A stretch of 64,000 nt of DNA, taken from contig CATOCA020000001.1 in assembly GCA_951406725.2 (NCBI GenBank), positions 10,044,001 to 10,108,000 of the forward strand. Reading direction: 5' to 3'. Under the pieces are notes generated by a model, which worked only from the letters and a program-made list of their open reading frames with translations, was not told the DNA's origin and did not search any database. The position numbers and the translations under genes were made by a program. Each line of letters starts with the position of its first letter. Within the stretch, counting starts at the first letter, position 1. The stretch is from Octopus vulgaris (Eukaryota). Below, piece after piece: positions 1-64,000 of the stretch.

Positions 1-513
1 GAGAGAGAGTGAGAGAGAGAGTGAGAGAGAGAGAGAAATAGAGAAAGAAAGAATGTAGCAATGAATAGGAGTTGCGGGAGAGATATTATTCAGTGTGTGG
101 TTATTGGAGACAGGTAGTCTCTGTCTTCTCGCTAACACACTCGCTACAATATACACACATATACCTTTAATCAAACATACATTCACACTACACACATATA
201 TACATACATACATCATATACCATGACAGTACAACATACATACTTACACATACACACGTTTAAACAAAGATACACGCACAGGACAAAGTAACACCCACACG
301 TTTATAATCTTCGTCCTGGCATTTCATAATTACGTAGCGACCGTTGCAGCAGTGGAACAGAGACATATACATACACATATGCACACACATATGCACACAC
401 ATACGCATACACACACACACACACACATGTATTTTTCCTGAATATCAAACTAATATTCTTGCTTATTATTCCTACACCTGACTCCAGTTTTTGTTTTTTC
501 TATAAATTTCAAC

Positions 514-544
<31 letters not shown>

Positions 545-871
545 GTGTATATTAAGGGCTAAAAGCCACTATGTGGACAGCCATATGCTAGAAATAGATC
601 ACCTACGATCAAACTACAAAGAAAGAATGTTCTCTAGGGAATACATGTGTATATTAATGTGCATACATACATACATACATGCATACATACATACATTCAT
701 ACATACATACATACATACATTCATACATTCATACATTCATTCATACGTACATACATACATTCATACATACATACATACATACATACATACATACATGTAG
801 GGTGAATGTATGTTTGATTAAAGGTATATGTGTGTATATTGTAGCGTGAGTGTTAGCGAGTAGATAGAGAC

Positions 872-908
<37 letters not shown>

Positions 909-915
909 TATATAC

Positions 916-1024
<109 letters not shown>

Positions 1025-1073
1025 TATATATATATATATATGTACTTATATATCTATACATCTATCTATCTAC

Positions 1074-1157
<84 letters not shown>

Positions 1158-1172
1158 ATATATATATATATA

Positions 1173-1580
1173 TGGCTGTGTGGTAAGTAGCTTGCTAACC
1201 AACTACATGGTTCCGGGTTCAGTCACACTGCGTGGCATCTTGGGCAAGTGTCTTCTGCTATAGCCTCGGGCCGACCAATGCCTTGTGAGTGGATTTCGTA
1301 GACGGAAACTGAAAGAAGCCTGTCGTATATATGTATATATGTATAAGTGTGTGTGTATACGTTTGTGTGTCTGTGTTTGTCCCCCTAGCATTGCTTTACA
1401 ACCGATTCTGGTGTGTTTACGTCCCCGTCACTTAGCAGTTTGGAAAAACAGACCGATAGAATAAGTACTGGGCTTACAAAGATTAAGTCCCGGGGTCGAT
1501 TTGCTCGACTAAAGGCGTTGCTCCAGCATGGCCGCAGTCAAATGACTGAAACAAGTAAGAGAGTAAAAGAGTAAAGAGTA
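1173..1580 (+). mobile_element. SINE family A (tRNA-like head, CORE-like cttgggcaag, internal microsatellite, LINE-like 3' tail with (GAGTAAAA)n)
   Basis: A-box tggctgtgtggt and B-box ggttcagtc. Partial copies at ~2570-2740, 6160-6445, 8935-9090(-), 9150-9240, 30705-31035, 32200-32310(-). Confidence 0.85.
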
Positions 1581-1619
1581 TATATATATACATATATATA
1601 TGTACACATATATCTATAC

Positions 1620-1685
<66 letters not shown>

Positions 1686-1787
1686 ATATATATATATAAT
1701 ATATACTTTATAAAGCATATTACTCTACCATTGGTATTTGAGTACTCTTTTTTTCCACCTTGTTTCACATTTATGTGTTTACTCCGG

Positions 1788-1844
<57 letters not shown>

Positions 1845-1959
1845 TTAGAGATAGTATAAAATCTTTATAAGGATTTATCAAGTAGTTAGCGTGAAAAGCG
1901 TCATAAGAGAAAAATCCACCATTTTTTTTCATTTAAATGTATTTATTTATATTATATAG

Positions 1960-2406
1960 AGGGCATCACTATACATAAATGCTACACGCTAGGGGGACTC
2001 ATAAAGTCAGAACTACCAAAATATATAAACACATCGTAAAAGTATTATTTATAGCTGAATGTTCTTCTTGACACTAATAAACCTAACAACAGTCATCGTG
2101 TTGTGTCTCTAGGTTAGCTACATTCCTCTGCTTACATCTTGAGCTACAAATCTGTGGATCATACCCCAGCTAGGGTGGGGGCTCTTTATATGAAAAATAA
2201 ATTGATTCTCTAAAGAAAGGTAGATTTATGAAAACTAGTAAAAGAATCAATGACACAGAATTTGTACAATAAAACCTCCTGTATTGATCTTTGATCTGAT
2301 CTTATCTACTTTGCTAATATTTCGACAGACACTATCAACAAGTGCTTACTTAATAAATTTTTGTAAATATCTTTATGACTATTTCACAATTATTTAATAA
2401 ATTTCC

Positions 2407-2410
<4 letters not shown>
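1960..2410. repeat. Dispersed repeat with an inverted copy at ~32530-32960
   Basis: tagctgaatgttcttcttgacactaataaacctaacaacagtcat, tctgtggatcataccccagcta and aataaaacctcctgtattgatc are shared as reverse complements. Confidence 0.85.
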
Positions 2411-2482
<72 letters not shown>

Positions 2483-2483
2483 C

Positions 2484-2561
<78 letters not shown>

Positions 2562-2780
2562 GTGTGTGTGTTTGTGTGTCTGTGTTTGTCCCCCTAGCAT
2601 TGCTTGACAACCGATGCTGGTGTGTTTACGTCCCCGTCACTTAGCGGTTCGGCAAAGAGAGACCGATAGAATAAGTACTAAAAGGTGGTGCTCCAGCATG
2701 GCCGCAGTCAAATGACTGAAACAAGTAAAAGAGTAAAAGAGAGAATATATATATATATATCTGTATATATATATATATAT

Positions 2781-3406
2781 AGGACCACTGATGGTCCTAT
2801 GGAAAACATTCGTCCTCAGCCGCTTGGACTACTGCTCCCAACTTTGGTCACCACACAATATAAAACAAACAGCAGAACTCGAAGCAATTCAGAGAAGCTA
2901 CACAAAGAAAATCGTCTCAATGCAAAATATCAGCTACTGGGAAAGACTGAAGGTATTAAACCTCTTCTCCCTAGAGTGGAGGCGGGAAAGATATGCAGTG
3001 ATATACATCTGGAAAATCCTGGAGGGTCTTGCCCCAAACTTTGGCATTCAAAGTTACTCCAACCGCAGAACAGGGCGCCGCTGCGTTGTGCCAAGGATTC
3101 CAACATCACCATCAAAATACAGGTCCAGATACTGCAACAGCTTGGGTTTCAGAGGACCACAGCTCTTTAACATCCTCCCTGAGAGACTTACATTGTGTGG
3201 ATGTGGGTTTCTTTAAAACTAAACTGGATCTTTTCTTGTTGGGAGTCCCAGATGAACCTACCTCACGACAGGAGACGTGGATGCGGGCAGCAGCATCGAA
3301 CTCCCTTGTTGATCAAGTGCCACGTATCAGAGGTGGATTCACAAACTAGTGTAGCTCATTCAGCGGTGGTGCCCCAGCATGGCCGCGTTCTTCGGGCTAA
3401 AAAAAA
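2781..3406 (+). mobile_element. 5'-truncated LINE of a family related to the 14.4-18 kb element
   Basis: LDYCSQLWSP...YWERLK...RRERYAVIYIWKILEG..PNFGI matches the ORF2 C-terminus; frameshift near 3185; same ggtgccccagcatggcc tail. Confidence 0.9.
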
Positions 3407-3989
3407 TTTTCTTAGCATTTCTACTACTTAAAGAAAATTTCTCTCAGATAATGTTTACTCTAGACAGCTCACGAAGGTTTGGGGGTAAATACAGAAAAAT
3501 ATCACAAGTACATAGATCGTTTGAGTACGTCAACGTTTCAAGATTAGCCAAATAAAATCAGCATTTCTTTCGTCAGCTCAAAATTTCTTAATTTGGATTT
3601 GGAAACACTAAAAAGAAGGAACTTTACCTATCAGCGACTTGTCGCTTCAGATGAACCACTCCAACTAACAGTGTCAACAAATTCAAAATGCGCAGGCGTA
3701 AAATTCTGCACTCCCCATTCCACCCACGTGGTCTATCTAGCAAACATTATATTTTAACCGCGAGAACCGAGGCAGTATGACCGAGAGATATGAATTATAA
3801 TATCAACAATTGAGGGTAAAATTAATTAATTAATCAATATCACCAAGTGTTCAGTATGTAAAAGGACCATTTAAGGCGAATTCAAAATATTACATTATAT
3901 AATTAGGGCTTAGTAAAATAAATTACTTTGCCACATTAGGGCTTAGTAAAGTAAATTTGCCACTTAGGGCTTAGTAAAATAAATTACTT

Positions 3990-4031
<42 letters not shown>

Positions 4032-4046
4032 ATGATGATGATGTTA

Positions 4047-4084
<38 letters not shown>

Positions 4085-4510
4085 TAACATCATCATCATC
4101 ATCATCATCATCATCACCACCATGCTGAAAATAGCAGCCATTATCTGACTCTAAAACAACCTTAAGTCTTCATACAGCACACGGAGAGAAGACAATAAGA
4201 CAATAAAACAAGTAAAAAATTACTGGATAATTCCAGATCCCGGATTCCTGACTTTGCATTTAGGAATGCTTTACCTCATCAGTGGAATATACACATAAAA
4301 TTTTCACACAGCATCGGGAGAGAAGAGAAAAAGACAAATTAAACTAACAAACAAAAACTATTATCTTTTTTGTTAGTTTATTTTGTCTCTCTTCTCTTCT
4401 CTCCTGGTGTGAACATTTAATGTAGTTTTAGACTCAAGTTTTGGCTGCAATGTCTAGTATGATGATATCTCTTAGGTACTCTTCTTCATAATTTTAATAA
4501 TTTCATGTAT

Positions 4511-4932
4511 AGGCGCAGGAGTGGCTCTGTGTTAAGTAGCTTGCTAACCAACCACATGGTTCCGGGTTCAGTCCCACTGCGTGACATCTTGGGCAAGTGT
4601 CTTCTGCTATAGCTCCGGGCCGACCAATGCCTTGTGAGTTGACTTTGTAGAGGGAAACTGAAAGAAGCCTGTCGTATATATGTATATATGTATATATGTA
4701 TGTGTGTGTATGTGTTTGTGTGTCTGTGCTGGTCTCCCTAAAATTGCTTGACAACCGATGCTGGTGTGTTTACGTCCCCGTAACTTAGCGGGTCGGCAAA
4801 AGAGACCGATAGAATAAGTACTGGGCTTACAAAGAATATGTCCCGGAGTCGATTTGCTCGACTAAAGGTGGTGCCCCGGCATGGCCGCAGCCAAATGACT
4901 GAAACAAGTAAAAGAGTAAAGAGTAAAGAGAG
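4511..4932 (+). mobile_element. SINE family A, full length
   Basis: Same head, body and tail as 1173-1580. Confidence 0.85.
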
Positions 4933-5633
4933 TATATATATATACATGAGTTGTGTATAATTATATGTGTTATATGTATATAACATGTTCCAGCTGGGGC
5001 GTGTTTGAACAATTCAGACGAATAGAAGCCATATGTATTGAAATCTAAATTTTTGTCTACTCTCCATGTTTAAAATTTTATGGAAAGCGACAAGAAAATG
5101 CGTGGGTGAGAATGATATAGAGAGAGAGAGTGGAAGAGAAATAGAATAAGAGATCAAGAGAGGGGGAAATAGATAGAATGAGAGACAGAGGGAGAAATAG
5201 ATACATATATAATTAGACTTAGAGTGAGGGAGAGAATAAAACAGGTAGACAATCTAGTTTATCTAATCCCCCTCTCTATAAAGCTGTTCAATGTTCATTC
5301 TCACTCTCTTTTTGACTCTTTCTCACTCTCTGTCTGACTCTCTCCCAGCAAAGAAGGACGTTGTGGAAGACAATTTAAATGCTAGAAATAGCAGCAAAAC
5401 AACACCTTAGAAATATGCTATGATGATTTTAACAATATATATATATATATATATTTATTTATATATATATATATGTATATATATATGTGTGTGTGTATAT
5501 ATACATGTATATATGTGTATATATATATATCTATATATTTACATATATATATATATATATATGTGTGTGTGCATATATATATATGTATGTGTATGTGTAT
5601 GTATATATATATATATTTATATACATGCAAGTA

Positions 5634-5674
<41 letters not shown>

Positions 5675-5689
5675 ATATGTATGTATATA

Positions 5690-5753
<64 letters not shown>

Positions 5754-6002
5754 TTCATCGTTGTTATTTCGTCAACCCTGAAATGATAAAGTAGTGTTGG
5801 CATTAATAGAATTCGAACCCAGAATGTAGGCTCCCAGCAAATAGCTATAAATAATACCAACAGGATATGTGGTTATCAAGACATAGCAGTAATTGACGCT
5901 GTGTGTGTTTGTGCCCGTGCAGGTGTGTGGGCGGCTGTTTGGATTTTTTTGTGTTTGTGTATGTGTATATATATGCGCATGTATGTATGTACCTATCTAT
6001 CA

Positions 6003-6082
<80 letters not shown>

Positions 6083-6898
6083 CTCGATGTACTTGTGCTC
6101 ATAATATATTTATATATACAAATATATACATTCATATATAGAAAGCTGAAAAGTGACACGTGGCTGTGTGGTGAGAAGCTTGCTTACCTACCATATTGTT
6201 CTGAGTTCAATCTCACTGCGTGGGAGATTTGGCGAGTGTCTTATGCTATAGCCACGGGCTGACCCGATCCTTGTGAGTAGATTTGGTAGACGGAAACTGA
6301 AAGAAGCCCATCGGATGTATATAAATGTGTTTGTGTTAGCGTTTAACAACGCACTATCGCTTCACAACCAATGCTGTTGTGTTTAGGTCCCCGTAACTTT
6401 GCGGTTCGGCAAAAGGTACCGATAGAATAAATACTAGACTTAAAAAGCAAGCAAATACATACATATATACGCACATATACATACACATATATATACATAT
6501 ATAAATAGTAAATAAAGTTACTTCTGTTGGCAGCTAGACGCATGGGAACAGTCTACCTTGGCATATATATTCCGCATATGGACGGGAGACTCAGTCCATC
6601 GCAGGGTGAGTCATTCTTGCCAAGGAATGTGAAATGAAGTTCAACTCGTCGCAAGTGTTCATTAAGCTAAAACACCTAAAGCTCTACGAGGCTCCAGCAA
6701 GGGCTGGTGGCGAACCCTGCTGTATTATTTCACCACAACTTTCTCTCACTCTGTCTTCCTGTTTCTGTTGTACCTGTATTTCAAAGGGGCCAGCCATGTC
6801 ACACTCTGTGTCACGCTGAATCTCAACGAGAACTACGTTAAGGGTACATGTGTCTGTGGAGTACTCAGCTACTTACACGTTAATTTCACGAAGACTCT

Positions 6899-7480
6899 AA
6901 GGCGGCGAGCTGGCAGAAACGTTAGCACGCCGGGCGAAATACTTAGCAGAATTTCGTCTGCCGTACGTTCTGAGTTCAAATTCCGCCGAGGTCGACTTTA
7001 CCTTTCATTCATTCGGGGTCGATAAATTAAGTACCAGTTACGCACTGGGGTTGATATAATCGACTTCGTCCGTTTGTCTGTCCTTGTTCGTCCCCTCTGT
7101 GTTTAGCCCCCTGTTGGTAGTAAAGAAATAGGTATTTCGTCTGTCTTTACTTTCTGAGTTCAAATTCTGCCGAGGTCGACTTTGCCTTTCATCGTTTCGG
7201 GGTCGATTAAATAAGGGTCTGTTACGCACTGGGGTCGATATCATCGACTTAATACCTATGTCTGTCCTTGTTTGTCCCCTTTCTGTTTAGCCCCCTGTTG
7301 GCAGTAAAGAAATAGGTATTTCGTCTGTCTTTACTTTCTGAGTTCAAATTCCGTCGAGGTCGACTTTGCCTTTCATCCTTTCGGGGTGGATAAATCAAGT
7401 ACAAGTTTCGTACTGGTGTAGATCTAATCGATGGGCCCCTCCCCTAAAATTTCGGACCTTGTGCCTAGAGTTGAAAAGAA
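6899..7480 (+). mobile_element. SINE family B (Nin/Deu-domain-like) with ~184-bp internal tandem repeat
   Basis: Head ggcggcgagctggcagaaacgttagc. The gagttcaaattc B-box plus gcctttcatcctttcggggtcgataaattaagtaccag block recurs at ~6968, 7152 and 7336. Confidence 0.8.
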
Positions 7481-9335
7481 TTTCACGAGTAGTCTTCCGT
7501 TGACTGGATCAACTGGAAACCTCTTCGTCTCAACCGACGGAGTGCCATAGTAGTATATATATACACGCACACACATATATTTATATATTCGTTTCTTTTC
7601 TTTTATTCGTTTCTTATTCGATGGAAGTAAAACAGAAATATTATAGGGTGCAACCCGCGCAAAGTAAAGGCCAAGAATAGATACAGAGGTATGGAAGTTA
7701 AGAGAGAAGTGGGCTCCAGATGCGGGAGTTGGACGGGGGCACATGTGAAATTAACTTCCCACAATCTCCAAGAGGACGTGTAGAAGTAACTCATAGTTTC
7801 TCTTCCTTGGGAGTGGGGTTTATGAGATTGTTTTGCCCACACTCACACTCTCCCTCTCTTTCACTCATACTCATTCTCTCCGTTTCATTCTCTGTCTGTA
7901 TCTTTTTATGCGCCCTTTTCAAGTCTAGTCAGCGCTCATGTTTTCCCGGTTTATGTGGCGTATGTGTTCCCCAGCTGGACGGGACGCCAGTCCATCACAG
8001 CGTTACCCAAGAAACAGGAAGAAAGTATGAGAGAAAGTTGGGGCGAAAGAGTAGAACAGGGGGTCGCCACCACCCCCTACCTGAGCCGCGTGGAGCATTA
8101 GGTGTTTTCGCTCAATAAACACACACAACACACGGTCTGGGAATCGAAACCGCCATCCTCCGACCGCGAGTCCGCTCCCCTAACCACGGAGCCATTGCGC
8201 CTCCACAAAATAAATTCGCCCTTTTAAAGCCTAGACAAGCTCATGGGCCCGGTTTCCCGGTTTCAATGGCGTATGTGATCCCCAGCTGGAGGGGTCGCCA
8301 GTCCATCGCAGCGTTACTCATTTTTGCCAGCTGAGTGGACTGGAGCAACGTGAAATGAAGTGTTTTGCTCAAGAACCCAACGCGTCGCCCCATCCAATAA
8401 TCGAAACCACAATCATACGATCATGATGCTGACACCCTAACCACTAAGCCACGCGCCTCCACCCTACGTCCTTATATAAATAGAATAATCATCTACAAGG
8501 TGCACCTCGGGCTACAAATAATTCTGCCTGCTATCATTATAAGGTTTTAACTTTTGCTAATTAATTATATCGACTCCAAAGTTAATCTTGAGAGAATTGT
8601 ATCGACCCTCAAATGAAAAAAGGTGACGGGATTCGAACCCAGAATGTAAATTACCAAGGAATAGTTATAAATATTACTAACAAGTCATTGAGTGTGTCTC
8701 TAGTAGTAATTGTTAGTATGAAACAGGTGTGCCTGTGTGTGTGCGAATCGAAGAAAAGGTGTTTGTGTGACTTATGCCACAATAAGCGAAGAGTGTTGTT
8801 ACACTTGACTTAACATTAACAACTGAAGTCGCTTTTATAAAAAAAAAATCATACTTCTATCCTAGTAAACAACTCTATATACACCCACATCCATATTCTC
8901 TATATTCTCTATATTCTCTATATTCTTTTATTTGTTCCTCTATTTTTTCAGGCATTTGACTGGGGCCATGCTGCAGCACCGCCTCCAGTAGGACAAATCA
9001 ATTCGGGGACATATCCTTTGTAAGCCGAGTACTTATCCTATCGATCTGTTTTGCCGAACAGCTAAGTTACGCAGACATAAACACACCGGAGAGAGAGAGA
9101 GAGAGAGAGAGAGTGAGAGCGAGAGAGAAGGAGAGAAAGAGCGTGTGAGGCTATTTAGGCAAGTGTGTTTACTGTAGCCTTGGGCCATCAAAATCTTGTG
9201 AGTGAATTTGGTGAACGGAAACTGAAAGAAGCCCGTCTTATATATATATATATAATATTAGGGAATAAATGCAAACTTACAGCGAAAAATTAGATTTAGG
9301 ATTAAATCCAATTTTATAGTATAAATATATTATAT

Positions 9336-9495
9336 TATATTATATTAAATCAGCGATAAAACCACTATTAGGCAAATCTAACAGTGAAAAACATAAGCCA
9401 ATACATAAAATGAATTTAAAAATATAAAAGTTAAAATTTAAAAAATTATTTAAATAATGTAAACTTATAAATTTTAAATATATATATATATGTAA

Positions 9496-9549
<54 letters not shown>

Positions 9550-9763
9550 ATGTATGTATATATCTATATATTATTTAATTTATTAATTTATTTATTAATT
9601 AATTAATTTAATTTTTTTTTATCATTATTATATAAATATCAAAAGTATTAAAACTTTTAATACTTTTGATATTTATATAATAAAATAATAAATAAATAAA
9701 TAAATTAATTAATAAATAAATTAATAAATAAAATAATATATAAATATAAAAATATACATACAT

Positions 9764-9795
<32 letters not shown>

Positions 9796-9958
9796 GTATT
9801 TGTATATATATATATTTAAAATTTATAAGTTTAAATTATTTAAATAATTTTTTAAATGTTTAAATTTTATATTTTTAAATTAATTTTATGTATTGGCTTA
9901 TGTTTTTCACTGTTAGATTTGCCTAATAGTGGTTTTATCTCTAATTTAATATAATATA
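9336..9958. repeat. ~620-bp near-perfect AT-rich palindrome
   Basis: Centre tattaaaa-c-ttttaata at 9654. Arms include gataaaaccactattaggcaaatctaacagtgaaaaacataagccaatac and its reverse complement. Confidence 0.92.
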
Positions 9959-10237
9959 TATATATAAATGTTTGCAGCTTGTTAAGAAGGTTCTGAAAAC
10001 AATTACAGTACGGACATCTGATAAGAAACATAGAAGCAACTTCGATGAGATTTTCTTTCCTTTTATATCGACCTCCATATTCAACTGGTCCTTAATTAAT
10101 CGACCCTAAAAGCATAAAAGTCAAAGGTGACATTGGTGGAATTCGATCTGAGAATGTGAAGCTCCTGGGCAGGGCTCTAAACATTAGTAACAAGGTATTA
10201 GCTGGATGTGTGTGTGTGTGTGTGTGTGTGTAATGGT

Positions 10238-10271
<34 letters not shown>

Positions 10272-10545
10272 GGTTAGGTGTGTGTGTGTATAATGGTTGG
10301 GTGTGTCACTTATTTTGTAATTGTTGAATAGTGTTTATCACCTGCTGACTTTAAACCTGACTTGACAAAATTTGTTTTGCCAAACAAAAGGTCGATTGTT
10401 AATCTAAGCCATTAAACGACTATCATCATCATCATCATCATTATCAAATCTGTACACACACACACTTGTCAGCATTTGTATATATATTCATATAAATATA
10501 GATGTATATGCCTGCATATATATGCATTTATGCCTACATAGGTAC

Positions 10546-10595
<50 letters not shown>

Positions 10596-10770
10596 TCATT
10601 ACAGATAAAAGGGTGAAATATAATTAATTTAATAAAATCAACAAATTTCACCTAGTAGCACTTCGGTAAGGAAAAGGACCATATTCGGTAAAAGATTATA
10701 TAATTATGACAATAAAAATAAGGGTCTTTTCTCTGTGTGGTCAATCAACTTGTGGCAAATACCCTTATTG

Positions 10771-10812
<42 letters not shown>

Positions 10813-10814
<2 letters not shown>

Positions 10815-11212
10815 TCTTTTACTCTTCTACTTGTTTCAGTCATTTGGCTGCAGCCATGCTGGAGCACCGCATTTAGTCGAGCAAATCGACCCTGGGACTA
10901 ATTCTTTGTAAGCCCACTACTTATTCTATCGGTCTCTTTTGCCGAACCGCTAAGTGACGGGGACGTAAACACACAAGCATCGGTTGTCAAGCAATTCTAG
11001 GGAGACAAACACATACACACACACACATATATATCTATACATATATACGACAGGCTTCTTTCAGTTTCCGTCTACCAAATCCACTCACGAGGCATTGGTA
11101 GGCCTAGGGCTATAGCAGAAGACACTTGCCCAAGATGCCACGCAGTGGGACTGAACCCGGAACCATGTGGCTGGTTAGCAAGCTACTTACCACACAGCCA
11201 CTCCTGCGCCTA
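10813..11212 (-). mobile_element. SINE family A, full length
   Basis: Reverse complement of the family A pattern. Confidence 0.85.
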
Positions 11213-11308
11213 TGGCAACTCCTATATGTAAATTTATATAACTAATGATAATGGCCTGCATGGGGATGAAAACCTCATGGATAATAATTATCAAAATTAT
11301 AATTTAGC

Positions 11309-11517
11309 TGCTAGATATAGCAGCTAAAACCTGACTCTAAAACCACATTAAATGTTCACACAGCACCAGGGGAGAGGAGAAAGAGAGAAAGTAAACTAGC
11401 AAACGAGTTTATTATTATTTTTTTTGTTAGTTTATTTTGTTTTTTTGTCTTCCCTCCTGGTGCTGTTTGGACATTTAATGTGGTTTTAGAGTGAAGTTTT
11501 GACTGCTATGTCTAGCA
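11309..11517. repeat. Hairpin (MITE/foldback-like) element; related copy at ~4122-4460
   Basis: tgctagatatagcagctaaaac...ctctaaaaccacattaaatgt...acagcaccagg mirrored by its reverse complement. Confidence 0.75.
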
Positions 11518-11629
11518 TGATGCTATCTCTTACATACCCTTATTCACAATTTTAATAATTTTATGTATATATATGTGTATATATATGTATGTATATATAT
11601 ATACGTAAGTATATATATATATATATATG

Positions 11630-11705
<76 letters not shown>

Positions 11706-11719
11706 TAGATAAACTTAGA

Positions 11720-12544
11720 TATGTTTCGACCAAAGATTGGTCCAGGTAATGTCTAACTTAATAGCACCACCTGATAGGATTATTCGAATCCTGTTTAAGT
11801 CAAGTCTTGTTCAAGTAGTGAGTTCTTGTTGGGTGAGTTGTATTTAATTATGGGTGGCTTATCTGGTATTCTTTGAAGGAATCTATCCAGATTCCATTTA
11901 AAGTTGATGGGATCCTTTTCCTCTTTGATCTCCCTCGGGAGAATGTTAAATAGGGCAGGGCCTGTTGAGGAAAAGAAATTATGTTGCAGTGTACATGTAT
12001 GTTGTGATCTTGAATTGGGCAGGGGACGTATGGCCCGTGGTCCCAGTCTTGGATGAATCTTGAAGCTAATGTTAAGGTCATTTGGGCAAAGTTGGCGGTA
12101 TATTCGCCACATCGTATAAATGATGTACCGCTCACGGCGACGCTGGAGGGAGTAAAGTTTCAAGGCTTTAAGGTGATCCCAATAATCGAGAGCAGCCATG
12201 CCTTCAATTCGTTTAGTGAGTGCTCTCTGGGGTGATTCAATCCTCGAGTTGTTTTGTCTTGTATGGGGAGACCACAGTGGGCAGCAGTATTCGAGGTGTG
12301 GCCGTATAAAGGAGGAGAAAAGTGGTATGATGACACCTTGTTCTCTGGACCGGAAAGTTCTTAAGATCCAGGAACTCATCCTACGAGCTATATCGGCCTT
12401 CTTGTTGATGTGTGCACTCCAACTGAGATCGTCATCAACAATTACACCCAGGTCTCTGATATTGTTAGAGGCTGTGAGCGGTTCCCCTGAAGGAAGAGAG
12501 TATGGTTGTTTTAGTGAGGAATTTCTTCCCAAATGCATCAGCTC

Positions 12545-12549
<5 letters not shown>
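11720..12549 (-). mobile_element. 5'-truncated CR1-like LINE, a second family
   Basis: 247-aa ORF with [22 protein letters not shown] and LYSLQRRRER, typical of the CR1-type ORF2 C-terminus. Confidence 0.88.
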
Positions 12550-12605
<56 letters not shown>

Positions 12606-12639
12606 ATGTATATATGTATATATATATATATATACATAC

Positions 12640-12692
<53 letters not shown>

Positions 12693-12765
12693 CATCTACA
12701 TACACAAACACATTTAGACACTTACACAAAATATATACACATAAAAACACAGACACATATATTCA

Positions 12766-12821
<56 letters not shown>

Positions 12822-13595
12822 TGAATATATGTATCTTTGTGTTTATGCGTACATCTTTTTCTGCGTTTGCGTGTGTCTGTATGCATATATGTCTATACCT
12901 ATGCACAACTCAAAAGATATTTCAACTTATACAATATAGTTTTGTCACATATTTTAACTTCTTAAGGCAAATTCACAGCAATTCCCGTGGAAAAGGAATT
13001 GGTTTTTTTATGGTAAAAGATTTCCAAACGCCAAACCCTCCAACTCTTACTCCCACCCAACAATGTATCTATATGTGTTTAAAATGATAAAATATTTGTG
13101 CATCTATTCATATATAAGTGCACGTATGTATGTATGTATGTATGTATGTATGTATGTGTGTATGAATGTATGTATGTATGTATGTATGTATGTATGTATG
13201 TATGTATGTATGTATGACTGTGTGTGTGAATGACATCTAATAGTTTGGGGTTCTTTCGCTTGCGCTTGAGATTATTGGCACGGGGTACCTCGCCGTGACC
13301 TGTCTCTGGATCATGTCAGTAGAGGAAACAGGATCCCTGAGGTTTCATGTAAGCCGTTTTGGATCTAAAATTTTAGGTCGCATAATCGCTGGCGAGGGTC
13401 TTTAGGATGAGTAGGAGGATACTTTGACGAGCATGGAATCCATGGCCCCGAACCTGGGTAAATCTGACCACGAATGCAATGGTAATTAGCATGGGCATTG
13501 CAGGCAATGTGGGCGATGGTCTTCGATCAGGAATGGACAGCCTTCATTATCATCATACATACATACATACATACATACATACATACATACATACA

Positions 13596-13628
<33 letters not shown>

Positions 13629-14086
13629 GCCTACATACGAAACTGCATACATGCATACACAATAAGTAGTTGCATGTATATATGAATACAGACAAAGGTG
13701 AATACATACGTAGGTATATACATACCTGCCCATACATGCATACATACACAGCAATATACTTACTTGCATATACAACTATATATACTTATATACATACATT
13801 CATACACTCTCATTCATATGCGTATATAGATATATAATTTTCAAAATTCGGTCTCGTACACAATGAAAAATACATTCAATGTTGACTCACTATTTCCTTT
13901 CTTTGACATTTCTAAAGAAATTCTAAAATATCTCAACTCACGCTCATTAAATTTCTAATCAAAAGAAACTTGTCTCTTTTCAAATCTTAGATCAACTTTT
14001 AGGTCATGGTTAGGAAAGCAGGTTAAACACAAGTACATATATACCCACACTTTTCCATCAATTTATCTATCTATCTAGCTAGCTAA

Positions 14087-14163
<77 letters not shown>

Positions 14164-14313
14164 ATATGTATATATATATATATGTATATATATATGTATA
14201 TATGTATATATATGTATATATATATGTATATATATAAATATGTATATATATATGTATATATATATATATGTATATATATAAATATGTATATATATATGTA
14301 TATATATATATAC

Positions 14314-14354
<41 letters not shown>

Positions 14355-14430
14355 TAAACATATGTATATATATATAGACACATATATATGCATTTATATA
14401 TATAGACATATATATATATGCATATATATA

Positions 14431-17400
14431 AAAGAAGGACTGAAAGAGCTAAAGGAAGAGCTCAAGCAGGACCAAAGGGTGAAACAACCAGGAATAGAAG
14501 TGGAACCGCAAAGGATGGAAACAAACAGCGCACACGGGTGTGTAGGTTCTACCTGAGAGGTACCTACTGGCATGGAAAGGAAGGTGCAGGCTGCCGCTTT
14601 GCACATCGGGGACCCTGCCGCAGAGACACGAGGCGGATAGACAAACCATCAACACAAGGAAAAGGGATGGACCACGTACCACCTGCCCCAAAACGGAGGT
14701 ACGCAGATGTGGTGCGTGCCACAAACCGCCAACATGATGTTGTTGAAAGGGCAGCTGCTGAGCAGCAATCTTTTTTGTGCATGGCACAAAATATTGTACA
14801 GCAGCTGACCTGGCTTCATCAAACCCAAGCTCGCAGGTGGGGCTACCCACTATATACAAGACCACCACAGCAAACAGACCCAGGATGGACACCGCCGGCA
14901 ACAACATACACCTCACCTCGATGCTCCTACTGAACATCAGAGGACTGCAACCACTCAGTAACAGGACAAAAATCCCGTTCTTGAGAGACTTTGTTGCATG
15001 CAATCAAGCCTTATGCATAGCACTTACGGAAACGCACCTGAAACCGGACATAGCAGATGCGGAGTTACACATACCACAGTATGTTGTACTACGGACCGAC
15101 AGAAAAGAAGGGAGTCATGGAGGAGTTGCTATGTACATCCGTGAGGACCTCACACCCCAGGTCCTCTTGTCATACTCAAACTCGGTGTGTGACACACTAA
15201 TTGTACATATAAGGCAACTTGATGTAGTTGTGTGTGCTACATATCGCCCTCCAGATGCCCCAAGCCATGTGGGCAAGTTTGAAGACTGCCTTATAAAAAT
15301 AGAAGTTCTAATCACATTAGGACAACACATAAGTGTACTTCTTATGGGAGACTTCAATCTACCCAGTGTCAGATGGCCCGAGGGCCTTTCTCTCCTAGGA
15401 ATGACAAGATGTGAACGAGGACAGGCGAGGTCCCTCCTGAACCTCATCAACACCCTGTACATGGAGCAGGTAATACTCCAACCAACCAGGGCAAGTAACA
15501 CACTGGATTTCTGCTTCACAAATGACATGGATCTCATCCATAATGTGAAAGTGACACCGACACTACTCTCGGATCACAACATGGTAGAGCTGACCATGTA
15601 CGGGCCAAAAGAGAGCACGGACATGCAGCCTACATGAAACCCTCAGAATCTTTCCAGCTTGAACTACCATAAGGCAAACTGGAAACAAATTGAGAAAGAG
15701 ATCCTCAAACAAAACTGGCCTAAATGTCTCTCCTCGCCAGACATCGACGTGAAACTTCAACAATTCATGTCTGTAATGCAAGCCATATGCTACAAATGTG
15801 TCCCAGAGAGAAAGGCCACTGTACACAAGAACAAAATCCCCAGAGAGAGGAAAATTTTAATGAGACGGCGTACAAAAAGTTCAAATCGCCTAAACAAACA
15901 GATTGAAAGCAGTGAAAAGTCCCGCCTAAAAATAAAACTGTTGGAAATTGAAAAATGTCTGCAACTCTCCCATGAAAAGGAAAGAGCAGACAAAGAAGCC
16001 TGGGCTATAGACAACATAAAATCTAACCCCAGAGCTTTCTACAGATATGCCAAAGAAACAGCTACGGTGCACTGTAGAATAGGGCCACTCCTTGAAAAGG
16101 ATGGCACACTCACAGGAAAACCAATGAGGGTAAGTGAAATACTGAATGAGCAATTCAAGAGTGTTTTCACTCCACCCCTTGGGCATCTCCAAATCACCAA
16201 TCCAACTGACTTCTTTACCACTCCAGATATAAAATCAGAGGCGGCGACGATAGATTACATCGATATAAAGTAAGACGATATAATAAAGGCTATAGATGAA
16301 ATGAAAACAGACTCAGCTACTGGCCCCGATGGATTCCCGGCAATCCTCCTAAAAGCATGTAAGAGAGTCCTAGCAAGACCACTGCAGTTCCTCTTTCAGA
16401 GCTTACTTGCAGCTGGCAAACTTCCAAGAAAACTGAAGGAAGGTAAAATATGCCCCATTCATAAAGGAGGCAGCAGAGCGGAGGCCAAGAACTACAGACC
16501 TATCTCTCTGACCTCACACATCAGCAAGGTCATGGAACGAATAGTCAGAAGGAAACTGATCACCTTCCTTGAAGAAAATGACTTGCTGCCCGACACCCAA
16601 CATGGTTTCCGACCAGGGAGAAGCTGTTTAACTCAGCTCCTACAACACTATGACTGGGTGCTGAAACAACTGCTCAACCACTCAAATGTGGAAGTGATAT
16701 ATCTCGACTTTGCAAAGGCCTTTGATAAAGTCGATCATGGAATGATATGTCACAAACTGCGTGATCTCAACATAGTTGGAAAACTGGGAGAATGGCTTCA
16801 TGACTTTCTGAAAGATAGAAGTCAGGTGGTAGTAGCCAATGGGGCCACTTCCATTAACACGCAAATAGTGAGCGGTGTTCCGCAGGGCACTGTTCTGGGT
16901 CCACTACTGTTCATAATGGCCCTCTCAGACATGCCCTCAGCCACGCAGAGAGCCACGATCACAAGTTATGCAGATGATACAAAAGTTTCACAGGCAATAC
17001 AGAACCCTGAGGACACTATACGCCTGCAATGTGAGCTGGACAAAATATACAAGTGGGCTGAAAAGAATAGCATGCAGTTCAATGCTGAAAAGTTTCAAGC
17101 TTTATACTATCAGCATGCAAAACTAAATGCAATACCCAATGAATACACTGGACCCGGAGGAATAGCAATCCCAGAGGCACAATCAGTGCGTGACCTGGGT
17201 ATTTACATGAGTGATGACGCAACCTTTCGTGTACATGTTGCTAAATTGGCAATGAAATGTAGACGACTGGCCGGATGGATTCTCAGAACCTTTAGAACAA
17301 GAGAACAAGAAACCATGATGGTCCTCTGGAGGACACTTGTCCTAAGCCACTTTGACTATTGCTCTCAGTTATGGTCACCATCCAGTGTCAAGTTGATCAC

Positions 17401-17960
17401 AGAGCTCGAGGCGATCCAGCGTAGCTACACGAAGAAGATTGCCTCTATGCAGAATGTAAGCTACTAGGAAAGACTCAAGAGATTAAAACTATATTCCTTG
17501 GAGCGTAGGCGAGAAAGATATGCCATAATATACATCTGGAAGATCCTGGAGGGACGTGTCCCAAACTTTGGCATCGAGAGTTACACAAATGCCAGAACTG
17601 GGAACCAATGCGTGGTGCCTAGGACTCCAAATTTGCCATCAAGATGTAGGACAAGATACTGTGATAGCCTGGGCTTCCGTGGCCCACAGCTCTTCAATAT
17701 CCTCCCGAAGAACCTGAGAGACCTGCATGGGGTGGATGCAGATGTCTTTAAAATAGAACTGGATCTCTTCCTGTCAGGTGTCCCAGATGAACCAACTTCA
17801 CGGCAGGAGGTGCAGATAAGGGCAGCTGCATCGAACTCTCTCATGCACCAAATGGCAGTTGCTAAAAAGCTTTCGTGAAGTAAAACCAAGTAGCAACACC
17901 AAATGGCGGTGCCCCAGCATGGCCACAGCTCATGAGATGAAACTAGAATCAATCAATCAA
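14431..17960 (+). mobile_element. Near-full-length CR1/L2-group LINE (ORF1 3' part, ORF2 APE+RT, 3' UTR with stem-loop and (ATCA)n tail)
   Basis: APE motifs (LNIRGL, LTETHL, GGVAMYI, GDFN, SDHN) and RT motifs (YRPISLTS, QHGFRPGRSC, YLDFAKAFD, SGVPQG, YADD); CCCH-like finger CRFYLRGTYWHG...CRFAH in the ORF1 remnant. Confidence 0.95.
14885..17878 (+). pseudogene. LINE ORF2 (endonuclease + reverse transcriptase) with three in-frame stops and no frameshift
   Basis: ORFs 14777-15637, 15659-16273, 16301-17467 and 17498-17878 share one frame; stops are TGA 15635, TAA 16271, TAG 17465. Confidence 0.9.
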
Positions 17961-18035
17961 TATATATATATGTATATAAATATATGTATATGTATATATC
18001 TATATATATGTATATATGTATGTATATGTATGTAT

Positions 18036-18098
18036 GTCTAGTGGTTAGGATTCCTGGCTTTCACCCAGGCAGCCCGGGTTAGATTCCCGGCATGGGAA
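18036..18098 (+). pseudogene. tRNA-Glu(TTC) pseudogene lacking the 5' acceptor strand
   Basis: gtctagtggttaggatt-cctgg-ctTTCac-ccagg-cagc-ccggg-ttagatt-cccgg-catgggaa matches metazoan tRNA-Glu. The 5' ~9 nt are replaced by (TATG)n and the T-loop TTCG is changed to TTAG. Confidence 0.85.
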
Positions 18099-18117
18099 CG
18101 TTATATTTTATAGGTGA

Positions 18118-18422
18118 AGGCGCATGGCTCAGTGGTTAGAGCGTCGAGCTTACGATCGTGAGGTTGTGAGCTCGAATCCCGGACCGGGCTGCGTGTTGTG
18201 TTCTTGAGCAAGGCACTTTATTTCACGTTGCTCCAGTTCACTCAGCTGTAGAAATGACTTGCGACGTCACTGGTGCCAAGCTGTATCGACATTTGTCTTT
18301 CCTTTGGATAACACTGGTGGCGTGGAGAGAGGAGGCTGGTATGCATGGGCGACTGCTGGTCTTCCATAAACAACCTTGCCCGGACTTGTGTCTAGGAGGG
18401 TAACTTTCTAGGTGCAATCCCA
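18118..18422 (+). mobile_element. SINE family C (tRNA-Arg-like head, CORE-like tgtgttcttgagcaaggcactt)
   Basis: ggcgcatggctcagtggttagagc...ttACGat...ctcgaatccc; related heads at 7930-8207(-) and 8220-8462(-). Confidence 0.8.
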
Positions 18423-18424
18423 TG

Positions 18425-18482
<58 letters not shown>

Positions 18483-19814
18483 TATACACACACACATATA
18501 TATATATATGTATGTATGTCCTGAGTATAGCCACCGTCAACTGAATCCAGTTATAAGGTTCTACCTTGCCATTCCAAATTCTTGAGGAGTGTGGAACCAT
18601 TCATTAGCAGTTATTCTTTTCGTTTCTACTCTAGATAGAAGGCCTACTATTTTGGGGAGAAGAACAGTCGATTAGATCGACTCTCATTAAGCAACTGGTA
18701 CTTAATTTGTTGACCCAGACATGATGAAAGGCAAACTTAAAAACAGACGAAATACCGCTAAGGATTCGCTCGGCGTGCTAACATTTCTGTCCGTTCACCG
18801 CTTTTTTGGAGAGATTCCGTTCCTCTTCATTTGACATTGAAGTTTGGCTTTTGGTCTGCTCTCGCCCCACCCATATATATATATATACATGCATACATAT
18901 ATATATATATACATGCTTGCATACATACGTACTACATTCATACATACGTACGTACATACATACATACATATATAACGCGTACGTACATGCATATACACAT
19001 AATACATATATATCCATGTATGCAAACATACATTCGTACACATATAAATACATACACACATACATACATACATACATTTTCACATAATACATATATATAT
19101 ATATATATATACATGCTTGCATACATACGTAACACATACATACATAAATACATACATACGTAATACATACAAACGTACGTATGTACATACGTTCATACAT
19201 ATGTACGTACATACATACACATGCATATACATACTTATACACATAATACATACATATACACACATACATATATACATACATACATATATAACACGTACAT
19301 TCATGCATATACACATAATACATATATACCCATGTATGCATACATGCATTCATATACATATACATATATTCATACATACATACATACATACATACATAGA
19401 TACATACATTCATACATGCATAATATATTTATATAGTCAATCTACCGTCGCATAATCGGACGTCATTATTTCTTGCTGGTCACACTGCAATTCTTAACGC
19501 TGTTCTCTGGACTAAGGTTTATAAGTGACCAAGACAATGACATTCTCCCTAAACAGGGAACCAGTCGAACAGAGGGTTATTTATTTTCAGCTCTGTTGAC
19601 TGGAACAATTTGAAATTAGGTATTTGTTTCAGGACCTCAATGCTGGAATTCGAAATCATGAGCACAAAATCAGGGGCTATGACCTAATCACAGGATCACT
19701 CACCTTTCCAAAGTCTGTGTGGGTGTTGCTGTGTTTTGTGTGTGTGTATGAAAATTTAACAAGAAAACTGGTTTGACAAGATTTAAGTGGGTTTTATATA
19801 ATCTGCATACATAT

Positions 19815-19849
<35 letters not shown>

Positions 19850-20289
19850 TATATATAAATATATATATTCTTATCCATATATATATATATGCACATAGGT
19901 TTTCAAACAATTATGGAGAGGTTACGTCATACGAAATGAATTGAATTATACTTTGACAAGACAAATTGTAAAGAGCATTCAAATTTAAATAAAAGATCTT
20001 GTGTTAGTCAGGGTGTGGCACGAAATTGAATAAGAGTAGTCACCTCCTGCTTATTAACTAACTAAGAAACACTTATATCAGTTCGCTTCGTGAGGAAACA
20101 CAAATCCCAAGCTTCTCCAGCATCGAAACCATTTGAAATAAGGTAAAAAAAAATTTTCTTGTCTTGAATCTTATCTTGAGAAATACAAATGAAAAAGGGC
20201 TGGAAATAGAGTTTAGGTTTATATATATATATATATATATGCGATTTTTTTCCTCTGTCTACCCTTCTCTGGATCTTTCCTTCTCCTAT

Positions 20290-20324
20290 GTTTCCGACGA
20301 AGAGCTCCGCTCGAAACGTTAAAC
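20290..20324 (+). ncRNA. Minimal type-I hammerhead-ribozyme-like motif (Penelope-type), U4C core variant
   Basis: gttt-CCGACGA-a-gagc(tcc)gctc-GAAA-cg-TT-aaac: stem I, core, stem II, palindromic aacgtt stem III. Confidence 0.6.
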
Positions 20325-20438
20325 CTTCCTTCTTTCCTTCTTTCCTGAGCGTCCAATAATACTATATTTGTTCCACGTCCTTGCGTTGTTGTATTTTTCG
20401 TGCTTTCTTTTTTGGATTAACTAAATATATATATATAA

Positions 20439-20507
<69 letters not shown>

Positions 20508-20563
20508 TATGTATATGTCTATATCTCTATATGTATTTATATATGTATGTATGTATATGTATG

Positions 20564-20613
<50 letters not shown>

Positions 20614-21204
20614 CATATGTATGTATGTATGTATGTATGTCCTGAGTATTGCTGCCGTCGATTGAATCCAGTTGTAAGGTTCTACTTTGCCATTCCAAAT
20701 TCTTGAGGAGTGTGGAACCATTCATTAGCAGTTATTCTTTTCGTTTCTACTCTAGATAGAAGGCCTACTATTTTGGGGGAGAAGAACAGTCGATTAGATC
20801 GACTCTCATTAAGCAACTGGTACTTAATTTGTTGACCCAGACATGATGAAAGGCAAACTTAAAAACAGACGAAATACCGCTAAGGATTCGCTCGGCGTGC
20901 TAACATTTCTGTCCGTTCACCGCTTTTTTGGAGAGATTCCGTTCCTCTTCATTTGACATTGAAGTTTGGCTTTTGGTCTGCTCTCGCCCCACCCATATAT
21001 ATGTATATACATGCATACATATATATATATATACATGCTTGCATACATACGTACTACATTCATACATACGTACGTACATACATACATATATAACGCGTAC
21101 GTACATGCATATACACATAATACATATATATCCATGTATGCAAACATACATTCGTACACATATACATACATACACACATACATACATACATACATTTTCA
21201 CATA

Positions 21205-21240
<36 letters not shown>

Positions 21241-21948
21241 GCTTGCATACATACGTAACACATACATACATAAATACATACATACGTAATACATACAAAC
21301 GTACGTATGTACATACGTTCATACATATGTACGTACATACATACACATGCATATACATACTTATACACATAATACATACATATACACACATACATATATA
21401 CATACATACATATATAACACGTACATTCATGCATATACACATAATACATATATACCCATGTATGCATACATGCATTCATATACATATACATATATTCATA
21501 CATACATACATACATACATACATACATACATAGATACATACATTCATACATGCATAATATATTTATATAGTCAATCTACCGTCGCATAATCGGACGTCAT
21601 TATTTCTTGCTGGTCACACTGCAATTCTTAACGCTGTTCTCTGGACTAAGGTTTATAAGTGACCAAGACAATGACATTCTCCCTAAACAGGGAACCAGTC
21701 GAACAGAGGGTTATTTATTTTCAGCTCTGTTGACTGGAACAATTTGAAATTAGGTATTTGTTTCAGGACCTCAATGCTGGAATTCGAAATCATGAGCACA
21801 AAATCAGGGGCTATGACCTAATCACAGGATCACTCACCTTTCCAAAGTCTGTGTGGGTGTTGCTGTGTTTTGTGTGTGTGTATGAAAATTTAACAAGAAA
21901 ACTGGTTTGACAAGATTTAAGTGGGTTTTATATAATCTGCATACATAT

Positions 21949-21987
<39 letters not shown>

Positions 21988-22427
21988 TATATATAAATAT
22001 ATATATTCTTATCCATATATATATATATGCACATAGGTTTTCAAACAATTATGGAGAGGTTACGTCATACGAAATGAATTGAATTATACTTTGACAAGAC
22101 AAATTGTAAAGAGCATTCAAATTTAAATAAAAGATCTTGTGTTAGTCAGGGTGTGGCACGAAATTGAATAAGAGTAGTCACCTCCTGCTTATTAACTAAC
22201 TAAGAAACACTTATATCAGTTCGCTTCGTGAGGAAACACAAATCCCAAGCTTCTCCAGCATCGAAACCATTTGAAATAAGGTAAAAAAAAATTTTCTTGT
22301 CTTGAATCTTATCTTGAGAAATACAAATGAAAAAGGGCTGGAAATAGAGTTTAGGTTTATATATATATATATATATATGCGATTTTTTTCCTCTGTCTAC
22401 CCTTCTCTGGATCTTTCCTTCTCCTAT

Positions 22428-22462
22428 GTTTCCGACGAAGAGCTCCGCTCGAAACGTTAAAC
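22428..22462 (+). ncRNA. Hammerhead-like motif, copy in tandem unit 2
   Basis: Identical to 20290-20324. Confidence 0.6.
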
Positions 22463-22576
22463 CTTCCTTCTTTCCTTCTTTCCTGAGCGTCCAATAATAC
22501 TATAATTGTTCCACGTCCTTGCGTTGTTGTATTTTTCGTGCTTTCTTTTTTGGATTAACTAAATATATATATATAA

Positions 22577-22649
<73 letters not shown>

Positions 22650-22705
22650 TATGTATATGTCTATATCTCTATATGTATTTATATATGTATGTATGTATAT
22701 GTATG

Positions 22706-22771
<66 letters not shown>

Positions 22772-22772
22772 C

Positions 22773-22803
<31 letters not shown>

Positions 22804-23394
22804 TGTATGTATGTATGTATGTATGTATGTCCTGAGTATTGCTGCCGTCGATTGAATCCAGTTGTAAGGTTCTACTTTGCCATTCCAAATTCTTGAGGAG
22901 TGTGGAACCATTCATTAGCAGTTATTCTTTTCGTTTCTACTCTAGATAGAAGGCCTACAATTTTGGGGGAGAAGAACAGTCGATTAGATCGACTCTCATT
23001 AAGCAACTGGTACTTAATTTGTTGACCCAGACATGATGAAAGGCAAACTTAAAAACAGACGAAATACCGCTAAGGATTCGCTCGGCGTGCTAACATTTCT
23101 GTCCGTTCACCGCTTTTTTGGAGAGATTCCGTTCCTCTTCATTTGACATTGAAGTTTGGCTTTTGGTCTGCTCTCGCCCCACCCATATATATGTATATAC
23201 ATGCATACATATATATATATATACATGCTTGCATACATACGTACTACATTCATACATACGTACGTACATACATACATATATAACGCGTACGTACATGCAT
23301 ATACACATAATACATATATATCCATGTATGCAAACATACATTCGTACACATATACATACATACACACATACATACATACATACATTTTCACATA

Positions 23395-23430
<36 letters not shown>

Positions 23431-24130
23431 GCTTGCATACATACGTAACACATACATACATAAATACATACATACGTAATACATACAAACGTACGTATGT
23501 ACATACGTTCATACATATGTACGTACATACATACACATGCATATACATACTTATACACATAATACATACATATACACACATACATATATACATACATACA
23601 TATATAACACGTACATTCATGCATATACACATAATACATATATACCCATGTATGCATACATGCATTCATATACATATACATATATTCATACATACATACA
23701 TACATACATACATAGATACATACATTCATACATGCATAATATATTTATATAGTCAATCTACCGTCGCATAATCGGACGTCATTATTTCTTGCTGGTCACA
23801 CTGCAATTCTTAACTCTGTTCTCTGGACTAAGGTTTATAAGTGACCAAGACAATGACATTCTCCCTAAACAGGGAACCAGTCGAACAGAGGGTTATTTAT
23901 TTTCAGCTCTGTTGACTGGAACAATTTGAAATTAGGTATTTGTTTCAGGACCTCAATGCTGGAATTCGAAATCATGAGCACAAAATCAGGGGCTATGACC
24001 TAATCACAGGATCACTCACCTTTCCAAAGTCTATGTGGGTGTTGCTGTGTTTTGTGTGTGTGTATGAAAATTTAACAAGAAAACTGGTTTGACAAGATTT
24101 AAGTGGGTTTTATATAATCTACATACATAT

Positions 24131-24174
<44 letters not shown>

Positions 24175-24700
24175 TCTTATCCATATATATATATATGCAC
24201 ATAGTTTTCAAACAATCATGGAGAGGTTACGTCATACGAAAGGAATTGAATTATACTTTGACATGACAAATTGTAAAGAGCATTCAAATTTGAATAAAAG
24301 GTTTCGTGTTAGTCAGGGTGTGGCACGAAATTGAGTTAGCACAATTGAATGAATAGTCCCATTGAATAAGAGTAGTCACCTCCTGCTTATTAACTAACTA
24401 AGAGCCACTTATATCAGTTCGCTTCGTGAGGAAACACGAATCCAAATCATCTCCAGAATAGAAACCATTTGAAATAAGGTAAAAAAAATTTTCTTGTCTT
24501 GAATCTTATCTTAAGAAATACAAATGTAGAAGGACTGGAAATAGAGTTTACGTATATATATATATATATATATATATATACGATTTTTTTCCCTCTGTCT
24601 CCCCTTCCCTGGATCTTTCCTTCTTTCCTGGGCGTCCAATAATACTATATTTGTTCCACGTCCTTGCGTTGTTGTATTTTTTGTGCTTTCTTGTTTGGAT

Positions 24701-24781
<81 letters not shown>

Positions 24782-25254
24782 GTATATATGTACAAGAATT
24801 TTTCATTTTTCTCGAGCATCAGGCTAATACACTTGCTTGTTGTTCCTACATCTCTCTTCGTCTTATTTTTATAGATTTCATCTATATGTATGTATGTATA
24901 CTCTTTGGTACGCTAGCATAAATAGACGGACGTAATACTAACACGTTTACAACGCAAAACATTTATTAGAGCTATTTAAAACCTAAATATTTCTTTATAT
25001 TAAAATTGTTTTATTTTCAGTCAGAATTATTTAGACTTGAAACTATTAAAACATTTTACAAGAATTAAATTTCCATTCACAGAATATAATATAAAATATA
25101 GACCAGTTATAAGTATGGAAAAAAAACTATTTGATGGAAATTAAAGGAATGAAAATATTCATCTAATTATACACTATTTTATGTAGTTTCCAGTGAATTT
25201 CTACTTCTGAAGGGAAATTCAAAATTTGTACAACAACTCTTTCGATTTTATTCT

Positions 25255-27415
25255 TAACTACCCACAAGGGGCTAAACACAGATAGGACAAACTAGGACAG
25301 GCAAACAGATTAAGTCGATTACATTCACACCATTGCGTAACTGGTATTTATCGACTCCGAAAGGATGAAAGGCACAGTCGACCTCGGCGGAATTTGAACT
25401 CTGAACGTAACGGCAGACGAAATACTGCTACGCATTTTGCCCGGCGTGCTAACATTTCTGCCAGATCGCCGCCTTAATAACTCTTTCAATTGATCTTTTC
25501 CTTCGTTCTTTAAACCGATTTCTGTTTTAAAATTTATCTAATTTTAAGGCGGCGCGGTGGTAGAAACGTTAGCACGCCGGACGATATGCATAGCGGTATG
25601 TCGCCTCTCTTTACGTTCTGAGTTCAAATTCCGCTGAGGTCGCCTTTATCTTTCTAATCGACTAGCACCCTCACCTTGTGCCTAGAGTAGAAAATAATTT
25701 TTTATTTCATTTAAGGCGGCGAGCTGGCACTAACGTTAGCACGCCGGACGAATTGCTGCAACGCATTTCGTCCGTCTTCACATTCTGAGTTCAAATTCCA
25801 CCGAGGTTGACTTTGCCCTTTCTCATTTTGGGGTCGATGAATTAAATACCAGTTGCATACTGGTGTCGATCCAATCAACTGGTTCCCTCGCCTTGTGCCT
25901 ATCGTAGAAAAGAAAAGGCAGCTAACTTGGCAGGAACATTAGCACGCCGGGCGAAACACTTAGCGATGTTTCGTCTGTCCTTATTTTCTGAGTTCAAATT
26001 CCGCCGAGGTCGACTTTGCCTTTCATCCTTTCGTACTGGTCGCGTACTGGTATTACACCTATCTACTGGCCACTTCGCACCAAATCTGGGGCCTTGTGTC
26101 TTGAGTAGAAAAGAATATTTCTTAAATTTTGCATCTAAATATAATTGTTCTCGTATTTGAAATAATATTTATATCTTGTAGGAAAGAGTATGAATTGTTT
26201 AAACATTCAAAAAGTGGGTGACTGCATACATTTCTCTCTCCACTTCTTTATCCTATGTTAACATTTTGATGTGGAATGCATTAAATATGTTTTCTCGTAA
26301 TCTTAAATATTATCTATCAGATGGATGTCTTCTGAGGATTATTTCACGTTGTCTAGAATTATTATTTCTTCTCTTGGCACAAGGACTTGAAAATATGTGG
26401 GGAAAGGGGATTAATTCGATTACATCGACCCCAGTGCGTAACTGGTACTTATTTAATCGACCCCGAAATGATGAAAGGCAAAGTCGACCTAGACGGAATT
26501 TGAACTCAGAACGTAAAGACAGACAAAATACCTATTTCTTTACTACCCACAAGGGGCTAAACACAGAGGGGACAAACAAGGACAGACAAACGGATTAAGT
26601 CGATTATATCGACTCCAGTGTGTAACTGGTACTTATTTAATCGACCCCTAGAGGATGAAAGGCAAAGTCGACATCGGCGGAATGTGAACTCAGAACGTAA
26701 CGGCAGACGAAATACGGCTGCACATTTCGCTCGGCGTGCTAACGTTTCAGCCAGCTCGCCGCATTATTGTTTAGAATGATTATAAAGTTTATTATGCTCG
26801 AACGGCGGAGTTTCTAAACTGCTGTGTGAATTAAAAATAGGGTTAATAACAGGCATTCTATCTCTAGCCCTGGGTTGTTTAATTTCTCCACCTTCCACCT
26901 AAGAAGGAAAATAGGGTTTGAGAGAAAATGTCTGTCCGCGAAAAGGTTTCAAGATCGATGGAAGAATGTCGCCCGAAAGCTGGGTACGGATGGAACTGCA
27001 TGAATACAATGCAGGATGAACCCAAAGCATCAGTGGGGAGGCAGCGCTCGTGGGGTCCAAGCATATCCCGTCCCCCCACTCTATTCTGTAATGTTGTATA
27101 TTTTATCATCCGAACTCTTCATATTTATGTAAAATTTTAAAATCCATCATTGTGTCGATTCATACGTTAAATCTGACCCCATATCAGATTGTACTGTCCC
27201 CTCTGTGTTGTCCCCTTGTGGGAAAGAAAAAAAAATTACGAAATGCTAAGCGGTATTTTGTCTGTCTTTACGTTCTGAAGTCAAATTCCGCCGAGGTCAA
27301 TTTTGCCTTTCATCGTTTCGCTGTCGATAAATTGAGTACCAGTTACGTACTGGGGTCGACCTAATCGACTGGCCTCCTCCTCCAAAATTTCGGGTCTTGT
27401 ACGTAGAGTAGAATA
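25255..27415. mobile_element. Cluster of ~6 SINE family B copies in both orientations
   Basis: Minus: ~25255-25475, 26370-26762. Plus: ~25548-25695, 25714-25910, 25917-26117, 27200-27415. Another copy at 33345-33560. Confidence 0.8.
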
Positions 27416-28046
27416 GGAAATTATGTTTGATTTCTCTGGAATTACCAGTAGAATAGATGAGGAAATAAAATGATTATATAAAAGTGTAGATTTGTAAAGG
27501 AGAAAGAGGTGAATAATAATTGAAAAGTGGGTTTGTCGTTTATAGAGAGAGAAAGAGAGGGAGAGAGAGATTAAGAGACTAAATGGTGTTGGTGGTGGAG
27601 AGATTTCAAGTTATACATATGATATGTGTGTCATGCGTTTTATTACTTAAAGCATTGGGTTGTGGCCACGCTGGAGCTTAGCCGTAGGTGTTTAATCAAT
27701 CATATAAATCCAAATATTTTTTTAAAAGTCATGTACGTATTTCTACTCTAATTAGTCAGTAATTATTAATTTATAGCATGTTTTCATAATGTAAATTATT
27801 TGTGCATTTATATATATATTCACTAAGAGCTAATACGGCATATTTGGTTTATCGCCTCACATCGGTTGAGGACTCTTACACACAGAAAAATTTAATATGG
27901 AAGGATATTACATAGAATATTCTATTGAGTAATTGTAACATATTATTTTATAGAGAATTTCCTCTATTTACATAATATTGAGGTATCTTTCTTTCTTTTG
28001 TTATCTTACCGTTTTTACCAATATATATATATATGCACATACAAAT

Positions 28047-28110
<64 letters not shown>

Positions 28111-28114
28111 TACA

Positions 28115-28180
<66 letters not shown>

Positions 28181-28325
28181 GCACATACAAATGCTCTTCT
28201 ATTCCCATTTATGTTTTTCTCAAGCCATTATATAAACTATAAAAATGTGTCCTGCATTTTTATAAGAATAGAAAGGTTGAAATAAATATATGTCAGGAAA
28301 TTTAAAGGAAGAAAATTATACCTAA

Positions 28326-28721
28326 CTAGCAGTATCGCCCGGCGTTGCTTGGGTTTGTAAGGGAAATAACTATAAAGCATTTTTAGAGAGTTATAGCCAA
28401 AAAATAGCAAAAAAATGCATTAAAAATGGAAAAAAAAATGATGATAAATTTTTTTTTAAATCGTTGACTCATCGTAGACATTTTCAGAGAGTTACTTCCC
28501 TTATATAATAGCGAAAAAATGCAGTAAAATGGAAAAAATGATGGTAAATTTTTTAAAAATCGTAGACTCATCGTAGACGCGCGCTAATACCCAGAAGGGC
28601 TCGATATGAATCACGACTATAAGATACCCGGTTTTGTTTAAACTGCACCGCAAAATGTGGGAGTAGTTAGGAATCTAAATCGTAGGAGGCAGACACACAA
28701 CCTTACTTTTATATATAAAGA
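28326..28721 (-). mobile_element. Non-autonomous Helitron-type element (~396 bp)
   Basis: Minus strand begins A|TCTTTATATATAAAAG and ends ...cccaagcaacgccgggcgatactgCTAG|T: 5' TC, subterminal GC hairpin, 3' CTAG, A/T insertion site. Confidence 0.8.
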
Positions 28722-29624
28722 TTATACCTGATGGAATTTTGTATTTCAAGGAAATATTTTAATTTGTAAGTCAATTTTACAGGAATATAAAAAATATAAA
28801 CTCTTTTTTCTTCATGTAATTTAATGCAATCTCTACAATAAATTTCTGCCTTCAGCTAAAAAAAGGAAATATTTTACATTAATTTTAATTTTATGTGTAT
28901 AATTGACAAGTACCGATTAATATTCCTGAATGCAGTAAATTATTCCATTCGTCTGGCTCACTTCAGAGCTTCAAACTTCGTGCTGTGCTTCTAAAGAAGT
29001 GGATCTTTGTCATTCAGTGGTTGATATCAGCGGTCGTAGGATCGCGGTTTCGATTCCCAGACCGGGCGTTGTGAGTGTTTATTGAGCGAAAACACCTAAA
29101 GCTCCACGAAGCTCCGGCAGGGATGGTGGTGATCCCTGCTGTACTCTTTCGCCACAACTTTCTCTCACTCTTACTTCCTATTTCTATTGTACTTGTATTT
29201 CAAAGGGCCGAACTTGTCACTCACTGTATCACGCTGAATATCCCCGAGAACTACGTTAAGGGTACACGTGTCTGTGGAGTGCTCAGTCACTTACACGTTA
29301 ATTTCACGAGCAGGCTGTTCCGTTGATCGGATCAACCGGAACCCTCGTCGTCGTAACCGACGGAGTGCTTCCATCATCTACGCCTCTTTCTATAATCCTG
29401 GTGCGATATTTCCCTTGGCAATATTGACATTGTTGGAATAAAGCCCTGGGTGGTGTGGTCTTGAAGGAATGCTTTTTCAGTCTGTGGTGAATCTATTTTC
29501 TAGTTGATCTGATGTATGTGGCTTCACAAGACTTCACGTCTGGTTGACCACTTTTGAATTTAAACAAACCAGAGAGGTCAGATCTTCTGATGCTGTTTTT
29601 CAACTTATTTTCCCTCAATGTAGA

Positions 29625-29880
29625 CCCAGTGTTTATTTCAAGGCCTATGCTGCCTCCATTTCCTCCCTCTCTTATTCTTCTCTTAGCCTATGTTATTAAG
29701 TCTACTATGTGTATGTGTGTGTAATATATACTAGCAGTCACCCAGCTTTTGTCTCGGCGTGTAGTGTACACAAATGTATTCATAAAACATCTATCGTAAT
29801 GCTTATGTATTAAGATCTTAGTTAAAGGTTACTAGTCGCTCCTCTCCAAAAGATAAAGTTTTAAATTCCAACCTGACTTG
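29625..29880 (+). repeat. Local ~260-bp direct duplication (second copy ~31217-31480)
   Basis: cccagtgtttatttcaa...cttagcctatgttattaagtct...gtagtgtacacaaatgtattcataaaacatct in both copies. Confidence 0.85.
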
Positions 29881-30365
29881 TCGTTACTTTGATGTTTCCT
29901 GTTCTCTGGAGCAGGCATTTCTATCTGCGTTACTTTGAAGTTGTTCTGTTAACGTATATCCTCTTAAGCTGGCTTTTCTAATGGCTTGAGACTCGAACCT
30001 CTGTCGTTTCCCCTCTGGTGTCTCTTGTTCCCTCCAGTAGGCTTGCCTAGTTGTTTGAAACTGATGTTTTACTTCCTGTTGCTGTTGTGTCTCTACGACA
30101 TTTCTTTGTCTCCGTGCCTGTCCTGCCTTTCTTCTTGTGTCTCTATAGACCTTCAACTTCGGGAGCTTTGAGCTTCAGATGATTGAAAAATGTTATGTTG
30201 TCTTCTACGCATCATACTGAATGTTCTGAAGTAAAATATCTTTAAAAAATCCACAATAAATCCCGTAACATGCAATTCATTTTTGTTGTTTCTAAATTCA
30301 ATCACGTGACTTTATTTCATTCGTTTACCAAACTTCATAAAAATCGGTTCAATAAATTTTCATTT
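29731..30365 (-). mobile_element. Helitron-derived fragment with 23-aa ET..Q/E repeat (STPR-like) coding remnant
   Basis: CTAG end at 29731; ORF 29884-30156 has 23-aa periodicity (ETQQQQEVKHQFQTTRQAYWREQ / ETPEGKRQRFESQAIRKASLRGY). Confidence 0.55.
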
Positions 30366-31536
30366 ATCATTATACATCTATATGCACGTATGTGTATGTA
30401 TGTGTATACACTCATACATAGGCATACATATTTATATACACCAATGCATGTGCTTGTGTGTGTGTGTCTGTGTGAGTTGGTAAATGTGTGTTCGTGCCTG
30501 TATATTTCTTTACATTTCGTTCATCGATGAATTGTGCAAAAATTATGTTCATCTTAGAAAAGAAAATATTTTGAAAACAAATGAATTTAATATTGACAAA
30601 CAATAAAGAAGTGGAATCGAACCAGTGCGTGTGTTAATGATATTGACATAATGACTCCCTGGACACTACAAAATTCATATATGTATATATCTGTGTATAT
30701 AGTCACAGGAATGGCTGTGTGGTAAGAAGCTTGCTTCCCCAACACATGGTTCTGCGTTCAATTCCTTGAAGCCTTGAGATTGAATTTGGTAGATGGGAAG
30801 TGAAAGAAACCCGTCACATATTTATATAAACGTGTGTGTTTATATGTACTCTTCATCATCGATTGGCAACCGTTGTTGGTGTGTTTACATCCCCATAATT
30901 TTGAGGTTTGCTTAATGATACCGATATAATAAGTACTAGGCTGAAAAAATTTCCGGGGGTCGATTTGTTCAACTAGAACCCTTCAAGGCAGTGCTACAGA
31001 ATGGTCGCTGTCAAATGCCTGAAACAAGTAAAAGACTTTTAAAAATGAATATAAATATGTGTGTGTGTGTGTAAAAGTGATAAAGCCAAGTTTCATGTAT
31101 TTAACGTCTGTAACTGTAACTCCCTCCCACTCCTTTTGCTGTTTTAGCTTTCTTTCTCTTTATATACATATAAATTCTCTTTACAACTTCCACACTTCCG
31201 AACTTCAAATTGTAAACCCAGTGTTTATTTCAATGCCTCCGCTTCCTCCATTTCCTCCCTCTCTTATTCTTCTCTTAGCCTATGTTATTAAGTCTGCTAT
31301 GCGTATGTATGTATGTATGTGTGTGTATAATATATACAAGCAGTCATCTGGCCTTTGTCTCGGTGTGTAGTGTACACAAATGTATTCATAAAACATCTTT
31401 CGTAATGCTTATGTATTAAGATCTTAATTAAAGGTTACAAGTCGATACTCTTCACAAGAAAAAGTTCTAAATTCCAACCTTAAGTACACCCCCCCCCCCC
31501 ACACACACACAGAGACAAATTTACAGAAAACAAAAG

Positions 31537-31579
<43 letters not shown>

Positions 31580-32080
31580 CATGTAGTCACATGATCGACT
31601 ACACTGCCAGATGTTACACATCACTTGTCACAATGTGCTTTGCATCGTTTTACGTTTTGAATGATGCCACTCCACTGGTTAGGAAAGCAGGCGAACATTC
31701 GGAAGTCTTCGGAAAGGAAGGGCATTGCAAGAATCAAAGCCACGATCTAGCTATTGTGAGGGTAACACCCGAATCACTATGCCATACAGCTACTCACACA
31801 TGCACACGAGTATACACATACATAGACTTATATATTTACGTATATGCATATAAAGCAATAATTTTACACCTTTTCTCCATACTACCATGGGTTGTATGAG
31901 TATATTATTGATTCATTCATTTTGGATCTGGATCCCCTTCATGTTATTAACCCTTACCTGTTGTTCAAGGGATCACTTATTCTAATGGTTTGTCTATTAA
32001 CAGGGAAAATGATAATCTAATCGTTCATAGCAATTTTCAGTAAAAGCAAATGGAAACATACACACACACACTCAAGCAGG

Positions 32081-32128
<48 letters not shown>

Positions 32129-32455
32129 TTCGTACACTCACACAAACACACAGACACTTCATTTTGGCAGTTTTTTCACTGGTCCTCAGATTTTGTCAGT
32201 GGTGTACGATGGGCTTCTCTCAGATTATCTCTATTTAATCCACTCAGAAGCCTTGATCAGCCATGGGATTTAGAAGAAGTTACTTGCCCAAGGTGTCATA
32301 CAGTGGGACAAAACTGGTGGCTGGCGTTCGGAAGGGCATCCAGCAGTAAAATACCTGATAAAATAGACAGTAGCCCAGGGTAGTTTTTTTCTACCTGGCC
32401 TGCTCCTGTCACCCATCTTACTCATGAATGGATGAAAAGTGGACGTTAAGTGATG

Positions 32456-32511
<56 letters not shown>

Positions 32512-33101
32512 TGTATGTATGTATATATAAGGGAAATTTATTAAATAATTATGAATTGTCGTAAAGATATTTGCAAAAATCTATAAAGTAAGCACTTGTT
32601 GATAGTTTCTGATTTGATCTCATCTACTTTGCTAGTGTTTCGACAAAGATCAATACAGGAGGTTTTATTAAACAAAATCTGTTTCATTGATTCTTTTACT
32701 ATTTTTCGTAAATTTACCTTTCTCTGGAGAATCAGTTTGTCTTTGATGTAAAGTGCCCTCCACCGTAGCTGGGGTATGATCCACAGATTTATAGCTCAAC
32801 ATGTACGCTGCCTCTACGTAGCTGATCAACAGACTGTACATTCCAATATTGAGGGTTTAATAGTAACCAGTCAATATGTAATCTAACCTAGAGACACAAC
32901 ACAATGACTGTTGTTAGGTTTATTAGTGTCAAGAAGAACATTCAGCTATGAATAATACTTTAGATAAACTGAAGTTTACAATATCAATGTTATCTTATGC
33001 AAGATTTTAGAACCATTAATTTCTGTTTATTGTTGTTTACCTCATTTTATATGTTTTTAAAAACTGTTTTAATCTTTTTTGTCATCTTTTATTCAGAAGA
33101 C

Positions 33102-33179
33102 ATGGGCTCAATCGTTAATAAAATTAGAAATAATGATGTGGAAGGATTGAAAATCTTACTTGAGGAGGAGCCAGGCCAA
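33102..33179 (+). CDS. Exon 1 ([26 protein letters not shown]), ankyrin N-cap
   Basis: Acceptor ttttattcag ends 33096, ATG at 33102, donor GTAAGT at 33180, phase 0. The acceptor implies an upstream exon that I could not locate. Confidence 0.75.
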
Positions 33180-35724
33180 GTAAGTTGTTCTGTTTATTGC
33201 TTTCTCAAATTTGCCTATTTCTTTATTATTTTATACGCAATTTGAAAACTTCAAACTAACTGCATATATTTCTCCATAATATTTCATTTTTTCTCCATCT
33301 CTTTCCGCTAATCGCCATCAATGTTATAATGAAATTCTTGACCAAGGCAGCGAGTCGGCAGAATCGTTAGCACGCCAGGTGAAATGTTTAGCAATATTTC
33401 CTGTGTTTACGTTCTGAGATCAAATTCCGCCGAGGTCGACTTTTCTTGTTATCCTCTCTAGGTCGATATATTAAGTACTAGTTGCCTGCTGCGGTCGGTC
33501 TAATCAACTGGACCCTCCCCACCAAATGTCAGGCCTTGTGCCTTGAGTAGAAAAGAATATTATTCTTGACCAAATTTTGAGCATGGCAAAGTAGATGGAA
33601 TGTGAATGAGAGAGAAACCCATCATCACACACTGCAAGGGAGTATTCTGATATGAAATTTTCAGATGAGATGAGAAACAGATGGAGTCCGTAGATGGATG
33701 GTGACTTTTTAAAGAAGTCCTCTTGCCATACACAGTCGAAGGTTTTACTGATGTCAAGGGCTACACCATTTTATGCAGATTTTGCCAAACATGAAAACAC
33801 TGGTGTGTCACATAGGTACCAAGCCCCTCTTGATCTGGCTTTATAAAATTGTACTGGTGAGCCTTGAATAATGAAAGATAACTAAAGGGACAAATATGAT
33901 GGTTGTTTGTGACTTTTTACTTCATAATTGAAACATTGGAAGTTAGAATGACTGGATGGTAGTCACTCGATAAGATATTGTCTGCAGGAATATTGAGCAG
34001 GATTTCCCAGTGAGGTCAGTGCTACCAACGCGTGGGGGCGCTGTGGGAAAATATTATATGAGGTTATGTATATATGAAACACAAAGAATGTGTATCCGAG
34101 TTTAACTGAAGCTATGTATCAACGGTTGGATCAGTAAAGAAAACTAAGTGGTGAAGCATCAAGTATTCACTTATTCTGGTGAAGGTTCTGTGGTAAGTAG
34201 TCACCCATGTCACGACTAGGATCGAGAGGGAAATTAATGTGATCTGGTATTAACTGAAACGACATTAAAAATGTGTTATATAGATTCGTAGCAAGGAAAG
34301 GGACATTGGGAAATCCTTGGTAAATGCAAACGTGAGAGAATGAATGAAGAAGAGAGAGGAAAGGTAGAGAGAGATAGAAAAGGGAAAGAGAAAGAGGAAG
34401 AAAGAGAGAAAAGGCAATGAGAAGCAGAGAGAGAGAGATAAAAGTAAAAGAGAAAGAGAGACGAAAAAGAAAAAGGTTGGGTGAAAGAGAGAAAAGGAAT
34501 AGTGAAGGAGACAGAGAGAGAAAGAAAGAGAGAAAAGTAATAGAGAGAGAGATAAAGAAAGAGGAAGAAAACGAGAGAAATAGAGAAAAGTGAAATAGAA
34601 AAAGAGAGAAAAGAATGGGAGAGAGAGAAAAGCGGGAGAAAGAGAGAGAGAGAAGATGAAGGGAAAGAGAAAGAATGTAAGAATAGAAAGAGAAAGAAAT
34701 GAAAGAGAGAGAGAGACGGAGAGAAAAGAGAAAAAAGAAAACGAGAAAGAGGAAGGAAATGAGAGAGAGAAAGAGAGAAAAAGAAAATGGGAAAAGAGAG
34801 AGTGAAAGAGACACGGAGAGAGAAAGAAAGACAGAGAAAGTGAGAAATGAAAGAGGAAAGAAAACGAGAAAGAGAGTGAGAGACAAAGAGAGAAAAGAGA
34901 GAGAGAGAGAGAGAAAATGGAATTTCTCTATTTCACATGTCCTCACTTTCTTCATTACAGATTAATAAACCTATTAATGAAGATGGACGAACTCCTTTAA
35001 TGTTGGCCTGTTATGAGGGCGCCGATAGAAGAATCATCGAAATATTGATAAAAGCAGGAGGAGAGGTGGGAAGAAAAGACTCAATTGGTTATACAGCTTT
35101 ACATTGGGCTGTGTTTGGGTAAGTTGAGAATCAAGTAAAATCTGCAGATGTGTTTTTGTTTGTAAATTTGTTGCAATTGCAGACACAGGTTCAATGTCCA
35201 AAGACGCCATAGTTGTGGGACAACAGCACAACAGCAGACTAGCAAACAACAACAACAACAACAAGCTTCTCTTTAGTCATCGATCCAATTCATTAGTCAT
35301 TATTCAATCATAACAATCCCGAATATGATGATGATAACGGCGATGATGATGACAATGACGGTATTGGTGATGTCGACCATGATGATGATGTTGTTGATGA
35401 TGTTGATGATGATGATAATGATGATGATGATGATGATGATGATGACGATGATGATGATGACTGTGATTATGCCGATGATGATGATTATAATTATTGTGGC
35501 GATGAATGATGATGATGACGACGATGATGATGATGATTATGATGATGACGATGATAACCACGATGATGAAGCTGATGATGGTGATGGTGATGATGATGAT
35601 GATGATGATTATGATGATGATGATCATGATGTTGATGATAACGACGATGATGAAGATGATGATGGTGATGGTGATGATGATGATTATGATGATGATGACG
35701 ATAATGATGATGATGACGACCATG

Positions 35725-35756
<32 letters not shown>

Positions 35757-35790
35757 AATGACGATGATGAAGATGATGATGTTGATAATA

Positions 35791-35832
<42 letters not shown>

Positions 35833-36198
35833 TGGATGATGATGATGATGATGATGACGACGATGATTATTATGATGATTATCGTGATGATGACGATGAT
35901 GATGATGATTATGATGTTATTATTATGATGATGATGATGATAATGATTATGATGATGATGATGATATTGATGAGGTTGATCTTGCTGTTGATGATGGTGT
36001 TGATGATGATGATAGATGCGATGATGATGATGATGATGATGACGATGATAATGATGGTGATGATAATGATGATGATGATGATGATTATGATTATAGTGGT
36101 AATGAATGATGATAATATTGATTATGATGATATTGGAGATGTCAAAGATGATAATGATGATGATGGTGTTGGCAATGAGGGTGATGATGATGAAGGCT

Positions 36199-36237
<39 letters not shown>

Positions 36238-36966
36238 ATGTCAATGATGGAGGTGGTGGCAATGATGATGATGGTAATGATGTTGATGAACATGATATTG
36301 ATGATAATAGTGCAGGTGATGAAGATGGTGATGATGATGAAGGCGATGATGATGATGGCGATGATGGCGATGATGATGATGATGATTTTGTCAATGATGG
36401 AGGTGGTGGCAATGATGATGATGATGGTAATGATGTTGATGAGCATGATATTGATGATAATAGTGCAGGTGATAATGATGATGATGATGACGATAATGTT
36501 TCGTCTCAAAGCCAAAATATTTTCATATTTAATGTAAATTAGTCAATGTTTCTATCTTTTACTCTCAGTGGTCGACCTCATCCTGTGGAGATCTTACTAT
36601 CTCGGGGCAGTGAGGTAAGTATCTTATTTATATCCTTTCGTATGTTCTACTGAAGACGAAAGAATCTATTATGAGATTAATTTCGAAATTGATTCAATAT
36701 AGAAATAACGAACTTTTCAAAAAACATTCTATCGTCCGGCTTTCCCCGGTTTCAGTTCTTCGTGTTTTTTTTTTTCTGTAGCGAGTAAATAATATGTGGA
36801 AATTGACGATTTAAAAAAGTCTCTTATCAGCAAATTGTCATTGAAATACTTTTCTTTAGCCCTTATTTATAAGTTGTTTATAATTTAACTGTAAAGTTAT
36901 TTTAATATGCTGCCACATTTTTTGATGGAATATTTTTTCTGTAAAAAAAACTTCATCCTATATTAG

Positions 36967-37054
<88 letters not shown>

Positions 37055-37364
37055 TGAAGGCACGTGGCTAAGTGGTTAGGGCAATCGGCTTACGATTGTA
37101 AGGTCGTGAGTTCAATTCCCGGCGACGAGTTGTGTCCTTGAGCAAGACACTTTATTTCACGTTGCTCCAGTCCACTCAGCTGGCAAAAATGAGTTGTACC
37201 TGTATTTCAAAGGGTCTGCCTTGTCACACTCTGTGTCACGCTGAATCTCCCTGAGATACACGTGTCTGTGGATTGCTCAGTCACTTGCACGTTAATTTCA
37301 TGAGCAGGCTGTTCCGTTGATCAGATCAGCGGGGACCCTCGTCGTCGTAACTGACGGAGTGCTC

Positions 37365-37431
<67 letters not shown>

Positions 37432-37733
37432 TATATATGAGTATGTACACACACACACAAACACACACACACATATATATATATATAATTCCTGAGCCCA
37501 CGTATTTTTTCCCAATAACTTTCTGGTGTTTCCTACTTTTTAATAATAATCATTGATTTTCGATGACGATTATGTTGAGAAAACAGAAGCATTTGATTAG
37601 TTTCAAACCAATCACAACTCCAGACATAATTGTTGATTAAGACATTGAAAGGGATGGATTTTCAGAAAATTTCATTAAGAAATGTTTATATTAAAAAGCT
37701 TCATGAGGAACATACAACAACATATATATATAT

Positions 37734-37808
<75 letters not shown>

Positions 37809-37966
37809 CACAAGAATGGCTGTGTGGTAAGTCGCTTGCTTACAAACCACATGGTTCCGGGTTCAGTCCCACTTGGGCAAGTGTCTTGTACTATAGCCTC
37901 GGGCAGACCAAAGCCTTGTGAGTGGATTTGGTAGACGGAAACTGGAAGAAGCCCGTCCTATATATG

Positions 37967-37998
<32 letters not shown>

Positions 37999-38771
37999 GT
38001 GTTTGAGTGTGCGTGTTTGTTACTCACCATCGCTTGACAACCGATGCTAGTGTGTTTACGCCCCCGTAACTTAGCGGTTCGGCAAAGAGATCGATAGAAT
38101 AAGTACTAGACTTACAAAGAATAAGTCCTGATGGCAATTTCCTCGACTAAATGTGGTGCTCCATCATGGCCACAGTCAAATGATGGAAACAAGCAAAAGA
38201 GTAAAAAAGATCTATTTACATACACACACACACACACACACATGTGTGAGAGAGAGGCGCAGGTGTGGCTTTGTGGTAAGTAACTTGCTTACCAACCACA
38301 TGGTTCCCGGTTCATTTTCACTGCATGGCACAATGTACAAGTGTCTTCTGCTATAGCCTCAGGCTGAGCAAACCTTGTGAGTCGATTTGGTAGATGGAGA
38401 CTGAAAGAAGCTCGTCGTATGTATATATATATAAATATGTATAAATCTATATATGTGTGTGTGTGTATGTGTGTGTGTACATATATATATATATACACAT
38501 ATGAGTTTGTGTATGTGTGTGTTATGTGTGTCTGTGTGTACGTGCGTGTGTTTGTGTGTCTGTGTTTGTCCCCCAACATCACTTGACAACCGATGCTGGT
38601 GTGTTTACGTCCCCGTAAACTAGCGTTTCTGCAAAAGAAGCGAATAAAATAAGTACTAGGCTTACTGGGGTCGATTTGCTCGACTAACGACAGTGCTCCA
38701 GCATGGCCACATTCACATGACTGAAACAAATGAAAGAATAAATGTAACTGTGAACATACACACACGCGAAC

Positions 38772-38802
<31 letters not shown>

Positions 38803-40666
38803 TTTTGCTGCTCTATGTGTTTATTTATTCAGTTATTCATCCTATATGCGTGTGTTTGTGTGTGTGTATAAATATATTTATATGTACATATGTATGTGTG
38901 TATACGCGTGTGTGTATATACAATAGAAATCTGCATTACCTACTCCCCACCCCAATCATTCCACCTGTTTAATTAATTTCATTCCTTCTCTTCTCTTTTT
39001 CTGTGAGTTTTTCTTTTAATTCTTCACCACCCGACTCCCCTTTCAGACACCATTTTTAATGTTTTTATTCTTTTCTTTTTCAGGTCAACGCACAGTCTAA
39101 TGATGGTCGCACACCGCTGCACTTGGCCTGTTGGTTGGGATCCTTGAACACTGTCGAGCTGTTGCTGGGTCACAATGGCATCGATGTCAATGTGGTTAGC
39201 AACAATGGAGACACACCACTGCATGATGCAGTTCAGCGGTAAGTCCCCATTGGATCTGGAATATCCAAATCTGTTTCTTTTATGTTTTCAATAATGTTTG
39301 TTTCTTTTTCATTCAGTCATTCATGTCATAATCCCACCATGGGGTCATTGTCTTTCTTCTCTCTTTTGCACTGAAATTACACTGTAATCTACTTTATTAA
39401 TTAATCATCACCATAATTGTTATTGTTGTTGCCTGACTGGACTCTTTACTTCATCTCGTTCTCCATTTCCTCAACGTCACAGGTTCAAATCCTCTCTCTT
39501 CTTCCTTTCATCCCATCTTGAACTACTTTCTCTCTCTTTCTCTTTTTCTTCCTCACTCTCTCTCCTTTGTAGTTTCCCTATTTATTCCGACCCTGGGCTA
39601 AATAGAGAATCATCCTCTTACAGTATTTACATTTGTCTCTTTTATGTTCCATGTTCAAATCCTACCAGAATATTTACTATCACTCTGGGGTCAATATAAT
39701 CTGTACCAGTAATACCCAGGGGTTCCTTTAATAAACTGTCTTCCTTCTTTTCTCCAGTTCTTGTTTCTTATTACTTTTAGAGAAAATAAATTGTGTTATT
39801 TTATTTACGACTCTTTACGTTCAGAGTTCAAATCCTGCCAAGGTCAACTTCTTCCATCTTTGCAAGGTTGATAAAATACAATACCTGTCATGTACTGGGG
39901 TTCAAATGATTACCTGTAGCCCTTCTTTCCTTCCTAAATTTCATGTTTATATAAGCTGTCAGAATTCTTAGCTGTATTTTTCCTGTCTTTACATTTCTGG
40001 GTTTACTCAGGTGTGTATATAACATTGTTCTACTGTGTAGAGTGTGTATTGAATAAATATATATGTGTGTGTGAGTATGTGTGTAATAATTGCTGTAATT
40101 AAGTTATTGTGACCTAATTGCATTTGTTTTCTTTAATGACCTAATAATTATTATCTCAAGCTGTGTGATGTTTGTTTTTTTCATGTTTTTCTTTCCTTAT
40201 CCTTTACTTTCAGCCAACACTATAATGTGGTGTCTGTGATGCTGAACAAGGTTAGTTAATAAATATATATTATATACACTCTCCAGTATTATATTGATCT
40301 GTATAATATAAATTTTACCAATGTACCAGTGAAATAATGGAGATAGATTTAATCACATGTACTACAAAACCCTTGTGTTTGTGGAGGATTTGTATATTGA
40401 TCATGTTGATGTTGATATTAGCGGTGTTGACAGTCCAACTGACCACCACCACTGATAATAATATCTTTAATTGTCAAATGAAACTAGGTCATTATGAGAT
40501 GAACCAAAATATAACAGACATCATGTATATATATATTTTAATTGTTTGTGACTTTGACTGCGGCCATGCTGGGGCATCACCTTGAACTTTTAGTCAACTG
40601 TATCGATCCCAGTACTTTTATTATTTTAAGCGTATCACTTACCCTCTCAGCCTCTTTGCTGAACCA

Positions 40667-40734
<68 letters not shown>

Positions 40735-40963
40735 ACACATACATAGGCACACACATAGACACACACCTGTTATGAAGCTTCTTTCAGTTTTCATTTACCA
40801 AATCCACTAACAAGATTTTGTTCAGCCCTAGGTAAGGGTAGAATATACTTGCCTGAGTTTCCATGTAGAGGGATTCAACGTAGAACCGTATATGGTTGGG
40901 AAAAAAGCTTCTTACACTACAACCATGTATATATGGATGTGTGTGTCTATCTATTTCTTTCTT

Positions 40964-41026
<63 letters not shown>

Positions 41027-41179
41027 GTCTGTCTGTCTGGCTGTCTGGCTGTAGCTGTCTGCCTGTCTGTCTAGCTGTCTGCCTGTCTGTCTGTCTCTCT
41101 AGCTCTCTCTCTGTCTATCTGTCTATCTATCTATCAATCTAACTATATATATAAATATATATATATATATATACATACA

Positions 41180-41215
<36 letters not shown>

Positions 41216-41223
41216 TGTATATG

Positions 41224-41283
<60 letters not shown>

Positions 41284-41713
41284 TCATCATCATCATCATA
41301 CTTGCTTGGCTCAGATAGATTTTCTCGAGGCAGATTCTCCGCAGCTGGATGCTCTCCCTATCGCCAATCCTCTCCTCTTTCCAAGGAAGCTAACATTTGC
41401 CAAGAACTAGACATGTTCTCGCAGAATGTTGGAAATAAGAGACCCTGCTTATATGACAGTGGCACTCATTTACAACTATCACACAAATGTCAAGACAAAA
41501 AGACGCAGACACACACACACACGCATGCACACACACGCACACACACACACACACACAAGCGCACACACATAACACATACATTCATACATGTTGGCACACA
41601 TAAAGAGCTATAATAAAAGACGCTTGTCAGAGTTACATGCAATCAGATTGAACCCAGACCATGTTGTTTGGAAGAAAAGGTCTTAATACACAGTCATGCC
41701 AGCATATACACGT

Positions 41714-41790
<77 letters not shown>

Positions 41791-43192
41791 TATGTATATA
41801 TATATATATATACGTATATATATATGTATATATAAATATATATGCGTAATCCAAAAATGAAAACACAAAGAGAAAACACAACAACGCGAGGACGTTGAAC
41901 AATATAGTATTATTGGACGCTCAGGAAAGAAGAAAGAAGGAGGGTTTAACGTTTCGAGCGGAGCTCTTCGTCGGAAACATAGGAAAGGAAAGATCCAGAG
42001 AAGAGAAAACAGAGGAAAAAGAAAACGCCAACGGTACTCACGCGGTCAAGAGAGACAGAGAGAGAGAGATAGAGATAGATAGATAGAGAGAGAGAGAGAT
42101 AGAGAGAGGGAGATAAAGTGTACGTACGCCGCTATATAAATATATATATATGATAGATCGCCATGATAGGTCGCTACCCACTAAACCTTTTTTATTTTCT
42201 CTCCCTGTCACGCAACTGGCAAAAATGACCAGTTACTGCATATAGCTAGCATTACGTCGATTACAATATATCTATATCCAGTACATGAAACACACCTTAT
42301 TATACCTGATATAGAATGCTGTGCAATAGAATAACTGGTTGAATAACACGAAGCAAACAAGCAATTATTCCTCTCCATCGTAGAAAAATATAAAACGAAG
42401 AATTGCTGAGATTTGGTAAGTGAGGAATGTGTTCATGTCACTAATATGAAGAATGGTTTCTATGTTTATAACTAATTAATTTGTTTTGTTGTAATTAAAC
42501 CTACTCTTACTGTTTTCTACTGGTTACTATAACTATACAAATGTCCTTTATATGTGTGTTTGTGTATATAAATATATACACAATCGTGTTTATGTATATA
42601 CATACACTTCCATTGACATCCGTCACCCATGCTTCCCTCCTCCTCTCCATTTCTATAACTCTGATTATGATTGTCACCCCCTCTCTCCCCGGTCGCTCAC
42701 TTCCCCGCTGACCATCATTCTTCCAGTAACCCACCACTTGTTACTCTCCCCTTAACATCCCTATTTTGACATACACACATTACTATTCTAGAAGCATTAC
42801 TGCTTCCTTGCCTCGCATCCTAGACCCATCGTCCGCATTTACCCTCCCTTCTACCCACTGTTGATCAGGTTATCGAGAACAAATTTAGACAAATGAGGAG
42901 CCTGGGGAAGGCAATGTCTCTAGGACTGGCTTCACAGAAAATGGAATATGAATGAATGGAGATCTCATAGGGTAGAGAGGAAACTTAGGCTTGTTTTGGT
43001 TAGGACATGAGAACCTCCTCAAGGATGGTGCCAGAGCATCCAGTATACTCTGCTTTGGGGTTTGCATTAAGAAGGGTTCCCAGCCTTAGCTGCCATTATA
43101 AATAAAAATGGACAACAGAGACATGGTCCACTGGTTAGTTCTTGAAAGAAGTCAATGCTTATTTGCCAGCATGGAAAGCACACATACGAATG

Positions 43193-43231
<39 letters not shown>

Positions 43232-43469
43232 TACACAAATACAGAACCATGAACACACACAAGCACATGAATTTGCAGAGTACAACCGGCAGGGGATGGT
43301 GGCGATCCCTGCTGTACTCTTTCGCCACTGCTTTCTCTCACTCTTTTTCTGTTGGCCTGCTCGCTTAGCCAGCGGGGTGGCGTCATTTGAAGGCTAAAAC
43401 AATGCGAAGCGCATTGTGACCAGTGATGTGTAGCAACATCTGATAGCCTGGTCCACCACGCGGATCACA

Positions 43470-43524
<55 letters not shown>

Positions 43525-44585
43525 ATATAGCTAGCAGCACCTCGAAAGTAGTAATTACACAAACGAGGGTAATCTGCTAGCTATTCGTTAGGTCAACATT
43601 TAGTGGCAGATACGGCAACTCCAGTTGCCAACCATAAAGTAGAAAGTAACTTTTTTACTGCATATCAATCTTCAATATGGCAAAGTTTACAACCTTCTGC
43701 GGATTGTGAAAAACTTACTATCATCTTACACGTTCATCATCCTTGGATTTTAACTCTAAATACCGTAGGTTTTTGGATTATAGCATTGCACAGAACAACC
43801 TGCGAAACGAATCCGAGAACAATTAGCAAAGTATTTTCTTTAGAACAAGACATCCGAGGTGATGCATTCTGCACCGGAGGATGCAACAGAACCCGTTGTA
43901 CAGAATCCAACCATCAAAGGACCAGATGGTCGAAATGATGTGTGTGTGCGTGGGCGAGTGTACATTAATTTTACGGGAGTGGAACTAACTGCCTCAGCAG
44001 TTTTATGAACCCCTTATTAATATAGCAACATCAAAAGTAAACATTAAGCGAATAATTCTTCTTTACTACACTTGATCCGTTAATCATGTCTTCACCCTTG
44101 TTCAGTTCTCCTAAAACTTACTATAGTCATGAATCTTTATTCCTGACTATAATATGACAACTTAAATTATGTCTCTAATATACACTCAAAGGAAGTTATG
44201 GAGGTACTTTACGAAGGTTCTCTTTACTGACTGACATCAAGTGTGTATGATTAGTTTGGTCAAGTACCCAGTAGAAGACAGTAATAACACATTGGTATCT
44301 ACCCGAATTTTCATGCAGATTTTCATTTTCTATTTTTAACTCTACAAAGGATTATGTTCAGTTTGACATCAAGAACCATCAGAAAGTGACACCATTGCTG
44401 TTAGCTGTCTCTGAGGGCCACCTCAGAATGGTGCACCAGTTGATAGCAAAAGGTGCAGACGTAAATGTTGTCAATAATGAAGGCAACAATTGTCTGCACC
44501 TGGCTGCGAAGACGAAGAGGTTTCATTCCGAGGTTGAACCTTTAAGTATATTAGATAAGGTAAGTTTGGAAATTGTTTATGAATA

Positions 44586-44620
<35 letters not shown>

Positions 44621-45145
44621 TTTTGAAAGAAGGAGAGTGAGAGAGCGAGAGAGACAGACAGACAAACATTGACTGTCATGTCTCAATTCACACTCATCAA
44701 CCTTTCTTTTAAGTAACCCAGTCCCCCACTTGATAGCCTTAGTTATATTTTGTAACTAGGAAAATTCCATCTCCTGCTACCCTCAAAGCCATGGCCTCTC
44801 CACCATAAAGAAGGTAGCCTATCTTGGACATTGGTCATATAAACACAGCCATTACTGTGTAGAGAAGAGGTGACCTCCTGAAGAGAGGAAATATTCCTTA
44901 ATAATAATGATACAGGTGACATGATAAAGGATAACCTTTATGGTGCTGGTGCCATGATAAATACATCCAGTTCATTCTATGAAGAATTCTTCAAAAGAAC
45001 AGATATCATATATGCTCTGGCGTTCTGCGGAAATGCCATAACAATGTTGAATCTCAGAACACTAGAGAATGGATACAATGAATTAGGGTCCTTAGGGAGT
45101 TTTCCCTGCATTTAAGCATTGTATGTACAACTACACACACACACA

Positions 45146-45194
<49 letters not shown>

Positions 45195-45242
45195 GTAGAT
45201 GGCAACATCTAAATGTATGTATGTGTGTGTGTGTGTAAAACT

Positions 45243-45292
<50 letters not shown>

Positions 45293-45427
45293 TCACTGGC
45301 CACTTCTCATTCTTTATTTTCTCTCCTTATTTCTTTCTGTGTTGCTTTGTGTGGAAGAGCGTATGCTCGAAACGTTAAAGCCTTTTTTTGTCTACACTAC
45401 TTGTCTTCATCTTTTTTTGTGACTTCT

Positions 45428-45494
<67 letters not shown>

Positions 45495-45505
45495 TATAAT
45501 ATATG

Positions 45506-45587
<82 letters not shown>

Positions 45588-45641
45588 ATATATATACTAT
45601 ATGTATAATATATGAGATATATATATATATATATATAATAT

Positions 45642-45726
<85 letters not shown>

Positions 45727-45773
45727 TATAAACGGCGGTGCATCACCATGGCCGCAGCTCTGAGCTGAAACTT

Positions 45774-45820
<47 letters not shown>

Positions 45821-47773
45821 GTACAAATCATGCAAAGGCATTCACATCTATCCATCACTATTGTTAACCGTTGCAGAATTCAAGCAACTCCTTGCTACCC
45901 GCATAAATAAAGGACACTTGAAATGTGGGACTATTTTTTCAAACAGTTGATGAATAATTGTGTATTGTAGTAATGTCTACTTTGGTGTGAGAAACCAGTG
46001 ACCTCTCCACCTACTGGAATTTTTCATCCGACAAACAGTTTGAACAGTTTATCAACTATAATGTGTTGGTGCACAAACTCAATCGTGACACCAGTTCGTT
46101 CTTCTCTTTCGTCACATTCATCATCAAAACATTTTTTTATTAATTCATCATCATCACGTTTTTCTATGCTGGTAGACGTTGCACTCTTTGACAGGAACTG
46201 GCCAGCTGAGGAGCTATCAGGGCTCCATGTCTGTTTCCGTATGCTTTCTATGACTCAGTCCTTTGTCATCTGCTCTGTGAGGCCCAACGTCTAATGGTCC
46301 TTTCTCACCACTTAATCACACGTCTTCCTGGGTCCACCCCTTCCGCACTTTCCTTCCACAATCAAAGATCTGCACTTCTTGATGCAGCTGTCTTCATCCA
46401 TATGCATTGCATAATAATACCATCGAAGTCTTCTCTCTCGCACACAACATCCGATGCCTTATATATCCAGCTTTTCTTTCAAATCCACTTAATTATGGAA
46501 ACATTATTGATCTGTTTAGATATGTCTGTGTGTTTTTGATTTAGTTGTTATTATGTTGTTGGTATTCTCTTTTCTGGTATAACTTACATTATTTGGGTTG
46601 TTATATTTATATATACAATACTCTTCCGTAAGTATTTCTCTTGCTATGGCCATTTGGCTTTATCAAGCCAGTTGTAGAGATAGGTTCTTGTTGGTTTGTT
46701 GTCTTTCATTATTGTGACATTTCTGTCCTTATACGTTGTATATTTGACTTGATGTTATAATAACTTTATATTGTGTTTTAATTGAATAGTTTGTGACATT
46801 TGTGATTGGCAAGTAAATATTTACTCATTAAATATCATTGTTAAGCAATAACGTTGACCACTAATGTGCGTTTTGTTCAATATAATGATCATAATTTTTG
46901 TCTTAATGTAGAACGTAAAGTAAAAACAAATGATAATGAAAAGTGGACTCAACTAAGAGATGATGTAAGAAATCAACTCTGTGTGAATAGTTTAATCACT
47001 GGGGAAACAAACTATGTGTAAATGTAGTTGAACTGTTGTTTAATTTGGAGCATCTTTAGTATATGTTTGTGTAATCTTTAACTCATCATTTTATATTTCA
47101 TCATTTGTAGTTCTGCAAGGATCTGAAACTGGGAAACAAAGAAAGGAACTCTGGCGTGGTGGTTGCCAGTTACCTAGCCCACCACGGGGCCAACTTTTAC
47201 TGTAAAAACAAAAGTGGTAGAACACCATTGGACCTAATAAAAAATGAAAATTTAAAAAAGATGTTAAAGACGTTATTCTCACCGCAGTAAGTATTCACTG
47301 GCAATGACAAGATAAACCATTACATTTTCTGTTTTGTATATACCATGTTTATATGTTTCTATTGTTTTAATTCTACTGATACATTATACTGTCTTAGTGG
47401 CTTAATGAAAGGTTAGACAACAACAGTAAGAAGAACAATAAACGATATGCAGTTGTTAAGCTAATTAAAGAAAGAACACTATTTTGATTACATTCAAATG
47501 ATTGGTTGTGTTGACTGTTATACCTCTCTTAAAATCCCAACCCACCTCTCTCAGTTCCCTATGTTAAAGATTTGGGACCAATGAGAAAATGTAGAAGTAA
47601 ATAGTGAAGTGATGGAATTTATCTCTCTACCAACAGATTATTCCTCTGTTTTCTCTGTCCCAGCCAGTCATGTCCATGTGAGCTATCCTGAGAAAATCGC
47701 CTACAAACACATACAATGAGTGTACATAAATGGATACATGCATACATACGTATTTATACATGCATACATAGAT

Positions 47774-47858
<85 letters not shown>

Positions 47859-47880
47859 CATATATATACATATATATACA

Positions 47881-47940
<60 letters not shown>

Positions 47941-49471
47941 TGTGGGGAGGAAATAAATATTCGTCTGTCAAAATTCTTTATTTAATTTCTAATGAACATA
48001 AATGGGATATACCAATACTATATTCACATACACATGCATAAACTAAGAATATGCAAAAGAAACTAATAAATTATAGTAACTAATGAATTTATATACAATC
48101 ATAAATATTTAGGGGTGAAAAAAGTATTCGTAGGAAATAAATGTATGATTTTCTATGCCACAAAATACTGTTAAAATATATTTTTACTAGAAATTTCTTG
48201 TTTATTCCAATAATCTTATCAGTTTTCATTTTTGAGTGTCAAAACACTAGCTTCTTCATTCAGCACTGAGACAACATAAAGTAATATCGCAATAATGGCG
48301 AAAAGTAAAGAACTCACAAATTCAGTGAAAAACTTAATTATTGAACTGTAGAAAGTAGGTAAAAGTTACAGGAAAATATCAGAGACACTTTGTATTCCGC
48401 TTACTACCATATCTTCATTTATTAGATATAAAGAATCGGGAACTGTTGAAAACAGAATAAGATCCGGAGCACCACGCAAGAATTCCCCAAGATCTTTAAG
48501 AAAAATGAAGAGAAGAATCGGAAAAAAACGCAATAATCACCAGAAAGGAGTTTTCATAGGAATGAACTGAAGTCACGCTCTCCTAGAAAAACTCCTCTGT
48601 TGACTAAAAGGCATAGAGATGCCCGTTTAAAATTTGTTATGAACATAAAGATAAATCTGATACATTCTGGGAAAATGTTCTATGGACAGACGAGACGAAA
48701 ATTGAATTGTTTGGACGAAATTCGCTTTCCCATGTTTGGAGTAAAAACACAATTCCTACCGTAAAGATTGGAGGTGTGGGGATGTTTCTCTGCAAATGGT
48801 ACTGGCAATTTACATGTGATAGATGGTAGAATGAATGCAGAGATGTACCAAAATATTTTGAACAATAATTTATGGGACTCTGTTGAAAAGCTCCAGCTTT
48901 GTGAAGGGTGGGTTTTACAATAGGTTAACGGCCCTAAGCACACGGTGAAGTCTACCAAATATGGATTGTCAATCACAATATAAAATAATTGTAATGGCCA
49001 AGCCTGTCACCTGACTTGAACCCCATTGAAAATTTGTGGCGTTATTTGAAAACTGAAATTCAAGAGCCCCAACATGCATTACAGATTTCAAGAAAATTTG
49101 TCAAGAAGAATAGGAAAAAATTCCTAAAGAAACATGCGAGTCATTGGTGAAGAACTACAAGAAGATATTGGTTGAAGTGGAACTGAATAATGGTTATGCT
49201 ACGAAGTATTAAATCAAAATTATCAGTTCTTTATATTCTCTACGAATACTTTTTTCACCCCTAAATATTTATAATTGTATATAAATTCCTTAGTTACTAT
49301 AATTTATTAGTTTCTTTTGCATATTCTTAGTTTATGCATGTGTATGCAAATATATAATAGTGGTATATCCCATTTATGTTCATTAGAAATTAAATAAATA
49401 AAGAGTTTTGACATTACGAATATTTATTTCCCCCCCGTGTATATATATATATATATATATATACATATACG

Positions 49472-49503
<32 letters not shown>

Positions 49504-49506
49504 CAC

Positions 49507-49587
<81 letters not shown>

Positions 49588-49754
49588 AGAGTTTACGAAA
49601 AAAACAAAAGACGATGACAGGTGGTGTTGAAGGAATAGAAAAAGTCTTTTACATTTCGAGCCTTCGCTCTTCTACAGAAAGGGACACAGGAAAAAAAAAC
49701 AAGGAGAGTAAAAAATGTGTGTAGCGGCTAACAATCTATCATGGCGACTGACTC

Positions 49755-49809
<55 letters not shown>

Positions 49810-52800
49810 CGTGAATTATATTTCTGGAATATATGTTGTTCACTTTGTGTAAATCAGTTTTTGTGATGTATCAATGTCATGACATATACTTATTAATATT
49901 TTTGTCCATTTATATATATATATATGTGTGTGTATATGTGTGTGTGTGTATCTGTGCCTGTGTCTGTGTGTCTGTGTTTCTGTGTCTGCATTTATATACT
50001 CACAAATTCGCCCATATGTAATTGTTTAATTGTGGTGTCGCATAATATTCTCTACTGTAAATATGCACACAATGTAATATTTGTTATAAATGAATGTTAT
50101 TAATGGGATGTGTTCATGTTTTTGTTCCTCAGATGTGTGTTTTGTGAAGACGAAGTGGCCACAGAGACGTTCTTTCCATGTAAACATCTTTCGCTGTGTA
50201 AGAAATGCTGTCCCCAAAGATACCTAAACGATGCCCTACGTGTGGACAGAAGATAACGAGCAAAAATAGTTTGGGTAATAATACTGTATGATCTGTCTGT
50301 TTGTCTCATGGGCTTTATGGTGTGGAATATTGTATTTCATGTTGTTGTGTAGATCCAGTTCTGATTAATCAAGCACACTTTTGATAAAAGATGTTTCAGG
50401 TGTCTTTTCTCTGTCATATTATGTCTCTCACTACTCCCACTAAACATTGTTCTTGTCCAATTAGAAGACTTGTCACTCTTCAAGATGGCTACTTTCTGCA
50501 ACATAAAAATAATAAAGAATACTGAATTATAAATGGTGACTAAATACCAATAAATCACCAAGGTTCTCTTAGTAAATACCGACATCTTGTGTGTGATTAG
50601 AGTGATTAATGATTTATCAATATCTTCGGAAGCCGATAATTAAAAACAACTGCATTTATATGAATATCAGAGTGAGCCTTTATAAAATAGGAGACTCAAT
50701 AAGAAAATCTCAACTGAGGGTTTAGGGACCAACATTAGAGAGGGGACATCAAAAGGGTGGGAAACTTTGATTGATGTATAGATTAGTATTCCTGAGTATC
50801 AGTTCTTCTGAACCGTTTCAAATATTTTCACAGCAATAATGTGTGGACGACAAGTTTTATGTCGTTAATGAGGTTTTGTGTGAATGTAGTGTGTTAATTT
50901 AGAACACGAGATATCACTTCCTGTTAGACCTGATGTCACTTTCTGTTCGACCTGCTTTAATCTGGAGGATGAATGACATTGAAATATCTTCAGATATTTC
51001 CCCACATCTGATTACATTCTGGAGAACTGTGATGTGGGTAATTAAGATTAAAGATTACTAATAGTAACGAATAACAAAGAGAACAGGTATATATATATCC
51101 TGAAGTGGTGTTTCGTGTTTGGGGTTGGATATTCGATGCGCAACTTGGTTGACATTTGAATTTAGCAGAAGATGAGACGAATATTGATTAGAGATCTCTG
51201 GAGGTGAAATGACGATGTCTTGTCAAAGATCTGGAACAAACATAAGAAAACCAAAACGAAACTAAGAGAAAATCTGTTGTTATTAGGGGATAATTAAACG
51301 AGATAATTTCAGAATTGTTAAAATTGTTGGATGCCTTAAGAGACAGAGAAGGGTTGTTAAGTGTAGCTTATGCTGTTGTGGACCTAAATTTTGAATAATT
51401 ACATTGTAATACTGTAGAAATTATACAAATGCTCTCCAAAAGCATGATGGTCACCAGTTGACCAATGATGATAGGATTGTCTAACAATAATAAAACATCG
51501 ATTATTAATAATGATAAAGACTTTTTTCTACAGTGTTTAAAACATGAAATTGTTTATTTCAGAGGGTCCAAAGTCGTCAAAGCCGGAAGTCCAGATGTTG
51601 GCAGAACCACCTGGTGAGTAGAAAATAACTGTACCTAATTATGTTAGACCATATTACTCCATAAGAAGCATAGGGTTGGCTTCCCGGTTCCCCCGGCTTA
51701 TATATTCTTCCATGAAGAGGACGCTAGTCATCATCATTCATCATCATCATTATTTAGCGTCCACTTTCCCTGCTAGCATGGGTTGGACGGTGCAACTGGG
51801 GTCTGGGAAGCCAGAAGGCTGCACCAGGCCCAGTCTGATCTGGCAAAGTTTCTACGGTTGGATGCCCTTCCTAACGCCAACCACTACGTGAGTGTAGTGG
51901 GTGCTTTTTACGTGCCACCGACACAGTTGCCAGAGGAGGCTGTCAAACGGTCACGGTCGGATGGTGCTTTTTTACGTTCCATCGGCACAGAGGTCAGACG
52001 GGCGGCACTGGCAACGGCCACGTCCAGGTGGCTCTTTTACGTACCACCGGCACGGGGGCCAGGTGAGGCTGGCAACGGCCACGTTCGGATGGTTCTTTTA
52101 CGTACCACCGGCACTGGTATCACAGCTACAATTTCCATTGATGTTGATCGATTTTGATTTTGATTTAGTCCGCTGTAAAATTACATATTTTCGCCAGCTG
52201 AGTGGACTGAAGTGTTGGACATATTTTAATCACGTGATTTTGACTCAGAGGATTTAGTAACGAGGATTTATGTGTACTGGGCAGCCCTGATGTGCCTAAC
52301 TTCCCCAGTGAATGATTTCCTTCAAACCGCTGAAAATGTGTTTGATACTCTGCATCAACGCCATTTCATAGCAAAGACTCAAACTAGTCTCCTTATTCAT
52401 CAGAAAGATGATCTGACATCAAATCAAGCAACAGTATTGTCAGACTTGGCAGAAAATTATAGTTTTGTAGTGAAGGATTCGGTGCAAGGGTTTCATCGGA
52501 ACAACTCCCAGGCCAATATATTCATCCATTCGCGATCTGTTATAAGACTGGTTCAAACCCACAATGCACTTCAATCTGTGTCATATCTGATTGTTTGAAA
52601 CATGACAATACCACAGTGCATGCTTTTATTACGAGGGTGATATCGCATATAAAGACAGAACTTCCATTCATAAACATCTCCTGTACTTCAGTAACGGAGC
52701 AGCCGACCAATACAAGAACTAGAGACACCAAACAAATCTCTGTCATCATCAGAATGATCAAGGACTTGAAGCGGAGTCGTATTTCTTTGCCATGTCATGT

Positions 52801-54353
52801 GGAAAAAGGACATATGAGGGAATCAGTAGGATGGTGAAATGTGTTGCTGAAAAAGCAAGTCTACAAGCAGCCACGGAAAGACATTTTCTCACAGGTTGCA
52901 AGGTGTATGGCTGAGCATGTGCAAGCATTCCAGCGATAATGTTCTTTGACATGTCGGCAGCCGATGTCATCCGAAATGAAAACAGCTTCGACTTGCTTTC
53001 ACGATTCAGCAGCTCAGTGAAATTAGTTGGCACACGATCCCATCACCGCTTCGTTCCGTCTTCAAGATCTGATATTTTAACGAAGAAGATCTTTGCACTG
53101 CTATAATGTAAGGATGAAGAGTTACCTGTAGTAGAGTGAAGTTTAGGCAAGTGTATCCTCTTTGAGGACACCTGTTATCATTTTCTGTTCCACCTGTGTA
53201 GAAGTAATCTTCGCTCACCTTTATAAACACTGCTCTATTAAGGTGATTTAAAGCATTTCATGCATCAGCTGACATTCTGGTGAACAGTGATGCAGGAAGT
53301 TGAAAACTAATCATTACCTGCAGTAATGTTTAAGAAGGAGATCAGGTGTGAGTGTTTATACAACTTAAAGTGGTGTGTGTAATGGTTGCCATTGGAATTA
53401 AGCAAAGCTGAGAATAATGTTGGTTAGAGAAGGGCAGAAGTGAGGGCACAATTTCACGTCATATGTTTAGTGCAGATATAAGAAAAGAAAGACAAACCTA
53501 ATCAAAGATTGGTGTTATCAAGTGATAATTAAATGAAATAATGACACAGTTGTTAGATGACGTCGAATGTCTCAAAAGATAAAGGAAATTTAGGAAGGCA
53601 GTGTAAATATTAAACTATTACATGGTAATCCTGTTCAAACTATAAACATTCTAACCAAAACCATTGTCTTCAACAGTTGATTATCTATGAAAGAAATCTC
53701 TGATATAAAATATAGATTATTAATAAAGATAGAGACATTTTTTTTAAATGTTTGAAACTTGGAAATATTCATTTCAGTGAATCGAACATTTGAAGACAAG
53801 GAAATGCAGACACTGGCTGAACCTGTTGGTGAGTATAAAATAACAGCACTTGATTGATTTCTGTAAGGTTTATCCCCTGCTGAACTATTTTGATATCAGA
53901 ATGATAAAGATCAGCTTCCATTCTTACCTTTCAATGGGAAGTTTTAGCTTTAAACTAATCATATTAAACATATCGATACTATTGACATTTAATAAAGTAT
54001 CCAATCAGGTTAGCACGGTTGGTGAAGTGGATAAATTAGAAGCAAAATAGATTTCAGGTTCTCTTTTGGAACAGCCAAATAATATAAGTTGTGGTTTAAC
54101 AGGTGAAGTAATGACAAAGGTTTTGTTTGTTTTATACTCTTTTACTCGTTTCAGACTGTCTCCATGCTGGAGCACCAACTTTTTAGTCGAGCAAATCGAA
54201 CCTAGGACTTATTCTTTGTAAGCCTAGTACTTATTCTATCTGACTCTTTAGCCAAACGGATAATTTACGTGGACGGAAACACACCAGCACCGGTTGTCAA
54301 GCAATGTTGGGTGCGGGTGAAACACATACACACATACATATATATATATATAC

Positions 54354-54397
<44 letters not shown>

Positions 54398-56749
54398 GAC
54401 GGGCTTCTTTCAGTTCCCCTCTACCAACACCACTCACAAGGCTTTGGTTGGCTCGAGGCTATAGTAGAAGACATCTGCCCAAGATTCCACACAGTGGGAC
54501 TGAACCCAGCACTATCGGGTTCGTAAGCAAGCTACTTACCACACAGCCACTCCTATGCCTGTAGTTTAAAAATGTTTACTGACAAGTTATTGTTGTTATT
54601 TTACCTGATGTCTCTCATAATCTGGCAGACTTACAATGAAACGGGTTCCAAATATGACCACCCTCTTATTTTTCACTGATAATAAATCTATCATTGCATC
54701 CACTAAACATTGTCTTTATTCAAGTGGAAGACATCGGTTTGCTGCTCAGAAAACCGTTGTCTGTTTCCCTTTCTCCAAACTTCATAGAGGCTGTATGATA
54801 CAATACAATCAAATACATTCAAAGAAACAGTGGACGGGTTGAAAAAGGAAAGGATAGTGAACACCTTAGATAAAAGCTCCTTAAGAACCCTTCTGATGGT
54901 ACTAGGATATTTTTGCCGATGTTAAGTGGGGGAGATTATAATGCACTAAAGATGAAGTGAACAAGAATATACGGGAGACATAAGAGGACGTAGTGTTTCT
55001 TGGTTACAAGACCACATCCATACGAACCATGATTATAGTCCCTATGTTTCAGTATGTTTTGATGGTATTGTGTTTTCGATTCATTTCATAGGAAACACTA
55101 TGTTGTGGAACATTTCTGTATACGTATTTGACACTAATTAGATGTATTTTATAAAACATTTTAGAAACATTTTCAATTTGTTGACATCAATGATCATTAG
55201 TGACAAATGTGGTAAAACAGTGACGGTGGAATGGGGTGTGAGAAGGCTTTCGTATTCCTTGTAATGTTGTTAACTACGACATCAGGAAGACGGTTTCTGT
55301 CAGGTAAATATTTCTACAGAGGTGTCCATTTCGTCCCCTCAGATTTGATTGAACTGAGTTCTCAGCCCATTCAGAGGCACCGCATTAAGGGGACATCAAA
55401 TGAGAGATGAAAGTTTGGTTGATATATAGAAGAGGGTTGTCAGAGATATCCTAGAGTTTTCAGAATCACTTCCATTCTACCATTTCAGATCTTTGCACTG
55501 CTATAATGTAAGGATGAAGAGTTACCTGTAGTAGAGTGAAGTTTGTGCAAGTGTATCCTCTTTGAGGACACCTGTTATCATTTTCTGTTCCACCTGTGTA
55601 GAAGTAATCTTCACTCACCTTTATAAACACTGCTCTATTAAGGTGTTTTAAGGCATTTCATGCATCAGCTGACATTCTGGTGAACAGTGATGCAGGAAGT
55701 TGAAAACTAATCATTACCTGCAGTAATGTTTAAGAAGGAGATCAGGTGTGAGTGTTTATACAACTTAAAGTGGTGTGTGTAATGTGTTAATGGTTAGATT
55801 ATGGATAACCAAACTGGTTGCCATTGGAATTAAGCAAAGATGAGAATAATGTTGGATAGAGAAGGGCAGAAGTGAGGGCACAATTTCACGTCATATGTTC
55901 AGTGCAGATATAAGAAAGGAAAGACAAACCTAATAAAAGATTGGTGTTATCAAGTGATAATTAAATGAAATAATGACACAGTTGTTAGATTATGTCGAAT
56001 GTCTCAAAAGATAAAGGAAATTTTGGAGGACTGTAAATATTAAACTATAAACATTCTAACCAAAACCATTGTCTTCAACAGTTGATTATCTATGAAAGGA
56101 ATCCCTGATATAAAATATAGATTATTAATAAAGATAGAGAAATTTTTCTATAATGTTTAAAACTTGGAAATATTTATTTCAGTGAATCGAACATTTGAAG
56201 ACAAGGAAATGCAGACACTGGCTGAACCTGTTGGTGAGTATAAAATAACAGCACTTGATTGAATTCTGTAAGGCTTATCCCCTGCTGAACTATTTTGATA
56301 TCAGAATAAAGAGCAGCTTCCATTCTTACCTTTCAATGGGAAGTTTTAGCAGTAAACTAATTATATTAAACATATCGATACTATTGACATTTCATAAAGT
56401 ATCCAATCAGGTTAGCACGGTTGGTGAAATGGATAAATTAGAAGCAAAATAGATTTCAGGTTCTCTTTTGGAACATCCAAATAATATATGTTGTGGTTTA
56501 ACAGGTGAAGTAATGACAAAGGTTTTGTTTGTTTTATACTCTTTTACTCGTTTCAGACTGTCTCCATGCTGGAGCACCAACTTTTTAGTCGAGCAAATCG
56601 ACCCTAGGACTTATTCTTTGTAAGCCTAGTACTTATTCTATCTGTCTCTTTAGCCAAACTGCTATGGTACGGGGACGGAAACACACCAGCACCGGTTGTC
56701 AAGCAATGTTGGGAGGACAAACACATACACACATACATACATATATATA

Positions 56750-56783
<34 letters not shown>

Positions 56784-59700
56784 CATACATACATACATAC
56801 GACGGGCTTTGGTTGGCTCGAGGCTATAGTAGAAGACTCTTGCCCAAGGTGCCACACAGTGGGACTGAACCCAGAACCATCAAGTTCGTAAGCAAGATAC
56901 TTGCCACACAGTCACTCCTACGCCTGTATTTTAAAAATGTTTACTGACAAGATATTCTTGTTATTTTACCTGATGTCTCTCATAATCTGGCAGACTTACA
57001 ATGAAATGCGTTCCAAATATGACCACCCTCTTATTTTTCACTGATAATAAATCTATCATTGCATCCAGTAAACATTGTCTTTATTCAAGTGGAAGACGTT
57101 GGTTTGCTGCTCAGAAAACCGTTGTCTCTTTCCCTTTCTTCAAACTTCATAGAGGCTGTATGATACAATACAATCAAATACATTCAAAGAGACATCGGAC
57201 GGGTTGAAAAAGGAAAGGATAGTGAACACCTTAGATAAAAGCTCCTTAAGAACCCTTCTGATGGTACTAGGATATTTTTGCCGATGCTAAGTGGGGGAGA
57301 TTATAATGCACTAAAGATGAAGTGAACAAGAATATACGGGACATATACAATGACCCAAACGAAGTCAACTTTACCTGCTCATGTTTGTATTGAAATGTCC
57401 AATGAAACCAGTAATCAAATATTTCAGCTTTGCGATTTCAGCAAGACACAAGTATAAAGCTTAGTAAAGAAGGCAAGAACGGAGATTGCAACGGGAGATG
57501 ATTGTGTACCATAGAACGTGTACAAATGTTGTGCCCAGGTGTTATAAGCATTAATTACTATTTAGGGAGTTGTGGGATAAAGGTGAACTGATTAATGAAT
57601 GTTGCAAGACAAAAGGATTTTATTCATCAAAGTAAGTTAATGCAAAACTAAGTGGCCAATTAAAGCCAATTTCAATCTTGAATGGCAAGATTTACAAGGC
57701 TGTACTTGCTAAGTGATCAGCTATATATCTACAAAATAATGATTATGTAAGATGAAATATCCAGAAGGCTGGCATCTCCAGAACCCCTGTATGTAGAACA
57801 TGGATTTTCAGTTTGGGACTCGATAGAAAACACAAAGGGAAATTAAGGAATTTGAATGTGTTATGGCTTGAGCTGGTTAATGCTTTTGGCCCTCTATCAA
57901 GCAGTAAATATCTCCAATCAAGTGTTGATGGATGCAATGAACTTCTTTTAAATATGAGAGAAGAGTAAGGATTTGATGAGGGGCTGCTATAACAATTTCA
58001 ATATGTGTTTCATGAGAGAAAATTTCACAAAATATTTGCATCATTTTGAAATTGGAATTGTTGTAGTTTGCAAAATATCAGTCATTTTGTTTGTGCCTCT
58101 TATGGAGATGTTCCTTTGATCAGCAGATTGATCAAGAGAGACCGGTTCGAGTGAAATAACCTAAGAAGGAAGACATCCATGGAGGATATAAAAGTACCAT
58201 GTAAGAGATTTGGCACAGACATAAGAAACAAAAGATAAAACTAAGGAAACAACAGTTTCTTCAATTGATAAATAAACGAGAAAATTGCTACGTTACTTGA
58301 TAATGAATGTAGGATGTCTTAATAGAGAGAAGTCTAGGAAGGTTAGTCTGTTTGGTTATGGACGTAAATATTGAGCTATTCCATGGGACCACGAAAGAAG
58401 TATAAAAATAATGGCCATTAATGATAAGAATGACTAACATTTATAAAATAAAGACCAATTAACAGAGACAGAGAAATTATACTATGACGTGTAAAATTTG
58501 GAAATATTTATTTCAGAGTCTGTAAACCTGGATGAGAAACTTCTTCATAGTGTAGCAAAGAAGTTGGGGAATAAATGGCAGCAACTTGGTGAGTAAAAAA
58601 AAGCACTTGATTTCTATAAATTTTGCCATTATTTGAACTTTTGTTTGTTAGAATGACTGAGAACAGGTTCCATTCCTAATTTTCTTTCGAATGGTTAGCT
58701 AACGATATTACTGAAATATCACCGAGTATGGTGAAATATATAAATTAGAAGATACACAAGAGTTAATAGTGTCGTTTGGGACAGGAAACTAAATTCTATT
58801 ATTGTTTACAGGTAAACAGGTGAGTTAATGTCAATGCTTCTATTTGTTTACATTGCTATTTAATATACTGGTAGGTTGTTGTTGTTGTTTAGGCAGATGT
58901 ATGCCTTAATCTGGCAGACTTAAGAGGAAAAGTGTCCCAGGTGTGACGCCGTTCTTTTCTTGGCAGAACAGGACCACATTATCAAATGCAACATTCTTAC
59001 AGGAGACTGTGTATCTCGTGAGACATGTTGTAGTAACTCTCCTGGTTAGCCTGTTTCTCAATATTTATTGTAGTCCTTTAGCCCCAGGACAACCTATAGT
59101 CCTCTCTCAAACCAGACAGGCCCTATTGTTGATTATTTTCCAGGGTCGCCTGAACTCAGCCCTTTAAGTTAAGGAAATACAAAATATAAAATAATCATCC
59201 TAACAGAAGTTGTAAAGACAACTTGACTTTGTTTGTCAATTGAAATCATTTCACTCTTCTTCTTTGCTTTACAAACCTCATTTGGAAAGGCATGAACATC
59301 ACAATAAACCATGTCTCCTTGTCTCAAAGTTTAACAACAGAAAGTATCTTTTATACAATGCTCCTAGTATTTACAGTAATGTATTCCACCTCCCTATGGT
59401 ACCTATATGCATGTAGGTAGAATGCACCATAGAGAAATGCCTTTATGTGGGACGTTGATCTGTGCTGGTGACTAGACTTGAACCTTCGTTCCCTGACACA
59501 AAAGGTCATGACAATCACCGCAGTCATCTGATAGAAATGATTTACTTAAATTAAAAAAGGACATCATGTATGTGTGGCCAACTTGTTGTATCTTTTGAAT
59601 TCATATAAAATATACCAGTCATATACTGGGGTAAAATCGATTCACTAACAGCAGTCCATTATCCTCATCTTCCGTTCATTTTTCTCCCACAGTTGTGTTT

Positions 59701-62700
59701 CTTTGTCAGGTTTAACTTTTTCCCTTCCATTTAGATCTCCTGCCATTTCTTTACCCAAATTTTATTTTTCACACTTCCCCTCCCCATATTTCTACCATCT
59801 CCTCTCTCATGTATTAGGGTGACAACTAAGTTCCCTCTATTTTGTTGTTTTAAAATTTAAAAGGTCTTATAAAAAAACCAGCTAATTAATGAATAATGTA
59901 TTCACCCTTGTTGTTTCCAACTTCTTCCCAACGTTCAACAAGATTTGTAATACCTCGTTCGTAGAAATCACCCGATTTCGACTGGAAAAATTGATCCAAC
60001 CAAGCTCTCAATTCTGCATCAGTATTGAAGGAAACTCCGCGTATATCATTTGAAAGAGATCGAAAGAGGTAGAAATCCGTTGGTGCCAAATCAGGAGCGT
60101 ACGGCGGGTGTGGCAGCACTTCCCAGCCATGCGTTTGAATGGCTTCCTTGGTTATATTGGCGATGTGAGGGCGGGATTTATCGTGCAGCAGAAGAACTCC
60201 ATGCTGACGATTAGGTCTTTTCTCTTGAATAGCTGTGTTGAGCCGTTGCATCATTTGAACATAGAGTTCCGTGTTAACCGTTTGGTTCCGTTCAAGCAAC
60301 TCGTCATGGATAATTCCTTCCCAGCCCCACCATACGCACAACATCGCTTTACGCAGATGAAGATCTTTTCACGCGCGGTGTCGCTTGTTTACCGGGGTTA
60401 AGCCATTCCTTACGCTGCTTCATATTGATGTACAGGCACCATTTTCCGACTCTAGTAACGATTCGGCCAAGAAATCGTTGCCTGTGTCCATGAGTTGAGC
60501 GGTGACGAGCAAACAAGCCAGCAGAAATTGTGGCTCGTTGATTTCTGCTGTTGTCACTTAAAGCATGCTGAACCCATGCTCCATACTTCTGAACCTTTCC
60601 CATCGAGTGAAGATGCTTCTCTATAGCAGTGTGAGAGCATTCCATTTTCTCTGACTGTTCCCCTGTCATTTGACGTGAATTCTCGTGCAAAAGTTGGTTT
60701 AATCGCTCTTCATCGAACTCAACTGGACGGTCAGAACAAAGTGCATCTTTGAGGTCAAAATTTCCATTTGTGAACATGGCATACCAATCACAAGCGGTTC
60801 TTTCAGTTATGGCACCCTCTCCATACACTGTACAAATGTCGCGAGCAGCTTTTGCAGCCTTAGAACCTTGATTAAAAGCAAAAAAGTAGGTGTCGAAAAT
60901 GCTCGTTTTTCTTAACTTGACATTCAGTTTTAATGATCTGAAAATAAACAAAAATTAACTAAAATTAACTACAAAGAAAACAAAATAGATTCCAAAATAA
61001 TTCAAAATAGAATTCTCAAAAGCAAAAATAGATTCCAAAATTTAAAAACGCCATAAATTCCAAAATTTATAAAACCCGCGGGAACTTAGTTGCCAACCCA
61101 ATACTATCTCTGCTTCTTTGAAGACAAAGTTTTTCTTCCTGCTCATCTTTTGTCCAGCATCTCTACACATGAATATTTTACTCCTAGTGAAGTATGTCCA
61201 CCTCATTTTATGCCTGTTTTTAATACATTTTCCACATTCAATGCAATATTGCACTTTACAACTACACATCACTCTGCACTTCATCTGGAAACAGAATCGC
61301 TTCAATGCAAATAGACACAACAGCTCTCTGTACAATTTTGCAGTTCAGTTACTATGCTTTCCGCATAGTCTCCTCCACTTCTAATCATACCTGTTAGGTA
61401 ACAGAAACCAGCAACTACGTCTTTCTGAGTTGATATTACTTCAGATTCATTTTGTATATTTCATACTTACAAACCCCTTGCCTTCTTTCAACTTCTCTCT
61501 GATCCCACTGTACACTTTGTGTGCATTGAATACACCATATAAAAATCCTATTACCCCGACCTTTCTTTTCCTGCATATCGAATATGATAACTTCCCAGTT
61601 CAGGTAGATATTTATGGATACAGTAGTTCCTTCAGGATCTAACTGTTGTTGGCATGTAGATGGCGAGTCCTGCCTTCGTTTTTTGCTAAAACACTTCTCA
61701 TTGTAAGGGTTACCTTGAAACCTCTCCATTATAAGAATTTCTCTAAAGAGTGGAAGAAATCATTATTATGAGTCATGAATACAGAAAGTCTAAGCTGTTG
61801 CCTTTTATAATATGTGATGTGTAGCAATCACTATGAAATTGTTTGTGTGGTTGACATCATTCTACCATGCATTGTATGTATTTCTATTTTAATTGGTCCA
61901 GGTGTACCAAATATTATTGTTATTATTTGACATTTCAATCTCAGCTTTCTAGATATTTGTAAATATGACAATTTGAGGCATTGACCATGGAATGTTATCA
62001 AACGTCGGAAATAGACTCCTTTTGAGGGGTGTCTGGAGTAACGTTACTCGACAGGGTGTGTAGGCTGGAGATTTGGGTGTTCCTCCAGGTCAAACGGCTG
62101 CTTCTCTGCATTGAGAAGTCAGAACTCCAGTAATAGAGAAACGTGATTAGAATGTCACAAAAATGAATCGCAAAACGGGTTCTTGAAGCTGAGCCAACTG
62201 ACAGGAGACCCCTAGGGGTAGATCGAGACTAGATTGTTGGATAAAATCCATAGTTTCAATTGGTCATGTTTGAGAATGGATTCAGAAAAGCTTCTGATAG
62301 GACCCGACGAAGGAGATTCCTAAAGACTCTACCCCTGCAACCCTTCTATGAATAAAGGACAGAGAAAATGGATGGATGGATCAAATCGTGTAACTGTTGG
62401 TCTCTATTGATTCTTTAGGCTCTCATACACTCTTACCCACAGAAAAACACTTCTCCTTCCTGCTCTTTACCAAACATTTTCTCGTGTAACTTTCAGTTAA
62501 TTCTTTTTCAAAATGTTTTCTCCATTTCCAGCCTTTATTTCAAAATGTTTGTTATTTTTGTCAACATCTTTAGAAACAGAGACCAATGTCTTCTATTTTC
62601 CCTGTTTCTTAAGTATTTCTCATTCCTCTAATCACATGATTTCTTTGCTATATTTATAACAACCCACCACACACGTGTGTTATATTATCGGTAATGTTGT

Positions 62701-62942
62701 TTTAATTATATTTCTGTATTGTTGTATCTTTTGCAGGGAGAGAATTAGGAATTAAACAAGTTGACCTGAACATTATCAAGAGTGACTTCCCTAATGATAC
62801 AGCAGAACAAAGTTTCCAGATGCTCTATAAATGGTTCCAGTGTTGTGATCCAGCGAATCGTACACTTAAAACATTAACGGACGCTCTTAAGGAATTCGAG
62901 TGTTCCGATGCACTTGAACGTCTATCATTAGACACAAATTGA
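33102..62942 (+). CDS. Multi-exon gene: ankyrin repeats + RING (C3HC4) + death domain, MIB2-like E3 ligase/adaptor (13 coding exons, ~477 aa if one 1-nt frameshift is corrected)
   Basis: Manual splicing of 33102-33179, 34961-35118, 36569-36614, 39084-39238, 40214-40250, 44350-44559, 47111-47286, 50133-50274, 51563-51613, 53778-53828, 56183-56233, 58517-58588, 62737-62942. All introns are GT-AG with polypyrimidine tracts and compatible phases (0,2,0,2,0,0,2,1,1,1,1,1). Sum is 1433 nt, one short of 478 codons. Ankyrin TPLH motifs, RING cysteines and death-domain W/L pattern are present. Confidence 0.85.
34330..34920. repeat. ~590-bp polypurine (GA-rich) tract in intron 1
   Basis: Almost exclusively A/G on the + strand, ending ~40 nt before the exon 2 acceptor. 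Confidence 0.95.
34961..35118 (+). CDS. Exon 2, ankyrin repeats ([20 protein letters not shown]...[11 protein letters not shown])
   Basis: Acceptor ttcattacag, donor GTAAGT, two ankyrin TPL/TALH motifs, phase 0 to 2. Confidence 0.9.
35306..36500. repeat. ~1.2-kb degenerate (GAT)n microsatellite in intron 2
   Basis: Visible directly; higher-order duplicated block at ~36240-36330 and ~36390-36480. Confidence 0.97.
36569..36614 (+). CDS. Exon 3, ankyrin helix 2 ([15 protein letters not shown])
   Basis: Acceptor tttactctcag, donor GTAAGT, 46 nt, phase 2 to 0; completes the repeat begun in exon 2. Confidence 0.85.
37058..37365 (+). mobile_element. SINE family C (tail ...gtcgtcgtaaccgacggagtgc)
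   Basis: Homologs at ~6630-6892 plus 7480-7545 (split by a family B insertion), 29030-29370 and 63448-63770. Confidence 0.8.
37807..38740 (+). mobile_element. Two head-to-tail SINE family A copies (37807-38210, 38255-38740), intron 3
   Basis: Two heads and two ccagcatggcc-type tails. Confidence 0.85.
39084..39238 (+). CDS. Exon 4, ankyrin repeats ([51 protein letters not shown])
   Basis: Acceptor ttttttcag, donor GTAAGT, consensus ankyrin motifs, phase 0 to 2. Confidence 0.92.
40214..40250 (+). CDS. Exon 5 ([13 protein letters not shown])
   Basis: Acceptor tactttcag, donor GTTAGT, 37 nt, phase 2 to 0; supplies the missing ankyrin helix. Confidence 0.8.
40550..40925 (-). mobile_element. Diverged SINE family A copy, intron 5
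   Basis: tttgactgcggccatgctgggg tail and cttctttcagttttcatttaccaaatccact body in reverse orientation. Confidence 0.7.
41944..41978 (-). ncRNA. Hammerhead-like motif in a dispersed ~200-bp element (41850-42045), intron 5
   Basis: Reverse complement is identical to 20290-20324. Confidence 0.6.
42880..43100 (-). mobile_element. Old RTE-like LINE remnant
   Basis: Decayed 'EEVL...P....' type segment on the minus strand; weak. Confidence 0.35.
44350..44559 (+). CDS. Exon 6, ankyrin repeats ([24 protein letters not shown]...[10 protein letters not shown]...ILDK)
   Basis: Acceptor ctctacaaag, donor GTAAGT, 210 nt, phase 0 to 0. Confidence 0.9.
45345..45380 (+). ncRNA. Degenerate hammerhead-like motif, second family
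   Basis: cttt-GTGTGGA-a-gagc(gtat)gctc-GAAA-cg-TT-aaag; stems intact, core damaged. Confidence 0.4.
46147..46500 (-). mobile_element. RTE-clade LINE 3' remnant
   Basis: Minus strand reads VRERRLRWY...[27 protein letters not shown], typical of the RTE C-terminus, with a (GAT)n tail. Confidence 0.7.
47111..47286 (+). CDS. Exon 7, last ankyrin repeat, Mind-bomb-like ([28 protein letters not shown])
   Basis: Acceptor tttgtag, donor GTAAGT, phase 0 to 2; resembles the MIB1/MIB2 'ACFLA.EGAD....N..G.SPLDL' segment that precedes the RING. Confidence 0.88.
47940..49439 (+). mobile_element. Tc1-family DNA transposon, decayed, with ~190-200-bp IR/DR-type TIRs
   Basis: TIRs ~47940-48132 and ~49240-49439, each with two ggg..aaa.a.tattcgt direct repeats; TA flanks. 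Transposase remnant 48295-49212 reads [40 protein letters not shown], with stops and frameshifts. Confidence 0.92.
49646..49681 (-). ncRNA. Hammerhead-like motif, second family, A6U core variant (element ~49584-49755)
   Basis: Reverse complement is cttt-CTGTAGA-a-gagc(gaag)gctc-GAAA-tg-TA-aaag. Confidence 0.5.
50133..50274 (+). CDS. Exon 8, RING finger (CVFC-x11-CKH-x3-CKKC...CPTC) with apparent 1-nt deletion near 50212-50230
   Basis: Acceptor ttcctcag. The first six ligands are in the entry frame, which stops at TAA 50254-50256. [15 protein letters not shown] and a phase-1 GTAATA donor are in the shifted frame. Confidence 0.85.
51563..51613 (+). CDS. Exon 9, 51-nt symmetric micro-exon ([17 protein letters not shown])
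   Basis: tttatttcag / GTGAGT, phase 1 to 1; flanks homologous to exons 10-12. Confidence 0.7.
51740..52160 (-). mobile_element. SINE-like repeat family D with internal ~60-bp GC-rich tandem repeats
   Basis: cggttggatgcccttcctaacgccaacc block, with a reverse match at ~32320-32450; repeated ttttacgtaccaccggcac units; (CAT)n tail. Confidence 0.6.
52260..53085 (+). mobile_element. Decayed DNA-transposase fragment (possibly Sola-like; superfamily uncertain)
   Basis: [24 protein letters not shown], then frameshifted FS.GAA.QYKN-like and FFA.SCGK-like motifs. Confidence 0.6.
53778..53828 (+). CDS. Exon 10, 51-nt symmetric micro-exon ([17 protein letters not shown])
   Basis: ttcatttcag / GTGAGT, phase 1 to 1, no stops. 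Confidence 0.7.
54135..54560 (-). mobile_element. SINE family A inside the duplicated cassette (paralog at ~56535-56925)
   Basis: Present in both duplicate copies, so it predates the duplication. Confidence 0.85.
56183..56233 (+). CDS. Exon 11, identical duplicate of exon 10
   Basis: Same 51 nt and splice sites, inside the second copy of a ~2.4-kb-period tandem duplication. Confidence 0.65.
57700..58200 (+). mobile_element. Decayed RT remnant of an R2/NeSL/Hero-like retrotransposon
   Basis: [13 protein letters not shown] (cf. WLDL.NAFGS) and [18 protein letters not shown] (cf. GI..GCTIS.ILF). Confidence 0.5.
58517..58588 (+). CDS. Exon 12, death domain N-terminal helices ([25 protein letters not shown])
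   Basis: tttatttcag / GTGAGT, phase 1 to 1; death-domain 'VA..LG..W..LG' motif. Confidence 0.88.
59814..61101 (-). mobile_element. Mariner (DD34D) transposon, 1288 bp, decayed; TIR resembles the mellifera subfamily
   Basis: TIRs ttagggtgacaactaagttccc / ttgggttggcaactaagttccc with TA target duplication. Transposase 59886-60951 has [15 protein letters not shown] and [13 protein letters not shown]; the first catalytic D is lost and the ORF is frameshifted. Confidence 0.95.
61960..62382 (+). mobile_element. Old RTE-like LINE 3' remnant
   Basis: Decayed SGVTLLDRV...[10 protein letters not shown]...VIRM...RRP.GR motifs and a (GGAT)n tail. Confidence 0.5.
62737..62942 (+). CDS. Exon 13, rest of death domain ([32 protein letters not shown]...[14 protein letters not shown]...) to TGA
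   Basis: Acceptor cttttgcag, phase 1; 'ELG...I..D.P....EQ..QML..W' and 'L..AL' death-domain motifs; stop 62940-62942. Confidence 0.9.
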
Positions 62943-63179
62943 ATTTTTGAGTAAACTGTCGCTGCTGTTGTGTCCTAAGTCTACATTCGACAAATGCCTT
63001 CCATCCAGGACTATCCTGCCTTTCACTTAAGTTTAGAGAACTCAATACCACATTGTCTACTGTGTCCTTCTTTCAGATGACATATTGTGAATTGAGTAGG
63101 ATTCGGCTACTAATTCTAGCAGATCTGTCTACTCCATTGAGGGCAATTGTTTCCCTTGTTGTTAGAGATTAACTGTGGA

Positions 63180-63185
63180 AATAAA
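63180..63185 (+). promoter_or_regulatory. Candidate polyadenylation signal AATAAA
   Basis: About 240 nt after the stop codon and followed by a GT-rich tract. The AT-rich background makes a chance match plausible. Confidence 0.3.
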
Positions 63186-64000
63186 GATAAGCTTTGAAAT
63201 TTCATTTGTTGTTGATGTTGTTGTTGTAAGTCCCTGTATCTCCCTAAACACCTCCATTGTTATGTAGGCAGTTTTAATATCTTGTGGATTTCTTCATAAA
63301 AGTGGAATGTGTAATTCCATTTTGTAAAGCTTGCTTAAAATCCCATTTTGCTTTCGAGTAGAACCTTCCTTCTTGTAAACACAATTGTCAGTAAATATAG
63401 GATTTCCATTTCTTGCAGTCAATAATTTTACATTAGGAGCTCAGTGAAGGCGCGTGGCGTAGTGATTAGGGCAATCGGTTCACGATCGTAATGTTGTGAG
63501 TTCAATTCCCAGCGACGCGTTGTGTCCTTGAGGAAGACACTTTATTTCATGTTAATCCAGTCCACTCAGCTGGCAAAAATGTGTAGTACATGTATTTCAA
63601 ATGGCCGGCCTTGTCACACATTGTGTCACGCTGAATCTCCCTGAGAAGTGCGTTAAGGATACACGTGTCTGTGGAGTACTCTGCCACTTGCACGTTAAGT
63701 TCACGAACAAGCTGTTCCGTTGATCGTATCAGCTGGGATCCGTGTCGTCGTAACCGACAGAGAGTTCCTTCACGAACTCACCCAATGTAAAAACAAGATT
63801 TGGCTGAAATTATTTTTGCTAATACCTCTATAAGGACAAGGAACACAACACGTATAATTATAGAGCCAAACTCCTAAAGGTTTCAAAGATATGCCCCGCC
63901 AAAATTTGAGAGCCAAGTCCCTCGTGGAGAGTGGATGTCAATTTATACATAATTTGCTGCTGAACATCTTTAAAACTAATCGTAGGCCAATAACATGAAT

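Follow-up and report, generated by a model that had tools for sequence, protein, structure and literature searches.

In a 64,000-nt stretch of the Octopus vulgaris genome (the window), a gene spread over short exons appears to join ankyrin repeats (ANK) and a RING to a C-terminal death domain (DD), which raises the question of where such a protein comes from and what it might do. The sequence-only reading of the window had proposed a lineage-specific Mind bomb-like E3 module fused to a DD, acting as an adaptor in innate immunity or cell death and possibly belonging to an expanded family.

Exon structure and the frameshift in exon 8

The locus comprises 13 exons, from the ATG at 33102 to the TGA at 62942, and a splicing check found GT-AG borders at all introns (Table 1). 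An acceptor AG lies 5 nt upstream of the exon 1 ATG, and a 1.9-kb tandem duplication accounts for the identity of exons 10 and 11.

Table 1. Exons of the ANK-RING-DD gene; positions are those of the window.
Feature	Position	Strand	Content
Exon 1	33102..33179	+	ATG, N-terminal ankyrin cap; family models begin at same Met
Exon 2	34961..35118	+	Ankyrin repeats 1-2, hypervariable binding face (predicted)
Exon 3	36569..36614	+	46 nt, second helix of repeat 2
Exon 4	39084..39238	+	Ankyrin repeats 3-4, hypervariable binding face (predicted)
Exon 5	40214..40250	+	37 nt
Exon 6	44350..44559	+	Ankyrin repeats 5-6; 210 nt, phases 0-0, as in MIB2 exon
Exon 7	47111..47286	+	MIB-type last ankyrin region; 176 nt, phases 0-2, as in MIB2 exon
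Exon 8	50133..50274	+	RING homologous to MIB2 RING1; one base short; frameshift near 50214-50220, TAA 50254
Exon 9	51563..51613	+	Linker micro-exon, 51 nt, phase 1
Exon 10	53778..53828	+	Linker micro-exon, 51 nt, phase 1, LC8-like QT motif
Exon 11	56183..56233	+	Exact duplicate of exon 10
Exon 12	58517..58588	+	72 nt, N-terminal helices of death domain
Exon 13	62737..62942	+	Remainder of death domain, then stop

Pfam matches to Ank lie in exons 2, 4 and 6, and exon 13 matches Death at 36.9 bits (cut-off 22.6), as the sequence-only reading had expected. The third domain that it named, zf-C3HC4_3, reaches 26.2 bits for the in-frame part of exon 8 in the window copy, against a cut-off of 27, and lies above the cut-off in the intact paralogue L002 (36.7 bits). 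When read through with X at the frame break, the product is 477 aa long and is 59% identical to the O. sinensis RefSeq model P0007 over residues 1–476 and 65% identical to P0265 over residues 26–475, the latter carrying Ank, zf-C3HC4_3 and Death, all above their cut-offs, in a single chain. Splicing, Pfam and homologue matches thus agree in supporting all 13 exons as genuine, with a coding content of roughly six ankyrin repeats, one RING and a death domain. The exons are not all phase-compatible, as had been claimed, because exon 8 has 142 nt, lacks one base and is out of frame. The same exon is in frame in 9 of 11 close paralogues examined. As assembled, with the base missing from a C/A run, the product of the window copy ends at 327 aa, short of the last Cys pair of its RING and of the entire DD.

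We lean towards the window copy being an intact gene with an assembly slip. The alternative, to which we give a substantial but somewhat less than even chance, is that the frameshift is real and that this copy alone is a recently dead allele, yielding a truncated ANK-only product or a degraded transcript. The premature stop is present in the assembly, the same short run is also found in L008, and the locus carries private intron substitutions, which mark it as a distinct copy. Birth-and-death families, moreover, have many dead copies, and 12 of 40 sampled family loci have a lesion (28 have none in the exons examined). Against a dead allele, all remaining exons and splice sites are intact, and in four copies this exon 8 run is one base too long or too short. 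The lesions of the family also look like consensus errors, being single-base indels in 18 of 20 cases, with about three stop codons across 210 family exons; mostly single-base indels and few stop codons is the typical pattern of such errors. Eight of the 20 lesions fall within runs of at least three, compared with a background of 19%. Read contigs, which drop rare variants, agree with paralogue L009, and not with the window copy, at all 21 diagnostic places. Among sequencing runs, the best contained 0.82 of 22 sampled words from the locus, and no run containing them was recorded as RNA. Neither result favours one of the two readings of the frameshift over the other.

An octopod family and its relation to MIB2

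In a census of the O. vulgaris genome, 70 of 130 pre-RING exons were followed, in order and within 60 kb, by RING and DD exons. This count, compared with one copy for the Mind bomb gene, is a lower bound (at least 70 intron-bearing ANK-RING-DD loci), and 51 of the 70 loci lie on two small contigs, C31 and C29. Members also occur in O. sinensis and O. bimaculoides, both of which have a RING-less ANK-DD member as well (P0289, P0183), and in the data searched the ANK-RING-DD architecture was found in octopods only. Both the expansion and the lineage specificity suggested earlier are therefore upheld. In RNA-like runs, which have no library or tissue record, a RING exon is spliced to exon 9, in reads that come from paralogues and that, in the matches listed, extend from the RING to exon 9 only. 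We found no description of the family in a search of the literature, and the words 'ankyrin' and 'MIB' are absent from two octopus genome papers. Atlas searches yielded nothing beyond ANK-RING and generic DD clusters (scores 0.82–0.91), and databases file the proteins under such names as 'E3 ubiquitin-protein ligase MIB2-like', 'RF_0381' and 'RIPK1'. The ANK-RING-DD family is likely to be a large and apparently undescribed gene set.

Around exons 6–8, introns sit at the same positions and in the same phases as in MIB2 (2.51–2.57 Mb on contig C26). All 35 family RINGs compared have MIB2 RING1 as their best match, and in a RING tree the terminal RINGs form a separate clade (support 98/93). Judged by its sequence, and because the introns are shared, the family descends from MIB2; the Mind bomb origin proposed earlier thus holds, narrowed to one parent. 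MIB1 was considered as that parent and rejected, since both exon structure and RING comparison point to MIB2.

The ankyrin stack and first RING of MIB2/MIB1 are directly homologous to those of the family, with intron positions shared in three exons. The two differ at both ends: MIB2/MIB1 have an MZM/REP N-terminus for substrate binding and a coiled-coil terminal RING for ubiquitin transfer, both missing from the family, whereas the DD of the family is absent from MIB1/MIB2. The exon for the terminal coiled coil and RING has been lost, and phase-1 micro-exons and a two-exon DD stand in its place. As predicted, the family also lacks the N-terminus that binds Notch ligands: none of the 10 MIB_HERC2 matches among 22 genome candidates lies on C31, C29 or C30, a search of the 43 kb upstream of the locus for MIB or family exons found none, and family models start at exon 1. 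ANK-RING-RING paralogues without a DD are present at four loci in the same genome, including MIB2 itself (e.g. P0017).

Selection and shuffling in the ankyrin exons

The concave ankyrin face is highly conserved in MIB1 but hypervariable in the family. Using custom M1a/M2a code rather than PAML, we obtained a site-class omega of 9.7 (2dL 230) for exon 2 in 27 sequences and of 5.3 (2dL 102) for exon 4 in 29 sequences. Eighteen of the 22 high-posterior sites fall at ankyrin positions 2, 3, 5, 10, 13 and 14, as assigned from the ankyrin consensus and not from a solved structure, and are rich in W, Y, F and R. Positive selection was likewise tested in exons 7, 8, 12 and 13, which include the RING and the DD, and gave no signal there. 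In eight null simulations 2dL was at most 14.3, and one of six recombination simulations gave a false positive, also at 14.3; a signal in exon 6 (2dL 15.2) was rejected as being of that same size. A tree-free check of those positions in exon 2 gave a pN of 0.54 versus a pS of 0.20, the positions (DARPin positions plus position 10) having been fixed after viewing the alignment and so not blindly. On these alignments, strong positive selection acts on the ankyrin exons at the N-terminus, and most of it falls on the face predicted to bind. Exon modules, too, are shuffled among paralogues as judged from their sequences, with 24 combinations among 41 loci, a mosaic that mis-joins, or the use of only the first DD exon in pairing, could have exaggerated.

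One likeness to NLR/STAND proteins is a repeat sensor whose predicted binding face is under diversifying selection. In fungal NLRs, ankyrin sensor repeats carry the same evolutionary signature (Dyrka et al. 2014, PMC4986451), with positive selection on inner helices and beta-hairpins, combinatorial domains and a death-type output (PMC4986451). The octopod family differs in having no NACHT/NB-ARC, in placing the sensor first and the effector last, and in its independent, animal MIB2 origin. Pfam gave no NACHT/NB-ARC match in any family protein scanned, and NACHT itself had two matches among 25 genome candidates, on C17 and C19. Positive selection makes the immune part of the earlier proposal more likely, although it also fits non-immune conflicts; the part that cast the protein as an active E3 recruited through its DD found no support.

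Possible functions of the family proteins

An AlphaFold2 model of the O. sinensis homologue P0002 has a pLDDT of about 90–98 across the DD. Every top Foldseek match is itself a DD (probability 1.00; E down to 1.3e-3), with Ankyrin-G, RAIDD, RIPK1 and Fas as the nearest folds. A single-sequence AlphaFold2 model of P0007 was poor past residue 284 and was left aside. The family proteins appear cytosolic, because those scanned have no transmembrane or signal-type Pfam domain. A RHIM-like motif was seen by eye in DD-only octopus relatives, with no Pfam support.

A repeat domain with a C-terminal DD is likewise found in ankyrin + DD proteins (ANKDD1, ankyrins, DAPK/ROCO and NF-kB p100/p105) and in DD sensors of the PIDD/RAIDD type; to our knowledge these are conserved genes present in one or a few copies. 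Weak DD matches to the family include an ANK-ROC-DD protein (P0182), and none of them combines the MIB2-type last ankyrin region with a RING. Mollusc BIR-DD-RING IAPs are also lineage-expanded, with a DD and a C3HC4_3-type RING (Witkop et al. 2022, PMC8917759), but the family has ankyrin instead of BIR, no BIR match being found in Pfam scans of its proteins, and its RING is internal, before the DD. According to the same paper, IAP expansion is smallest in Octopus (PMC8917759).

We consider it fairly probable that this octopod family of at least 70 MIB2-derived genes, with its fast-diversifying ankyrin face, encodes variable intracellular sensor-adaptors, probably immune, and not ligases. The N-terminal repeats of each paralogue would bind a different fast-changing ligand, for example a pathogen or parasite protein, and binding would cluster the DDs, perhaps aided by LC8-type dimerisation via the linker QT motifs. 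The clustered DDs could then nucleate DD adaptors (FADD/RIPK1-like, or related DD-only octopus proteins) that would switch on caspase-8 or NF-kB signalling, and the role of the RING would be structural. Counting against sensor-adaptors, the proteins have neither a nucleotide-binding domain nor another known switch that could keep signalling off, and 37 of 40 loci have a conserved RING.

The RING also bears on an explanation that we regard as unlikely, namely that the proteins are active E3 ligases whose ankyrin face picks variable substrates, whose RING ubiquitylates them and whose DD docks on death-receptor complexes. Its cysteines are invariant and the exon, intact in those 37 loci, is under purifying selection (omega 0.52); P-x-C-R, resembling active RINGs, is present in 15 of 37 family RINGs. 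Mollusc IAPs pair a DD with a RING (PMC8917759), and DD- or LC8-driven dimerisation could replace the lost coiled coil. The retained domain, however, is the homologue of RING1. In human MIB2, RING1 mutation leaves cFLIP ubiquitylation unimpaired, whereas RING2 mutation abolishes it, and cFLIP is bound by the N-terminal region (PMC7815719). In MIB1, ANK-RING1-2 is inactive as a ligase (bioRxiv 2024.03.01.582834). Such inactivity of RING1 is known for the human proteins only and, for MIB1, with UbcH5B only. In the subfamily of the window copy the RING mostly reads CPTCG or CLKCG, few members having Arg at that place, and RING-less members are kept in two species. RINGs of this class use a C-terminal tail, and the family RING is internal and without one. 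The label 'E3 module' is doubtful, because the terminal RING needed for ubiquitin transfer in human MIB1/MIB2 has been lost; with the N-terminal region absent as well, the active ligase recruited through its DD that the sequence-only reading had envisaged is not supported.

Loss of the catalytic RING together with selection on the binding face would also suit a role as decoys or dampers. In that case the proteins would imitate MIB2 without being catalytic, and would either sequester pathogen effectors whose target is MIB2 or a DD protein, or restrain cell death by capping DD filaments; a literature listing and PDB titles indicate that pathogen proteins target MIB2 and death domains. We think this improbable, since a decoy should resemble its host target, yet the variable face diverges from MIB2 and between paralogues, and several distinct DD types are maintained. 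Equally improbable in our view is that the same variable-binder and DD design serves gamete recognition or allorecognition, selfish-element suppression or neuronal self-avoidance, for although neither expansion nor positive selection points to immunity in particular, and the runs bear no tissue record, the DD is nearest to Fas/RIPK1/RAIDD-type domains and the proteins appear cytosolic.

Taking the sensor-adaptor reading further, and more tentatively, octopods, which are almost without NACHT-type NLRs, may have built a substitute cytosolic receptor repertoire of 70–100 genes from MIB2. In such a repertoire the ankyrin faces would vary at DARPin-randomised positions, the sensor, RING, LC8-motif linker and DD modules would be reshuffled, and DD clustering would signal without a nucleotide switch.

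Most of the gene-family expansions known in octopus concern neural or regulatory genes, and cephalopods, which lack antibodies, must recognise diverse pathogens by means that are not yet understood. With at least 70 genes that combine antibody-like variability of the predicted binding face with a cell-death signalling domain, the family constitutes a testable candidate receptor repertoire. With the intermediates present in one genome, the family further suggests that exon shuffling may convert an enzyme into a sensor, its catalytic end swapped for a death domain.

Architecture of the window gene and its frameshift

Aligning database proteins to the window and inspecting splice sites, we found the gene of 13 exons (33102-62942) that the sequence-only reading had proposed, with every intron GT-AG. 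Pfam likewise confirmed Ank, zf-C3HC4_3 (the C3HC4 RING) and Death in the product of the spliced exons, and the death domain (DD) exon is 93-94% identical to the nearest named proteins, from Octopus vulgaris and O. sinensis. The exons had also been called phase-compatible, and this did not hold: exon 8, the RING exon, has 142 nt and lacks one base in a C/A run, so that translation of the gene as assembled ends at a TAA at 50254 after 327 aa. Read through with an X at the break, the gene encodes 477 aa that align collinearly with the O. sinensis models P0007 (59%) and P0265 (65%), the latter having Ank, RING and Death each above the Pfam cut-off. The gene and its ANK-RING-DD architecture are real, and the window copy is frameshifted as assembled.

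Among 11 close paralogues the RING exon is in frame in nine, with one base added in L005 and two missing in L008. A sister locus, 98.6% identical to the window locus across 4.6 kb around the DD exons, has its RING in frame; its DD is intact, and its exons 9, 10 and 12 do not differ from those of the window gene. Across the family of related octopod loci, 23 of 210 exons carry a break. Exons with a close intact paralogue contain 20 indels, 18 of them single-base and eight in runs of at least three (background 19%), and stop codons account for only about three lesions in the 210 exons. This pattern modestly favours a consensus error as the source of the frameshift.

We also aligned four sequencing runs (two RNA-like, two DNA) to window positions 50000-54250. 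Splicing of the RING exon to exon 9 at a GT-AG joint was seen in both RNA-like runs and in neither DNA run, and in run X3 coverage of the RING exon bin exceeded that of the intron behind it more than 100-fold. The read contigs agree with paralogue L009 at all 21 diagnostic positions, so this splicing evidence applies to the family and not to the break in the window allele. RING and DD also occur together in RefSeq models from O. sinensis and O. bimaculoides. Lastly, decayed intronless copies in two tandem arrays on contig C1 hold exons 6 and 7, the start of the RING, linker repeats and the DD contiguously (18 of 25 paired with a DD within 640 bases), from which it follows that a family mRNA joined RING to DD.

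Features in the window (C31:10044001-10108000) and elsewhere in the same genome, G000 (C-numbers are contigs)
Feature	Location	Strand	Remarks
LINE with endonuclease and reverse-transcriptase ORFs	window 14400-17900	+	stop-interrupted; fragments at 2700-3350 and 11800-12550
Three tandem copies of ~2.1-kb unit	window 18400-24650		94-95% identical
(ATG)n-type microsatellite, intron 2	window 35325-36498		1.17 kb
Tc1-like remnant, intron 7	window 48350-49210	+	by eye; piece scanned gave no Pfam match
Mariner-type transposase remnant, intron 12	window 59889-60954	-	Pfam Transposase_1, HTH_48
Sister locus	C31:2.07-2.09 Mb		
Apparent two tandem DD exons in some members	C31:7300957 and 7309064		also protein P0001
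MIB2	C26:2.51-2.57 Mb		two MIB-HERC2 domains, ankyrins, two RINGs
Further MIB2-derived ANK-RING-RING genes	C26:0.75-1.32 Mb, C20:45.04 Mb, C27:36.36 Mb		terminal RING kept, no DD
Cluster of five DD-only genes	C26:12.81-12.93 Mb (L182-L186)		disordered N-terminus; NCBI name RIPK1-like; proteins P0122, P0126, P0127
Decayed, intronless family-mRNA copies in tandem arrays	C1:216.93-216.97 Mb and C1:102.71-102.74 Mb (L013-L015)		first array: unit ~3.6 kb, also containing an unspliced exon-6 piece

Descent, size and range of the family

The MIB2 counterparts of family exons 6 and 7 have identical sizes and phases, and the exon for the first MIB2 RING (RING1) shares phases 2-1 with the family RING exon. 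RING1 is the best-scoring match for all 35 distinct family RINGs, and terminal RINGs form a separate clade (support 98/93). The two differ after the phase-1 intron: there MIB2 continues with its coiled-coil RING2 exon, the family with symmetric phase-1 micro-exons and a two-exon DD. The family is MIB2-derived, without the catalytic RING, with a hypervariable ankyrin face and a DD at its end. Of the proposed Mind-bomb-like module fused to a DD, descent (shared exons, RING1) and DD end stand, and the terminal RING is missing.

The DD-only genes, whose DD is split by an intron at the family's position, may be donors or partners; relatives of them occur in O. bimaculoides, O. sinensis and Argonauta. 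A glycine/asparagine-rich stretch in their proteins looks RHIM-like by eye, without Pfam support. The ANK-RING-RING genes are candidate intermediates and possibly active ligases.

Searching the 2.8-Gb genome gave at least 147 matches to the DD exon (150 of 163 candidates scored) and at least 130 (of 144) to exon 7. Pairing these with 99 RING positions, RING hits distant from family exons being excluded, we counted, as lower bounds, at least 70 intron-bearing ANK-RING-DD loci, 17 ANK-DD (RING absent or undetected), 10 ANK-RING, four ANK-RING-RING including MIB2 and four unpaired, plus at least 25 processed copies; the suspected expansion is thus borne out. Contig C31 holds 29 of the 70 ANK-RING-DD loci and C29 22. 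In 40 of these 70 loci, exon 6 was intact in 26 of 29, exon 7 in 33 of 40, the RING in 37 of 40 and exon 13 in 34 of 40, with a lesion in these exons at 12 loci. The 41 loci compared show 24 combinations of exon 7, RING and DD types, and distances correlate at only 0.25-0.35: module types recombine between loci. Similar combinations are found in the O. sinensis models P0007 and P0081. The same DD type also ends an LRR-GPS-7TM receptor model (P0118, O. bimaculoides) and occurs in a RING-DD-LRR-DD model (P0079, O. vulgaris), each a real fusion or a gene-model merge.

O. bimaculoides members interleave with those of G000 in the tree (weak deep support), which makes the family older than that species split. 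A DD profile was run against 1.84 billion protein representatives; in the best 150 of 235 hits, a DD with MIB-type exon 7 or RING was almost confined to the top group, and 30 proteins looked up comprised 27 from Octopus, one from Argonauta (DD only) and two without a name. In a second search (98 hits of 84-517 aa; 8000 candidates scored) all named high scorers were Octopus. The predicted lineage specificity agrees with this, the range appearing to be Octopus among the protein representatives searched. The proteins already stand in public annotations under automatic names. We found no description of the family among the article listings and abstracts searched, a scope in which a listed expansion could be missed; the words "ankyrin" and "MIB" are absent from PMC9068888, PMC10700109 and PMC4199593. 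Mollusc IAPs with DD-RING are described in PMC8917759.

Selection on the ankyrin face

Exons 2 and 4 (30 best of 39 and of 53 matches) were analysed with our own M1a/M2a codon models on a FastTree topology, with empirical-Bayes sites. Exon 2 gave an omega of 9.7 at 19% of sites (2dL 230, 27 sequences) and exon 4 one of 5.3 at 25% (2dL 102, 29 sequences). Sites under selection fall at ankyrin positions 2, 3, 5, 10, 13 and 14 in 10 of 10 cases for exon 2 and 8 of 12 for exon 4, positions that we take to be the hairpin and inner-helix binding face. Tree-free pN/pS was 0.54/0.20 (exon 2) and 0.31/0.19 (exon 4) at these six ankyrin positions, and 0.09/0.19 and 0.07/0.12 at the others. Exon 6 gave a 2dL of 15.2; in eight simulations under the null, of which six included block recombination, the maximum was 14.3. 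Exons 7, 8, 12 and 13, in a different, broader locus set, showed no positive selection (2dL 0-2.7). O. sinensis proteins vary at these same ankyrin positions.

The concave ankyrin face is conserved in MIB1 according to a preprint (bioRxiv 10.1101/2024.03.01.582834), whereas it is hypervariable here. The pattern is the one described for fungal NLR ankyrin sensors (PMC4986451). Only two NACHT matches were present among 25 candidates in G000.

RING, death domain and likely role

The sequence-only reading had taken the protein for an E3 ligase module. The conserved RING, with P-x-C-R in 15 of 37 copies, keeps activity conceivable in some subfamilies. However, the RING retained is RING1 of MIB2, and the family lacks both functional parts of MIB1/MIB2, the N-terminal binding region and the terminal RING. 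RING3 of MIB1 alone serves ubiquitin transfer, ANK-RING1-2 does not self-ubiquitylate and the second MIB2 RING is homologous to RING3 (bioRxiv 10.1101/2024.03.01.582834); cFLIP-L binds the MIB2 N-terminal region, and its ubiquitylation is lost in a RING2 but not a RING1 mutant (PMC7815719). Active ligases are therefore an unlikely description of the family proteins.

In an AlphaFold2 model of the O. sinensis homologue P0002 (31 aligned sequences) the DD is a confident helical bundle. Top matches of the family DD are the DDs of Ankyrin-G, RAIDD and RIPK1 by Foldseek, and Fas and RIPK1 by sequence profile. The linker micro-exons contain 55 [KR]-x-[TVIM]-Q-T motifs, and of the 51 distinct linkers 32 have one or more (shuffled control: mean 2.6, maximum 10), a count that is not independent because the linkers are duplicates. 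This putative LC8-type motif is a lead that fits the binding preferences described in PMC6607443, although according to that paper many anchor-bearing peptides do not bind.

Proteins serving as decoys, or in recognition outside immunity, are both improbable. The best reading, which we consider reasonably probable, is that the family proteins are variable sensor-adaptors in immunity, and it is the family, rather than the window copy alone, that is the important object.

Follow-up and report, generated by a model that had tools for sequence, protein, structure and literature searches.

The window (the whole stretch of 64,000 nucleotides of Octopus vulgaris DNA that was analysed) contains an Octopus ANK-RING-death-domain gene, a member of a large family, whose exons and repeat units are listed in Table 1. 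The ankyrin exons form a single open frame starting at the ATG of exon 1; Pfam Ank was matched in 4/4 of the exons tested (one under the cut-off), and family proteins align to exons 1-7. The death domain of exons 12-13 is recognized both by PF00531, above the cut-off, and by its fold. The best structural matches (rmsd 1.8-2.2 Å over 83-93 columns, probability 1.0, E 0.001-0.005) share the six-helix-type death fold of ankyrin-G, RAIDD, RIPK1, FADD and TRADD, but at 18-34% identity the octopus domain has no single closest partner. A search of the ESM Atlas returned only generic death and RING look-alikes. The homologs carry the annotation name Mind bomb and resemble MIB1/MIB2 in that a C3HC4-type RING follows the ankyrin repeats. 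MIB1/MIB2 possess N-terminal MIB/HERC2-ZZ and Mib repeats and several RINGs, whereas the octopus proteins have one RING and a C-terminal death domain instead; no Pfam match to MIB/HERC2, ZZ or Mib-repeat was found in the 4/4 homolog proteins scanned. All family matches with a named organism come from Octopus.

Table 1. Exons and repeat units of the gene (positions are those of the window).
Feature	Position	Strand	Description	Basis
Exons 1-7	33097..47286	+	Ankyrin repeats	Gene model
Exon 1	33097-33179	+		Gene model
Exon 2	34961-35118	+		Gene model
Exon 3	36569-36614	+		Gene model
Exon 4	39084-39238	+		Gene model
Exon 5	40214-40250	+		Gene model
Exon 6	44350-44559	+		Gene model
Exon 7	47111-47286	+		Gene model
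Exon 8	50133..50274	+	RING finger (C3HC4 type)	Gene model, Pfam
Intron 8	50282..51562	+		Blocks recur in E10/E11 units and 3' of E12
Exon 9 (E9)	51563..51613	+	51-nt cassette, 17 residues	Gene model, RNA-type joints
Unit with exon 10	53087..54982	+	Duplication unit	Self-alignment, profile
Exon 10 (E10)	53778..53828	+	51-nt cassette, 17 residues, LC8-like motif D-K-E-M-Q-T-L	
Unit with exon 11	55487..57347	+	Duplication unit	Self-alignment, profile
Exon 11 (E11)	56183..56233	+	51-nt cassette, same sequence as E10	Gene model
Exon 12 (E12)	58517..58588	+	72 nt, first death-domain exon, helices 1-2 with conserved W	
Partial unit	58820..58998	+	Donor-like GTGAGT, then copy of intron 8 start	p=0.001
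Exon 13	62737..62942	+	Remaining death domain and stop	PF00531, E 1e-8

E9, E10, E11 and E12 are each preceded by ATTTCAG and followed by GTGAGT. Their lengths are multiples of three, and the symmetric phase 1-1 ascribed to them in an earlier, sequence-only reading holds with the open exon-8 frame of other animals; it does not hold as assembled, because exon 8 (142 nt) is one base short at a C/A run (50212-50218), with a stop at 50254-50256. In contigs of other animals an extra base is present at 50211 (4/4 runs) or at 50215 (4/4 runs), and homologs of exon 8 occur in open-frame forms. With respect to size, 51 nt fits only the loosest microexon definition in the accessible parts of the literature (≤51 nt; elsewhere ≤27 or ≤30 nt).

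The upstream introns (580 nt, acceptor removed, 100 dinucleotide shuffles as null) align in 6/6 cassette pairs with z of 11.1-114, against at most 2.7 for 36 control pairs that involve other exons. Downstream, the introns of E10, E11 and E12 align (z 17-130) and that of E9 does not (z -0.3 to 1.3); of the 32 control pairs on the downstream side, E5 paired with E10/E11 gives z 14, due to a dispersed repeat, and E8 with E12 gives 3.7, which is real. Both patterns of intron sharing had been read from the sequence and are confirmed here, including the alignment of the flanks of E12 with those of E9-E11 on which that reading was made to depend. The four exons are tandem homologous copies of an exon with its flanking intron, as in tandem duplicated symmetric exons. 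Copies of three blocks of intron 8 (p=0.001, 1000 shuffles) are present in the E10/E11 units and also past E12, therefore intron 8 is a part of the repeated unit, and the segment at 58820..58998 is a remnant of an additional unit. A decayed RING exon 3' of E12 was considered and rejected (p=0.18; 0.85 for E10/E11). No fifth cassette is present in the window, where a profile of the four units matches only the four known copies.

E10 and E11 match at every position (51/51 nt) and lie within a duplication of ~1.9 kb, with intron substitutions of 3.5-3.9%; this identity and the missing base of exon 8 had escaped the earlier reading. It is improbable that the window copy is a decaying pseudogene or partly mis-assembled, the exon 8 break being real and/or the E10/E11 pair a false duplication. 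The short exon 8, the identical exons and the replacement of an anchor threonine by methionine would fit, and no 10>11 joint is found among those listed (see below). However, the break falls within the C/A run and the extra base is seen in all four runs, all of the remaining 12 exons are intact, divergence between the two units exceeds that between the window and two long intron contigs (roughly 1.5%: 12/738 and 9/599; a third contig gives 21/719), and the O. sinensis models P0008, P0167 and P0025 have 2, 2 and 3 E10-type copies, respectively.

Comparison shows E12 to be of the ancestral type, with E9-E11 as apparently shortened and decayed tandem copies. The claimed alignment of the cassette peptides to death-domain helix 1 is weak in pairwise comparison with E12 (19-21/51 nt, 2/17 residues) and reaches significance only against the family profile (p=0.011 for E9, 0.0012 for E10). 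In the case of 24-codon linker exons, the death-domain-exon profile is matched with p=5e-5 (P0172 10/24 identical, P0012 12/24), and for three further linker exons with p=0.007-0.05, so that a series runs from the death-domain exon through the 24-26-codon intermediates of paralogs to 17 codons. For these counts the cassette registers were set by eye, with the 22-residue cassette of P0008 outside the in-register set, and one record was kept per locus (isoforms P0158, P0159, P0026, P0161 and P0163 were dropped before the profile, pairwise and motif counts). The origin first proposed from the window, in which duplication of the first death-domain exon together with its intron gave rise to the cassettes, is supported by the intron homology, the profile scores and the 24-codon intermediates. 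A deletion between short TTGG repeats is one candidate route for the shortening from 72 to 51 nt; since the cassette ends fit the end of E12 equally well, the 21-nt loss may lie elsewhere.

The core residues of the helix are not retained. L10 and L17 occur in 20/20 death-domain first exons and in 0/36 and 1/35 cassettes, respectively, and the helix-2 tryptophan is found in register in none. In the AlphaFold2 prediction for O. sinensis P0002, which is nearly identical, the stretch of residues 1-41 is coil with pLDDT of about 50, and the exon-12 part is helical with pLDDT >90 from residue 51. Because neither the invariant leucines nor the tryptophan survive and coil is predicted, the cassettes cannot replace helix 1, and the substitution suggested previously is not supported.

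GT..AG joints 50273>51562 (8>9) and 51612>53777 (9>10) were found in 3/3 RNA-type runs and in 0/1 DNA run. The depths in X13, X16 and X19 are 14, 667 and 1006 for the joint 8>9 and 15, 714 and 1006 for 9>10 (0 in the DNA run X1); the RNA status of the three runs is presumed, they are contigs from other animals, and the joints are not locus-specific, since paralogs were matched at 90% likeness. This evidence covers E9 and an E10-type exon, whose copies are accordingly spliced into RNA, and the 8>9 joint shows that exon 8 is not always joined directly to E12. As exons 8, 9 and 10 are joined in series, the cassettes act here as spacers; the mutually exclusive use of exons 9-12 raised earlier is contradicted by the 9>10 joint and by the serial cassettes of homolog models. 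E9 and the E10-type exon are predicted to form a disordered spacer between the RING and the death domain.

The picture of a combinatorial isoform generator is not supported for this gene, in which the listed joints run 8>9>10 at matching depth with no skip joints among 15 of 155 joints listed, and little is left to combine because E10 equals E11. Regulated splicing of exons 9-12 that would tune the RING-death-domain spacing, with skipping of E12 yielding altered or dominant-negative death domains, is accordingly unlikely. All four exons preserve the frame, the O. bimaculoides paralog models P0160, P0026 and P0161 differ only in their cassette numbers (5, 4 and 3, respectively, with a unique 3>5 join), and the models P0004, P0046 and P0079 run from the RING to the last death-domain exon; yet the latter may have overlooked a short exon, the cassettes are without the helix core, and at the E10 donor the two loose ends in X19 match E12 and a cassette of a paralog rather than exon 13 (compared by hand). 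Some cassette skipping does exist within the family, as judged from the O. bimaculoides protein models.

Among paralogs the cassette number ranges from 0 to 6 (zero in P0157, P0068, P0011 and P0023), which agrees with the modular linker of variable length anticipated from the window. In the tree, the N-terminal part of the window protein is sister to P0008 (95/88) and its death domain to P0157 (97/96). Seven records (P0008, P0165-P0170) plus P0171 have RINGs 39-46/47 identical to that of P0175 (the window type), and death domains that share only 28-41/67 residues with exon 13. The paralog proteins are gene models, some from contigs of 28-67 kb, and may be chimeric. The variable cassette number and the nearly identical RINGs with different death domains point to recombination via the repeated introns, which probably alters the number and combines a given ANK-RING with varying death domains; the chief source of variation seems to be differences in copy number between genes, together with the swapping of modules. 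It is very unlikely that a single locus holds several downstream cassette plus death-domain modules and that the mosaic of the records reflects splice choice. The same RING and E9 do precede at least four death-domain types, and within single RNA-type runs E10-type exons are followed by at least two different exons (loose ends), but the mosaic records sit on different contigs and no second module is found from exon 8 to the window end.

The cassettes carry a sequence resembling the LC8 anchor. The strict motif K-x-[TV]-Q-T is in register in 17/36 unique cassettes and in 0/20 death-domain first exons, and is found at 11/13 loci (shuffled mean 0.11, maximum 3, a null that overstates the case because the 13 loci share ancestry). 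Outside the linkers it occurs 0 times in 3646 residues. E10 and E11 have M at -1, where the O. sinensis E10-type exons have T; they comply with a polar residue at -4 (D), a large or basic one at -3 (K) and no internal proline, while E9 is degenerate, with M at +1, and fails through P at -3. The motif region is predicted to be disordered on the homolog P0002. Nearly matching peptides with measured LC8 binding are ZFPM1 SDKGVQTP (1.6 µM) and Bmf EDKATQTL (0.7 µM), together with KETQT of the dynein intermediate chain and EDKGVQCE of gephyrin; internal proline and hydrophobic +2 residues are disfavoured, and many TQT peptides are non-binding. M at -1 occurs in 0 of 62 listed LC8 binders (counted by eye), although further tables of PMC12057147 and PMC6607443 may hold one. 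A complex prediction of an LC8 dimer with two 33-residue exon-10 frames scored 0.01, which speaks neither for nor against binding; it was alignment-free, included intron-encoded flanks and used a metagenome LC8 two residues different from DYNLL2. Binding of LC8/DYNLL by the motif of the family cassettes is a possibility held at somewhat below even odds, and binding by the M variant of this gene is rather unlikely.

Alternatively, the cassettes may be tolerated by-products of an unstable tandem family, the spacer sequence being irrelevant and the QT motif an inherited accident, a possibility to be taken seriously, though we consider it the lesser chance. Members with zero cassettes exist, and among held-out family records the strict motif appears in 2/11 (3 have S/I at -1 and 4 a looser +1). 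It is lost in E9, altered in E10/E11 and absent from the two most expanded arrays, P0012 and P0018, and its columns (V10 27, Q11 27, T12 25, of 36) are conserved no better than P3 (26) and K4 (24). On the other hand, the -1 position alternates between V, T and S, all found in measured binders, with Q-T constant; D at -4 and D/E at +2 are additional features of several copies; and E9 and E10 both keep E-x-Q-x-L-A-E-P despite three synonymous changes.

Tandem exon duplication itself is ordinary, affecting about 10% of animal genes according to the accessible text of PMC9013439. The octopus case resembles the symmetric exons treated there in the frame-preserving tandem repetition of exon and flanking intron, and differs in that the copies lose the parent fold (a folded exon becomes a predicted disordered linker) and their number depends on the paralog. 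Dscam1-type mutually exclusive clusters (same source) are likewise homologous arrays from tandem duplication, whereas E9 and the E10-type exon are joined in series, the parent E12 is needed for the fold and no one-of-n choice is seen. In the accessible parts of PMC6607443, PMC12057147 and PMC5963919, the LC8/DYNLL clients ASCIZ, Nup159, 53BP1 and Chica have tandem D-K-x-[TV]-Q-T-like motifs, here matched in a predicted disordered linker that separates folded domains, and Bmf, ZFPM1, gephyrin and the dynein intermediate chain are single-site clients. The octopus candidate differs in that each exon supplies a single motif, which goes back to death-domain helix 1, and the number follows from exon copies; it also differs in M at -1 in the window. 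A literature search at mostly abstract level, with subscription journals thinly covered, returned no description of the family, nor of an LC8 motif born from an exon.

We favor, with a probability of roughly 0.6, the explanation that decayed copies of the death-domain exon serve as a spliced-in spacer, that their introns probably drive unequal crossing-over within a tandem gene family, and that the motif would likely let LC8 clamp chains. An exon with its flanking intron was duplicated in symmetric phase, with E9 and an E10-type exon included in RNA-type contigs, and comparison shows the death-domain exon turning, through the 24-26-codon intermediates, into 17-codon cassettes devoid of the helix-1 core. 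Recombination between the homologous intron flanks would then change the cassette number and combine one ANK-RING with various death domains, and occasional skipping may add variation in some paralogs. If K-x-[TV]-Q-T binds LC8/DYNLL, LC8 dimers would clamp two chains together, and the cassette number would set the valency and dimerization of a likely signalling ubiquitin ligase. The full proposal, that exon duplication together with two or three substitutions turned death-domain helix 1 into an LC8 docking motif, that its valency is tuned exon-wise by copy number and skipping, and that death domains are exchanged among ANK-RING ligases through the same introns, is doubtful as a whole. If the LC8-valency reading is true, the family would be a recombining, modular set of signalling adaptors; a role in immunity is a guess prompted by the domain set. 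What is unusual is the traceable series, within a young family, that begins with a folded-domain exon of 24 codons and leads via intermediates to linkers of 17 codons. With its natural variants of 0-6 sites, the family offers a test case for the origin of short linear motifs and the evolution of multivalency, and it suggests an invertebrate route to diversify death-domain signalling through module swapping.

The four exons proposed from sequence alone as homologous cassettes (exons 9, 10 and 11 of 51 nt each, and exon 12, the first death-domain exon, of 72 nt) have the sizes and flanks described, and the window holds these four copies of the unit and no others. With the splice signals taken out beforehand, the common upstream introns are borne out in all six cassette pairs (z 11.1–114 vs at most 2.7 in 36 control pairs), while the downstream intron blocks align, as had been claimed, only among exons 10, 11 and 12. 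Exons 10 and 11 are equal in sequence, a point overlooked earlier, and lie in units of ~1.9 kb each, 3.5–3.9% apart. Intron 8 belongs to the repeated unit, and a copy of it recurs downstream of exon 12; this remnant suggests that a further unit was lost or that the gene is recombinant. The cassettes belong to the tandem exon duplication kind, as far as the accessible part of PMC9013439 defines it, and do not form a mutually exclusive exon cluster.

Querying 1.84 billion representatives with the O. sinensis protein record P0002 (its exons 9 and 12 are the same as the window's), plus two word searches, brought up a family of ANK-RING-linker-death-domain proteins, and all members whose species was looked up are from Octopus (10/10 and 14/14). 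Likeness of the host protein to Mind bomb is limited to ANK and RING. The family linkers comprise 0–6 cassettes of 17, 22, 24 or 26 residues. The proposed peptide alignment to exon 12 is weak as a pairwise match (2/17 residues), but against a profile built from 21 death-domain first exons both exon 9 (p=0.011) and exon 10 (p=0.0012) are significant in register. With the same profile, the best linker window reaches p<=0.021 in 6 of 13 paralogs and is not significant in the other 7, and full-length 24-codon intermediates occur in the homologs P0172 and P0012 (p=5e-5 for both). Exon 12 forms part of a true death fold, and the direction of descent is therefore from death-domain exon to cassette.

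The sequence-only reading was thus right about the feature and its origin, and partly misread the mechanism. Its substitution of helix 1 fails. L10 and L17, each present in 20/20 death-domain first exons, are found in 0/36 and 1/35 unique cassettes, the tryptophan is gone, and AlphaFold2 models the P0002 cassettes, with exon 12 present, as coil (pLDDT about 50). Exon 12 is absent from some family gene models, with RNA support for such forms seen in none; its skipping would more likely yield an unfolded domain.

The window DNA is animal and rich in microsatellites. All four protein matches to exon 13 are from Octopus, and the O. vulgaris record P0007 contains its peptide letter for letter. As assembled, exon 8 lacks one base, giving a stop at 50254. 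In 4/4 sequencing runs from other animals (aligned to 49995–54315) one base more is present, at 50211 or at 50215, and both open-frame variants, with extra C or extra A, occur in homolog proteins. Misassembly of the base run probably explains the break; a private pseudogene is possible, as the runs with the extra base come from other animals.

Features of the window, with coordinates and strand
Feature	Position	Strand	Remarks
LINE-like fragment	11795-12547	-	presumed
LINE-like frames	14762-17878		stop-broken; presumably endonuclease + reverse transcriptase
tRNA-like sequence	18036-18100		by eye
Tandem units	18422-24792		~2.1 kb x3, 91-95% alike; without family exon
Host gene, 13 exons	33097-62942	+	ankyrin exons 1-7, RING exon 8, cassettes 9-11, death-domain exons 12-13
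(ATG)n array	35325-36498		1.17 kb, intron 2
Inverted-end element	47908-49469		intron 7; ends ~235 bp, 90% alike; presumably Tc1-like
Donor-like GTAAGA	50198-50204		within RING exon; gene model P0003 apparently exits exon there
Exon 8 missing base	50212-50218	+	C/A run; open-frame forms in four runs and annotated homologs
Intron 8 start, copied	58820-58998		behind donor-like site, downstream of exon 12
Transposase remnant	59886-60954	-	intron 12; presumably mariner-like

The four runs were aligned over exons 8–10 only, with paralogs aligning at 90% likeness, so that the joints are not locus-specific. GT..AG joints were found for 8>9 (depth 14, 667 and 1006 in X13, X16 and X19) and 9>10 (15, 714 and 1006), and neither in the DNA run X1; the 15 joints listed of 155 include neither an 8>10 skip nor a go-back joint for 10>11. 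At the exon 10 donor there are mixed-sequence loose ends (3 in X16, 2 in X19). The X16 mix has no unique resolution, and the X19 consensus, fitted by hand and presuming ties resolved to the alphabetically first letter, is compatible in 30/30 places with exon 12 together with the cassette of 22 residues from the homolog P0008. Skipping is likely in the family because three O. bimaculoides models of one gene differ in cassette number (5, 4 and 3).

Variation between genes is a larger signal than skipping. In trees of 14 rows, exon 7 plus RING of the window is sister to P0008 (support 95/88) and its death domain to the homolog P0157 (97/96); nearly the same RING is coupled to at least four other death-domain types (28–41/67 identical to exon 13). 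Unequal crossing-over between the kilobase repeats around the cassettes would be the simplest cause, with chimeric gene models, or splice choice among downstream modules, remaining as rivals for the mosaic. In P0053 and P0029 the same death-domain type ends an LRR receptor-like protein, and it is also found around LRRs; the module may have moved into other gene types, or the models may be fused.

Columns 8–12 of the cassettes read K/R-x-V/T-Q-T in 17/36 unique cassettes vs 0/20 parent exons, in 11/13 loci, and 0 times in 3646 residues outside the linkers; the pattern is that of the anchor for LC8 (DYNLL). In the accessible parts of PMC6607443, PMC12057147 and PMC5963919 the LC8 anchor consists of a Q with T on either side, preferably with D at -4 and K/R at -3, and measured binders include SDKGVQTP (1.6 uM) and EDKATQTL (0.7 uM; PMC12057147). 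The window cassette reads EDKEMQTL, with T in place of M in O. sinensis. LC8 use is disfavoured by occurrence of the motif in its strict form in only 2 of 11 held-out family records, by common descent of the loci, which inflates the first count, by equal conservation of the adjoining columns, by M at -1 in no listed binder, by the degenerate exon 9, and by the largest arrays, which are devoid of the motif. LC8 use in the family has somewhat less than an even chance, and use by the window copy is unlikely. One cassette lineage, in the linkers of the homologs P0018, P0012 and P0020, has gained C-x-x-C repeats and lost the QT anchor; here the exon may have been put to a second use, in metal binding.

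A literature search at the level of listings found no account of the family or of the motif's origin. We give a probability of roughly 0.3 to the model in which LC8 valency was born from an exon. LC8 dimers hold two chains in parallel, and neighbours aid weak sites, according to the parts of PMC5963919 and PMC6607443 at hand; LC8 bound at the cassettes would dimerise the RING ligase and pre-cluster the death domains.
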